DNA of 64,000 nucleotides, from positions 372,001-436,000 of the forward strand of contig RSEE01000024.1 of assembly GCA_003971905.1 (NCBI GenBank). Direction: 5' to 3'. The DNA is from Moniliella sp. 'wahieum'. Its lineage: Eukaryota. Made by a program: the position numbers and the translations under genes. The notes below the pieces were generated by a model. It did not search any database. It was not told the DNA's origin and was given only the letters and a program-made list of their open reading frames with translations. Of the stretch, positions 1-64,000 are shown one piece after another (position 1 is the stretch's first letter; every line of letters begins with the position of its first letter).

Positions 1-842
1 GGTCCTCGGCCACCGTCGACGGCTGGTTGGCTGGCTGGCTGGCAGCTGGGACATGGCGTTCCTCCAGTAGCGAAGGAGGGTTAGGAAGGATCGCACTAGC
101 ATTGACATTGGCATTGGCGGTGGCGTTGGTACTGGCATTGGCAGAAACAGGCGGGGGTGGCGCTTGCGATTGGGAGACAAGCAGTGCCTCCAGTTGCTGC
201 ATTCGACTTTTGATCGCATGCAGCTCGTTGGCCATGGTTGGGTCGGATCCGCCAGACATGGGCACCGAGTAGGACGAAGCACTAGCGCTCGGGGAGGTCA
301 TTTGGGGGGTGGATCCCACACCGGCCGATTGGCGCATCCGCTCTAGCTCCCTCTCGTGTTCGAGCTGGCGCAGACGCTCTTCCAGCTGGCGGACATGGCG
401 TTCCTTGGAGGCCTGGGCGGCAGCCTCGGCCTCTTGACGGCTACGTTGCTCGCGTTCCTCGGCAGCACGGTGCTTGAAGGGCTCGACGTGGCACGTGTCC
501 GCCTCGCCGCGCTTGACGCACTGCTGGCAGGGCGAGTCGCGGCTGCAGCGGATCTTGCGGTCGCTGGGAGCGGGGGGGGGGGGGGGGGGTTAGTTGCGCG
601 TGTCCAGCAAGTCCAGACGGGGCAAGAAGAGCCAAGGCAGACACAGGACATACCGACAGTGGGTGCAGCTAAAGGCCAGGCGGTTGCGTTTGCGGGGCGC
701 GTGCGGGTGGGGCTTGCTCTGGGCCTTGTCGCTGGGCTCGGAGGGAGAGGCGGCCGAGGTGGGACTCGGGCGACGGCTGCATCGCGGCGGGCTGGGAGCG
801 GCCGAGAGCGAGGATGGCCTCGGCGGCCTGGTCGCGCTGCAT
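1..842 (-). CDS. Zn(II)2Cys6 fungal transcription factor (5' part; runs off the left edge)
   Basis: Splicing out intron 564-653 (GTATGT...CAG) gives RKRNRLAFS-CTHCRDRKIRCSRDSPCQQCVKRGEADTC, a complete six-Cys GAL4-type cluster, followed by a coiled-coil-like stretch. The probable ATG at 842 (MQRDQAAEAILALG) needs one frameshift, so the start is tentative. Confidence 0.8.
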
Positions 843-1372
843 CGGGGGTGGAGTGGGGTCAGAAGGTGGTAGTGGTTGGTAGTGGGGGCGCGCGCAAGCA
901 CGCGGATACGACCGAGGGCCGGAGTTAAAACGCCGACGGCGGTTCTGTTTTCGGTGGCGAAGGAACCGCCACAACCCTACCGCTCGATACAGTCGCCCCG
1001 TGCTGCTGGGGCGTAGGCCCCTTGCGGCCGCATGAATATTGAATGCTGCCCACGCCACACGCACTGCCCCCGGACAGCCCGCTGGTGCTGCCTGTATAGA
1101 AGCAGCGCTGAATCCTGGGGCGCACGATGGATGACCGATGCCTGATCCTCCCCTCTGCCTGCTCGGCCGAAAGCAGGCCAAGCCAGTGCAGCGGGCAGGC
1201 GCAGCCGGCTGAGGTAAGCACACAGACTACCTCGCCTGACGTAACGCGCAACGTTTCAGTCCATCACATGTCACACGTCACACCGTCCTGTCCTTCAATG
1301 TTCAATCCCGCGACCCCGCTCTTGCTCGTGCCCAGCTGCCTGGCTCCGTTCGCGCCCGTCCCATCCACCCCC

Positions 1373-2183
1373 ATGCCGCCGCCCCGACCGCCCCAGCCAC
1401 CCCCACCCGAGGCACCGCAGGAGCAGGATCCCGACGAGGTGGCCAAGACGCTGCGCAAGGAGCAGACCACCTTTTGGCAGGAGATTGAGATTGACCGCAT
1501 CCTCCGCGCCTTCCGGCTCAACCCGTACGAAGTCATGGAGGTCCCGCTCGAGGCCGAGGCCAAGGACATCCAAAAGATCTATCGCCGAAAGAGCCTGCTC
1601 ATCCACCCCGACAAGGTGCAGCACCGTACGTCCGTCTGTGTCTCTGCTTCCTGCTTCCTGTTGCGCCTCGGCGATCTGGCGCTGATACTGATGCTGATAC
1701 TGATGCTGATGCTGCCCTGATGCTGACGCTGACCCCGACCCAGCACGAGCAGTGGAGGCGTTTGACCTTCTCAAGAAAGCGTCGAGCCAACTTCTGGATG
1801 ATACTTCCCGGAAGAAACTGGACGAGGTGGTGGTGGAGGCGCGGGTTACGTTGCTACGGGAGCTCAACTTGCCCGCCGACACGGCGTCAGACGACGCGCG
1901 GATCCAAGCGATGGGCCGGTCGTTCGAGGAGAAGCTGCGGGCGCACACACGCGAGATCATGGTGGACGAGGAGCTTCGGCGTCGGCGGGCCGTACGGCTG
2001 CAGCATGCGGCCGAGGGCACCGAGTCGAAGAAGCGGGAGGAGGCGATGCGGGAGCGCAAGCGCAAGGCCGAGGATGCCAAGGACTGGGAGGCGACGCGCG
2101 ACGAGCGGGTGGATGGGTGGAGGACGTTTGTCAAGGGCGGCGGCGGGAAGAAGAAGAAAAAGAAGAGCGGCGTGCTGGGCTAG
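1373..2183 (+). CDS. spf31: J-domain protein, DNAJC8/Spf31 family
   Basis: NPYEVM...IYRRKSLLIHPDKV (HPD motif). Intron 1626-1743 joins it to HPRAVEAFDLLKKA. C-terminal WEATRDERVDGWRTF...KKKKK...VLG is typical of DNAJC8. Confidence 0.9.
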
Positions 2184-2385
2184 CACCAGTGCATCCCCCT
2201 GCACACCCGCCTGGCTGTAGCATATACTACCTGGGTTAGTGATCTTGTGTCCTGCGCGGAGAGATAAAGTACAAGCAGCCAGCTTACCTAACGCCCCGCG
2301 CCTATCGTCAGGCGGCGGTCGGGGCCACCTGTCCCATCTCAGATCTCGCAGCCGCACAGACGACGACCGTTTTGGCCAGCGCCGC

Positions 2386-2430
2386 CACCACCTCCACCAC
2401 CACCACCACCACCACCACCACCACCACCAC
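2386..2430 (+). repeat. (CAC)n microsatellite just upstream of the Vps34 ATG
   Basis: Direct reading: ~15 CAC units with one CTC variant. Confidence 0.9.
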
Positions 2431-2454
2431 CCACCCGCCTGTCCCCCCCCCACC

Positions 2455-5400
2455 ATGGCCGACGACAAGGACATGTACAGCTTCTACCGCCTCTCGGACC
2501 TGGCCATCCCCTTGCGCATCAAGGTGTCGTCGCTGGTGGGCAAGCTGCCCCGCCACTCGCGCCTCGAGTTGCTCGAGCACCCCGAGCTCAGCTTGCTCGG
2601 GTCTGAAGTCGCGTACGTTGTCCGTCCTCGGCGTGCTCTGTGCTGACCAACGGTGGTGCGTGATGCTGACCCGCCACCAGCGACTATCCTGACCTATACA
2701 TTGAGTTCCGTCTCTATGCCGACAACAAGCCTCTGACTCCCCTGTTGCGTACCGCCTACCGACCCTTTGTCAAGGAATGGCAGTACGTCCCCTTGCTTCC
2801 ACATTGCTACTGCGACCGGATTTGGCTGATCAGTGTCTGCATCTAGTTGGGGCGAGTACATCACGTTCCCCTGGAACCTGTCTGAACTGCCACTGAATGC
2901 CCAGGTGGGATTTACCATCTACGACACGGCTGGGCCGAAGGAAAGGAAAGTGGTGGGAGGGACGACGTTTCGTCTGTTTGGCAAACGAGGGTACGTTCTC
3001 CTGTTTTGATTTGTGTCCGGCCGCATTGACACCAACAATAAACAACAAGGTCGCTGCGCAAAGCACAACATCGACTGTTTGTATGGCGCGACCAGGCTGC
3101 CGATGGGAGCGCCGAGTCCTCCACGCCTTCCAAAACCGGCGGGGAGAAAGACGAGATGGGGCGGGTCGAAAAAGTGGGTGCATTTTCGCTTTTTTTTTGC
3201 CCAGTTGCGGTCGATCTAGCTAACCTTGTTGGTATTTCTAGCTTATCAAAAAGCTCAATCGCGGCGACATTGAGCATGTCGACTGGATGGACCCACTGAC
3301 GATGCGCAAGGCTGCCACCATCTACCGTGCTGAGCTGGAGAGCAGTCCCAACTTGTTTCTCAACATTGAGATGCCTTCCTTTGACCATCCCGTTGTCTAC
3401 TCCGAACCGGAACCTGAGGCAATCGTGATGACCCCTCTGCATACCCACCTGTCCCTGTCAGTTCCTATCCCGACCGCCGAAGTTCCTACGATCTCCAAGA
3501 TCGATGAGTCCTTATTCACCGTCGTCGATCCGGAGATTGTGCGCGAGTCCCCCATTGAAGCCAAGCATCGAAGGATGACACGACAGCACCGCAGCGGCCC
3601 ATTGGACCGGGAGATGAAGCCGAATGCGGCGGTGCGGGATCGTTTGAACGTACGTGCTCTATCCCCCCTGCTCCACCTTTCTTGTTGCAGAAGCCTGACG
3701 AAACGAAACAACACAAAACAAAACAAAACGCAGGCAATCATGTACCACCCACACCGCCCCTTGACAGAGGATGAGATGAACTTGGTCTGGTCCTTCCGGT
3801 TCTACCTGACCCGGGACCCGAAGGGCCTAACCAAATTCCTCAAGTCAGTCAGTTGGAGTGATCCGGGAGAGACCAAGCAGGCGACCCAAGTGTTGCTTCC
3901 GATGTGGAGTAAGCCCGAGGTGGATGATGCGCTGGAGCTACTGGGTCCTACGTTCAAAGATGTGCGAGTGAGGGACTACGCGGTGCAGATTCTTGAAGGT
4001 GCCGATGACGAGGAACTGATGTTGTACCTCTTGCAACTGGTCCAAGCGATCAAGTTTGACCAGCTGGCCCAATCGCACCAAGTGGAACGGTTGGACGAGG
4101 TGCAATCTCCTTCCAAACGTTTGGCCCGTTCCTCATCGACCTTGCGGCCCGGACGAGCGAATCAGTCTCACCTCAGCCTCCCCAGTGGCAGCTCCGCTCT
4201 GCTCGGAGGTCTCGCCGACTTTCTCATCCGCCGAGGCACGCGCAACGCCGACCTGGGAAACATGTTGTACTGGTATGTGTTTGTGGAGACGACGGACAAA
4301 GGGCAGGGTCATCTCTACACCGAAGTCAAGCGACATTTCCTCGATTCCCTCGGAGGCGACAAGAGTGGGAAAGCGCGGGTGGAGGGGTTGCGTAGGCAAA
4401 CGGTGTGGATGGAGCAACTTGCGCATTGGCTGTCGAGCTGCGGTTTAGCAAAGAGGCTCGGCCCAAGAAAATTGAGCGTCTGCGCAGCTGGATCACCGAT
4501 AAGAATGGGTTTGCCGAGTTTGTGCCGCCCATGACGCTGCCGCTGGATCCTAGGATCCAAGTGGGTGCAACGACCGCGGAAAAGAGCACCGTGTTCAAGT
4601 CCAACCAGCTGCCTTTACTTCTTTGGCTTCGTACCGCACCTCCTGGCAAAAAGACGCACCGGCACGAGGAAGAGGGCAATTATCCCGTCATCTTCAAAAA
4701 CGGCGACGACCTCCGACAAGATCAATTGGTCATCCAGCTTTTCACCCTGATGGACCAGCTGCTGCAAAAGGAGAACTTGGATTTGAAGCTGACGCCTTAT
4801 CGTGTGCTTGCCACGGGGCCCGAGGATGGGCGTGCAGTTTGTCAAGTCGCAAAGCATTGCCTCGATCAGTTCCGAGTACGGGGGCTCGGGCGGGCTGAGC
4901 GCGGTGCAAGCGTACCTGCGCCGATTCAATGCGGATGCGCAGGCAGAGGACACGTATGGCATCAGTGCCTCGTGATGGATACGTTTGTACGAAGTTTGCC
5001 GGGTACTGTGTGCTGACGTACCTACTTGGCGTGGGAGACCGACACTTGGACAATCTCTTGGTCGCTCCGGACGGGCACTTTTTCCATGTGGACTTTGCCT
5101 ACATTCTCGGGCGCGATCCGAAGCCTTACCCACCACCTGTAAAGGTGTGTCGCGAGATGGTGGACTGTATGGGCGGCCCAAGTTCAGGACACTAACCGGT
5201 TCAAATCGTTATGTTTCACATCGTTCATCTCCCTCCGCAAGAGCGCCAACTTGATTCTCAACTTGGTCGCCTTGATGGTCGATGCTAACGTGCGCGATAT
5301 CCAGCGCGAACCTGACCGCGCCGTCGAACGCGTCCAGGAAAAGTTCTTGCTCAACCTCAATGACGCAGAAGCCATCCATCCTCGACCGCCTCTTATCGGA

Positions 5401-5464
5401 AAGCTCTTACATCGTCGCTGTCATGGATAAGGTCCATGATTGGGCGCAAATGTTCCGTGCGTGA
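2455..5464 (+). CDS. VPS34: Class III phosphatidylinositol 3-kinase Vps34 (multi-exon; several apparent indels)
   Basis: N-terminal C2 region ([17 protein letters not shown]), PIK helical domain (VWSFRFYLT...DDALELLGP...LYLLQLVQA), kinase motifs [39 protein letters not shown], and C-terminal [10 protein letters not shown]. Confidence 0.95.
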
Positions 5465-5810
5465 GCGGGAGCGGGAGCGTGAGCTTGACCTTATGTATGA
5501 GCTTGAGCAGGAGCGCGATCTTGATATTCCCTTTTTCTGCTGCATTCTCAGCCTGGTGGTACGTCCTGGTGGTACGTACGAAGCAAGATGACGACTAGAT
5601 GGCTGGGTTAGGGGGGCCGTAGTGCTGCGTCCGTTGTGGATGGAAACGGATAGGATGCCAAGGCACAGCTCAGGTCCAGGCACAAGCACAGGACACGACC
5701 GTGGACGTGCGAGACTCAAAAAGGAAAAAGGAGCATGGCATAGGATCTGCTTTCTAGCGTCAAACGTGTGGTGTAGTGATAGATGTTATAGGTACATGCG
5801 CACCAATAAG

Positions 5811-5900
5811 GCCTCGCTATTTCAATCGGTAGAATTTGGGACTTTTACGCTTGCTTCAAAGTTCATCCCACGGCTGCGGGTTCGAGTCCCGCGTGAGGCG
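5811..5900 (+). tRNA. tRNA-Lys(UUU) with a 17-nt intron (5848-5864)
   Basis: Acceptor stem GCCTCGC/GTGAGGC; anticodon stem TGGGA/TCCCA with loop CT-TTT-A[intron]A; T arm GCGGG-TTCGAGT-CCCGC; T-rich Pol III terminator follows. Confidence 0.9.
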
Positions 5901-6234
5901 GTTTCTTTTTCCATCTCGATCAATCTTTCGTTCCGCGTGAGGTCAGAGACGATTGCTTTTTCGATCCATATGGTGCACGGCGGATCGTTGTGCGCGGGTG
6001 TGAGTCGTGCCCTACGGTGTGGGTGGTGGTGCAGGGTCGGCGGATGACGCAGCCTCGAAGTTACGCTGTTGAACGTTGAATGTTGAACGTTTGTTCAGGG
6101 AACGAGCTGGAGATTCAAGTTGAATATTGAATCCGGCGGGAGTGGATTAGATTGGAGATCGAGACGGGAGGAAACAGATGGTCGCTGAGGACGACGGCTG
6201 ACACTGCGACTGTGTTTGGTCCACCACTCGCGAG

Positions 6235-7828
6235 ATGCGCATCTCCATCCCCTCCATCCCCACTTTGACAACCCACGCCCCGTGGTGGAGTACACGCTGG
6301 AGCAAGCAAGCGAGCTGCTTGCCACCTTCCTCAGCAGGGGGCAACCACAACTCCTCCTCACCGGCGCTGGATCTCTGTCGACTCGGGCATTGCGCCCTAC
6401 CGCGGACCCAATGGACACTACAGTATGTCCCCTCTCCTCCTCTCCCTCCTCCTCCTCCCCCCCCCCACCACCCCCACCTGCCAGACACCCAAACACCCAA
6501 ATACCCAAATACCCGCACCAGAAACAAGGCGCCGCGGGCATCAGATCGGGTCTGCCTAGGCTTTGTGGACTCAAGCGTGCTGGTTGGGAGGTCCGAATGG
6601 GGTAAGCTGAGCGCAGGCTGACCTGGGTGGCGCGAGCAGCTGCGCACAAAGCTTTTCGACCCATCTTTTTCCATGAGTTTATCAGTCCCAAAGCCAAGGG
6701 CCACTACTACCGCCAACGATACTGGTCCCGCTCCTTTCTTGGTTACCCGTCGGTGATGAACGCGCAGCCCAACCCGGGCCACTACAGCACCGCAGCGCTC
6801 CAGCGGCTCGGGTACGTGCCAGCGTACATTACTCAGAACGTGGACAACATGCACCAACTCGCTACCCCTTCCCCTTCCCTCGCTGCCTCCAGCATCTTGG
6901 AGCTACACGGTACGTGCTGTCCTCGCACCTGTTTCCTCCCTCCTCCCTTCCCTCCCTTCCCCCCCTTCCCCCCCTTTGCACCCGGTCTATCCGGTCCATC
7001 CGTTTCCCGTTTCCCGTTTCCCGTTTCCCGTTTCCCGTTTCCCGTTTCCCGTTTCCCGTTTCCCGTTTCCCGTTTCCCGTTTCCCGTTTCCCACTGGACG
7101 AGAACTAAGTACGATCGCCCACCGCAGGGACCCTGCAACATGTCGTGTGTGTCGCCAAGGAGCCCACGTGGCACGGGGGCACGTACAACCCCACCCTTTT
7201 TGCGCAGCTGCACGATCCTAGTGCCTTCCCGTCGCCCGACTGGTCGCCGGCCGGGAAGGATTATAGCGAAGGCTGTGGCTTTCGCGGCAGTCGCTCCGCG
7301 TTGCAGCGGGACCTTGAGCAGAGGAACCCACGTTGGGCCGCGTTTGCGCAGGAGATGCAACGATCCGGAGCGGCACCCAAGACCAATCCCGATGGCGACG
7401 TCGAGTTGGGGGACGAGACGGATTACCGTGCGTTTACCTATCCGCGCTGCCCGCAGTGCGGAGGGGTGATCAAGCCGAGTGTGGTGTACTTTGGAGAAAG
7501 TGTGCCGGAACGGTTAAAGATGCATTCGTTTTCCTTGGTGCAGGCTGCGTCGCGGGTGGTGGTGGTCGGGTCGTCGTTGGCTACCTACTCGGCGTTTCGG
7601 TTGATCAAGATGGCGCACGAACAGGGCAAACCTTTGTTGGCTGTGAATGTTGGACCGACACGAGGCGACCCCTTGATCCAGGATAAGATCGAACTGAGTT
7701 CGTCCGAGGTGCTACGGCGTACCGCCCAGCTCCTTGCCGGGTCCCACGCCCAGCACGATCCCATTCTCGACCATCTCCTTACGGCTGGAAAGGTGGTTGC
7801 GCCCACACCCAGGGTGGTCGGAAGCTGA
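6235..7828 (+). CDS. NAD-dependent deacylase, class II sirtuin (SIRT4-like)
   Basis: N-terminal MRISIPSIP, LLTGAG, YRQRYWSRSFLGY, ITQNVDNMHQ, LELHGT, CPQCGGVIKPSVVYFGE, GSSLATYSAFRL, NVGPTRGD. Two introns near 6423-6620 and 6910-7128, plus small frameshifts. Confidence 0.92.
7001..7091 (+). repeat. Perfect heptamer tandem (CGTTTCC)x13 inside the second sirtuin intron
   Basis: Direct reading. Confidence 0.95.
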
Positions 7829-7890
7829 CCTTGCCGAATTGGTTCTGTTTATGCGATCAGCCTAATGCATATACTGTGGCCCTCCGGCTA

Positions 7891-8437
7891 TGTTACGGGG
7901 CGCTCCGGTTATCTCCGGACGCTGAGCCCCGCATGTCGTAGACATCTCATCCAGACACGCGTCAGCCCCCTTAGACTAGCGAGAGAGAGCCGGCGGACAC
8001 CCTATATATGCCGCGAATACTTTCCACTGAGAGACAAGAGCGAACCGGACTTGCAGTACGAAGCTTCGTATCTGCGGTGCCCGGTATTGTGGCAGAACAC
8101 GGCCGTGCATTGCTCCTTGCTACTGTAGATTCCCCACCCTCTGTTTATACCTGTCATGACAAAAGGCACTTGAGACCTGGTTCCTTCTGTATATAAGCAG
8201 CCCTGTCTAAGGCTGGCTCGCGAATGTCCTTGTCGACCATCCTGTCCTTGTCTTTGGTCTCCCCGACCTCCGGTTCCTCTCTCGCCCTTCCACCTTCTAC
8301 CACCCTGACGAATTTACAACTCACGTCGTTTACACTGCAAGCCGCGGTTACACTCAGTACTAAGGTTTGCTCTTCTTTAGGACTCTATATGATTCCGCCT
8401 ACTACAGCGCGTCGAGTGTGGTAACGCCACAGTAACA
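7891..8437 (+). mobile_element. Possible solo LTR (degenerate)
   Basis: Bounded by TGTTAC...GTAACA inverted termini, ~550 bp, with an internal TATATAAG followed by a pyrimidine-rich tract. No target-site duplication and no second copy in the window. Confidence 0.3.
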
Positions 8438-9419
8438 GCATTACCAGTTACCCCGGAGCTCCTGGACCCCTTCAACGGGTCAGACGACCTACGTACCGCG
8501 GCACCTATACCTCGGAGGGTCTAAGCTGCGGCGTTTGCACGAAAGCAGTCACCCAATGTAGAGAGTCTCTCCCTTGTCTCTACAACCGCTCTGGCAGTTC
8601 AACCAGGATCTGAAGCAAGACCTAACGTACGTGGCTCGATTGGCCGTCCATGGATTTGTACACCTAAACGGCAGGAATGGGTCCCACCTCGGGACTCCCC
8701 CCATGACAATTAACGGTCGCCAAAGGTATATATCGATCTCGCCTTTGGTAAAGCTGCTTTCCTGTGTATATATTCAACACCTCTCGATCTCATTTTCCTG
8801 TTCACTCATTCACTTTTTGCAATGTGGCGGTAAAGCAAAAAAAGTGAAAGAGGTGAGGTGAAAGAGGCGGGGTGAAATAGGTGAGATCTTGGAGAAGAGG
8901 TCAGAGCTAAGAGATCTAAGCTCTGATCTCTGATCTCATCCATCTCCTGAAAGGGGCCAAAAAGATAAGAAGGTCTGCTGTATGCGGGCTTTGTCAGAAA
9001 ACGTGAGATGGAGGAAAGGGGAGCAGATGTGGATTGGATACATCTATGGACGGAGTGGAGGTATAAAAAGTACATCCTAAGGAACAAGGGGGCAAAGTCG
9101 AGAGTTGTGATCACAGGATCTCCCAACTGATAAGAATCACGACAGGGTGCCCATACGGAGAGCCCAGGGGGCCAAGGGCCCCCTAGCACGGCATGAATCT
9201 GACAGAAGGTTGCCTTCCCCCTGGTTGTGTATACACACCATCTCATCCCCTGTCTTGCTCGCCTGCCACTACCACACCTGTACGATAGCTTATGAACGTG
9301 CGTCGAAAAAAGTGCGCTAACTTTTTGACCCTCTCGTCTAAGAACACAGGGGGAATCAATATTCAATGAAACACAACATCTGTGACACTTTCTCACCGTC
9401 ACTCGGATCATCAGAAACA

Positions 9420-9780
9420 CTAACAGTTATATAGTGACTGGAATCACTAGCACTATACTAAGTACTAACGAGTGACTATAGTGACTACAACAGTTGTTCC
9501 TTGCTACTGTGACTGGTGACTAGGTTGACTAGCTATATCACATGGACAACAAGTGACGCCAGTGACTTACGACTCGTAAGTTATAGTGACTAGTAACTAG
9601 CTAGTAACTAGTGACCGTCCGAGTAACCTCTCTATCTATAGTCAGATCTATAGTCCCCTACTAGTCACCGCGCTTGGAGCAGCCCGAGGGCCTGGTAGCC
9701 GGTTATCGGTAGCTATATTCATATAATACTGTTAGTCGCGTTAGTCTCGGTTAGTAGTCATTGGTCACTAAGTAGTTTTC
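9420..9780. repeat. Low-complexity patch of degenerate GTGACTAG/GTAACTAG/CTATAG quasi-palindromes
   Basis: Dense recurrences such as tagtgactagtaactagctagtaactagtgac (9584-9615). Confidence 0.7.
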
Positions 9781-10713
9781 TCACCTTTCACCATTGTCCT
9801 TTAGTAGTAGCCATATATTGAATGGCGTTTTTTCCTTGACCACAGCAATGAGTGTCGATGTGAGTGTTGATGATTATAATAGCCTGGTTAGTAGTTATCG
9901 CGATTAATCGAATCAATCAATGATTTGCCGCTGGTGGCTGCCGTGATGGCTTGTATACTGCCTCTCCATAAGATCGAGCCGAGTTCAAGACTCCTGATTT
10001 TCCGTTATAGTTTGAATGTTATCCTGTCGGGCAATTCAGCATGTATATACAAACCACCCGGTAGAGGGTCAGGAAGGAAACGATTCTGAGAAGAAGACAT
10101 CGAGGAGATCTGAAAGGGCGAAGCTGACCATTCCTTTCTTCAACTAATGCTCTAACTAGAGTAAATTACAATGAACGACGACAAAACGTAAAACGCGTAT
10201 AAGGAACGAACCGGAGTCAGAGGGTCTGAATCGTCCCTCAAACTGAAGAGGGAACCGACGCGGGTATATGTGTGGTCGAAAATGGACGCAGCAGCACAGT
10301 CCAATGGCATCACTGTATATGCCACCCAATAAGTATTCATATGGGCGTGGATCGCTATCAGTTCGAACTATACTTGATGGAGGGGAGAGTAGATGCGGCA
10401 GTCGTACTACCTATAGCACTACGTGCGAGCGGCCGAAGTCCAAACCAGGAAAAGAATAATGCGATGACATAACCCATGTCGCCGGGGAAAAAGCGAACGG
10501 CAAACATGAGGGCGAGAACAGAACCGGGGAGAGAGAGGAAGAAGAAGGGTGCAAGAATGCGCGAGGCCAACGAAGGCAAATAAGGAAAACCTCAGAAACG
10601 CGAGGTGCGGGGAGGGGCGGGACATGCAAGCGATGTATGTGGCCAAGAGGTAAGACAAAGTAAGGGAGGCAAAGCCCCATGGTCCCATTTATGGTTCACA
10701 CATGCTGTGCCTA

Positions 10714-12177
10714 CTAGTATTGCGACGGGTGGGGGAGGAACGGGATGCCAGAGGGCACGCTGTGCGGGGCACGGGGCAAGCTCAGGTCGGGAGACAAGCC
10801 CGGGAGAGGAGAGCGGGTGGACGATTGGGGCGAAGGCAGCGGCATAGGACCACGGTGCGAGGTGGTGGTGGTAGAAGATTGTTTTCGGGCCGTGGTACTA
10901 GTGGTGGTCGAATGTTTGGAGGTGCGCGTGGAGGCCTTCAAGGAGGACGGTGCAGACTGGTTAGTAGTGCTGTTCTTGCTTGCGTCCGAAAGGTTGTCAG
11001 GTTGGTACGCTAGCCACTTGGTCTTTTGCTTGAGGATCTTGCTCACCGTCGAGCGCTCGACGTTGAACGCGGCCGCGATGTCGGCCTGACGCATCTCGGG
11101 GTTGATCTCGGCGAATTGACAAATCCGTTTGCGTGCTGCCCCGTCGATGCGCGCCTTGGGCCGCTTGGGCGTGATAGGAAGCGCAGGAATCATAGAGGAA
11201 GCCCCCTCGAAAAAGGACGGGGTGGGAAGGCCCTTGCGCACCGCCATCTGCGATCCCATGTAGCGCGGGTCGGACATAAACGGCATGCCCCGTGGGTCGG
11301 CACGCACCACCGACGTACCAGGGTGGTAGAACGAGCGCTGCCCCCCGGTCCGACCATCCAACGAAGAGGGAGTGGGGTCGAGCAGGCCATAGGGCTGCTC
11401 ACCTTGGTGGGTCTCTGTGTTGGCATACAGTGCAGAGTGGGGCATGAACCCGCGCTCTGCCTCGGTACGCATCGACGTCACCGACGACGGGGGCGTAGGG
11501 TAACTCGAATCAAAGTGGTTGTAAGGGTTGGAGTTGGGGTTGGGGTTGGGGTTGGGGTTGGGGTACACAGGTTGTTGCTGCTGCGGCTGCGGCGCCGGAT
11601 GTTGGGGATGCATCGCCGGCTCCTCCATCCCAAGGAAGGATGGCGTGGTGGGCAGGCCATTGTACCCGCGCCCACCTGAGCTTACCGGACTCCAGTCCGC
11701 AGGGGGAAGAGAGTTGCGTGGCATGCTGCTGTCTTCGGGGAAGCGCGCCGACTGCTGATTGGGAAACACTGGTCAGTTGGTTTGTTACTGTGGTGGGTTG
11801 GGCCGATGGGGACAGGAGGCAAGGGGGAGAGACGTACTGGCGTCGGGGGCAGGTCCGACCGGAAGGGCGAGCGGAACGAGGCCGGCACCTTGGGGTTGGG
11901 CAGACCAGTTGGCTGGGCAAAAGAGTCGCGCGAGTCCAGCATGGCAGAGGGCATGTTGCTGGCGTGTTGGACAGGATAGCCGTTGCTTCCATTCAACATC
12001 CCCGAGGGGGTGGTGCGGAGAGAAGGCACGCCGGCGTTCATGCTCTGGGCAGAGGAGGAGTAAGCATCCGAGCTGGTACTGAGTACTGAGCACAGCACAA
12101 GCAAGCGTGAGACAAAGGAGTCAAACAATACTTACCGGAGGAGCGTGCTTGGCAGAGTCGGTCACTGCAAAGGACAT
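10714..12177 (-). CDS. CENP-B N-terminal (psq-like) HTH DNA-binding protein in a low-complexity P/S/Q-rich polypeptide
   Basis: KARIDGAARKRICQFAEINPEMRQADIAAAFNVERSTVSKILKQKTKW (~11014-11160) matches the CENP-B_N HTH pattern. GT-AG introns at ~12079-12135 and ~11769-11837. No DDE domain before the stop. Confidence 0.8.
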
Positions 12178-14049
12178 GGTCACGATGAGGATGGGAGTGT
12201 GGGAGGTGACGCGTATCACAGGAATGGGGAGATTGGTGTGAAGAAGTGGGTTGCTCACGTGCGAGATGTGACGCTGGAGACGAGGAGAGGGGCAGTATGT
12301 GGCGGTGGGAGTGATATAGGATGGAGAGGGAGAGAGGGAGAACGGAAGAGAGAGAGATGGGAGGGTGGAGGGAAGCGATGGGAGAGATGGCCAGCGAAGG
12401 GGGGGGGGCGGTATAAGAGGTGGCCGGGAGGACTGGTGGGAGGCGGGAAAGAGTACGGCGGATGGGGTTGGGTGCACGCGCCGCGGCCATTCGAGCGGCG
12501 CCGACAGGAACCCGCCAAAGCTGTCTGTGTACCTGGGCAGGCCCGTCTAGATTGATATTACGGCGGCTATTACGCTGCTTGCAGCTTCACGTGTACGCAG
12601 CCCGAGGGTCCAAGGGGTCTGCTCGGACAGGGCGCAGGGAGTGCGACGCTGGGCAGATTCAGGGCGGGCGATGGTACCGAACGCAAGCCAGGGCTGCTCA
12701 GGACTCCTTTTCGCGGGACTTGCTCGGTCGCTGAGGAGGGCCACGAACGCATCAGGCATCGGCGACTTTGCATCGCCACGCGTCACGCATCCGGTGTGGT
12801 ATGTATCATCGTACACCACGCGCAACGCATGCGTCATGTATCACGCACCAGCCGACGCCGCACCCACGCGGTCCAGGGCAGGTGTGTGGGACAGGAGGCT
12901 CTGCGTTTGCACCAAGCTGGACTGCCAATGTGGGATGTCGGATGCGTAACGCGCAGCACTTCTAGCTTCACGCGCTTCACGCGTCGTGCGTCACTGCGTC
13001 ACCACAGTCACCAACCACTTGACGTTTGAAGCTAAGCCTTTTCAGAGCCTGAAGCAGCACGCGCGCGCAGCATCCTGGATGCATCGCAGCAGACATCGCA
13101 GCGCGCAGCAGGCAGCCCCCTCTGCCTTACATCCATTCCTCACAGATCCCACTCGTCCTTTCCCCTCTCAGATCTCCCATCTGGAATGTTACACCGTTTC
13201 ACACACGCCCGGTGTGAGACGTTGGCACCACGACCCTTTTTCACGCATCACAGCATCGCCCTGGGTGGGGTGTGGGACGAACAAACAACCTGAGATTCGC
13301 AAACGATATGAAATCCCTGCCTGCGTTCGTACGTTCGTACGGTCGTACCTTGTTCCCGAGGACTGACTAGCTTGACTACTCCAGTCCTCCCAACCGATTT
13401 CCGAATCCGCCGTGTAACAGATTTATCATCCATCTCAGATCTCATCAATCACATCATCGATCTCATCCATGCTCACGCGCTCACGCGTCACGCGCTCACG
13501 GTTACCCTGCTATCACACTCATCATGCGTGATACCCAGCATGATCGATGACATGATGACACCATGACGCTATCATCGATCATCGATCATCCTTGCCGTTC
13601 ATCTCGCACCTCTCTCACTTTTGCCAATGCAAGCCCGGAACCCGATGAAACTAGAAGCCTCGATATACGATAGCCACCCTCGTGTCAGAATTGAGTATGG
13701 TCGTGTGCAAATGGAGTTAGTTACACGGTGGTGAACGTGGTCAACTTCAACTTCAAAAGCGTTTTCCTAAAGCGTTTCGTCCACCTTCAATCAACCTTCA
13801 AACCCCGGTTGACATTGTTCTGGCTTTTACTTCCTCTTCTATCTGGGCTATCTAAAATTCCTTGTAATGCATGTAACCTCGCAACCGCATACGCATCGAC
13901 AACTACAAACAACCATCGATGTGTTCAAAAGTCATATTGAGAAGCACTTGTCTTTGGCCTACAACGCCCACATCGCCCATCGTCCAGCCTCTTGATGCAA
14001 ATAGAGCATCGGGCATCGACTATCGGACCGCACCAACCCATTGGAGGAT

Positions 14050-14108
14050 CATCGGGCCATGGACGTGCGGCCATCGGGCCATGGACATGAAACCATCGGG
14101 CCATCGAT
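14050..14108 (+). repeat. 22-bp-period minisatellite: CATCGGGCCAT(G/C)GA(C/T) plus 7 variable nt, x3
   Basis: Copies start at 14050, 14072 and 14094; a degenerate copy lies at ~14007. Confidence 0.75.
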
Positions 14109-17100
14109 GACAATCGCCCCACGGCGCCTGGTCGGTCTCCTGGGGGCGGCGGGACACTTTGACGTCTCCTGCTACGTCCGCCATTCCACCAGATCACAGA
14201 AGGACACAGTACGTTCAGGTGAGAGCTCAGACTGAGCTGAGTCTGACCACTGAGTTACTTAGGGTATGGAAGAGAGATACTGAGACTTGCAGTAACTAGT
14301 ACCTGGTAATTAGGAAGTACTAACTGGTAACTGGTCACTGGTAACTTGTGTAAAAGGCGAACAGCTAGCAAAAACCTACAATAACTAGCAACTGGTAGTC
14401 ATACAGAGGAGCAAACATCTTGTAACTAGTTAATGAACGATGACTGCAACAGTAAGCACTAAGCGCCGCGCTACACCTTTTCAGCGCACACACACACTTG
14501 TCTCATTCCATCTCAGATCTCACCTCAGGCGCTCAAGGCGCTCAGGCCCCTGGGGCCTCACAGGTATGATATATGATCCCATATCTCATATCTCACCGTT
14601 CACCCTTCAACTCCGTACTCGCCACCCCGTTCTACAGGTCACATCGTCACATGTCACACCCGTACTACGGACGTAGGATGCACACTCTTCCAGAGCGAAT
14701 ACCTACCTGGTCTACTAGGCAACACAAGCTCCACACCACCACCATCGCCATGCGCCATGCGCCACTGCCTCTACACGGGTGGAGCTAATTCCGACATCTC
14801 CAGAGTGCCACTTCGTATATAGAGCGCCCCCTTCCATAGAAAAATATACTGCTCTATCGAGACAAGATACTTTAAATCCGATCTGACCTTCATTGTACCG
14901 TAGGGCTTAGCCTAAGCGGTGAGGCTCACCACTTAATACCAGGTACGGCATGCGTTTTGCTTCGTGCATTACACCTTCTGTTCTGGGGGTGCCGCTGGGC
15001 TCCGAGCTCTCTCGACCAAAGCCTCTCACTAAGATTCTGCCGGCAGCTTCCTACAGTAGAGTAACAGCATCGCGTGTAGAACCCTTCCTATAACACAGAC
15101 GCCTTGGCAAGGACACGCTGGATGCGTTTGGTCCCATATAGAGAGAGACAACTGTACTAACCGGGAAGTTATTATAGTGACGAAGTAGTGATTATAGGGA
15201 CCACCATAATGCCTTTTACCGCTTGTTTATAAACAAGTAAACAAATTTCGTGTTCGTGGATCGATGTCTCCCGGGATCCAAGACGGACCCTTGTGGGATC
15301 CTCCTTTCTTTTGCACTACAGTAATTAAAACCAACCACAAGTTGGGATAATGCCTGTCAATGTGATATTCGTACGGTTGCGCGAGTTACGAACTATTTGC
15401 TACTTGATAGTAAGTTGCCAAATCTGGAGGCGAGCGCGCAATGGCTCTATGAGATCTGAGATAGTAGCAACGGCAATGGTTAATGATTAATATTTAATGG
15501 TGGCCGGTGGCCTCCCCGCCTCCGAGCGACGTCCGAGATATATAGTCACTATAGTCACTCTAGTCACTAGGCAACGTGTTCACCTTAGTCGTCGCAGTAG
15601 TCGGTTTTGTCACGGAATATACAGTAGTCACATGTCACAAGCTACAGTAGTGCGTGACCTGTGACATGGGAGCGCATGTCCATGTCATATGCTCTCAGGT
15701 GCCATGCATCGCGTCTGAACGTCTGAGGTCTGGGTTCTGAGTTCTGAGTTCTGAGTGTTCTGAGTGTACTGAGTGTTTGAATATCGTGAGGGTTATATAT
15801 GAGCACGGTCACACCGAGGCCTTCGTCCCCCCACATGAGCATGGCTCTTGAACGTCTTGAACGCGTTGAACGTTGAAGCTTGAAGCTTTTATTGAAGCGC
15901 GCCTTGAAGAGTATTGCAGCTTGAAGCTCTCGTTGAACCGTGACCGTGTTGAACCCAATAGGGCGAAAAATGCCTCCGTCATAACGTCACATCTCGCATC
16001 CAAGAGCATGGGCCAGACTATTCTTTTCTTGATAGCCAGACCTCCATATGGAAGCTAGCTAAGCGCTAATCGTTAATCGGGCTACGGAGGCTTTCAACCA
16101 TCCTCATTTCCAATTCGGGACCGTCTCCGACAGTCGGAACAGAAGAGAAATAAAGGCTCGATTCATTTCTATATGCGATTCTAGCCCAGTGTGTTAATAG
16201 ATTCGGAGGTGGGGAACTGTCATAGTAGTTTGGCTGATCTCGCTCCCATTTCCAATTTCTTCGTCTCGAGCGTCTCGCCCCTTCCCTGTTTTCTTCCACT
16301 TCGCACCATGTCCTCTGTTCTTGCTTCTTCCCCACGAACGATTGCTACACCCTTGGCCTAGTCCGATTCTGGTCTCCCTCGCCTTAGCCCCGACTGTGAC
16401 AGGAACATGGACGAGGAAACCGAGAGAAACCCCCCAAGCTGGGCTATACCAGAGAGATGTGCCAGGATGTGCCCTGCGAATTGTATCCTATAAACCACTG
16501 TAAGTGATAGTGGCACAGACCAAAAGTGGGTCGAGTCTGATGTATACCGATGTCGATGATTCATATCGGTCTCGATATCGATATGAATCCGATGGGTCCC
16601 GGTCTTCGATCACCGGTCACCCTTGAGTACTTGAGTAGAGTGCGGGGAAAAAGAGTATGTACCCGTGGAAAGCACAAGAGAAGATCAGGAACGAATCAGA
16701 TATCATCGATCGAGATCATCATCATCCCATATGTTTTTTTATTGATGTGCTACCGGCTACCCGCCTCAGGCCTTTTAGGATCTCCACACAGGGAAGGCAT
16801 GCCGAGAGGTGTAAAATCAATGACTTTTGTAGTATCGCTAGTACGATGTCGATGAGGCCAAGCGACGAACAGAGCGAACAAGCACGAAGTCCCATGTATC
16901 AAGTAGAGATAATCGAACAACTGTGGAATAACCACGGAACGAACAGCGTTGGTAGGATAAGGTCGTCGGTATATCCAGTGAATGCATCGGTATCTTTTGA
17001 AGGCCAACAAAGAGCACAGCCAGTTGATGGTGTATTACATTGCACATGAAGAGCTACAAAGAGGCTAGAGAACCTTTCTTCTGCCATCCAGGAAGGAATA

Positions 17101-19299
17101 TTGTAAGGGATATAATGCACCAATATTGTGGCTACCAGGCTTTTGGGCTACCCGTGCCACTACCCCACAGTGTGATGACACCACACAGTACCTCTCAAAC
17201 CGTGGTATTCAGGTCGCTGGGGTTGTTACACCTCGCGCAGGCTCACAACGTGAAAACCAGTATAGTGGAGGAGGTACAGTTCAACGTTCAACGTTTTTCA
17301 CATGTCACATGTTACACGTTACGCGTTACGCGTTAAATCGGAATCGAACAACGTGGCGCTTGTGAAGCTTCCTTGAAGCTTCAAAAATTTCCAGCTGCCT
17401 CGACATAAGAGGGATTACTCCGTAATCTTGCCACTGTGCTTCACGCTTTCGCCGGCCTCTGGTCTCTGATTTCAACAAATCAGGATCTCTGTTCGTCTCG
17501 TGGGTGCGGGGGCTGTCGTCCCCACCTAATGTGAGGGCTGTGGGTCTCGGGCCTCAGGCTCCAAGGATTCAGCCTGGTGCATCGGCCTCTACATGGCCGA
17601 CGCCCAAGAAAAGATCGGTGGCGAAAAGGTAACTTCTCTGGTACACTTTTTTGGATCCATAGCGGCCTTTTCGGGGACGGCTCGAACCACGGCCCAACCC
17701 ACCACTGCAGAGGTTAAAATTGGCAATGTGATAGGAAACCTTCGTTTTCACTCCGATTCCATATTCCTGAGAGACAAGAAAAAACAGAACTAGGTCTGGC
17801 TTGCAGGCGTCTCGGCCTGTGTAGGTGTCTGATCGATGGTCATCGATTTCATCGGTCATCGATCAGCCATCGATATCGATGCTCGATCGCTGAGCATCGA
17901 TCATCGATCTCATCAACGATCGATCGGCACGCTGCCTATGCCGTTGGATGAACATCGGTCGTTGGCAGGGAAATTTACTGGCGAGCGGAAATCCGAGAAC
18001 CGGGAGTCGGTAGCAGTCCATCCGGCCACACGTCAAAGTGTCATGCATGTCATCGATCATCATCATCAACGTTCAGTGTTGAAGTTCAACATAAGCATCC
18101 ATCCTTGATGGCCGTGGGAATCCAGTGGAGATAATGTTAGTACTGTTACGTACGGGGCCATACGGTATTAGTAACTAGTACGGAAACTTAACGTTGGTAA
18201 CTATAACTAACACACGTAACGCGAAAATACGACATCAGACCCTATTCCCCCGGTCCCGAGAGGATTTGACCCGTTGAGAGGCCTGGGCCCTGGAGCCTGA
18301 GGCTTAGCCTGGCTCGACGACGCCCAGCATCTGGACGGCCTGGACTGACGCTTGAACGATGATCGAGAACCACGCAACACCCAGTCAGTCACACTCCGTT
18401 GACCAGGGTGGCGCCTTGAAGTTGAAGCTTGATGGCTGGCCCTGCTTGGCCCCTGCTCGGGCTTAGCGCCCAGTCGCTCACCGGCACGGTTACGAGCTAC
18501 ATGTTCCCGGTTCTCGGCTACCGGTACCGTTGTGCGTTATACACGTTAACCTTTACCAGTTACCAAACCTCAGGGAGCTCAGGCCTTAAAACACTTTTCG
18601 CTTCAACCCATCCATCATCCCCCCACCGCGCCACCTGATCCAATATCCACCACTGTGGACCGTCGACAGACCACAGTATTCTCGGTTTCGCGTCCTGGGT
18701 CTATACTGTTCATTGCTCTCAACAGCGCTGCTTCCGCGGTCAACTCTTGAGCTCTCAGCTCATGCATACGCACGTGCACCTCGACGAGCCGCGCACATAC
18801 AGAATGCATGCAGGTTCTTGAGATATGTTTGATGAAGCTCAGGCTCCCGTATGACAGTCGGAAGCGTCGCACCAGGAGACACGTAGGGACTAGGAGGGAC
18901 CTGTTTTGCAAACCATTGGATCGGTGCCGGGGTGAGGCCGGTCAGGTGTATGACATACATGAGGATAGGGGCAGAGGGCAGCAGAGCGGATGACAGCGCA
19001 ATGAAATATATACACTGCTATTACGGGGATCGCTGTTCGCTGATCGCTTGTGTCGGGCGCATCATGAGTATAAGTATGAGTGCTTGTGGATACCGAGTTC
19101 CTCAGCCCCATAGCCTGAGACTGAGCTCATGGGTACCACCCCATTCTACACCCTGCCCAACTGTGGATACTTTGCCAATAAGTTGATCCTATTGTATCAG
19201 TTCAAAACGTACGTCGACTGTGGGAGTACAGCTTACCGCAGAGAGATCGATGATCGATGATCGATGATGGAGGATATATGTGGCTTCTCGGTGAGTAGC

Positions 19300-19934
19300 T
19301 GCTCCTCTATACTCCGCTCCATCCCCGACACCCACGTCCACAACGAACCTATGGTGGAGGAAGAGGATGGGACGAGGCGCGGACGGAAGGCACAGCGCAC
19401 CGATTACCGCGTGATGGGGCCCGGAGCACTGGGAGGAACCGGAATGGAGGTAGACCACACGCTGCGCGACACGGGATCGCAGGAGGCGCAGAGCGCGTAC
19501 CGGCGGGTGGTGCATGAGAGCACTGCGTCGCCTTTGGAACGCCGGGAGAAGGAACTGCTTCGGCTGCTTGAACAAGCAGAATGCGACAAGAACGCCAAGT
19601 ACCAGGGACGCACTCAAGAACCGTTTTTCCCCCTGGTTTTGACGACGCGAGGATACTACGGCACCAAGACGGCGGGCAAGTTGTTTGCGCATTGGAAGGA
19701 GTTGGCTACTAAGTCTCAGTGGAAATGGTTCCTCGCTCGTATGTCAACCACGTTCCTCCCGTGTCCACACGCGCTTCCTAGGGTACGGGACCGGATGGCG
19801 TGAGCCGGAGGGTCCTGATATCCTGGCGATCCCCCTGGTCCCTTAATCTTGGTGGCGCTTCCAAGTAACCCCCGCAAGATGAACGGTTCGGTTTAGACGT
19901 AGCGTTCCCCCTGTCCCAGCCTTAAGCTCTGTCA
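19300..19934 (+). mobile_element. 5'-truncated non-LTR retrotransposon, CRE/Cnl1/MoTeR-like: restriction-like endonuclease C-terminus plus 3' UTR
   Basis: ORF 19264-19803 reads HVHNEP...RTD...VD...DKNAKY...FFPLVLTTRG...HW, the EP/RxD/D/KxxKY/FxPxV pattern of RLE domains at the end of CRE-clade ORFs. The downstream tail recurs at 47419-47509. Confidence 0.7.
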
Positions 19935-22900
19935 ATGGAATGCACATAACAGGGAAGCACTGAAGTTCTGAGGCCCCTCAGTCTGAGGCTTTAAGGCCCA
20001 GAGGCCTGAGGCCTGATGGGTGATGGCCTGCGGTTGGGGTTTCCCTCTCCAAGCTCTACTAGCTAATAGTTTCTACAGAGAGGATACTGGATTACTGCTT
20101 GCGAATTACTGTGGATGTAAATTGGGGATTCAGATTTGAGACGGTGCATAATAGGGCATCATGTGCATCCCATGCATCTCATGGGACCCCCCTGCATTTC
20201 GCTGGGGAAACGAGCATCTGTCGGTTGCTTGTATGTTACCCCCTCTCTGTTTGGCCCTGGAAACAGGTAATGTGGTAACGTGTAATAAGTAATCTGTCGG
20301 TTAAGTGTAAGTTATCTAATTCCGATAATACTGCCTCATGCGCCGAACGTAATATACCCATCCACAGAGAGAGCATTATGCGTACCGGCTCGATCAACCT
20401 CATCGACCTGATCGATGACCGATCAAAATGGCACCCTCGCTAGGATCTGAGAGGATTGTAAGATCTCAGTTCTCTCAGTGGCCTGCCCCAACGATCTGTA
20501 CAACCGAGTAATGTCATCGATCCATGACAGTCTCGATGCACGCTGGCAAAAAAGAGCGCTTGTCTTGCGGAGAGCGGAGGAAGTGTCTGAGACGGGGGAG
20601 CGTATGTCCGTGTGAAACAAACGCGAGCAGGTGTGGCGCAGGTACGCCCAGCCCAGCCTCGGCACAGCCTCACAGTGCTGCCGGTGTGACGCATGACGCA
20701 TGACGTGTGAAGGAGGGTCTGACATGTGACATGTGACATGTGATACCTGCGACGCGTGACCCATATCCATGCAATGCATGACGCATCATCCATCAGCGCT
20801 CAGCGCTCATTTGATTGTCCGATTTTGGTTCCTCATCGACTCATCTGCCTCTGAACCTCAGGCTAAGTGGTCAGGCTGATCCCTCACCGGCTCACCTCGG
20901 CCTCAAGCTTTGTCACAACCATCACACGTCAAGTTTCGAGGCTCAGCCGCTCAACCAACACAGCAAGCGTAATCCAATGCAACAGAATCTTGCTCTCTCC
21001 TCATAAAGCCGCAGTGCCAATCTTGCGCCACCAAGTACCGCCCGGAATGCGCTTTCTCTGAGGAAAAAAGAAAACATCCTGCACTAAACATCTTGCGCTG
21101 TACAGTGTACTTACAGTAACTATGGAGTAACTGGCAATCAGACACATGCATGACACCTTGCAGCATTATAACGAAGAGGTATACCTTCTTCATGATGAAT
21201 TTCTACTGTGGATAGAAAAGAAGTATCCAAGAAAAGTATCCAACGTGTCTCTATATTTGCAGCAAGGAGTACTAAGGGGCATTACGGTGGCTGCAGTGGG
21301 AGTTGAGTAGAGCGACGGTGTTGCAGTGTGAAGTAGGAAAATGCAATTCCCACTCAGAAGACAGAGAAACTCTTCCGTCCCCCCCCCTACCACAGGGAAA
21401 CCGGAAACCGGGAACGTGTTGCCGGTTCTTAGTAGCCAATGCTCAATGTCCAGTAATGTATCGTTCCGTCCCGTTTATAGGGTTCCTTAATCGGGAGTGG
21501 TGGTGGGGGTTAGTGAGGACCTGTTGGCCGTCCTGAGAGGCATGAAAACCCTGAAGCTCGCTACCCAAGTCCCTATATGCAGCCCTACGGCCTACAGCAT
21601 CCTAAGCTCAACTAATACGGTGGTCAGCAACGGGATAACAATGGCATGTGGCAACAGTATTCACTGCGTGGATCATCATGCAAGGTTACCGGTTACCTTT
21701 GTTACATGGATCTTATATCAATTTCCCCTCTGCTGCATGCATTAAAGACAAGTATTGTGGTGTAGCACCGTGGCTCAGTTTTTTGCCTTCATGTATACTG
21801 GGTCTCCCGTCAAAGTGTGCAAAGATACTGTCAAAAAAGGGTGAATAGTCAAGGGTACACTAGCATCACAGGGCGAAACACCTCTGGGCGTAGAAGACAA
21901 GACCCCCTCTCGCTAATACGATATGCTACGGTAACTTACTACTTCTCATAGTCGGATGATACGGAGCTCAGATCTTAAACCTTGCCCACAACCTTCCGCT
22001 GTTTCCTCCAAATTATGAGAGCTGCTCCCAGCTATAAAAAGTAGAAGGGTATCCCAGAAATATTATACAGGATGCCATTAACGCTGTTCTATTGGATATT
22101 CCACCACGTTTTATTCCCCCTCAAACTTTGGTCGCTGAGAACATAATACCCAGTGACACTAATATGAGGTGACGCGGATGACGGTATATGGGCCTTGACA
22201 TCGATTAGAAGAAAGAAGTACCCCCCTAGCCTACCATCTGCATGTGGTGGCTGTGTGGCAAAGAAGATGTAATGGGGGTTATTTGTGTGACTTTGCATTA
22301 TACCGTTTTTTGGACGGTTTGTGAAGACCAGATGAGGTTAGAGGCTCTCTTGCGTGAGAGCCAAAAAAGATACTCATCGTGACTCTTTTCTCTTCACGGC
22401 CTCCACACATCTCACTCTTGTAGCCCTTTCAATAGAATGCATGCCCTTTTTCTTTCTTGTTGGTGTCCTATTTACTCAGTGCTTCCTCCTTTTGTTAGGG
22501 ACAACGCATTTTAGAACACCACATAATCATGATACTATTAGTTGTACATGTCTTGCCTTTGTATGCTATACCGTCATCCATAATCCTGGAGGGGCTTTGG
22601 GTCATCGTCACCATTTTGATCCGTCGCATTTACCTGGTTCATATGATGTCGTATTAGTATATGTGCAGAGTGTAGCGCACCGGCTTCAGATTTTCGTTGG
22701 ACCAAAGATGATCCTCATGGGGAACAAACCTGGAAAGAGTGTGGACTAAGAGGGAGCTGACCTAAGAAAGTATTCTGTCCATCACGGGGGCATTTCATCA
22801 TGTATACTAAGTACGAGGATAATAAATGGTCTTTTTTTTCTTACAGTCCCTTGAACAGTGTGGAGGGAGATGCGAGCCATGGAATACACCATCTTTCATT

Positions 22901-24195
22901 CCAGTACCTGCAAACGTTTTGTGGGAAGTGGAGTATGGACGAGTCAGAAATCCAATATCGACCCATTCCATGCCGATTATAAGGCAAGCAGAGCGAGATG
23001 TAGCATGCAAATGCTCCTGCAACTCCTTTTCTTCCCAAGTAGATGGCTCAAGAGGGGGTTCGAAAAAAGAAGTAGACAGAGCTCCAATCGGCGCCAACTA
23101 GCAGACTCTACTCATCGATCGACGCGGGGCTGGTGTCTTACGACGAACGAAGGAGCTCAGTAGAAGAACTAACGGTTGCCAATGTTGGGGAGGGACTCCT
23201 GGATCTGATTATGAGAGAACAATGATTAAATCGAATGTTAGTCTGATGTAGTTTCAGTATTTCCGTTCATATGAAAGCCCATCATCTTATAGAATACACA
23301 GCACACGTCTTTTTGGGAAGATACAGTGTCTCAAAGTTGGCGTATTGTTGGCTGATGATTATATAGGTTGCATACACCCCGTTACATAGAGAAGCATTGC
23401 CTGGATATCACCCAGAGGACCAATGGACCCAGAAGGCAGCCTTTGAACGTATACTTCATCCTTGACATATATGCCATAAAAGGCAGAGAGAAAGAGCGTA
23501 TATAGAAGGTGTCACAGTCGGGGCTAAGGCGAGGGAGACCAGAGCCGAGACTATAGGTCAAGGGATGTAGCATTCGTTTGTGGGGAAGAAGCAAGAACAG
23601 AGGACATGGTGCGAAGTGGAACAAACAGGGAAAGGGCGAGACGCTCGGGACGAAGAAATTGGAAATGGGAGCGAAATTAGCCAAACGATTATATGTGAGA
23701 TTGTGGGTCTGTCCGGAAGAACTAGTTGTCTATAAGTGTGCAGGTTTGGCGTCTATTTTGATATACGGTCTCTCTGTCGTGTCCTTCATACTCATGAACA
23801 CTCGCTATAGGGAAAATCCGGACGGTCATTGCTTCTCCTTTCACCTCAGCACTCATAGCCTCAAATCGCTGTTCGAAGACAGCGGCATTCATATCTTCTG
23901 CCTTTGGCTGCTACACCGCTCTTGCTTAGGTATAGTGCTTCTCGACCTGAGATGACGGAGTGAGAGGCGCAATGTAGAGACGATCAGCCCTAGTTGTTAT
24001 TTTTGTTTGAGGCCCTATGTGGCGGACTCTTTTTCTCTACCAACTCATATGGCGCATGATACTCCCCTCTTCGGATTGGGATAGAGGCTTTCAGAGCTTT
24101 GGAGATTCACCGTCCTACAAAATAAAATGGGAGGAAGCGGTGAGTGGGTGATTGCTGGGTGGATGGATGTTGCAAGAGCGAACGAGAGGACCAAG

Positions 24196-24278
24196 GCCCT
24201 ACTGTTGCAATGGTAGCATTCTTCACTTCTACTCTGTCTGTGATGAAGCGGTTGTGGGTTCGAGTCCCACGTGGGGCT
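24196..24278 (+). tRNA. tRNA-Arg(UCU) with an 11-nt intron
   Basis: Acceptor stem GCCCTAC/GTGGGGC; anticodon stem CTTCA/TGAAG with loop CT-TCT-A[ctctgtctgtg]A; T arm GTGGG-TTCGAGT-CCCAC; oligo-T terminator at 24280. Confidence 0.88.
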
Positions 24279-24694
24279 CTTTTTTGGCGGGCGGAACACG
24301 CTGGGCGGAATGGTGCCGGTGTGCCCCGCTGGGGTGTGACGCGTGACGCGTGAGGCTACAAAAAACAAAGCGGTGCCGAGTTGCGATTGAAATATTGAAA
24401 CGCGCGTTCCCGTTGGACAGCCAGCCTTGGTTCCACGTGGCACCCCGGGGGTGTGGCGCAACCCGTCGTTTTCGGCCTATTTGCCCGCTCTAAAATTCCA
24501 CACAAGAGTCCCCATTGATGCGCGGCCCCTCCACCTCCTCCTGCCCTTCGTCTGTGCCGCCATACCGGGGGTTACGTCCACGCCCCCGTTCACGTCTCTC
24601 CTCACGCCCTCGTCCACGTCCACATCCACCATTCACCCCACTTCGCTTCCCGTCTCCCCATCTGCACACCATGCACCGCCCACTCGACGGTGCG

Positions 24695-25746
24695 ATGCGC
24701 CTGCTGGTCCTTGCCCTCCTCGCCCTGTCCGTTGTGCTGTGCGTAGATGGGGTGCGGACGAACGAGAACTTTGAGACGCTGGTGCCACTTAAGGCCCATT
24801 CTCTCTTTGCTCCCTATGTCGATTCCAATTTGCAAAACCAACACTGGGACTTTGGAGGGAGCACCATCATCGATACCGATCGGGGCGTACGTCTGACCCA
24901 GGACAAGCCTAAACAACGCGGCTGGCTTTGGTGCCGGTCGCCTCTTCGTGAGCGCGATTTTCAGATCACGTTCGAGTTTGCTGTGCATGGCAAGTCGCGT
25001 CACCTGTTTGGGGATGGGTTTGCGCTCTGGCTCACTCGAACTCGTAACAAGCCCGGACTTGCCTTTGGTTCCAAGCAAAACTTCGAAGGGCTCGGCTTGG
25101 CGTTTGACACGTATTCGAACGGCCGCCATCCTTACTCGTTCCCTCGCGTCATCGCCTTGAAGGGAAACAAGTTTGTTCCCTACCTCCACGACCAGGACGG
25201 GTCCAATTTGGAAGTCGGTGGTTGCTCGGTTCCCTTTCGCGATACCCCGGTCGCTTCGCGTGGACGACTGACCTATGTCGATGGGGAGTACCTCCAATTT
25301 GAGCTCCACATAGAAGAGTGGGATGAATGGAAAGTCTGCTTGTGCGTGTCGTTCCTTGCTTTCATTGGGCCCTGCTGATCCTTGTGCCAACATGGACTAA
25401 CCCGTTTCGTTTCTGCCTTTCCAGTGAACTGGACGACTACCAACTCCCCGAACTTCCTTTCCTTGGCTTCTCTGCAGCCACAGGAGACGTATCAGATAAC
25501 CACGAGATCATCTCTGTCGAGACCCACTCCATTGTGCACAAGCCCAAGTCCGAACGCATCCCCCTACCCCGAGGCGCAGGCCGTGGGAGGAGCACAAGTG
25601 GCCCAGGCATGCTGCGCCGTGCCCTAGGTGCCCTTTTAGGGTGGGTTTGGTTCCTGGTCAAGCTTGCCCTGTTGCTCGGGGCGGTAGGGGCAGCTGCATG
25701 GTACGGCCTGAAATTCAAGCAGAGGAAAAGCATCAAGCGCTTCTAA
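24695..25746 (+). CDS. Legume-type lectin cargo receptor (VIP36/LMAN2/Emp46-47-like)
   Basis: Signal peptide MRLLVLALLALSVVLC, WDFGGSTII, FGDGFALW, GLAFDTYSN, GFSAATGDVSDNHEI, a C-terminal TM segment and a KRF tail. Intron 25342-25424. Confidence 0.92.
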
Positions 25747-26619
25747 GTGTACTTTTTGTAATCCTCCTGGACGACACCCTCTGTATCCATCACCATCGTT
25801 TTTTTTGCATACAGTAATCAGCCTAGCACCACTCCTTTTCTAATACAGATCAGAGTCCAAGGGGAGCAGAATCGAGCGGAAGGAGAAGGTACGAGGGAGG
25901 AGGGGGAGGTAGCGCGTAGGCCTGGCATTAAACTAGCCTTCACGGTGTCGGTCACTTTGCGCTACTCTGCATCTCGGTCCGCTGGATACGACTGATATGC
26001 TGCGTAGTCACCTGTTTTCATTTCGCCACTCGGGCCCCGACCTGCTCAAAGGTGGACCGTGGGGTCGGCTAGGCTCTGTTGCAGTCGTTGGCCGGACTCT
26101 TGGAGTCCATGCGAAAGGCTCGTAGGCCAAGGAAGCCTCCTGTGTTGAGGGAACCCTTACGGTCCACCCGAGCACCACGAGGTGCATGACAGTGGTATCA
26201 TCCCCCTTGTCCCCCTTAGTTCTCACCTCATCATGCATCATGTCTCCCTTCGCCTGCCCCGCATCCTTCCCCCCCTCACCTACTACTCTACTCTAACCAG
26301 TGTACCTGCCCTCGGTCTTCGTCCTTCGTCCTTCGTCCTGAGTACCGATCCCAACGGTGCACTGCCAGCCGTTCGTGCATGCTAGCGACCGAAGCTGAAC
26401 CGACCCATGAGCAGGTCATGTCAATGGAACAAGAATACACACGACCACCAGCGCAGCGACAGAAAAGGGAGAGGTGCGATCTAAGAGGAGAAAGGAGAAC
26501 GGAGAAATGAGAGAGGAACGAGGAACGGAGAATGGGGAACGGAGAATGGGGAAAGAGGAGAAAAAACAAAGAGAAAAGAGAGAGAAGAGAGAAAAAAAGG
26601 AGAAAAGGAGAAAAGGTAC

Positions 26620-29169
26620 TCATGCCCAAGTAAGGGGAAGGGGTGGGGGGAGGATCCTCGTAGTCTTCCTGCCATCCTTCGCCGTATCTTGTCTTACTTG
26701 TCTTACTTGTCTTGCGTATCTTGCATGGCTTGCATGGCTTGCTTAGGCACCGTACCCGCCCGCTTGGCCTGGCATCCCGCCCAGCGCGCCCCAGGTGCCC
26801 CTGCAGCTCGTGGTCCTCCTCACCTCCGTACTCCTCCTCCGACCGTCGGAGGGCAGTGGGGTCGCGCTGGGGTGGGCAAGCCGTTGCTGCTCGAGGTAGG
26901 ACTGGAGGAACGAAGGCGGGTGGGAAAGGTCCTGCTGTAATTGGGGGGAGGGGGTAAGTTCTTGCCTTGGCCTGCTGCAGCGCTTGCGTCGCACTTGCTC
27001 CCATGCTTTATCTTTCTCCATGAGCAGGTGGCGTTCGCTGCGCCGCTGGAGGCGGTAGGTGGGTGGTAAGGGATTCGACCAGGGTGGGGTTGACCTCGAC
27101 GCACATCGGAGTGCGTGCGGGCCAGTTCGTGGATGGTGCTGTTCCAGTGGTGGCGCGCGTTGCGGTACAAGACGGGAAAGACAAGTGGAAGAACTTGGTC
27201 AATGTGGTCGGAAAAAAAGGGAAAAAATGTACTCGTTGTTCCACAGGTAGAGCGTGCGCTCAGCCACTTGAAAGTGCGGCGAGTCAATGCAGCGAGCGAG
27301 TTGGGTAAAGAGCGGAGGCAATCTGCTAAATTCGCTCGGGTCCATCGCATCTAGAATCTCCTCGGTCTCATTGAGGAACATAGACCTCTTTGGGCGAATT
27401 GATCTTGGGCCAGTACCGTAGCAGACCCAACACGACAAGCGACGTCAAGCTCGGGTCCTTCTCGAGGAACTGGACAACACAGTAGGCCAGCTGAGGGTGG
27501 TAGAGCGACAGACTTCGAGGTTTGTGCAGCGGTACCAGGACCCGGGCTAGGAAAACCTTGTGTTCCTGTTTGAGCGGCAAGGCAAACCCGTTGATGATCG
27601 AGCCCAGAATCTCGAGCAGCTCCGCAATGCCATTGAAACGCTCCGTCTCGTACAGAAAGGCAAAGAAGACGTTGTTGATGGAACGACGGATAAAGGCGCG
27701 CAAATTGAGAAACTTGCCATAGATTCGATGCAGCGTGGTCTTGAGAAAGTCACGTTCCCTTGGGTCCTCCGAGTCAAACAGTTCCAACAATTGCAGGACA
27801 AAGGGTGGGTTAATGTACTTTTTCGCAAGCGACACTTGGAATTCCGGCGATTCAATAAAGCGCAAAAACAGCTCATAGACCACCTGCAAATGCGGCCAAG
27901 CAGGCTCCAAGCTCGGCTCGTCCTCCTCGGGATCAAATGCGCCCTCGCCAACGTTGCCTCCGCCATAGAGGAGGACAGCAGGCGAGCGTGGTCCTCCCCT
28001 TGTCTCGGACGCAAGCGGGGCCACGTCCCCAGTTTCGTCCAATGGGTTGTAGGAAAAGTCGGTGGCAATGGGGTTAGCGCGCGAGGCACGGGTGGCGACT
28101 GCCTGCGCCAAGTTGTACCCGGGCGGGATGGTGCGGAACAGGTTGGCAGCAAACATGTTGACCATGGCGGGGTAGATGACGTCGGTGATCACACCACGTG
28201 TGGTGGTGATGTACTCCAAGAGCTCATGCAAGGTGGCAGCTTTGACTTGCTTGCCTTGCAGGTCGCTCGGGTCGTCAAAGTCGAATACGACACAGCATTG
28301 GCGCAGTTTGCGGAGGAAGAGTTGTTGCCGGTCGGCAGGGACAACTTCAGCAAAGGCGGGCAGTTTCTCCAGGTCCTGGGGAGGGCGTGCGCCCGGCGGG
28401 AGCCCGAGCATGGCTGGGTCCCAGGGTCCATGGGAGATATGCATCCGGCTGCTGCGCTGCTTTCGCGGCGGGTCTTGATGGCTGTGCCGGGGAGAATGTC
28501 GATGGGTGTCTGCTGGGCCAGCGGGGTGGGCGATCCCACCATGCCTGATCCAGCCGCAGGGGCACCCCCAATCGCATGCACCGCAGTAGGAACCACGTGG
28601 TGCCCATCCTTGGCGACCGATCGCTCCCGTTCGTCGCGCATGCCATGGGGAGCGATCTGGGACGCCGCACCGGCCGCAGACGGACGGGCAAGGCCAGTCG
28701 CAGTGAGGGGCGATGGCGCAGGGGCCGGGGCAGGAGCAGAGCCAGGTCCGGGGTCCGAGGGGGCAGGCGCAGGGGCGCGAAGGGGATGGGCGGGCGAGGA
28801 GGCGGTGCCGCTCTTGCGTGCGGAGCGGGTGGGCTTGGGCTCATGCGGGGGTGCGCGCGGGAGGCAGGGGCGGGAGGGGGCTGGGCTGCGCGGCGGGCGG
28901 CGGGGCAGGCGCTGGTGCCGGGGATGGGGACGACACGGAGGAGGCGGAGGCGGAGGCGCTGGAGGCGCGGCGGCTGTCCTTGCTGCTGCCGAGGGGCGGC
29001 GCGTGGGTGTGGGCGTGGGCGTGGGTGTGGGTGTGGGGCGGGGTTCTTGAGCGCGCGCAGCGAGGGCCCGCGGCTGGGGCGGCGCGGGGGCGTCGGAGTC
29101 GGGCGCGGGCGCGTGCTTGGGGTCGCCCTTGGTGCGGGAGAGGGACATGGCGCGCTTCAAGCTCTTCAT
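26620..29169 (-). CDS. RTS1: PP2A regulatory subunit B' (B56/Rts1/Par1); 3' end approximate
   Basis: [82 protein letters not shown]. Pro-rich N-terminus from MKSLKRAMS. Several indels. Confidence 0.92.
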
Positions 29170-30290
29170 GCTTGCCTGCCTGCCTGCCTGCCTCGGCTCG
29201 CCCACGCTTGGATGGCGGCGGAGCGCTTCGACTAAGCGCTAAGCCTTAGCGCAAGCCGGCGCCCCTGGCGGCTGTCCTGCCCTCGCCCCGCCAGCCCCCG
29301 GTCACATGACTGCGCCCCCGTGATGATGTCATCCGCCGCCCGCGCCTTCCACGTGGAAGGGCAGCCCATCATCGATCATCCATCAACGCTGATGGCAATG
29401 GCGATGCAAGCGCAGGCGCAGCCCCACCCATCCCAAGTCCAAGGCAAGGTGGCCCCCGCTGCTGCAGAGACGGGCACAAAGGCGGCCACAGCAGAAGAGG
29501 CCGCCGACAAGGAGACCTTGTCCCCCTTTCCGCTAGTTGTCGCATTGTACGATTAGCCTTTTCGCTTTTTCTGCGGTTAGGCCTTCGGTGGGTTACGTCT
29601 GCCTAAGTACTGGATCTCAGATCTGAGCATCAACTTGGTCCGCCGCGCCTTGGATCTTCCTTGCTCAGGGGCAAGTATGGCACGTCGAGCCAAGTCCCAG
29701 GGGGGTCCGGCCGGCGCAATGCGTTGCCTTCAATGGAGCCCTAAGGGAGAACGGAGGGGCCAACTGGAATGCTTTTGCGATGCGGGAACGGACTGAAGCC
29801 GAAACGGATTCAACAGTCAACTAGCCAGTCGATCTGCAGCTCGATACGGGTCCCTTTTTACCAACCCCAACTACAGCACAGACCTAACTACTCTTCCATT
29901 CTGTCTCTACCTGTGTGCAGGCAGGTCCGAGTGAGGGCAGCCCAGCCAAACAAGAACTTCTCCGATATTCGATTCAAGCAGGAGCTTGAGCTTGGATAAC
30001 TCTAGACACACGTAGCACCTAAATCAAATCAAGAAGACGAAGACGAAGACGAAGACGAAAAGCGACAGATGGAGAACGAAAGAAAGAGGGGGTAGGGTAC
30101 GCGGAGCGCTGGCCAAACCAACAGCCAACCGTTGGCCACTGCCGTTTGATAGAGGATCAAAACGAGCAAACAGGACAGTCCTCCCTAGCACGGAACATGG
30201 AACATGGAACATGGAACCCAATAACCGATAATCGATAACGGAGAGGCTAACCGAGCCGAACCGAACCGAACCTGACCTTCAGGTGCCGGT

Positions 30291-31726
30291 TCAAAGTTCG
30301 GCCTCCTGCTCGAGTTCCTGCTCGTACTCGCCCTCCTCGTCTTCGAGGTACTCTTCGCCATCGTCGATGCCAGCCTCGGCGTACTGCTGGTACTCTGCAA
30401 CCAGGTCCTGGAGGTTGGATTCGGCCTCTGTGAATTCGAGTTCGTCCATGCCTTCGGAGGTATACCAGTGCAAGAAGGCCTTGCGGCGGAACATGGCGGA
30501 GAATTGGTCCGACACACGCTTGAACAGATCCTGAATCGCCGTCGTGTTGCCAATAAACGTCACGGCCATCTTCATGCCGCGCGGGGCAATGTCACAATGA
30601 GCAGTCTGGACATTGTTCGGGATCCACTCGACAAAGTACGATGCGTTCTTAGCTTGCGTCGCTTGCATTTGATCTTCCACTTCCTTCATTGAGACCTTGC
30701 CACGGAAGTACGCCGCGACAGTCAGGTACCGCCCGTGCCGCGGGTCCGCCGCCGCCATCATGTTCTTGCTCTCAAACATCTGCTGCGTCAGCTCCGGCAC
30801 AGTCACCGCGCGGTACTGCTGGCTACCGCGCGCAGTGAGCGGGGCAAAGCCGACCATGAAGAAGTGCAGACGAGGGAAGGGGACCATGTTGACAGCGAGC
30901 TTGCGCAGGTCCGAGTTGAGTTGGCCGGGGAAACGAAGGCAGGTCGTGATGCCCGACATGACCAAGGAGACGAGATGGTTGAGATCGTCGTATCCGGGCG
31001 CCTTGAGCTTGAGCGTGCGGAAACAAATGTCGTACAGCGCCTCATTGTCAATGCAGAACGTTTCGTCGGCATTCTCAACCAGCTGGTGCACCGACAAGGT
31101 GGCATTGTACGGCTCCACCACCGTGTCCGATACCTTGGGCGAAGGCAGGACGGAAAACGTGGCCATCATCCGGTCCGGGAACTCTTCCCGGATTTTAGAG
31201 ATGAGCAGTGTGCCCATCCCGGACCCCGTACCGCCGCCGAGCGAGTGGGTGATCTGGAACCCCTGCAGCATGTCGCAGTTCTCGGCCTCCTTGCGCACCA
31301 CATCCAACACCGAGTCCACCAACTCGGCACCTTCAGTGTAGTGCCCCTTGGCCCAGTTGTTGCCAGCCCCCGACTGGCCAAAGACAAAGTTGTCGGGGCG
31401 GAAGAGACCGCCCATGGCGCCAGAGCGGATCGAGTCCATGGTGCCCGGCTCGAGGTCGACCAGCACAGCACGAGGGACAAAGCGGGCGTTGCTAGCCTCG
31501 TTGCTGGAGGCGGGGACAGACAGCCGTCAGCCAAGCGGAAACGCAGAGGAGAGAGCAAGCGAGGGGGGAAACGTACTAGTACACGTCGATGCGCTCCAGC
31601 TGGAGCGGGGACGAGCCGACGTAGGCCGGTGCCGTCGATGCCATGCTCGTCCGAGAGGACTTCCCAGAACTTGGTGCCGATCTGGTTGCCGCACTGGCCG
31701 GTCTGGAGGTGCACGATTTCACGCAT
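30291..31726 (-). CDS. TUB2: Beta-tubulin
   Basis: [17 protein letters not shown] start, GGGTGSG signature and acidic C-terminal tail. Single intron 31504-31576; one apparent indel near 31625. Confidence 0.98.
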
Positions 31727-32605
31727 GGTCGGAGGGGAGGCAGAGGGGGGCGAAGACGGTGGAGGGGCAAGGCAGCGAGGGCAGCGGACACGAGAAGAGA
31801 TCGTCCGGCGGGCCCTCGGCTTTTGGCCCGCAACCTGCGATCGGTGCCCAGGTGCGCCAACAACACCCACCGCACGCCCGCCGCACCCGCCCGCAGTGGC
31901 TGCCATGCCCCAGTGCGGGCCGCCCGCTGGCAGCCCGGCGGTACACCCCTCGCCTAGCACCCTCGCACGGGGCAGTGTTGCCCGCGTGTTGCGAGGGCGA
32001 CAGCGCAGGACACTGGCGCCGTGCCTCTGATGCGCATTCCTCCCGGCCTCCATCCGTGACGCGTGGCGAACAACCCCGGCGCACGTGACCCACTCCCACC
32101 CCGTGCCGTGGCAAGTGACATCTGCCGGTTCACGTTGAACGTTCAAGTTGAACCTTCAACCATTGATTCTGGCCACTAGCCAGCACCAGCAGCTTAGAGC
32201 AGAGCACCTATAGGGCCACCCCGCGCCACCTCCCCAGCTCCCGCACCGCCCTCGTCATCCCGCGCAGCGCAGACCCCCACTCAGCTGGCACGCACGGCCG
32301 GGTACACTGGCCTATGTACCCCCCAAGTCCCACGCCACAAGTGGAGGAAACGCGTATCTAGAGAGCAGGGAAGCAAGCGCGCCAGAGAGGAACAGGGGGA
32401 GGCGGAGATGTACAAGAAAGAGATCGTGAAGAGGAACGCGGGTGAAATCATCAGGGTCGTAGGTCAGTACAGTGTCGTTGGCGCTCCTAGGCAGCCCGAG
32501 GCAAACAAAAAAAAACAATACTCGCACGCGCAAACGCCAATGCAAATGCAAATGCAAACGCAAACGCAATGCAAACCCAAACGGACCAGGGGATCGGGAG
32601 CAAGA

Positions 32606-34333
32606 TCAGGCCAACTTGGTCTCCTCCAGCTGCGTCTCTAGTTCATAGGGCGGCGTGGAGACCGAAAGGGCCTGCGGGGTGTCCAAAGGACTGGTGGAAG
32701 ACAACGAAGGCACCGGCATGTGCGCCCACCGCCCATCCGGCGAGACTGAAGACGCACGCTCCTCGTCGCGGTCAGCGTCAGCCGGGGCCGAGGGGCAGAG
32801 TGTGCGCCCAGGGTCCAACGCGAGGTGGGACGGTCGGCGCTCGGTTCGGCGTTCCGTTCGGCTGGCCTGTTGCATCCGCGTCCGCATCCGCGGACGCGCG
32901 CCAGGACGATCCTCCCACCGAGCCAAAACTTCTCGTTCGCGCTTACTGTGGTCCACGGGCTTGGCAGCTCCAAACGGGGAAGGCTTGGTGCCGCTGTGCG
33001 GGGCCTCACTTCCGATCGGGGCAGAGCGGCGCTGCGTGGCCGAAGGGTCAAGTGCGGCCGCTCATATTGCCTGGGCGAGACAGGAGAACGAAACCAAGCA
33101 CCCTCGTTGTCCAGGGAAGCGTCCGAGGATGGTGGGCCACTCCGCTGGCGATCAACGAAGTGCCCTTTTCGCCCACGCGGATCGGCCTCGGCCGTCGCAG
33201 CACGCATCTTGGACCCAAACGTTGACCGGTCCAGGACGACATCCGACTCGGCCGATCCCGATCCCAATCCCAACTCCGATCCCAGAGTCATCGCATGTGT
33301 TGGACGCTCCCTGGTGCGTGACACGGGGCAAGGGTTACCTTGCGCCCGAACATGGCCCGGTCCAAGACCACCTCCTCCCCCGTGCTAGGCGACAACCGGG
33401 ACGCTCGACGGGGCTTGACGGGCGTGCCGGTACGCCAAGTAGTTGCGTCCTCGGCCGCGTGCGGGTCGTACTCGCTTTCTCCCGCTGGTCCCTTGAGCCA
33501 GGGCGAGGCGGCGTAGCGAGACGTGGACCCAGACCCATCTCGCACGCCTACGCCTACGCCTACGCCTACGCCTAGACTTACCGTGCCGTCGACCGAGGCG
33601 ACCTGCGCTGCACCCCATGCGCCCTCGGCCCTGTCGCTGCCGTACCGTCCCCCCGACCGGGCCGGGGGAGGAAGCGGGCCAGACCGACGCCACTGGTCGC
33701 TCTCGTCAGCGGCCGAGGGATATACGTTGGTGTGTCGCGGAGGCTCGGCGACCGAGACGCGCAACGCGCGGCCGGCCAGCTGGGCGCCCGACCGTAGCAG
33801 CGCCTCCTTCAGCGCGTCCACACTGGCAAACTCGGCATAGCCAAACCCTTTACTCTTACCTGACCCCGCCTCGGTCGCTATCCGCACCGAAGTCACAGGC
33901 AGACCATGGAAAACGCTCGCAGATCAGAGGGCGTAGAATCAAACCTCAAGCTCCCCACGAACGCGGTGAACGGTGCTTGGCTCGGTAACGGGACCTCTTT
34001 TTCGTTTCGGTCCCGTGGCTCGTGCGGCTGGGATGCGTACCCAGTCCCGTACCCGGTTCCGTACCCTAACCCCCCCATACCCCACCAGCTAGCTGCATCG
34101 CGATCCATCCGGTCCGGCGCGCCGTCCAGTCCCGCGCCACCAAAGGGCACGGGCTTGAGCGCCGGGGCGGTGGGCAGGTCAAAGTCATCGTCGGCCCAGT
34201 CGGCCTTGACGGGGTTGGTGGTGAGGAACTCAACGAGGGAGACTTTCTTGCTTCCTTTCTTAGGTGCTGGAGAGAGAGAGCGCAAGGTCAGCTTCGCCAC
34301 CCACGGCAGCTCATAGACGTGGCACCCACCCAT
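32606..34333 (-). CDS. TIF3: Translation initiation factor eIF4B (Tif3/Sce3-like RRM protein)
   Basis: Short ATG exon plus intron, then APKKGSKKVSLVEFL...WADDDFDLPTAP; RRM (PFTAFVGSL...KGFGYAEF...LRVSVAEP); repeated WR motifs; RPHLTLRPRS. Frameshifts present. Confidence 0.85.
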
Positions 34334-35156
34334 CGCGGTCGGGAGAACGGGGGATGTGGAAGCCAGGCGCAAGGCGGGGCCCCGCACAGTACTGCAGTAC
34401 TTTGTATTTGTGGGGGTGCGCGGGCGGGGGGTTAGGTAAGCTAAGCGCCAGATCCATGGCTAGGCGCTAGCAGAACATGCTGCACTTGGGGTAACATGTA
34501 CAGTAGTAGCAGCGTAGAAGCACACTCCCAAGTCGGCGCAGCCGCGGCCGTCTCGGACAATAATAAAAAGGCCTCCCGCCCACCGGGCACCGACGACCGC
34601 CCTGGAATGAATGTATGGCTGACGGGCCCCTGGCCACTCAACACTCAACCGCCACGCCCACATCGATCAGCGCACACAGCGTCTGGTAGACAACAACCAC
34701 GCGGGGACCAAGGTGTGCGACGTGCGTTATTACCTCCGCCTGGTGGGCGCGATGGCAGGCAAGCTTTTTGCCTGCGAAGTCCCCACACGATGGCCCAAAC
34801 GAATGGGGCGGGTGATGCATGATGCATGATGCATGATGCGGCGTGCTATATCGCCGAAAGAAGCGCTTCCTGGCCACGTGACCCACAGTGGCCCGCGGGA
34901 GGTGATGCATGTGATGCCTGAGGCGGCCAGGCGCAGGGGCAGTGTCATGCATGCTTCCGGCTCGCGCATTGGCAGTTGCTGACTAATGCGCGGCCATGAC
35001 ACTGCCCGCGTGGGAGGGCAGCTGACATCATCGGGTTAGGGGGGTTGAAGCTGAAGCGCTGAAGCTTTGAAGCTGGAGCATGACTGGTGACCGGTGACGG
35101 TGACTGCGGCTGGGGAGGCTGACCCGGCCTGGGGGGGGCCGGGTGCCGGTGGCCCC

Positions 35157-35220
35157 GTGCAGGCCAGTGCAGGCTAGTGCAGGCTAGTGCAGGCTAGTGC
35201 AGGCTAGTGCAGGCCAGTGC
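35157..35220 (+). repeat. Decamer tandem (GTGCAGGC[T/C]A)x6
   Basis: Direct reading, in the divergent eIF4B/Leu5 intergenic region. Confidence 0.9.
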
Positions 35221-35557
35221 TGGCCATGCGCCGGAATCCACCCAAGCCAATCCCGCCCAGCCCGGCGGACATGCGACGCAGACACCGGCCGCACACCACA
35301 CCACCCGCAAAAAAAGTAGTGTGGGGCGTCTTCCTGTGCTCTGCCCAACCACCCTCCTGTGTCTCTCTTTCTCTCCCGCCCCGCCGCCCACTCCCTCTCC
35401 ATCTCCATCGCCTCCTCCATCGCCATCTCCATCGCCATCTTCATCGCCATCTCCCCGCATCCACCGCCACCCCCGCACCCCCCACCACCCCCCCACCCCC
35501 CCCCTCCGCCATGGCAGCCCCACCCCGCCTTCCTCGCCGGGGCGTCTGCCGTCGGAC

Positions 35558-37026
35558 ATGCACCCCCCCGCCCTGTGCGAGACCGACCAGGCATCCATGG
35601 CGCCCGAGGCAGTGCAGGACATCGAGGCCGAGCTCCACCACCTCCACCCCCACCCCCCACCGCGCGCTACGGGCCAGGAGGGCAGCCTGCGCAGCTCCTT
35701 CGACCGTCTCCAGTCCCTGCTGTCTGTTGATCGCGCCCGAGAGGACAAGACCTCCCTCTCCTATGTCCTCCGTTCCGGCCTCGCCGGTGGAATTGCCGGC
35801 TGTGCGGCCAAGACGAGTGTCGCGCCCCTGGACCGAATCAAGATTCTGTTCCAAGCGCGCAACCCCGAGTTTGCGGCGTACGCCGGCCACCTGACCGGCG
35901 TGCTGTACGCCGCGCGCGACATTGTGCGGCACCAAGGTCCCGGCGCCTTGTTCCAAGGACATAGCGCCACCTTGCTCCGCATCTTCCCCTATGCTGCCAT
36001 CAAGTACATGGCCTATGACAAGCTCCACTTCCTCCTCATGCCCACCAAGGACAAGGAGACGTCGGCGCGTCTGTTTCTCGCTGGTTCTTCCCTGGTGTGC
36101 TCTCTGTCTTTTGCACCTATCCCCTTGAGCCATCCGTGTTCGTCTCGCATTCGAAACGAAGCGCCACCAGCGCCGTGGCGACCTGCTCCGCATCATCCGC
36201 ACCATCTACACCGAAGGCTCTACCGCCGCCCCCTTCTCCAGCGACGTACGAAAACGCGGAGCCGCGCGCCAGCCCACCACGTGCGCATACCCCCTGTTGA
36301 GCCTGCCCCGCTCCCCCCCCACAACCACAACCACAACCACGCATGGCCTTCTCAGCTGCCACCACTACCACATTCCAAAGCGCCGTCGTCAACACTTCTT
36401 CCCGCTTCGGCTCGCCCCCAGCGGCACCACCTGCGTCCCATCCCACCCCCGCCGTCGCCCAGTCATCGCCTCCTCACCCACTTCCCCCTCCTCAAGTTTT
36501 ACCGTGGCTTTAGCGTGACAGTAATGGGCATGATTCCCTATGCTGGCACTGCCTTCCTCGTATTTGGTCGGACCAAGAACACACGCCTACTTTGCACCTG
36601 AGAACCGGCGCTGGATCCAGCCGAGCAAAACGGTGCAGGACCTAGCTGCAGGCGCGTCGCCGGTGCCATTTCCCAATCGGCTGCTTACCCTTTCGAAGTG
36701 ATTCGTCGCTGCCAGCAGATCGGCGGTAAGACCCGCCCCGATTCGCTCGTCGGCATTGGCGAGACGGCTCGATGGATTTATCGCACCTCCGGATTGCGCG
36801 GGTTCTATGTCGGACTGAGCATTGGACTGTTAAAGGTGATGCCCATGACGGCTGTGAGGTATGTCCCCCCCCCCCCCCTTTCCCCCCTTCCTACCCCGCC
36901 TTTCTACCTCCGCCCCTCTTGCTTGAAAGACGAAACGAAGACTCGGTACAAGGTGTGTGACTAACTCGCGTTTTGGCGCACAGCTTTTCCACTTGGCTCG
37001 CAATGAAGCGCCAGATGGGCATCTAA
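35558..37026 (+). CDS. LEU5: Mitochondrial carrier, CoA transporter Leu5/SLC25A16-like
   Basis: [75 protein letters not shown]. Last intron ~36859-36983. Indels present. Confidence 0.88.
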
Positions 37027-38029
37027 AACCCACCCCCTTTTTCTTCTGGTTGCATGCGCGAGCGCGGCGATGGGCCCGGCCGGTCCCTCGAACCCGGTCG
37101 ATGTCGGTGCGAGTGCGAGTGCGGGTACGACTCCCTCTAACCCCGTCAGAGTCGGATGTCCACCCGCTCGTTATCTATTTCTATTCCTCTGCGCCTTGGC
37201 GCCCTACGTCTCTCGTCTGCCACCAGCGCACCGCACCGAGTCTCCCAGGCTCCACTCGCTTCCGCTTCGTCGTCCCTCGGTCCTATACGCCAGCACTTGC
37301 CACTTGCCACTTGCCACTTGGCATTTCCGACCACGCCACCACACCACCGGGCTTACCCCTCCCCCCCCCGGTGCCACACCCCTGCGTTCCCCTCAACCCG
37401 CACCTTCTCCCTCCAGGCTTCACCAGGCTCACCAAGCAGCTGGCCTGTTTCTGGCGGCTAGGTCGCACCCCCGTTCGTTTTGCCCGGTACCCTGTGGGTC
37501 CGTTGTGCACGCTGACTCGACCGAGCTGGCGGGCCCTGCAGTGCAGGGAGGCCAAAGCGGACTACGTTCAGTACTCAGTTCATCCTCTTAATGTCAACAT
37601 CTGCCTGCTACGCCGTGCTGCGTGTCGCTCGCGCCGTACAGCGCCCACGACGTAGCGTCGGGCAACGCATGGGCGGCGAGGTGGCGTGGTGGCGTAGGGG
37701 TGGGGTGGGATGGGTGTATGCGCACCTACTACCTATTTGGGTGCAGCTCGAAATCCACCTAATCCTCTAATCCACTGCTTTGACTCTGATGTACCCCTGG
37801 CTAGTGCGCATGGTGCCTACGGTGCATCTGCCTCGCTCAGGGATGGTGCGATGCACACGTGGGCCGCCGACGCGGCAGAATCGGCGGGCTGGGTGGTAGG
37901 TGAGATCTCAGTGTGAGAACGCGGGCCGTGTGGCCGGGAACGGGAACAGGAACAGGGGGTGTTAGCGCGTAACGTGCAGAGTACTGATCGTACTAAAGGC
38001 AACGGCAAAGGCAAAAGCAAAGGCAACAG

Positions 38030-38165
38030 TGACTAGTGACTAGTGACTAGTGACTAGTGAAGAGACTAGTGGCAAGTGATGTCACGTGACATGTGACATG
38101 TGACATGCATGTGACAAAGGGTTATATGATCGAAGGAGGAATGATCGATGATCGATGATCGATGA
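38030..38165. repeat. Cluster of three palindromic heptamer arrays: (TGACTAG)4, (TGACATG)3, (TGATCGA)3
   Basis: Arrays at 38030-38060, 38087-38107 and 38142-38165. Confidence 0.95.
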
Positions 38166-41100
38166 TCCCCCCAACCCCGGTGGGCAATTAAGCAGCCTAC
38201 CACGCGCCAATGAAACCTGGCCCTTCCATCCCCTCTCAGAATCTCCGATCTCAAGCTCAAGCTGCAAGTCGGTCGAGGCACTAGGCACTAGTCACTTCCC
38301 TCCCAACCCAGTGCCCACTACCAGGTCCCTCACACCTCACACCCCACCTAGGCCCACCCACGCGCCCCTTTTGCTCATCGGCCTCCCGCACCCACACACC
38401 ACTGTTCATCATTGTCGCTGCTGCGTCAAGAGCTTTCAGTTAGTATATACACTTGGTGAACGCCCTGACTGAGGGACGTCGTGGCCTTCCTCAGCCCTGA
38501 GCGTGAGCCTCAGGCCTCATCAGTCTATGCCACTCGCAATCCAGTATGCACACGCCCGCACGAGAGCCGAGTTTCTTCGCCCCAGCAGGTCGAAGAGAGG
38601 TATAGTGCATAGACGGTAGCCTCCTATCCGCGCACCCACAAGAGGGGAGGGGGTACAGAGGTGCAGAGAAGGTCTGAGGCTCAGATCTGATGGTCGATGA
38701 TCGATGAAGCTTGAAGCTTGAAGCTTATCGGCTCCCGCCCCCCTGCCCAACACCCATGCACCAATGCAACAGGAGCCCAGGTGCTCTTCCAGTTCTTATG
38801 GGAGAGTGTATATATGTTGAACGTTGACATGTTGACACTTGAGCATGGCAAGCACGCACGATACAGCTGTGGTGCGTGAAATAACCGTAGTTTCTTGGTG
38901 AGTACGAAGTCAACAGTCTCTACTCAAAGCTAAGGGGCAGGGGATGGAGAGCGGAGGATGCACCCAACAGCCATCGACGATTGCATGATGCTTGAAGCTT
39001 TTGATGCCTGACGCGCTTGACGGTACGAACGGGCTCCCGGGCCCCTTTAAGCTTTATTCCTCTCGTTTGTTTTCCTCGATTGTTTTTCTCTTTCCCTGGC
39101 ATTAGTTACTAATGGTTAGTATAGCCACAATAGTCACTATAGGTACTAGTAACTATTCGTTACTCCCGCTGCTGCGCCCTACGGCCGCACGTATCCCAGT
39201 CCCCGCCTTCGGCCGGCTAAGGTGCGGAGTGTAGGATGCGCCCGATGCCCCACGTCGGCCAGCGCCCGAGACGGAGACGGGGGTCCGGTCAAGCCGGTCA
39301 AAAGCTTGAAAAAAAACTTTGGAAGGGCTTCCAAGTCAATACAGTGTGAGTGTGGTCAATAACCGTGCTTGGGCATGCTAGTATCTGAGGCGCATGAGAT
39401 CATGAGACCCTTCGACATCGTCCGCACGTCTCAGATGCTCATCAGGCCTGGTTATCCTGGATGTGCTCTCTCGGGCGTAGCGGGGCATAACTTGTAACAG
39501 AAGGCATGGCCCAGTGATGGTGCAGACGATGTATCGATGCTGGGTTGAGATGTGTATTGAGACAGAGTCGAGGGCCATCGACCATCCCAATACGATGCAT
39601 GAACCTCTTTGTCCAGATATAAAAACTGGAGCAGATGGAATAAGGCCTGAGGGCCGGGGGAGCGCGGGTTCCTGCACATCTTGGTTCCCCAATACAAGTA
39701 TCCTATAGAGAAGAGAAGATCCAACAGGTTGGGACTTTCCTCAGTGCATCAGCGCTTAGAGCCACTCACGGGGACGCATAATCGCCGCAGTGTGGGTATG
39801 TCATCAGCGCACTGAACGCATCTCATTAATCATTTGGTATTGCTGCGATCCCTACGGTGTGCAACATAAATGTGGCATGTGAGAGCAAATATGGAGTAGT
39901 AAACATTAGTAAATAGGGGACAAAACACTGATGCACGCTCCGCTCTTTTCCCTCCCTATGTTGTCCCATGGAGCATTCGACAGTGAAGTAGTACACACGT
40001 TGAAAAGGATTATTATAGACGAGAGATCGGAAATCCCTGAAGAGAGACGCACCATAGTCACCATTTTTGTGCATAAACAAACGGAAACACGTATACCACT
40101 GTGAGTCACTAGTGAGATGAACCACCACAGTCGCCACAGACTGCCTCTATGGACACGCTCTTGCTGCCGCCGCGCTGCCCATGACATCTTCCCCAGCAGC
40201 CCTGTTATATTTTTATGAAGGCCTATCAGAGTAAGCTGCATGACGTCGACGAACCGGTGGCTTCAGCGCGCTGTCGGGGCGAAAGAAGAGGAGCTAAATG
40301 CCGGGTACTGCGGGCTGGGCGGTTGGAGCTAAGTAGTACTTAGTACTATTGACGCTATTGACCACATTATTTAGCTGGTGCAGCATCAGATCGATCTAGC
40401 GATCGCGGCATGATCCATGAGGCATGAGGCCTGAGGCTGAGGCGTTTTCACTCGGCAGGGACATCAGGCGGGGTGGTGTGGATATATATATGTTGATTGT
40501 TGTTGGTCATTTGTCGAGTTTGGAGCGTGGGCTAGCTTGGCCCGTCTCGACTACGAGGTACGCCTCTCTGCTCGCTGTTACATGTTAGTATGGACTACGG
40601 CGCCTTCCTCTCACCAGGCGCATGCTCAACGAAGGGGCAATCAGAGAGGGGCGTAGCTTAGAAGGATGCAAGGTGTTTCGACTTCACTTCCTCTATGCTA
40701 GGTCACATCCCCAACCTAGGCAAGGCTGCCCCGATGCCGAGTGAGTTGGCGGGCGGCTGGGTTCGAGATGGCCAGAGAGGAACAGAGGATACTCAGTAAG
40801 CAGTAGGAGTTGGGGCGGACGCGTGGAACTGTACGTGTACTATCGTGCGCGGAGTTGCGAGATGAAGCTTGAAGCTTGAAGCGAGAGATTAGTAGCTCCG
40901 CGGTCACATCGGAACGGTGTTAGGTGTTGACAAGGCGATCGATCGCTGCTTGAGGCAAGACGGGGGCTGAGAGGCTGGAATGGGGGCTGGCCGGGGCGGA
41001 GTGAGGATCGGGACGAGCCTGCCGTGTGTGATGCCTTGTCCCTGGCGGCAGGACCCCGGGTGTGGGCTACGGGGGAACACACAGGGTGCTGCCGCAGCCA

Positions 41101-41378
41101 AGGTTCCGTGCGCGCTCTCCCCGTGCCCCGGTGGCCTATACGTGGTCCCCGACGGCGAAAAGATGCAGAAGGATTGTTCGGCAATACATGCCGATATGGG
41201 AGGGTTACCGGACCCGACTTAAAACCGCCGGCCCCCCCCCCCCCCCCCCCCCCCCCTCCCCCTCCCCTCCCCCTCCCCCTCCTCTCCCTGTCGCCTATTC
41301 AGTGCCCCCTCCGTCGTTCGTGCGAACCACTTCCTTCTTTGTCTCGCCAACAGCCGGGGCTTCTCTTAGGATTAGACC

Positions 41379-44300
41379 ATGACCATGACTATGCCGCTGC
41401 CCCACACCCTCGCACCGTTGCCCACCACGGGCCCTGCCCCCTCCCCCGCCACCCTGTACTACCGCTCCGCCGCTCCACCTCCACCTCCACCTCCAGCGCT
41501 TCTGTCCCTCTCTCTCCCGCCCATCTCACCCCCGACCTCTTCTTCGCCAACCAGCAGGTCAGGCACTTCGCTGAGCAAGAGTGATTCCACCCCTTCCTCC
41601 CTCCCCCCCCTGCCCCTGAACCTGGCATGCATTCTGTCCGTCCGGGGCCTAGTAAGCCGCCGCCGCGCAAACGCAACCGTCTCGCCCTGAGCTGCACCCA
41701 CTGTCGGTACGTTTGCCCATCTGGCTTATATTGGTTGGACGGCGAGATAGACCAGGATAGAGAACTAACTTTTCTGTGCCGTGTGTGATGGACGAATACA
41801 ACAGCGACCGCAAGATCCGTTGCAGCCGGGAAATCCCATGCGAACAATGCATCAAGCGGGGTGACGAGGAATCGTGCCACGTCGAGCACTTTAAGCACCG
41901 TGCGGCAGAAGAGCGCGCCGAGCGCGAGCACAGCGAAACCGTCGCTGCCATTCGGGCACAAAGTGAACACCATCTTCTCGTGTTGCAAGAACGGATCGAT
42001 CAACTGGAGCAAGAACGGAACCTGCAGCAAGCCCATACCGAACGTCTCCAGGCGGCACTGCAGCAAGCCGAAACTGAAGCACATTCCCGTCGGTCCTCTT
42101 CGAACGTGCCTGCAACAACCGACTTGGCGCAGGAGTATGCTCGGGTCCAAGCGCATGTACAGGAGCTCCAAGGTCAGCTGGCTCAGCAAGAAGGACAAAG
42201 GGCTGAGACAGATGCAGATCGTTCACTTCCTTCGTCTGTACGCACGTACATGGCCACCGAGGCACCCGAAAGTGATCCAGATCCCCAGGCAGCGACGGAT
42301 GCAGAAAATGCCGTGGCAATGTTGGAGGGATTGGTCAATATGCCCTCTGCGCTGCCACCGGCTCCCAAAGGCCAAAGTCGCATGGCTGATCGAATGGCCG
42401 TCTCGCGCCTGGTACATGCCCACAACTCGGAACGAAGTCTTGCTGCTGCTCAAAGGCCCTTGGATCGACCGGGACCTACCCCTTTCCCCGACGTAGTCAT
42501 CCGGGTGCTTCGGGGCTGCCACAGAAGGGAATGGAACGGCCTTACCCACCCTTGTCCAATCCTGCCTTGGCTCAAGCCGGCATGGCCTCTGGCCCCGTCC
42601 TTCCAGCAATGGAGAGGCGAGACGAGACGTCGTCAGCCCACTCTGTGCACTCGTCCCAGTCGGCTCGTTCTACCCATTCTCCCAATTCGGCCCATTTGAC
42701 CGGTTCGAGTGCCGATACGCCCCCCACTGAAGTGGAGGAAGAATGGGAAGGCGAGGCGGACTTTACGGCGCACCTGGGCGCAAAGCACACGGGCCTGCTC
42801 AAAGTCTACAATGGATCGGAGACCAAGTTAGGATTCGGGGTGGGCTGGACCTTGGCGGCCACAGCAGAGAAGGGGGAGTTTGCCCAGATCCGTCAAACTT
42901 ACCTCGAAGCTGGGGAGGGCCTGGGCGATGGCAATGCGGAGCGCGAAGCGATCTTGCGTACCGTGCTACGTACTCTTCCCTCGCGCGAAGTGATGTACGA
43001 GTTGTTTGATTCGTACGAGCAGCGGGCCAACTTTATTCATACCCGCGCAGTACATGTCGGCCAGCTGAAACGGGAACTGGATACCTTGTTGGCCTGCCCT
43101 GACGAGGCGTCCAGGGCCCATGTGCTGAACGTGCTGGATCCCGGGTGGCTGGCACTACTTCTCATGCTGCTCGTGCTCGGACTCAAGTTTTACCCGTGCC
43201 CTGACGCTGAGAAGAACAACACACGGTTATCCCTCGGGCTTCTGAATGCGTCGTGCACAATGAACTGCTGGTACTCGAGCGCAAAGACAATTGTGGCCAT
43301 GCTCAATTACGGTGTGACCAATCCGACACTAGCCTTGATCCAGGCTATGCTGTGCATTGACCTCCATGGTGCCGAGGACGAATCGACAATGCAGTGGCTG
43401 CAAAAAGCAGCGCAGCATGGCGCTCGCGTGTTGGGCATTGACCGTCTCGGAGGACGTCCGAGTGTTCAAAGCGATGCCGACGCCGAGTCGGAGCAAGAGT
43501 TGATGCTGCGGTACGAAATGGGCAAACGGGTATGGTGGGCGCTCGTCTCGCGGGACTGGTACGCATCCCAAATCGCCGGCTTGCTCTACAACATTATCCC
43601 CAACCAATTCTCCACCCCCAAGCCAGGGAACTACAATGACGCTGACTTGGAACTTATGGTCGTGCCCCCCCCGCGGCCTGAGGGGGAATACACGATGCGT
43701 CCTATGCCCTAGCACGCGCTGCGCTCGGCAACACTATTCGCAAGCACACGGATTTGATCAACCGTCGAGCAGCCGAACTGGGAATCAATGCGTTCTTGGT
43801 CCGTTTACAGCCAGAAGACGTCAACTTGCTCGATGCGTCTTACCGCTCTTTGCTGGAGGTGGAGTTCCCCTTGTTCTACCGCATGAAGAACCCCACCACT
43901 CCCAGGCCGAGTGTGGAGATGGAACGGGCACTGCTGCACAACATTGTCTTTTCCCAGCTCTTGCGCCTCCATCGCTTCTCCCTCTCTTCGCGCGACGATC
44001 CCAGCAGCCCAGGCGTCGTCGGTGGACGAGATACATGTGTCCTCTTGGCGCGCAGTATGCTGAATGCCCTGGGTACCCTGCAACAGGGCATCACCGCCAT
44101 TGGTCGTCTATGGTGCTTGCGCGGTCACCTGTTCCAGGCCAGTGCAGTGTTGGTACTAGATCTGTGCCGACGCCCGCAACTCCCCTCTGACCGCGCCCAA
44201 ATCCGGAAACAAGTCATGACAGCCGTCATGGCGCTCCGGTTTGTGTTGCACTACAACCCACCTGTCAAACGCTCGTTGCGCATCCTACTGGGCCTCTTGG

Positions 44301-45100
44301 CAGAAGAAGATGCGCAGTGGACAAAGCGCATTTCTCTGTCCCGGGGGATCGAGCCTCTACCCCCACTTTCGGGGACACGGACTATGGTGACCCTCGCTTC
44401 GCGTATCAAGGACGTTATTTCCCAGCACCATTCTGCTGACCTCACCCCGGGCGAGATGGACGAGATGGAAAAAGCGGTGGCCCATGTTTCATCTACAGTT
44501 GCGGCCGACTTGGCTGACCCACCGTCCCCTGTCCCCACCATGCAGGAAAGCACCACAGCGGGGGGGTGGTTCACCCTCCCGTCCAACTTTGGCGCTGACG
44601 TAGCTGCCCTAGGGGGCGGGGGCAGCACGCAGATGCCGGTACCCTTTATGCCTGGGGGCATGAGCTCCATGGGAAGTTTACGTCCATCCACTACACTCCT
44701 GCCCCCGCTCACGGATGCGCCTGCAGCACTCGCACCTGTACCTCTTACTTGCTCTTCCTCGCCCTACGTCCGCTCTGCCACCCACACCCTCTTCCGTCCG
44801 GGACGGAATGGGACGGTGGTTAGTGATTACACCAACGTCTTGCCCGATCCGGCGCTCGTCGCACCTGGGGACGACTTTAATTTGGCGGCATACTTGTCGC
44901 AACATGCGCCTCCGAGGGATGATGGGGTGGAGAGTGCAGTGGGACCGTGTGGGGGAACGACCACCAGCCCGGACCAGTCTCTTCTCCAGCTCCCGTTGAC
45001 TGGGCCCTCCACGGTGGAAGAAAGTACGAGCGTAGATGCCTTTTTCCGCTGGGTGCTCGACCAAGGCGGGACTACGTGTTGGCCGCCAACTGTTGAGTAA
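41379..45100 (+). CDS. Zn(II)2Cys6 transcription factor with fungal TF middle homology region
   Basis: Intron 41707-41804 joins RKRNRLALSCTHCR to DRKIRCSREIPCEQCIKRGDEESC. Downstream LPSRE, ARVLGIDRLG, EMGKRVWWALVSRDW, PGNYND and LLRLHR are MHR hallmarks. Frameshifts near 41650, 42500 and 43700; start tentative. Confidence 0.9.
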
Positions 45101-45728
45101 AACGGCCATCGCTTCACGTCCACGCATGCTCTGGTGCTTCTTGTATGTTTATATATGGCAGTCTTTGTGACGCTCTTTGACTATACACTGCGAATACGAT
45201 AATTATGGACTAGAATTCTGGTCTCTGATTGAACAGGAAGGAAGGGTGGGCGCTCGTATAGTCTCAGAATAGCCGCAGAATAGCCGTCATTGTTGGACTT
45301 TTGCAGCTGGTCCGTGAGAGGGAATGCGGAGGGTGGGAAAGGCATCTTAGTAGTAGCTGTATATCCATACCAGGCAGCAGGACAGGTTTTGAAGAAATGC
45401 AGGGACCACAGTAGGTCTTTTGCTGCATGCAATGTATGTGGTTACAACGTGGCATCATATCTCGCAACAGAGCGAGAGGGCCGCCACGGTTGAGTTGTGG
45501 TCGGGTGTGCGTCTTTCGATACAGATGGTGGGGTGGGGGCAACGGAACGTTTCGGTGGATTCTCCTGAAGCACACTATATATAGCCACAGCCCTTTCTGC
45601 AGTGCCAGTTAAGCCATGTTAAATGTTGGGGGATGAGAGAGAAGCATCCCAATAGCAAGACCGTGGATATTGTAGAGGTTTCTGACGTAGGGGTAAAAGC
45701 TATTCACAGAGAGCAGGGGATGGGTGGC

Positions 45729-46965
45729 TCAGTACCCATCATCATACCGCGTATCGTACCGCGCATCGTATCGCCGATCATACGCGTCGTACCGGGACGA
45801 ATTGCGTTGTTCGGGCGCCTGGCCGGACTGTGATTGGTAGGGCAGGTCGCTGAGCGGAGTATGACCCACGACCTGGTCGGCAGCAGCGTAGGTCATCTCG
45901 CCGCCATAGGTGGTAGGCAGGTACGTGTAATCGTACCCCTTTTCTTGCCCGCCAGCGTAAGAAAGGTTGGCATGTGTCGAACCAAACTCTTCTTTGCTGC
46001 TGCTGACGACCGAAGCAGTAGGCCCCTCGGACTTCTCGTCCCACTCGCTCCGACGGGGGGGGGTGCGTACTGCCCTCTCCTGTTGAACACACACACAACC
46101 CAATCCGAACGGCACGATACTCACCACGCAACACCCGAACGCAGCCCAGGCTAGCCACAACCCCACACCGAATTCCATCCTGAACGTACTCGCGAGATGG
46201 GCAGCGTCCAAGTCCGCCCGGGCCGTTGAGACTAGTGCGGTCCAAATGCCTGCACCAGCAGCCAGGAGTGCAGCGGTCACTGTCGCCAAAACCATCGCCA
46301 CCCCGAGCGTCGCATGCTCGCCGTACATGCTCACGAGCAACGACACTCCCGTGAGGATGGTGCCGACGAACAAGAGGTAGAAAGCTGCATGGGAGAGGCG
46401 GAAGCGCCACTGTGTATTGCTCAGGTGAGGCAGATGGGCGGGCATAGAGGATTCGTCGTCGGTAGTATCCTGCAAGGCTTGGGAGATGGTGGTGATTAGG
46501 CTGGTTGAGGGGCCTGCGTCCGCATCCAGGGTCTGCAGTGGTTCGAACGGATGGCCAAATTGGTTGGGAGAGCAGGTGCGGGAAGTCGCATTGCTCGGGC
46601 TGCCTCCGCACACGCTGTACATCCCCCACCTGTATTCTCTTCTAAGGCCTTGCCCTGCCAGTAGCGTGCCTTCAGAGATAAAGATCTGCGCCCCAGCAGG
46701 GCTGGCAGCACTGAGTGCAGTGGCCAGGCCGTTCAGGTCAAACTGGGCCAGGTAGATGTGTCGGAGGACGGCGCCTGTGCCCACCTGGCCAACATTCACG
46801 AGGATCATGAGCACCATTGCGGTACACATGAAGAGTGAGCCTGGTAAGAACGTTGAAGAGTCAGCGCCGTGGGGATACTAAGATGTTGAGGACGGAGAGA
46901 AAAAGGATGCGCGGCGCACCATCAGTCGACGTACCTACTAGCCCAGTGCAAAGCCTACGCCGCAT
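45729..46965 (-). CDS. SUR7/PalI (Pun1-like) tetraspan membrane protein
   Basis: First exon MRRRLCTGLV, intron 46841-46934, N-terminal TM segment, claudin-like YRWGMYSVC...C motif, three further TM segments and a Tyr/Asp-rich tail. Confidence 0.8.
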
Positions 46966-47418
46966 GAGGAGTAGTGGTGGAGGAGAGGAAGAGGCGATGA
47001 GGAAGGAGATGTACAGGACATCTGGGTGCCAGGAAAAGCGGGTGCTCCTGTAGCCGCATGTGCATCATGAGCCGGTCCACACAACATCCAGCTCTCGTCT
47101 ACTACAGAAAAGGCAAGCACCGAGGCGGCGCAGTGACGCGTGACGATGTTGGATGTAGTGGCTTGCCCAGTGGGGCGTGGCACTGGCATGGTGCGTGGCG
47201 GGTGACATGTGACATGCGACACCCCACGGGGGCAGTGTGAGAGTCATGCATATCACATTCCCATCACATGTCACATGTCACATGTCATACCATCCGTTAC
47301 TAGTGCCCTTGCGGACTTGCGTACGCCCCAAGTGGTAGGCGACCCGGTGCGAGAGGGGGACCAGCGGCTAAAGACCGACTATAGCCAAGCAGCAGCCGCT
47401 AGTAGTGTTTTTAAACGG

Positions 47419-47509
47419 GGTTGGCGCTAGCAAGCAGCACAGGCCGGATGAACGGGTCGGTTTAGGCGCAGCGTTCCTTTCTTTGTCCCAGCCTTAATAA
47501 GCTCTGTCA
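47419..47509 (+). mobile_element. Second copy of the CRE-like element 3' tail (no ORF recognisable)
   Basis: GATGAACGGGTCGGTTTAGGCGCAGCGTTCC (47447) matches 19878 at 28/31 nt. TGTCCCAGCCTTAA..GCTCTGTCA and an upstream GGTGGCGCT-like block are also shared. Confidence 0.65.
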
Positions 47510-47772
47510 GTGATATGGTTACAGTGTACTATGCCTGCAGTGAAGAGGATAGAAAGGTGTGGCTTAGCCTGTGGATACCTCCTCACCGGCCCCGGAATCC
47601 GGTGTGTATGGCGTGTATGGGAAAATGACCGCAGTGCCATCCGGTCAAGCTACAACAACACCATCAGGTCCGGCTAAAGCGGCAACAGAAAACTTGGATG
47701 GCAGTAGACACTGGACAAGAAAATGATTCGACCGAAACGTTTTGGGCAACTATCTCCCCGGCGCCGTAGTCT

Positions 47773-50700
47773 CTATAGCGACGGCCACATCATGCACGCC
47801 CTCTCCAGCGCGGCCAAGATCGCCGACACTTCATCCGCCGCCGCTGCATCGTCCAAGCCGAGCCCGGGAATCGTGGGACCGCGCACGGCGTCCGCGGCCT
47901 CGGCCGCGCGCGCCCTGCTGAGCTGGACAAAGCGCGAAAGCAAGGGACCGTCGAGCATCCCGCGTGCCAACGGACGGGCATGGACCAAGGACGGTACGGT
48001 TCGGTACGCCCGCGGATTCAGACCGCCAAAGTGCTGGACGCTTCGGGTGAGGTGGCCCTCGAGCCGCCCCAAGAGCTGGGAATCGTCATCAGTGATGGCT
48101 GTCACGCCAACGAGCGAGCCACTGAGCGTGCCGATCAGTAGTTCACTTTGCAGCGACGGCTCTGCCTCGTCTCCGTCGTGCGGGGCAGGGAGGACAAGCA
48201 CGGAGGAGACTGGGGACGCGGCTTGGAACTCGGTCCGAAGAATCAACCGTTTGCCCTGGTTGGAGCCAATCAGAGCAGGGTTGTACTCGAGTAAACGCAG
48301 ACGAGCCGCCCCATCCGACGTGACAAATAGCACGCCGCCTTCCGCGTCCATCAACCAGTCGCCCGTCGTAGTCAGCCCCACCTCATCCATAGACGAAGCG
48401 GGACCAAGCGCGGCCACGGTCGAGGAACGGGCGAGGTGGGTCGGTGGGGGAAGATAGGTACCGAGCACAACCATGCGATACGGCTCCTCTTGGAAGGCGG
48501 CGAGGGTAATGGACTGATAGGCATCTGTCACGAGGATAAAGTTTTTGACGGGACGAAGACCGTTGATGTACACCCCAATGTCCAAAAAGGCCACAGAGAT
48601 CAACCACTCGTCGTTTTCCAGCGCTTTGACTTGGAGCTGCGAAAAGGGTTAGCGAGGAAACCAGAAAAGAAAGGCAGAAAGAAGGACTCACTTTTTGGCC
48701 CACAGCATGGATCAGGTACCCGTTCAAATCGCACAATGCGGTTACAGGTCCACGGAGGGATTGCTCACGGTCAATAAGCTTGAGTTTGTACCCGGGCTTG
48801 CCAGCGATCCCTCGGGCCGCGGCAGCAGCCGAGTAATCAGGCACGGTTTGGACAATATCAAAGATATAGATTCCACCTTTGGCTGGGCGGTCCTCGCCGT
48901 GGGTCACCATGGTGCCGACAGCGATGTAATCGCGCCGCTTGCCCGCGGTCGAAACCGAGAGAAGACTGACCAGTTCAAGGCTGCAAATCGTTTCGTTGGG
49001 CTTGAGCGGGAACCCATCGCTGCTCCATCGTCCCCCAGGAGAGACAAGTTCGACAATGCCCCGGTAACACGTTTGGCGACCCGGATCTTTAGATGGGTCT
49101 TGAATCGCCGCCCCGTCTTCAGGGTCAAAGAGGAGGAAGGGGACCTCGACAACTGTGCCCAGAACGAGGGTGCGGGTAGCGGGATGAGATGCAACGTGGG
49201 TCACTGTACGGCCGATGCAGTGACGAGAAAAGGGAATGGGGAAGGAAAAGTCTACCTGGGGAAGGTAGGCAGTGCTCAGCTTCGTCCCCTCCAACACGTT
49301 CACCCGTACCCCCAACGCTCCCGTGGTTGAAGGCGCCGTTGAGGTCGCCAAGGGCACGTCGGTCACCGGAAGTACGTCCGATTGGGAATGGGTTCTGTGG
49401 AACAGCAGCGTCCCACCGGGCGGCCGATGCAGCACACCCGCCCGCATAAACGGGCCAGCGATCCACAATTGCTCTCCGACCGGGGTGAGGCGGGCTAGAA
49501 CCCGTTTTTCATGGATGGGCTCGCCATCGGGGGGAGCCAACTCAATGTCCGAATCGGTCTCGGTAGGTATGCTCTCAGCCCGTGTTGGCTTGCCAATCCG
49601 GGACGAGAAGACTTTGACAAACGAAATTCCGGGGGGCAGCGAGAGGGGTTCGGCGTCCTCAGCATCCTCTCCCTGGGGCTGCTTGGGCGTGGCGAATGGT
49701 ACCACCTCGTATGCCGTGAGAAGACCGTCAGCCTGCAACATGACCAAATGAGGCGTCTTCCCAAATGAGTTGAGACGGACATCGACCACCCTAGCGTCTG
49801 GGGCGATTGAGCCCTCCTTCGTACTGTCCTCCTCTGGCGTCCAGGTCCATCGTTCGGGGCACGTCGCAATATCGGCCAGGGGAACAGAAAGCAGGACATC
49901 CCCCTGTAACGTTGACGCGCAGAGCGAGTCGTTGCGGATAAAGGTGATCCAAGCATGCACAGCAGACAGGCCCAAACTTGTAGGCGGAAGCTTCGTCTCT
50001 GCTACTTCTTCGCTCTCTGTAGCGCCAGCCAAATCATCACCATAGTCCACTTCGTCCTCCATCGGCACGGTTGCAGGGGGTGGGGGGGGGGGCCGGAGTG
50101 CCCAAGCACCTACGCAAGAGCTGATAAGTATCGGAAAACCCATGTACTCGCTTGGGCTTTTCCCCCGGCATGAGAGGCCAAGGCAATGCAACGGGGGCGA
50201 GGGAAGGGAGCTCCCAGCCAGAAACTCCGGCGGGCTCGATGGTGAGCAGGTAGCCAAGCAAAACCTCGGCCGCCGTCGCTTGGATGGAACGCCAAGCCGT
50301 CAACTGACCCGTATAGGTGCGCACTTCGATTCGCGATGGGGTGACACGGACAAATCCTTCGGGAAGAGGGGTGGCCAAGATGGTCAGACCGGGAAGAGTG
50401 ATATCCAGCACTGGAGTCAGGGTCGTCGCCTGCGAGCCAACAAGGGGAAGAACAAGTAGCTTGCTATCCTCTGTGCGTGACAGCAACGTCACGTCTCCCC
50501 CTGGAGAAACGCCAAGGGGGAAGAGACGGTAGGGGCCTTCGCTTGTGGCGGGCGAGTCAAGCGTAACCTCGCGCTGATCTCGAAGACGGACCGAGGGCTC
50601 AAAGTAGGTGATGCTTCCTGCACTGCGAGCGCCCGTGGCAGCAACCACTTGACCTTCCACCGCGGTAGGACCCAAGGCGGCAATGGGGCCCAACGCCGAA

Positions 50701-52560
50701 ATCCGCGCAGCCAAAGACGTTTCCAACGCGCCACCACGAGTACTCGTCTCTGCTGCTGGGCCGCGAGCGGTGGAGGTGGGGCCAGCGTCGTATCCATACA
50801 GCGCAGCATCTTCGTCGGCAACTTCGGGGGCAACGGCGTCCATCGTCTTCTCACTTTTCACAGCCACGCGAGAAAGTGCGAGAAGCTCAATATCTTCCAC
50901 CTGCGAGCCCACCACTAGCATCCCCGCATCTCCAGCCGGCGCGAAATCGTTGGTCGGAGCAGAAATGCTGTTCCCTCCATAGAGAGCGTCGTCGTCCACG
51001 TCGGCCATATCCTCGTCTCCACCGGGAACAGACGACACTGGAGGTGCTGGCGCAGGGTCGTTGACCCGAAGCGAGGGAAGGACTGCAAGGCCAGAAGGCT
51101 GCACTGTCGTGCCCAAAGTCCGAAGACGCAGGTCGCGCAAACTTCGTCCATCGAGGTGGAGGGTAAGACTGTACAGTTCGCCCGACTTTAGCGCGAGAAT
51201 CGCTTCGGCGCTAGCGCCCTCCCCGGCTTGCGGAAGGAAGGTGAGTTGCGAGTGTGACAAGTCGAGATCAGGCCCACGCGGGGGAGGCGGGGGAGGAGCG
51301 GCAGCTGGATCGGTACCTTGGGGTTCGTGAGGCGGATACTCTGGGGCAGTTTGTAGAGGCGGCCATTGGACCGCAGGGAGACCCGTCATAAAGCTCGTCC
51401 AGCGACTGACGGACAAGCCAGTAACGCGACCCGCTTGGTTGACATGCCAAATGGCTGTGGTGCTGACGACAATCACGCCTCCAACAGCGGGAGGGCAAGC
51501 GACAATGTACAACGCATCCAAGGGAAGGTTAGGACGGGAAGCCAGGACGGTTGCCCCGGCACGAGCTTGAGCGAATGGGTTTTCTTCGTCCGGTCCGGCC
51601 ACGCCAGGGTTGGGAGAAAGGTCGAGAGTAAGCACGTGGAGAGCAAGAGAGTCTCTGCCTTGGGAGCCGCGGATCAGACCCGAAAAAGAAGGCAGCGGTT
51701 CGTGCAAGATGGCGAGCGTGGGGGGGAAAAGCCAGGTAAAAAAGCCATGTCACGAATGGCGCCGATCCCCAATCCTGGCGCACCAGGGGCCGCACCGGAA
51801 GCTGGAGCGGCAGACTGAGAGTCAAAGGGAAGTAGCAGACTGGGTGTGTAGGGCAATTCACGTTCGCGTCGAAGCGCAGCGCGCAAGCCTACGCCATCTA
51901 GGTCACCATCCAGGTCGAGGCCCAGATCAAGGTCGAGATCCGCCTCGGCATCGACCCCAATCCCAAATAGATCCTCCCCGTCCGCACCAAATGGGAGAAG
52001 GGCCAAGCCTCCAGGAAAGAGAGGGCGACACAGCGCGATGCACTCGAGGTGGGCGTGTCGGCACGGAGAAACGGAAGCCAAACGCCGTCGACGGGGCGGC
52101 TGAGGAAGGTGCCCCCAGCTGCAGCTGCAGGTACACGCTCATACATATGAACGCTGATGGTCGCAAGGTCGTTGGCTGCATCGTCCCACTCGAGCAAGGC
52201 GAGCTTGGCAGCGCGGAAGGAGACAGCCAGCCGCTCTTTCCCGTCCGAGGCCGTGTCGCGGGTACGGATGCGGGCAAGGCCGGTGATGCGGCCGGCGAGG
52301 GTGTGACGGCAAAGACGAACGTGGGACTGCTCGTCGACGCGGCGCACTTCGTACACGGCCAGGACATCGTCATGGGCTGTAACAAGATGGGAGAGAAGCG
52401 GGCCGCGATGGGCATTCCACGCCGCACGCCGCTCGGTGGCCGCACGGGCATCGGGAGCAAGCGTGGCGGAGGTGGCGGCGCACTCGGGCGCCAGCTGGGC
52501 CGCAACCACGTACGACGCGCCCGATGCGGGCTGGAGGTCGTGGAACGCTGCTTGCACCAT
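47773..52560 (-). CDS. CFT1: Cleavage and polyadenylation specificity factor subunit 1 (Cft1/CPSF160)
   Basis: LAVSFRAAKLALLEWD...LATISVHMYE, IRDMAFLPGF, DYIAVGT...GEDRPAKGGIYIFDI, VKNFILVTD, GLNPRAYR. Intron near 48630-48690; indels present. Confidence 0.93.
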
Positions 52561-54147
52561 CCGAGGCGGCGGCGGTGGCGATGGCGATGGCGATGGCGGT
52601 GGTCGACGTCGGCGCGCGACGGGCAGAGCAGGCGGGAGCATTTGCTCGGCCAGCTTCGAAAGGGCGCCGGGGCGGAAGCAGCCATGGTTCCGCCCCTGCG
52701 CCCCGCATTCTCCGCCTTGTGCATATCCGCCCAGCAGCCTGTTCTCTGCCTTTTGCACTCTTCACAAATACAGATGCTATACCCACGCCACAGGATAGAC
52801 ACCCCATGGGAATGGGAGGATCCAAACTGGGGGGAGGTAGATGAGGTGCGAGAACGTCTATACCGAGGGTCGCTGTGTGCTGCAAGTGAAGGCGGAAGGA
52901 TCGAGTATACATATGGAGAGCCTGCATGCGGCAGCAGGTATGGTGCAACAGACCAGATTGTTTGCACAAGTAGCAGGTGACTGAGGTTGAGCGACGAGCG
53001 GGAGATGGTGGGAATGCCGATACGTACAAGCATTACAAACATCCCAAATATGCTGGGCCGGATGCCGGTGGAGTGACGCTGCTTCTGTATCGAAGACAGA
53101 AGAATGGTGGTCGACCGATTTGTTTTACGGGTTGCAGCTAATAGAACTATAGAATGATCGAATGCATCTTGGACACCGACAGGGCACAGAGGACGCTATG
53201 GAAGAGGATCATCTAACAAGTAGCCAGAGTGGCGGCGCATTTCAATAATGATCTTGACAACAGACGCACGGGGCGGCTTGCTCCTGATGTATGCCCGCCA
53301 AGCCCACGTACAATGCGGCCCGTCCACTGCGCCCTGTTGCCGTCGTTCTTCCTCTCATGGGAGATCGCGGGAAATGACAACAAGGGCAATCAAGACCTTA
53401 AACAGGGTGTGTTGGACCGCGATTCTAGCCATCAGACCCCTCACCGCTGGCGCTCCACCAGGCAGCCGACCAAGTCAACAATCGTCGTCCACCCGACAAC
53501 GGCTTGGCAGCCAACGACATACGCCATATGGTCAAACTAAACTTGAAGACACGATGGCTTCTCAGCTCCGTCCCAAGGGATAAACGGACGAAAACCCAAA
53601 CCCGCAACAACGCCGCTGCATTCCAGAGTTACAGGCGACGGGCCCTCAAAAGGGAACGATGCGGATGGATTGAATATTGACGCCCGGGAAGGATTTGACA
53701 AAGGCAAATGCAATCACAATAACGGTCGTTTCGTTTGGGAGAGGAGAACAAAGACTGGGGGTCATAATTTGTTGAAAAATGCCAACGATGGTTGTACCAA
53801 AGTCATCCCTGTTTTCCCCTACCATCGACCGCTGGTACGTCTGGACCATGCGGTTTCCTCCCGAGCACGTAGGGGGTCCCGAAGACCGCGCCGAGATGTT
53901 CACCAACCACGTGGAGGTGAGCATCAAAGGTCAAGGTCCTGCCGCCTAAGGCGGCCCCAAGATCAACACACCAGTACAGGCGCGTCGGCTTCGTCTCCCA
54001 AGACCGACGTGTGCGTCTCGCTAGCCCAAAAACTCATCTTGTACAACCCTCAGCCTTGGCTCGAGGCTACGAGCCGGGGGACAGTCCAACCCCTACTCCA
54101 GCCCACGATCCGCATTCCATTCGATGGACTTGTCGTACCCTGTTACA

Positions 54148-54723
54148 CTAGAGGTATAGGCCCTCCTCCTCCTCCCTTGGGCCCACGCCCAAGGGAAGAG
54201 CTATGGGTGGGTCAGGGTGGGGTTCGCTCGCACCGCTCACACCACCCACAGCCGGTAGGGATGATGCTAATGGAGGTACCGGCCGCTCTGCATGACGCGT
54301 TTCGGGGTTGATCACCAAGCCACTAGCCTGCAGCGCTTCTTCCAGCGCCTGTGTGAGCTTGGCCAGGAGCTGGCGTTTGCGTTCCCTGATCAAACAGCCA
54401 AGTTAGCCGCCAAGCGTCAAGGGTCAAGGGTCAAACGTCACGACGCTCCCAAAGCCGGGGTAGTAGGGGTAGTAGGGATGGAACTTATGTGGGACGTACA
54501 TCACTCCGACGTTTTCCTCCAGCGCGAGCGTGAGCTCGCGCACATCGTCCTCGTCCAAGCCGTGGTCAGCAGGGCGGAGCACCATGGCGGCCATTTCGGC
54601 ATCGCTGCGCTCCATCTGGCGCATGGAGTGCTGCAGGCCATGCACTTCGGACGCAAGTGTGTCGGCAGCTAGCACGTCGGCGGGAACATCGGGCGCAGCA
54701 GCGTCGAGGCCAAGTTGATCCAT
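54148..54723 (-). CDS. Small conserved-looking hypothetical coiled-coil protein ending EEEEGLYL
   Basis: Two ORF pieces (LASEVHGLQHSMRQMERS...ALEENVGV / RERKRQLLAKL...GLYL*) separated by an intron with a GTACGT donor and CTAAC branch site (~54388-54499). Start uncertain. Confidence 0.6.
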
Positions 54724-55065
54724 CGCCGCTGCGGACTGCCGACGCTGGAGGCGCAGGGGGGGGGGGGGGGGCAAGCGACGGTGGCTGCCCCAAAAAAAGC
54801 AACTCTAGTCGGAAAAGGGTATCATCCATCGCCCACACTCGCTCTCGCTCACTAGAGTCGGCCTCTCCCGTGGGACACCGAATGGAAACAATGAAACGTC
54901 CATGACGTGGGGCCGCCACGTCATCGCCTTCGCCCCTCCATCCTCCCGCCGTGGGGCCCAGCGAGCTTCGAACCGCCCGCGCCATCCCCACCCCCACCAT
55001 CCCCATCCCCATCCCCATCCCCATCCCCCTCCTCATCCCCCTTCCCATCCCCACCAACGGCCGCG

Positions 55066-58000
55066 ATGCTCGTTCCCTGGTCGGCCGTTGCAGCGGCGCT
55101 GGCGATGCTGGCGGCGGTGCCGTCGGCCGAGGCGGTGCGCGCCCACGAGTTCAAAAAGTGCGACCAATCTTCCTTTTGTCGGCGCCTGCGGCGGCTGGGC
55201 GAGCACGCTCCCTGGCACTCGCCCTATGCTACCGCCGCCTCGTCTGCGCTCCAGTGGGACGCAGCCCAGTCGACATTGACCTTGCCCGTGTCCAATGCGC
55301 TGCATCCCGAGGTGGAGTTTGAGCTGTCGGTGCGTGTGCATGCGGACGGCACGGCGCGGCTGCGGATGGACCAGGTGGGCGAACGGTACGCCGGCCTGAA
55401 ACGGTACGACGAGGCGGAGCTATGGACGTTGGAGGCGCCGCCGCGCTTGGCTGCGCCTGGCTCGGTGACGCATGTGGAACAAGATGGGACCACGACGCTG
55501 TCCTTTGGTGCGTCGGCGCTGGAGATCCAGCATGCCCCGCTTCGTATCACTGCGACCCGCAACGGCGTGCCGCAGATCGTGTTCAACCAACGTGGCTTGC
55601 TTCACATGGAACATTTCCGTCCCAAGCCCGACCCGTTCCCCTCCCAGCCCAAGGAAGAGGAGGAAGAAGCGCAGCTGGTCATCCAGAAACGGGATGCGCT
55701 CACCGCGCAGGGCCACGCCGCCAAACTGGCGGAACAGTGGGCTGGATTCGAGGTGGAGGACAAGGGCGAGTGGGAGGAGACGTGGATTGGACGTGTGGAC
55801 TCAAAACCCAAAGGCCCCGAAGCACTTTCGTTGGACATCTCCTTCCCTGGCTACCAGCATGTCTTTGGTCTGCCCGAACATGCCTCGCCCCTTTCCCTCC
55901 GCGAAACGCATGGCAAGCACCAAGGCGACTTTACCGACCCGTACCGGCTGTTCAATACGGACGTGTTTGAGTACGAGCCCGATTCTCCCATGAGCCTCTA
56001 TGGCGCCATCCCCGTTCTCCACGCCCAAAAGAAGGGCGAGGCAACGAGCATCTTTTGGCTCAACGCGGCCGAGACGTGGGTCGACATTGACAAGACGGAA
56101 CAGGGAACCAACACGCACTTCATGTCCGAGTCGGGCATCCTCGACGTGCTCATCTACCTCGAGAAGGATGCTTCTCGTAACATGGAGCTCTTCACGCGCC
56201 ACACGGGGCGCACCGCCCTCCCGCAACTCTTTGCGCTGGGCTACCATCAGTGCCGGTGGAACTACCTCAGCCCGACGGACGTGCTCGAGGTGAGCGAAAA
56301 GTTTGACGAATCCGATATCCCCATGGACGTCATGTGGCTCGACATTGAGTACAGCAAGGATCACATGTATGGCGTCTGGGATCGGCCGGGATGGGACCAC
56401 CCCGAAAAGATGGTGCAGGGCTTGGACGACAAGGGCCGAAAGGTACGTCTGGTCGCATTTTTTCTTTTTTCTTTTTTCCCCTTTTTCTGTATGTGTGTGT
56501 TGGCGTACACTCTTCTGACTTGTGTGGGCCTAGCTTGTCATCATTCTCGATCCGCATCTCAAGCGAACGGACAACTACTTCCTCTTCAACGAGGCAGAGA
56601 AGCTCGGCATCCTGGTCCAAAACTCGGATGGCAAATCGACCTATGAGGGGTGGTGCTGGCCTGGCTCCTCTTCGTGGTTGGACATGTTCAACCCCAAGTC
56701 GTGGGAATGGTGGCAGAACACGTTGGCCCTAACGCCTCGTACACCGGGCAAAGGACTGATCGATGCCAATGCACGCAACGTGCACGTATGGAACGATATG
56801 AGCGAACCTGCGATCTTTAACGGTCCCGAAATCACCAGCCCCAAGGACGTGATCCACTATGGCGGATGGGAGAACCGCGACATTCACAATATCAACGGCG
56901 TGCTGTTTATGAACAACACGGCCGGCGGTCTGATTCGGCGCGAGGGCACGGCGCACAGTGAGCTGCGGCGGCCATTTGTGTTGAGCCGCAGTTTCTGGGC
57001 GGGCGCCCAACGCTTTGGCGCAGTTTGGACAGGGGACAATATGGGCGACTGGGCTCACTTGGCCATCAATGTACCTATGATCCTGGCCGATGCGATTGGC
57101 GGCATGAGCTTTACTGGGTCGGACGTTGGTGGTTTCTTTGGCAACCCGGGGGAGGAGATGCTAGTGCGCTGGTACGAGAATGGGATCCAGATGCCCTTTT
57201 TCCGCGCACACGCTCACATTGACACCAAGCGACGCGAACCGTACCTCTTTGCGCCTTGGGTCCAGCAAGCAGTGCGCAACTTGATCCATGTGCGCTACCA
57301 GTTGCTGCCCGTGTGGTACACGGCCTTCCAGGAGGCGCACGTCAGTGGCCAGCCGGTCATTCGGCCCCAGTACCTCGCCCACCCCTCGGACGTGGCCGGC
57401 TTTGCGATTGACGACCAGTACTACATTGGCGACTCGGGGTTGCTGGTCAAGCCGCCGTCGGTCGAGGGCGCCAAGTCGGTCGAAATTTACCTTGCGGACC
57501 AGCAGCCCTACTACCACTACTTTACCCACCGCGTCTACCGTGGTGCGGGGCAGCGTGTGCACGTCGAAGCGCCGCTGGATGGGACGACGCCCATGTTGCT
57601 GCAGGGCGGCTCGATCCTGCCTGTGCGGCAACGCGTGCGTCGTTCGGCCGAGCTGCACACCTACGATCCGTTCACCCTCGTCGTCGCCGTCGGCACCGAC
57701 GGCACGGCCTCGGGCGTGCTCTACCTCGACGACGGCCAGACGTACGCCCACGAGGACGGCGCGTTTGTCTGGCGGCGGTTTACGTTTGATGGCACAACGC
57801 TTCGGTCGGAGGATGAGCTGGCGCTGCGCAACGCAGCCAAGCCCGTCGACTCGCCCACCAAGGCGTATGGGATGGCGGCCAGCGCACACAATGCGTTTGC
57901 GGCCGACCTGGCCAAGCGGCAGGTGCGGGTGGAGCGGATTGTGGTGCTGGGCCTGGCGCACGCGCCCTCGCCCTCGCACGTGGCCGAGCAGCACTTTACG

Positions 58001-58093
58001 TTTGCGCCGGCGACGAAGGACAAGGCGTCGGAGCTGGTGATCAAGGACCCCAAGCTGCCGCTCACGGCCGACTGGGAGCTGCGGCTGGCGTAG
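55066..58093 (+). CDS. ROT2: ER glucosidase II alpha subunit (GH31)
   Basis: Signal peptide, FKKCDQSSFCRRLR, GYHQCRWNY, DVMWLDIEY, catalytic WNDMSEP, WTGDN, FFRAHAHIDTKRREP. Intron 56443-56533. Confidence 0.96.
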
Positions 58094-59663
58094 TGGTCTG
58101 TGCGCAGCACAGACTGAATCGCATTGCGTCGTTTCGGATAGCAGCGGGGACTCAGGACGAGTGGTGGCAGCCGACGCGTAGGTGGTGCGTTTCAACATAG
58201 CACGTGTGACATGTGGCCTGCGGCCTGGAATTGTCGATTGGGAAGCGCCAGCGGCGCACGGGCCACCGCGCCGCCCTACTCCGACCGGCTCGGGGCCGCC
58301 GCAGCCACGCCGGGCCAGGCACAGACGCAGTGTCGGTGCGGCCCAGCCGAGCCGGATGCGGCAGGCACTGTGCCAGTGCTGCGCTCTGGCGGATTGATGG
58401 GGCACGGCAGAGAGAGCTAGTGCGCTCGGTTGGCCTCGCGCTGCGTACGTTGCGGCCACTCAACGCACTCCACGTGGAGGCCCCACACGCACGTACCACA
58501 GGGGGCGCGGGGTAATCCACATGTGGCGGCTGCCCCACCCCGCCACCCCCCGCTTTCCCAGGCACCCCACCTGAATGATTGATGATTCCTTCCCGTCGGA
58601 CTCGTCTTGGGGCTCCATTCCACTCTCTGCCTGTCACATGTCCCACCGCCCATGCCACACGTCTCCTCTTCGGCGCTTCTTCGGCCGCCGGCCCCAACGC
58701 TGCGATGGTGCGCCGGTGTGGGTGCGCCGGTTGCCGTGCCTTGCCGCGTCCCCGCGCACGGCAGACACCGGCTACACGAGAGGGGCGTGGAGTGCGTGCC
58801 CGCTTCCAAGTGGGACACTCGTAGTCGGCCTCTTCGGCCGCCTGCCTCTGCCCACTGCCCCCTCCCCCTGTCTTGGTCTCAAATATGCTCACAAAATAAG
58901 CTGGGGCGGGTAATCATCGATCGTCGATCGTCGACCATCCGGTACCCGGCCCAAGCGCCAGAATGATGCCGGTGTACTGGCAGCGTAGCTTTTGGGATGC
59001 GAGAGTGGGTTGGTGGGGGGGCATGTGCAATGTCTGCCTGTCTGCCTCCTGCCTGCCCGCCAGTACCGGCAGTGCGGCAGTGCGCTCGACCAGCGCATCA
59101 TCGACATCATCTCCGCTTCGGCTGCGCACAGGAGCGCATCCGCTCTGCCAAGTGCCAGTGCAGCTGCTGGCCCATCCATCCTTAGGCCTTACTAGCCTTA
59201 CTCTTCATCTCCGCATCGCTCCCACGCGCACGCCAATAGCACGTCCGCATTGGCCAGCCGAGCGACGCAGGAGGACGCAGGCCAAGCCCAGCCTTGCTCT
59301 CCTATCCCGACTGGCTCTCCTCGCCGCACTCGCACATCGCCCCGCTTTGTCCTGCCTGCGTTTCACCCTTCACCCTGCCTTCCCCTTAGGCCTTAGGGTT
59401 CTTCGTCATTCATTAATCGTCCCGGCTCAGCAACCGCTACGGTGCGCCCCCACTCCGCCACCAAAAGCTTCCCCAGCGCAGTCGCTACCCACTAGTCACT
59501 AGTCACCTGGCCAGTCACCTGACATGTCACATGACATCATCCACCCCACGTGCTGCCCCCCCCCCCCCCGGCTATTTAAACCCCCGCGTGGGCCCAGTGT
59601 AGCACCTAGAAGCCTTTCCTCCCTCCCGTCCCCCATCCCCCATCCCACATCCCACATCCCACC

Positions 59664-60325
59664 ATGTCTGCTGTTGCCACCGCTCCCGCCCTGCACCTGT
59701 CCAACGGCGACGGGGACAAGGCCAAGGCTGCCTACGCGCCCACCCACCCCGGTGTGTTCCAAGTCGAGTTCCAGCCGGGCGCATACAACTCGTCCCTCGT
59801 CGCCCAACGCGACTTTGCCCCCGGCGAAACGATTGCGACCTTGGCCCATGCCCAGCCTACTTCGACCGTGCGCTACTCCTCGGTCCAGGTGAGCGAAACG
59901 AAGCACATTGAGTTGCACAGCGAGTACGTTCGTTTTCTTTTCTTTTCTTTTAGGGTTAGGTCTTTCCTTTCCTTTCCTCCCTTTAGACCGTGGCGTGCTG
60001 ACACGCTCCTCGTACCCCCACCTCCAGTTTGTTGTACTGCAACCACTCGTGTGTGCCCAACGTGCACTTTGATGTATCGTCGCCGAGCCAGGCCGAGTGG
60101 AAGGTGGTTGCGCTGCAGCCGATTCAGCACGGCGATGCACTCAGCTTCTTTTACCCTTCGACCGAGTGGGAGATGGACCAACCATTTGCCTGCCAGTGCG
60201 GCCATCCTACCTGCCTAGGCACCATTCGTGGCGCCAAGTTCATCCCAACCAACGTCCTCCTCGGAGGCCGCTTCGCCATCAACGATCATATCCGCCGTTT
60301 GAAGCAGGCGCAGGACCAGGCCTGA
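59664..60325 (+). CDS. Small SET/post-SET domain protein
   Basis: Intron 59924-60027 joins ELHSD to LLYCNHSCVPNV (NHSC motif), GDALSFFYPSTEW and post-SET FACQCGHPTC. Confidence 0.88.
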
Positions 60326-61361
60326 CGCGCTGGTCCTGACGCCCCCTCCAGCTGAAGCGATACATCCCAAGCCAACTTCGTTCATGGGATCGAATCGAAT
60401 CGAATCGGATCGGATCATATCGCCCCGGATCCCATCGGATCTGTTTCTTCCTCCAATTGCACCATACCATTGCACCTTCTTGCGTCTCTATAGCATTCTT
60501 GCCCCCTTCTCCTAACTAACTCACTCCGCCCGTTCACGCGTTAACGTTTAACGTTTAACACGTTTAACCCCCTTGCTCCCTTGGAACTCTACCCTTGCCT
60601 TGCTACCCACTACCGGGCGTCGAGTCTGTCGACCCCTCTTGAGGACGCGGGTGCGACGGCACAGCCGACGACCTTCCAGTCCGGGTCCACAGCCGCTCGT
60701 TCCCCCACTCTAACCCACTCACTTATCGCGCGCTACCCAATCTACCACTCGCCTCGGCTCTGGGTCCCAGCGCCCACCGCACGAGCGCACAAGCCAGCCG
60801 ATATCCAGACTCAACCGAGAAAAAAAAAAGTTTCGTAGAACCCCCCATCCATCGCCCACGCGCGGTCCAACGTGCCGAGCTGGCGCGGCAGAAAAACGGG
60901 GCAGGGATCAGGGAGAAGGAGCAAGGAGCAAGGAATGGGGAGTAGGGAGTAGGGAGTAGGGAGCAAGGAGCAAGGAACCAGCGCCCGTCGGGCGCTCACT
61001 ACGAACAAGGCAGAACTGGAACGGCAGGGTTGGGCAAGTGCGGGGGAAAGGCAGGGTACCAGGGCAAGGCTGGTGCCGTGGTGAAAGTGAAAGCGTACCA
61101 GCCACGCGGCCCAGAAAGACACGATGCATGATGAGATCTGGGAGGATAAGAGGGTGGGTGCACGAGGGGACGGAAGGAAAAAGTCGAGTGGGTAGCAGAG
61201 GTACGTCAATATCGTACACTGAGATCGCTCACTGATCGCTGATCGGCGTGCGGTGGGAACCGCCACTGCTCCCCCCCCGTTCCCGCTTTCGATCTGAATC
61301 TGAAGACCTTGGACCCTCGACCTTGGACCATCAACCCTGGACCGTCCTTGCCCATGCAACC

Positions 61362-63859
61362 TCAAACCAAGAGCGAGCAAAAGTTAGAAGGGAACAAGTT
61401 AGCTCCAGGCCGACGCCTTGCTTCGTCCATCAACTCGCCCTTCCACCACCCGTCCGGGGGGTACTCCGTCACCGCAATAATGTCTCCTTCCGTAAACGAA
61501 AACTCCGCATCCGTCGTCGCCGTATAATCAAACATGGCCTTGACGTAAAACTGCACCGGAAGCCCTTCGTCCGTCAACTTGCCCGTCAACGAAACTGGCG
61601 CCGCCGCTTCCACGGGCGCAGGTGCAGCCGCGGGCGCGGGTGCAGGCGCAGCCACGAGCTGTGGCTCAGCCTGCGGCGTAGTCTGCCAGTACGGCTGCGC
61701 GGCCGCAGCGGGGGCAGAGGTATACTGTGCGGCGGAAGGCGCAGGCGCCGGGGCTGGAGCTGGAGCCACAGAAGGAGTTGCGGCAGGGGCAGGGGCGGGA
61801 GCAGGGGCAGGAGCAGGGGCAGGGGCAGAAACTGGAACCGGTGCTGGAGCCGGAGCCGAAGCTGGAGGGAAAGAGGACTGAGGCGAAGAAGACCAATTGG
61901 AAGCAGGTTCGTTGTGGAGCTGCATGCCGGACATGCGTTGGTAATCGCGCATGTACTGCGTCGCCGGAGACGGCTGCAACGCGTCGGGCGACGAAGCAGG
62001 GGGGTGTTGCGAGGCAGTATGGAACAGAGGCGGCGTCGGCTCGTGCGGCTCGTGCGGCTCGTGTTGCTCGTGCGCAAAGGGGTTGGGCATCGTGGTAGGG
62101 TCGTGCACAGCGCCCGGTACGCCCTGCGGCGGGTGCCCGGCCACCTCGGACGCCTGCCCAGGGTGGGGCGGCGTATCGCCCTTGGCCGCTTGCAAACCAC
62201 GTAGCGCGGCCGCCAACCGGTCTTCCACTGGCACGTGGTCCGCCTGTGCCCCAGCCGGAGGGGGCGACTGGGCCGCGGTGGGGTGGTGCGAAGTGACCGG
62301 TGCGGGCTCAGGGACTGTGCTGGAGTACAGAGCGGTGGGAGCCTTGGGTGCCGAAGCGTGCCAGGGGGAGGAGGCGGACGGAGAAGAGGTGGAAGCGCGG
62401 TTGGTGGGCGCTAGCGCTTGCGCTGCAGGCGATGCCGACGCCCACTGGCCAGGGGCAGGACTAGAAGTGGGGCCCGGGACCATGGAGTCTTCCGGTCCAT
62501 TGCTGGGGACCATCACGGGGGAGGAGTACAGCCCATCCGCCTCACTTGGCCCTGGTTGGGTGTGCGGCGGGTGGGGGGAGGGGATAGCACTGCCAGCAAG
62601 CACGCCCGGCCCGCGTGCAAACGCAGCCGCATCCTTGGTGGGCGTTGCCGGCGGCATCTCACCCGGCACAACGGGAGGGTGGGAGACAGGTGCAGGCGTC
62701 GCGTCTGCAGCTGCGGGGTCGTGCGCAGGCGCCTGGGGTGGAGGCCGCTTGGACACACGGGAGAACTGGGCGACGCGATAGGGCGTTCGCGAGTTGGGGG
62801 CATGCCCTTCGGCAAAATTGACGAATTCGGGCGGGTCGAAGATCATATTGCCCGTCCCGCGTTCCGCCACAAAGTTGGCCGAATCACGAGCTGCATCGGA
62901 AGCCTTAAAGGCATCAAATAAATCCTGGCAGGCATTGTCGTCCTCCACACAGGCCTCGGCTACTGCATTAATGTACCGCCAACAGTTCTGCTTGATAAAC
63001 TCGATCCGCTCCTCGTCTTGGTCTTGCGCTTGGTCCAGGAACGCCTTCCACTCCCGATTCCAGTTGTGGGTCGCGCTCTGGACCACCTTGGTGTACTGGC
63101 GATAATCGCGCTCGGTCGCCACCACGTCCGCGCTTGGCCTTTTCCAGCTTGGCCTCGGTGCGTTCCAAGTCGCGACCCTGCACCAGGGTCATTTGGGCAG
63201 TAAAGGTGTTGACCTTACCGCACTCGGATTGGTACTTGTCCCGCGCACGGTCCAGCATGGCAACTTGGGTGCGTTTGCTGTGGACCATCTTGGCGATCGC
63301 ATCGAGCGAGGAGGTGCGGAAGGCAGCTTGGGCTTGCTGAAACTGAGCCACGTCGTTGGACAACGGGCCTTTCAGTTCTTCGGCCACGGCGGCATGGGTC
63401 TGGGCCATGTGCTCCGTCTCCTGCTGCAGGGTTGCGAGCGCAGCAGCAATATGGCTGGTAAGGGCAAATTGGTCAGCCGTCAACGTCTCCATCGATCACA
63501 GAGGGAGGAGGGGAATGGCCCAAGCCAAGCACGTACCCAGTTTCGTCCTGGCCAATCGGCGTCCGGGCCAGCTTGGACATGGCCTTGGCATACTCGGCTT
63601 CGATCGCTGCGCGGTTCTTGTAGTAATTGCGCAGGTCATCGAGTGTTTTGGCAGTATCCTTGACGCGGCGGATGATGGTGTCGTAGCCGCGGTCGCCTCC
63701 GCCCTGGATGACGAGAGGGATGGTCAGTATGCCGTGGGCGGAAAGGGCTAGGCGGGGGGGAGGGACGCACCCAGAAGTTGTTGGCGAAGGTGCCGTCGCG
63801 CTGTCCGCCGGGGGGGGCGGGTGGGGGGCGGGCGTGGGACCGCTCTGGGCAGCATCCAT
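61362..63859 (-). CDS. F-BAR + SH3 cytokinesis protein (Cdc15/Imp2/Hof1 family)
   Basis: FANNFW, GYDTIIRRVKD...RAAIEAEYAKAMSKL, W...QDQDEERIEF (FCH/F-BAR), a Pro/Ala linker, and SH3 VKAMFDY...WWKGE...LFPSNF. Two introns in the 5' part. Confidence 0.92.
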
Positions 63860-64000
63860 GGTCGCGGCGGTGGCGCTGGCGGTGGCGATGGCGATAGCAG
63901 GTGGTGGTGGGGGGGCGTGAGTTGACGAGTGATGTGCGATGCATGAGGTGCCAACAGGTGGTGGGTGATAGGGATGGGTGATGGGTGATGCCGATGGCCT

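Follow-up and report, generated by a model that had tools for sequence, protein, structure and literature searches.

In the available portions of the papers cited here, hairpins on flanking DNA are made by hAT, Transib and MULE transposons and by RAG and are opened by host enzymes such as Artemis (PMC5499845), and the footprints that Ac/Ds leaves in Candida, yeast and plants take the form of short deletions or of palindromic insertions of P nucleotides derived from flanking DNA, with a few types predominating (PMC5873905, PMC4561436). In hAT chemistry the centre of the palindrome is described as the complement of the base beside the element (PMC5873905). Hairpin-type excision footprints are themselves already known; the new result reported here is the fine structure of a family of short repeats, built from T-N-A anchors and palindromic cores, for whose grammar our literature searches found no published account.

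All counts come from one 64,000-nt window of Moniliella sp. 'wahieum', the whole stretch of DNA that was analysed, with 40 third-order Markov simulations of that window as background. A preliminary description had listed 27 sites at which T-N-A anchors enclose a 4-bp palindrome, and both anchors and the named palindrome were seen at every one, three coordinates being off by 1-6 nt (1263 is 1264, 47263 is 47264 and 59490 is 59496). Site 32135, with anchors TGA..TCA, is the sole case of complementary anchors among the 27, and an orientation flip inside an array was confirmed at 17374 (TGA AGCT TCA). The existence of numerous 7-letter repeats in non-coding DNA is confirmed for this smut-related fungus, although "arrays" is a generous term for many of them, which have just 1.4-2 copies, the maximum being 4.7 copies (38028-38060). 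Palindromic cores between identical T.A anchors 7 bp apart number 82 against 1.8 expected (sd 1.1), non-palindromic cores between T.A anchors 79 against 22.1, and palindromic cores with the 15 remaining anchor types 0-15 per type against 1.4-7.4. Hexamer palindromes of the form A....T are also in excess in the window (315 against 200 expected), with no enrichment there of the other three outer-pair classes. The anchor has a free middle base (TSA:TWA 39:10 among modules, 1659:666 for the window as background), and of the 16 tetramer palindromes that can exist, 15 serve as cores with fairly even usage; the earlier statement that all-AT cores are absent does not hold, since single modules have ATAT (5), TATA (2) and TTAA (1; AATT 0).

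Table 1. Positions in the window and arrangement of individual repeat sites.
Positions	Arrangement	Half-core	Remarks
12001..24000	gene-poor stretch of lower GC (0.48-0.53)		28/62 modules (binned counts); no Pfam match in scanned ORFs of at least 100 aa
1264..1275	TCACA-TG-TCACA	right only	single module
6068..6079	GTTGA-AC-GTTGA	left only	single module
9590..9611	CTAG TAA CTAG/CTAG TAA CTAG		two tetramers between anchors, own flank predicts each; putative "both overhangs kept" outcome
12076..12090	GTAC TGA GTAC TGA	left type	
13572..13590	(TCA TCGA)x2 TCA TC	right type	
15858..15888	TGA ACGCGT TGA ACGT TGA AGCT TGA AGCT		composite; period-9 unit, then two anchor-sharing cores
16610..16621	TCACC-GG-TCACC	right type	
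17281..17335	TCA ACGT x2, TCA CATG x2, TTA CACG, TTA CGCG x2		in-phase module run
17374..17383	TGA AGCT TCA		complementary anchors ("flip")
19247..19267	TCGA (TGA TCGA)x2 TGA	left type	
20001..20016	GA GGCC TGA GGCC TGA	left type	
20720..20743	(TGA CATG)x3 TGA	neither side	each flank one mismatch off
20793..20809	(TCA GCGC)x2 TCA	neither side	
24337..24353	(TGA CGCG)x2 TGA		between tRNA gene and lectin-like gene
29233..29244	TAAGC-GC-TAAGC	right type	
34813..34839	(TGA TGCA)x3 TGA TG	right type	~360 nt upstream of mitochondrial-carrier ORF
38028..38060	AG (TGA CTAG)x4 TGA	left type	longest array
38087..38114	(TGA CATG)x2 TGA CATG/CATG TGA		terminal double-tetramer junction
38142..38167	(TGA TCGA)x3 TGA TC	right type	
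38694..38726	TCGA TGA TCGA TGA AGCT TGA AGCT TGA AGCT	left-type TCGA + right-type AGCT arrays	composite; one TGA common
40863..40882	(TGA AGCT)x2 TGA AG	right type	~50 nt before ORF starting 40931
47134..47145	TGACG-CG-TGACG	right type	
47203..47216	TGA CATG TGA CATG		
47264..47287	(TCA CATG)x3 TCA		gap between SUR7-family ORF and CPSF_A-domain ORF
59492..59506	CTAG TCA CTAG TCA	left type	
60541..60559	(TTA ACGT)x2 TTA AC	right type	

On one strand or the other a module reads H-P-H, in which H is the 5-nt direct repeat T-N-A-w-x and P is x'w', the last two letters of H reverse-complemented. Among 62 identical-anchor modules the extra half-core lies on the left only in 22, on the right only in 27, on both sides in 4 and on neither in 9 (Fisher p = 6.4e-6); in the comparison with the simulations the 62 divide into 23 left (0.15 expected), 23 right (0.10), 3 both (0.00) and 13 neither (1.57). 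A half-core on exactly one side, and with it the TNAwx direct repeat, is found in 46-49 of the 62. The T.A anchor is a true requirement for H-P-H: 12-mers of this form number 97 with T.A anchors against 0.25 expected and 0-12 with any one of the 15 alternatives (by first anchor letter, T 97 and non-T 16). Simple tandem duplications of 14 nt at T.A whose core is not a palindrome occur only four times in the window. T.A modules with a mutated core and an intact half-core, which we take as decayed relatives, number 16 + 6 against 1.45 + 1.32 expected, and relatives with a period of 9 number 4 against 0.30. Where arrays adjoin (38694-38726 and 15858-15888) they have one anchor in common, and each core fits its own outer flank. 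The 13 modules with a half-core on neither side in the simulation comparison include 4 of the 14 multi-core arrays, and in the array at 20793 no single substitution restores a half-core. A purine bias before the T is confined to the non-donor side (35/49). The density of perfect H-P-H modules is about 0.7 per kb over the whole window, rising to about 1.4 per kb where genes are few.

Exact arrays of at least two copies number 96 at period 5, 88 at period 6, 68 at period 7, 13 at period 8 and 15 at period 9; with at least three copies the figures are 10, 16 and 0 at periods 6, 7 and 8. In 30 of the 68 period-7 arrays the unit consists of a 6-bp palindrome and a single base, the palindrome being A....T in 29 of these 30; by our own arithmetic the A....T class accounts for 64 of some 2340 heptamer necklaces (2.7%). 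Ordinary replication slippage, by which such heptamers would expand preferentially because small hairpins formed by their slipped-out strands evade repair, is a distinctly improbable source of the modules. It is favoured by the general over-representation of period-7 arrays, 38/68 of them with non-palindromic units, by the finding of (TGACATG)n in metagenome contigs, at least 120 of them, whose GC contents vary widely, and by the arrays of 3-4.7 copies, which probably need slippage or repeated events. Hairpin stability, however, gives no preference for T..A over G..C beside the spacer, and units of one base plus a 4-bp palindrome are not enriched at period 5 (22/96). A slippage-born microsatellite has at least two full units and an arbitrary end phase, whereas the usual exact run here is 12 nt, under the 14 nt of two units, in fixed phase, and exact periodic extension gives an L-shaped joint table with (2,0) = 8, (0,2) = 9 and (1,1) = 0. 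The flanks of (TGACATG)n in other organisms are, moreover, independent (both 35, left only 24, right only 32, neither 23). The one-sided module shape is not that of a slippage-born microsatellite. The one-sided pattern is lacking in the control DNA, 512,578 nt of metagenome contigs: of the 32 GC-containing non-CATG modules there, 8 show a half-core on a single side and 23 show none, proportions near those of chance.

One-sided H-P-H points to a target-site duplication combined with P-nucleotides from opened flank hairpins, and on balance we read the modules as probable footprints of excision, left by a cut-and-paste DNA transposon or by a nuclease acting alike. From the observed structure and statistics of the modules we infer insertion, hairpins, opening distance, joining and agent as follows. 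An element would insert at a T-N-A-centred site and duplicate 7 bp, ab-TNA-wx, and on its departure each flank would be sealed as a perfect hairpin, which a host nuclease would open 2 nt from the tip to give self-complementary 4-nt 3' overhangs, w-x-x'-w' at one end and b'-a'-a-b at the other. Ligation of the untrimmed ends would place the two tetramers opposite each other, and replication or mismatch repair would then yield the daughters TNA-wxx'w'-TNA-wx and ab-TNA-b'a'ab-TNA. The resulting footprint would be a doubled T-N-A target with a perfect 12-nt period-7 run, which more visits or replication slippage could lengthen into short arrays. These steps would explain the 7-bp period, the fixed T-N-A anchor whose two copies agree in their middle base, the palindromic core of free sequence, the half-core on exactly one side and the equal frequency of left and right types. 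The TNAwx repeat fits a 7-bp duplication with its first two letters replaced, and the spacer x'w' complements the preceding wx, that is, it is templated by the flank and is not element sequence. Two tetramer palindromes between T.A anchors are found three times against 0.15 expected, with both flanks as predicted in two of the three.

Several observations count against the excision-footprint reading: the modules are very dense for footprints that are fixed, some modules lack a half-core, no agent is seen in the window, and the one-sided purine bias is not predicted by a fully symmetric excision model. Under this reading the period-9 relatives would also call for a duplication of 9 bp or for hairpins opened at a different distance. 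The search for an agent found no transposase domain in the 84 scanned ORFs of the window, with only a weak CENP-B_N match, and where identical nnTNAnn heptamers recur at a distance of 40-9000 nt (1149 pairs), none of the pairs flanks terminal inverted repeats. To our knowledge no family characterised so far makes 7-bp duplications centred on T-N-A together with perfect flank hairpins.

The same chemistry could operate without a mobile element, if a nuclease encoded in the genome, such as a domesticated transposase, made cuts at T-N-A that are staggered by 7 nt or 5 nt; fill-in, followed by the gain at one end of two nucleotides, turned around or derived from a hairpin, ahead of end joining, would write H-P-H. 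We regard this as rather unlikely. The whole structural evidence fits it equally, a window with neither element nor transposase fits it slightly better, and the one-sided purine bias could mirror an asymmetric cutter. A single hairpin-making break, on the other hand, would leave T-N-A unduplicated, so that an extra staggered cut and fill-in would be needed, while plain fill-in products are not enriched in the window (TNATNA 41 against 38 expected, TNAwxTNAwx 1 against 1.43), and the process would be costly to the host. We know of no enzyme that makes such staggered cuts at T-N-A and writes H-P-H.

The preliminary description had proposed a dedicated mutational or repair process, an interpretation that is partly supported: the hairpin step and the staggered cut at T-N-A fit the data, whereas the general writing of symmetric DNA and short-range template switching are not supported. 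Non-tandem odd palindromes centred on T-N-A number, by our own count, about a dozen against ~10.6 expected, which speaks against general hairpin-primed writing. Template switching at quasi-palindromes, which like the process here creates or perfects short inverted repeats, perfects existing ones according to the available text (PMC3820800, PMC8604942) and predicts complementary anchors, yet only 8 of 101 ten-mers have these and 82 have identical anchors with the same middle base. We agree that the repeats are not one TE family: the window has no long repeat family that carries the arrays, only low-complexity families and the arrays themselves, two look-alike sites showed no homology beyond the array when aligned, true paralogues are absent from the window, and a single TE consensus or interspersed repeat was rejected since no flanking sequence is common to the copies. 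The view that the repeats do not fit a TE is supported in part, being true of TE copies and untrue of TE scars.

The window is fungal by its SUR7, tubulin, GH31 and B56 matches, and its GH31 protein has only 54% identity to Ustilago and Sporisorium proteins; judged from sequence, it belongs to a Ustilaginomycotina-like fungus other than Ustilago. Heptameric repeats had been tentatively ascribed to Ustilago maydis, for which full-text literature searches gave no support. Pfam-supported ORFs (20,929 nt) hold one of the 62 modules and the 36-40 kb interval 10, beside those of the gene-poor stretch at 12-24 kb (Table 1). It is highly improbable that the repeats are functional DNA, as sites for dimeric regulators or three-frame stop cassettes in leaders, or an artefact of assembly or amplification. 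Arrays at 34813, 40863, 24337 and 47264 do lie just upstream of ORFs with TGA on the sense strand, and three copies place TGA in all three frames; against this, the free core excludes a single binding protein, as had been argued earlier for a transcription-factor site, function offers no account of the one-sided flank rule, and most modules lie in the Pfam-empty 12-kb stretch. An artefact would not yield 46 flank-templated sites in a consensus assembly.

Tentatively, the lineage may harbour an uncharacterised hairpin-forming agent, either a new T-N-A/7-bp transposon or a host transposase-derived nuclease, that has marked about 1 in 20 non-coding T-N-A sites. If so, this agent would be a dominant source of small insertions and the chief generator of heptanucleotide microsatellites in the lineage. 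Read as excision scars, the repeats may record heavy past transposon traffic together with a route of microsatellite birth.

Among known systems, PIF/Harbinger elements share the T-N-A target with any middle base, but in the available account of mPing they make a 3-bp duplication and excise precisely (PMC4561436). The T-N-A preference itself is seen here; the scar of a retained duplication, TNATNA, is not enriched. Leftover transposon ends, in which a PIF/Harbinger-type 3-bp T-N-A duplication would surround two letters of each terminal inverted repeat as a palindromic core, are very doubtful as an explanation: this target and the CT..AG cores at three filler lengths (CTAG, CTATAG and CTAGCTAG) favour them, but precise excision does not, a dozen or more families with differing termini would be required for the fairly even use of 15/16 tetramers, and a half-core beyond the anchors, exactly one-sided in 49/62 modules, is not among their predictions. 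Bacterial heptanucleotide repeats (Xanthomonas, Nostoc, Geobacter and others) likewise form non-coding period-7 arrays whose unit varies by locus (PMC4692102); as described in the available text they differ in being prokaryotic and long, often in paired inverted or convergent arrays, without T-N-A anchor, palindromic core or one-sided flank rule, and this SSR/STRR class was rejected for a fungal window with arrays of at most 4.7 copies. The Basidiomycota DNA transposons hAT7 and Kyakuja have 7-bp target duplications; the available portion of the source, which gives neither target consensus nor footprints for this comparison, reports them from Pucciniomycotina and Agaricomycotina and not from Ustilaginomycotina (PMC12730594), and the window has no such transposase. 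Hairpin-type footprints (hAT such as Ac/Ds, Transib, MULE and V(D)J coding joints) differ from the modules, which have a 7-bp duplication with a central T-N-A, are fixed at ~1 per kb and chained into arrays with no element in the window, and have even palindromes, nearly always of 2+2 nt, where those described for Ac/Ds are odd; a hAT superfamily footprint was rejected on this ground, the even 4-bp cores wxx'w' being a better fit to perfect hairpins. As far as the available descriptions go, the modules and hairpin-type footprints are alike in that both copies of the duplication stay behind, the palindromic nucleotides between them are templated by the flanks, and a few types predominate.

Exact tandem arrays of at least two copies numbered 96, 88, 68, 13 and 15 in the window for periods of 5, 6, 7, 8 and 9 nt, respectively, placing period 7 far above the decay from period 6 to period 8. 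The unit consisted of one base and a 6-bp palindrome in 30 of the 68 period-7 arrays, 29 of these 30 being of the A....T type; the period-5 candidate of one base plus a tetramer palindrome (22/96 arrays) was not enriched and was rejected. At each of the 27 repeat sites listed in a preliminary description of this DNA, the core it named was found between two T-N-A (T.A) triplets, and the preference for palindromic over non-palindromic cores was confirmed against 40 third-order Markov simulations of the window: identical T.A triplets 7 bp apart occurred 82 times around a palindromic tetramer vs 1.8 expected, and 79 times around a non-palindromic tetramer vs 22 expected. Palindromic tetramers between the other 15 anchor types were observed 0-15 times (1.4-7.4 expected), A....T was the sole enriched outer-pair class among hexamer palindromes (315 vs 200 expected) and TNATNA occurred at chance (41 vs 38 expected). 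Fifteen of the 16 tetramer palindromes served as cores with fairly even usage, including ATAT (5), TATA (2) and TTAA (1) in single modules, which corrects the preliminary description, where no all-AT core had been found. The middle base of the anchor tracked the background (S:W 39:10 in modules vs 1659:666 in the window).

We located the point at which the exact period-7 match stopped on each side of the 62 modules in which two identical anchors enclose a palindromic core. The two letters outside the anchor repeated the near half of the core (the half-core) about 60% of the time, and the next two did so at approximately chance level. Half-cores were present on the left only in 22 modules, on the right only in 27, on both sides in 4 and on neither in 9, so that left and right half-cores exclude each other (Fisher p = 6.4e-6); in the count set against simulations the four types numbered 23, 23, 3 and 13, where 0.15, 0.10, 0.00 and 1.57, respectively, were expected. 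In the joint table of exact extensions (2,0) and (0,2) occurred 8 and 9 times and (1,1) not at all. Because the two half-cores exclude each other, half-core modules read on the proper strand as H-P-H, in which H is the 5-nt direct repeat TNAwx and P is x'w', the reverse complement of wx at the end of H. The typical exact run was 12 nt, below two 7-nt units, which shows that tandem duplication of 7 nt was not the founding event; where the core was non-palindromic, only four plain tandem duplications of 14 nt occurred at T.A. Tandem duplication of an odd palindrome by 7 nt was rejected as well, since no more than 3-4 of the 62 modules had both half-cores.

H-P-H 12-mers numbered 97 with T.A anchors vs 0.25 expected, against 0-12 for each other anchor type and 16 with a letter other than T opening the first anchor, so both the T and the A are required. 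Modules with a mutated core and an intact half-core were also in excess (16 + 6, vs about 1.4 expected each) and look like decayed footprints, and four period-9 relatives (0.30 expected) kept the one-sided rule in three cases. Among 49 inferred empty sites a purine preceded the T in 35, on the non-donor side of the palindromic nucleotides only, the mirror position being unbiased. Replication slippage favoured by self-complementary units would leave the 12-nt runs, the fixed phase and the T..A requirement all unexplained, and we regard it as distinctly improbable. A regulatory function or an artefact would not give rise to the flank rule, and we attach very little credence to either.

The preliminary description had proposed a mutational or repair process that writes symmetric DNA. 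As a general activity this did not hold up: although odd palindromes with 6-nt arms were enriched (47 vs 12.5 expected; 44 vs 6.5 for TGA/TCA centres), nearly all were the tandem modules themselves, and T-N-A-centred odd palindromes with non-palindromic arms, about a dozen by hand count vs approximately 10.6 expected, were at chance outside tandem context. Its view that the arrays do not belong to one transposable element family was borne out, since a repeat search of the window returned low-complexity families and arrays only. No homology was detected outside the array between the sites at 13435 and 14513, which have similar left flanks. Leftovers of inverted-repeat ends fail the flank rule and are very improbable as a source.

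As control DNA we used 512,578 nt of metagenome contigs chosen for carrying (TGACATG)3TGA. This sequence occurred in at least 120 metagenome contigs with GC of 0.26-0.69, a count that, having no control heptamer beside it, is uninformative on abundance. Modules with non-CATG cores were present at 0.14 per kb in the control contigs and at 1.06 per kb in the window. The 32 GC-containing modules with such cores in the control included 8 that were one-sided and 23 that had no half-core, close to chance, and the flanks of (TGACATG)n arrays there were independent (both 35, left only 24, right only 32, neither 23). The one-sided rule is therefore a property of this genome and not of heptamer arrays generally. 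Among the contigs listed, some have (TGACATG)3TGA adjoining TTTAGGG-type telomere repeats (L077 and L029), and in others it is accompanied by additional heptamer arrays that contain GTGAC (L069).

Palindromic tetramers that begin with a copy of the adjoining flank are the mark of a DNA hairpin opened off-centre, leaving P nucleotides, and the direct repeat of the T-N-A region is the mark of a target-site duplication. With slightly better than even confidence, we read the modules as excision footprints of a hairpin-forming cut-and-paste transposon or of a nuclease working in a similar way, each combining a target-site duplication with P nucleotides from opened flank hairpins. The simplest scheme that would yield both signatures with a symmetric enzyme is a 7-bp duplication with flank hairpins. 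An element would enter at ab-TNA-wx and duplicate 7 bp; its excision would leave perfect hairpins on both flanks, each of which would be opened 2 nt from the tip to give 4-nt 3' overhangs (wxx'w' and b'a'ab) on duplex ends that both start at T-N-A; untrimmed ligation of both strands would place two tetramers opposite each other, and replication or mismatch repair would resolve them into TNA-wxx'w'-TNA-wx or ab-TNA-b'a'ab-TNA. Artemis-type nucleases open hairpins 2 nt from the tip. The proposed scheme accounts for the period of 7 bp, the shared middle base of the two anchors, a palindromic core that is free to vary, a half-core confined to exactly one side and the equal numbers of left and right types (23:23). 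According to PMC5499845 and PMC5873905, hairpins on transposon flanks are opened by host enzymes, Artemis or Pso2 for example, and the nick distance sets the length of the palindrome.

Several minority forms would be expected from the same excision scheme. Because T pairs with A, a hairpin opened 3 nt from its tip would yield an identical product; opening 4-5 nt from the tip would give complementary anchors (TGA..TCA), and complementary-anchor ten-mers formed a minority class (8 vs 1.5 expected), which is the mid-array flip of orientation in the preliminary description. If both overhangs were retained, two tetramer palindromes would lie between T.A anchors, each matching the flank on its side; three such sites occurred (0.15 expected), two of them with a full fit. 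Abutting arrays that have different cores and one anchor in common would arise if another event struck an existing footprint at its outer anchor, and two such pairs were present. Arrays of 2-4.7 units could have grown either by repeated visits or by slippage. A duplication of 5 bp combined with P nucleotides would imply an asymmetric target, and its plain product TNAwxTNAwx was at chance (1 vs 1.43 expected); sequence alone does not distinguish it from the 7-bp scheme.

Other observations count against excision. No transposase domain was found in the 84 ORFs scanned in the window, apart from a weak CENP-B_N match in a 352-aa ORF that possibly derives from a pogo-type transposase and in which no DDE domain was found. 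A search for intact elements with inverted termini, defined by a 7-bp T.A-centred duplication and at least 11/14 matching termini, returned none among 1149 heptamer pairs in the window and none among 47,056 control pairs. One-base decay explains some of the 13 modules without a half-core but not that at 20793, the period-9 relatives would call for a duplication of 9 bp or a different opening distance, and a density of about one footprint per kb implies very many fixed events. The purine bias confined to the non-donor side likewise speaks against the scheme. A nuclease of the host that acts by this chemistry without any mobile element fits the module structure equally well; we consider it unlikely, though to be taken seriously.

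The window is fungal nuclear DNA (58% G+C), encoding proteins with SUR7/PalI, tubulin, B56, PI3-kinase, GH31, Sir2 and DnaJ domains. In protein searches the GH31 exon had no relative nearer than 54-58% identity, found in proteins of Tilletiaria, Parajaminaea, Sympodiomycopsis, Ustilago, Malassezia and other Ustilaginomycotina, and a SUR7-family ORF had one relative (38% identity). Only one of the 62 modules lay inside Pfam-supported ORFs (20,929 nt), and about 62 were found among 1788 T.A sites outside them; 28/62 lay in the 12-24 kb region, which has no Pfam match and lower G+C, and 10/62 at 36-40 kb. Several arrays lie shortly upstream of ORFs, and a (TGACGCG)2 array is located 59 nt past the second tRNA gene. 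The sequence ACAAAGGG immediately follows the array at 38087 and may resemble the Ustilago pheromone response element. A perfect heptamer array unlike the T-N-A/palindrome type, (CCGTTTC)x13.3, lies between two ORF pieces matching the SIR2 domain and is probably inside an intron. Two distant inverted arms, one adjoining a weak Zn2Cys6 match, are probably paralogous coding pieces. An inverted duplication, in which an ATG precedes a Ser/Leu-rich start, may represent a pair of small, oppositely oriented paralogous genes within the Pfam-empty region; it contained no informative 7-nt indel.

Coordinates of genes, repeats and selected arrays in the window
Feature	Position	Strand	Remark
tRNA gene	5811-5900	+	Rfam
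tRNA gene	24196-24278	+	Rfam
352-aa ORF, weak CENP-B N-terminal helix-turn-helix match	10717-11772	-	E = 1e-4
ORF pieces, SIR2 domain	6606-7469; 7109-7825	+	
(CCGTTTC)x13.3 array	7000-7092		
Inverted arms	451-699 / 41661-41917		80-88% complementary, 41 kb apart; Zn2Cys6 match beside the second
Inverted duplication	16222-16400 / 23515-23692		~180 nt, ~90% identity
Two-tetramer forms, full fit	9594; 38101		
Abutting arrays	38694-38726		TCGA then AGCT
Abutting arrays	15858-15888		ACGT then AGCT
Arrays shortly upstream of ORFs	34813; 40863; 24337; 47264		(TGACGCG)2 at 24337
ACAAAGGG	38108-38115		

If the excision reading is correct, dozens of molecular scars are kept in one 64-kb window, and their geometry would report the T-N-A target preference of a mobile element, the 7-bp stagger of its integration, and the host's opening of hairpins 2 nt from the tip and untrimmed joining, all of which are normally measured in bench assays. 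The excision reading would also provide a birth mechanism for a class of microsatellites, with the footprint first and slippage after, and would mean that a dense cut-and-paste record can persist even where few transposons are recognisable in a genome, and that it is situated in promoters and gene-poor regions, in which insertions of 7 bp are able to change regulation. Its predictions are sharp, and any whole-genome assembly of the fungus or its relatives would serve to test them.

Excision footprints of the hairpin type belong to textbook knowledge. We found no description of the T-N-A/palindromic-heptamer grammar in full-text literature searches on heptanucleotide and palindromic repeats of fungi, palindromic microsatellites, Ustilago and Ustilaginomycotina, and six array sequences sought there gave two matches, both cloning oligonucleotides. 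Nor did these searches turn up the T-N-A-centred 7-bp footprint form with 2+2 nt, its fixation at approximately one per kb or its chaining into heptamer arrays. Among Basidiomycota, duplications of 7 bp have so far been reported for hAT7 and Kyakuja elements (PMC12730594). The palindromes left by hAT elements have as their centre the complement of the base adjoining the element (PMC5873905), whereas the cores in the window are even palindromes, which fit perfect hairpins and not hAT chemistry. PIF/Harbinger elements likewise target T-N-A with any middle base, but differ from the modules in their 3-bp duplication and precise excision (PMC4561436).
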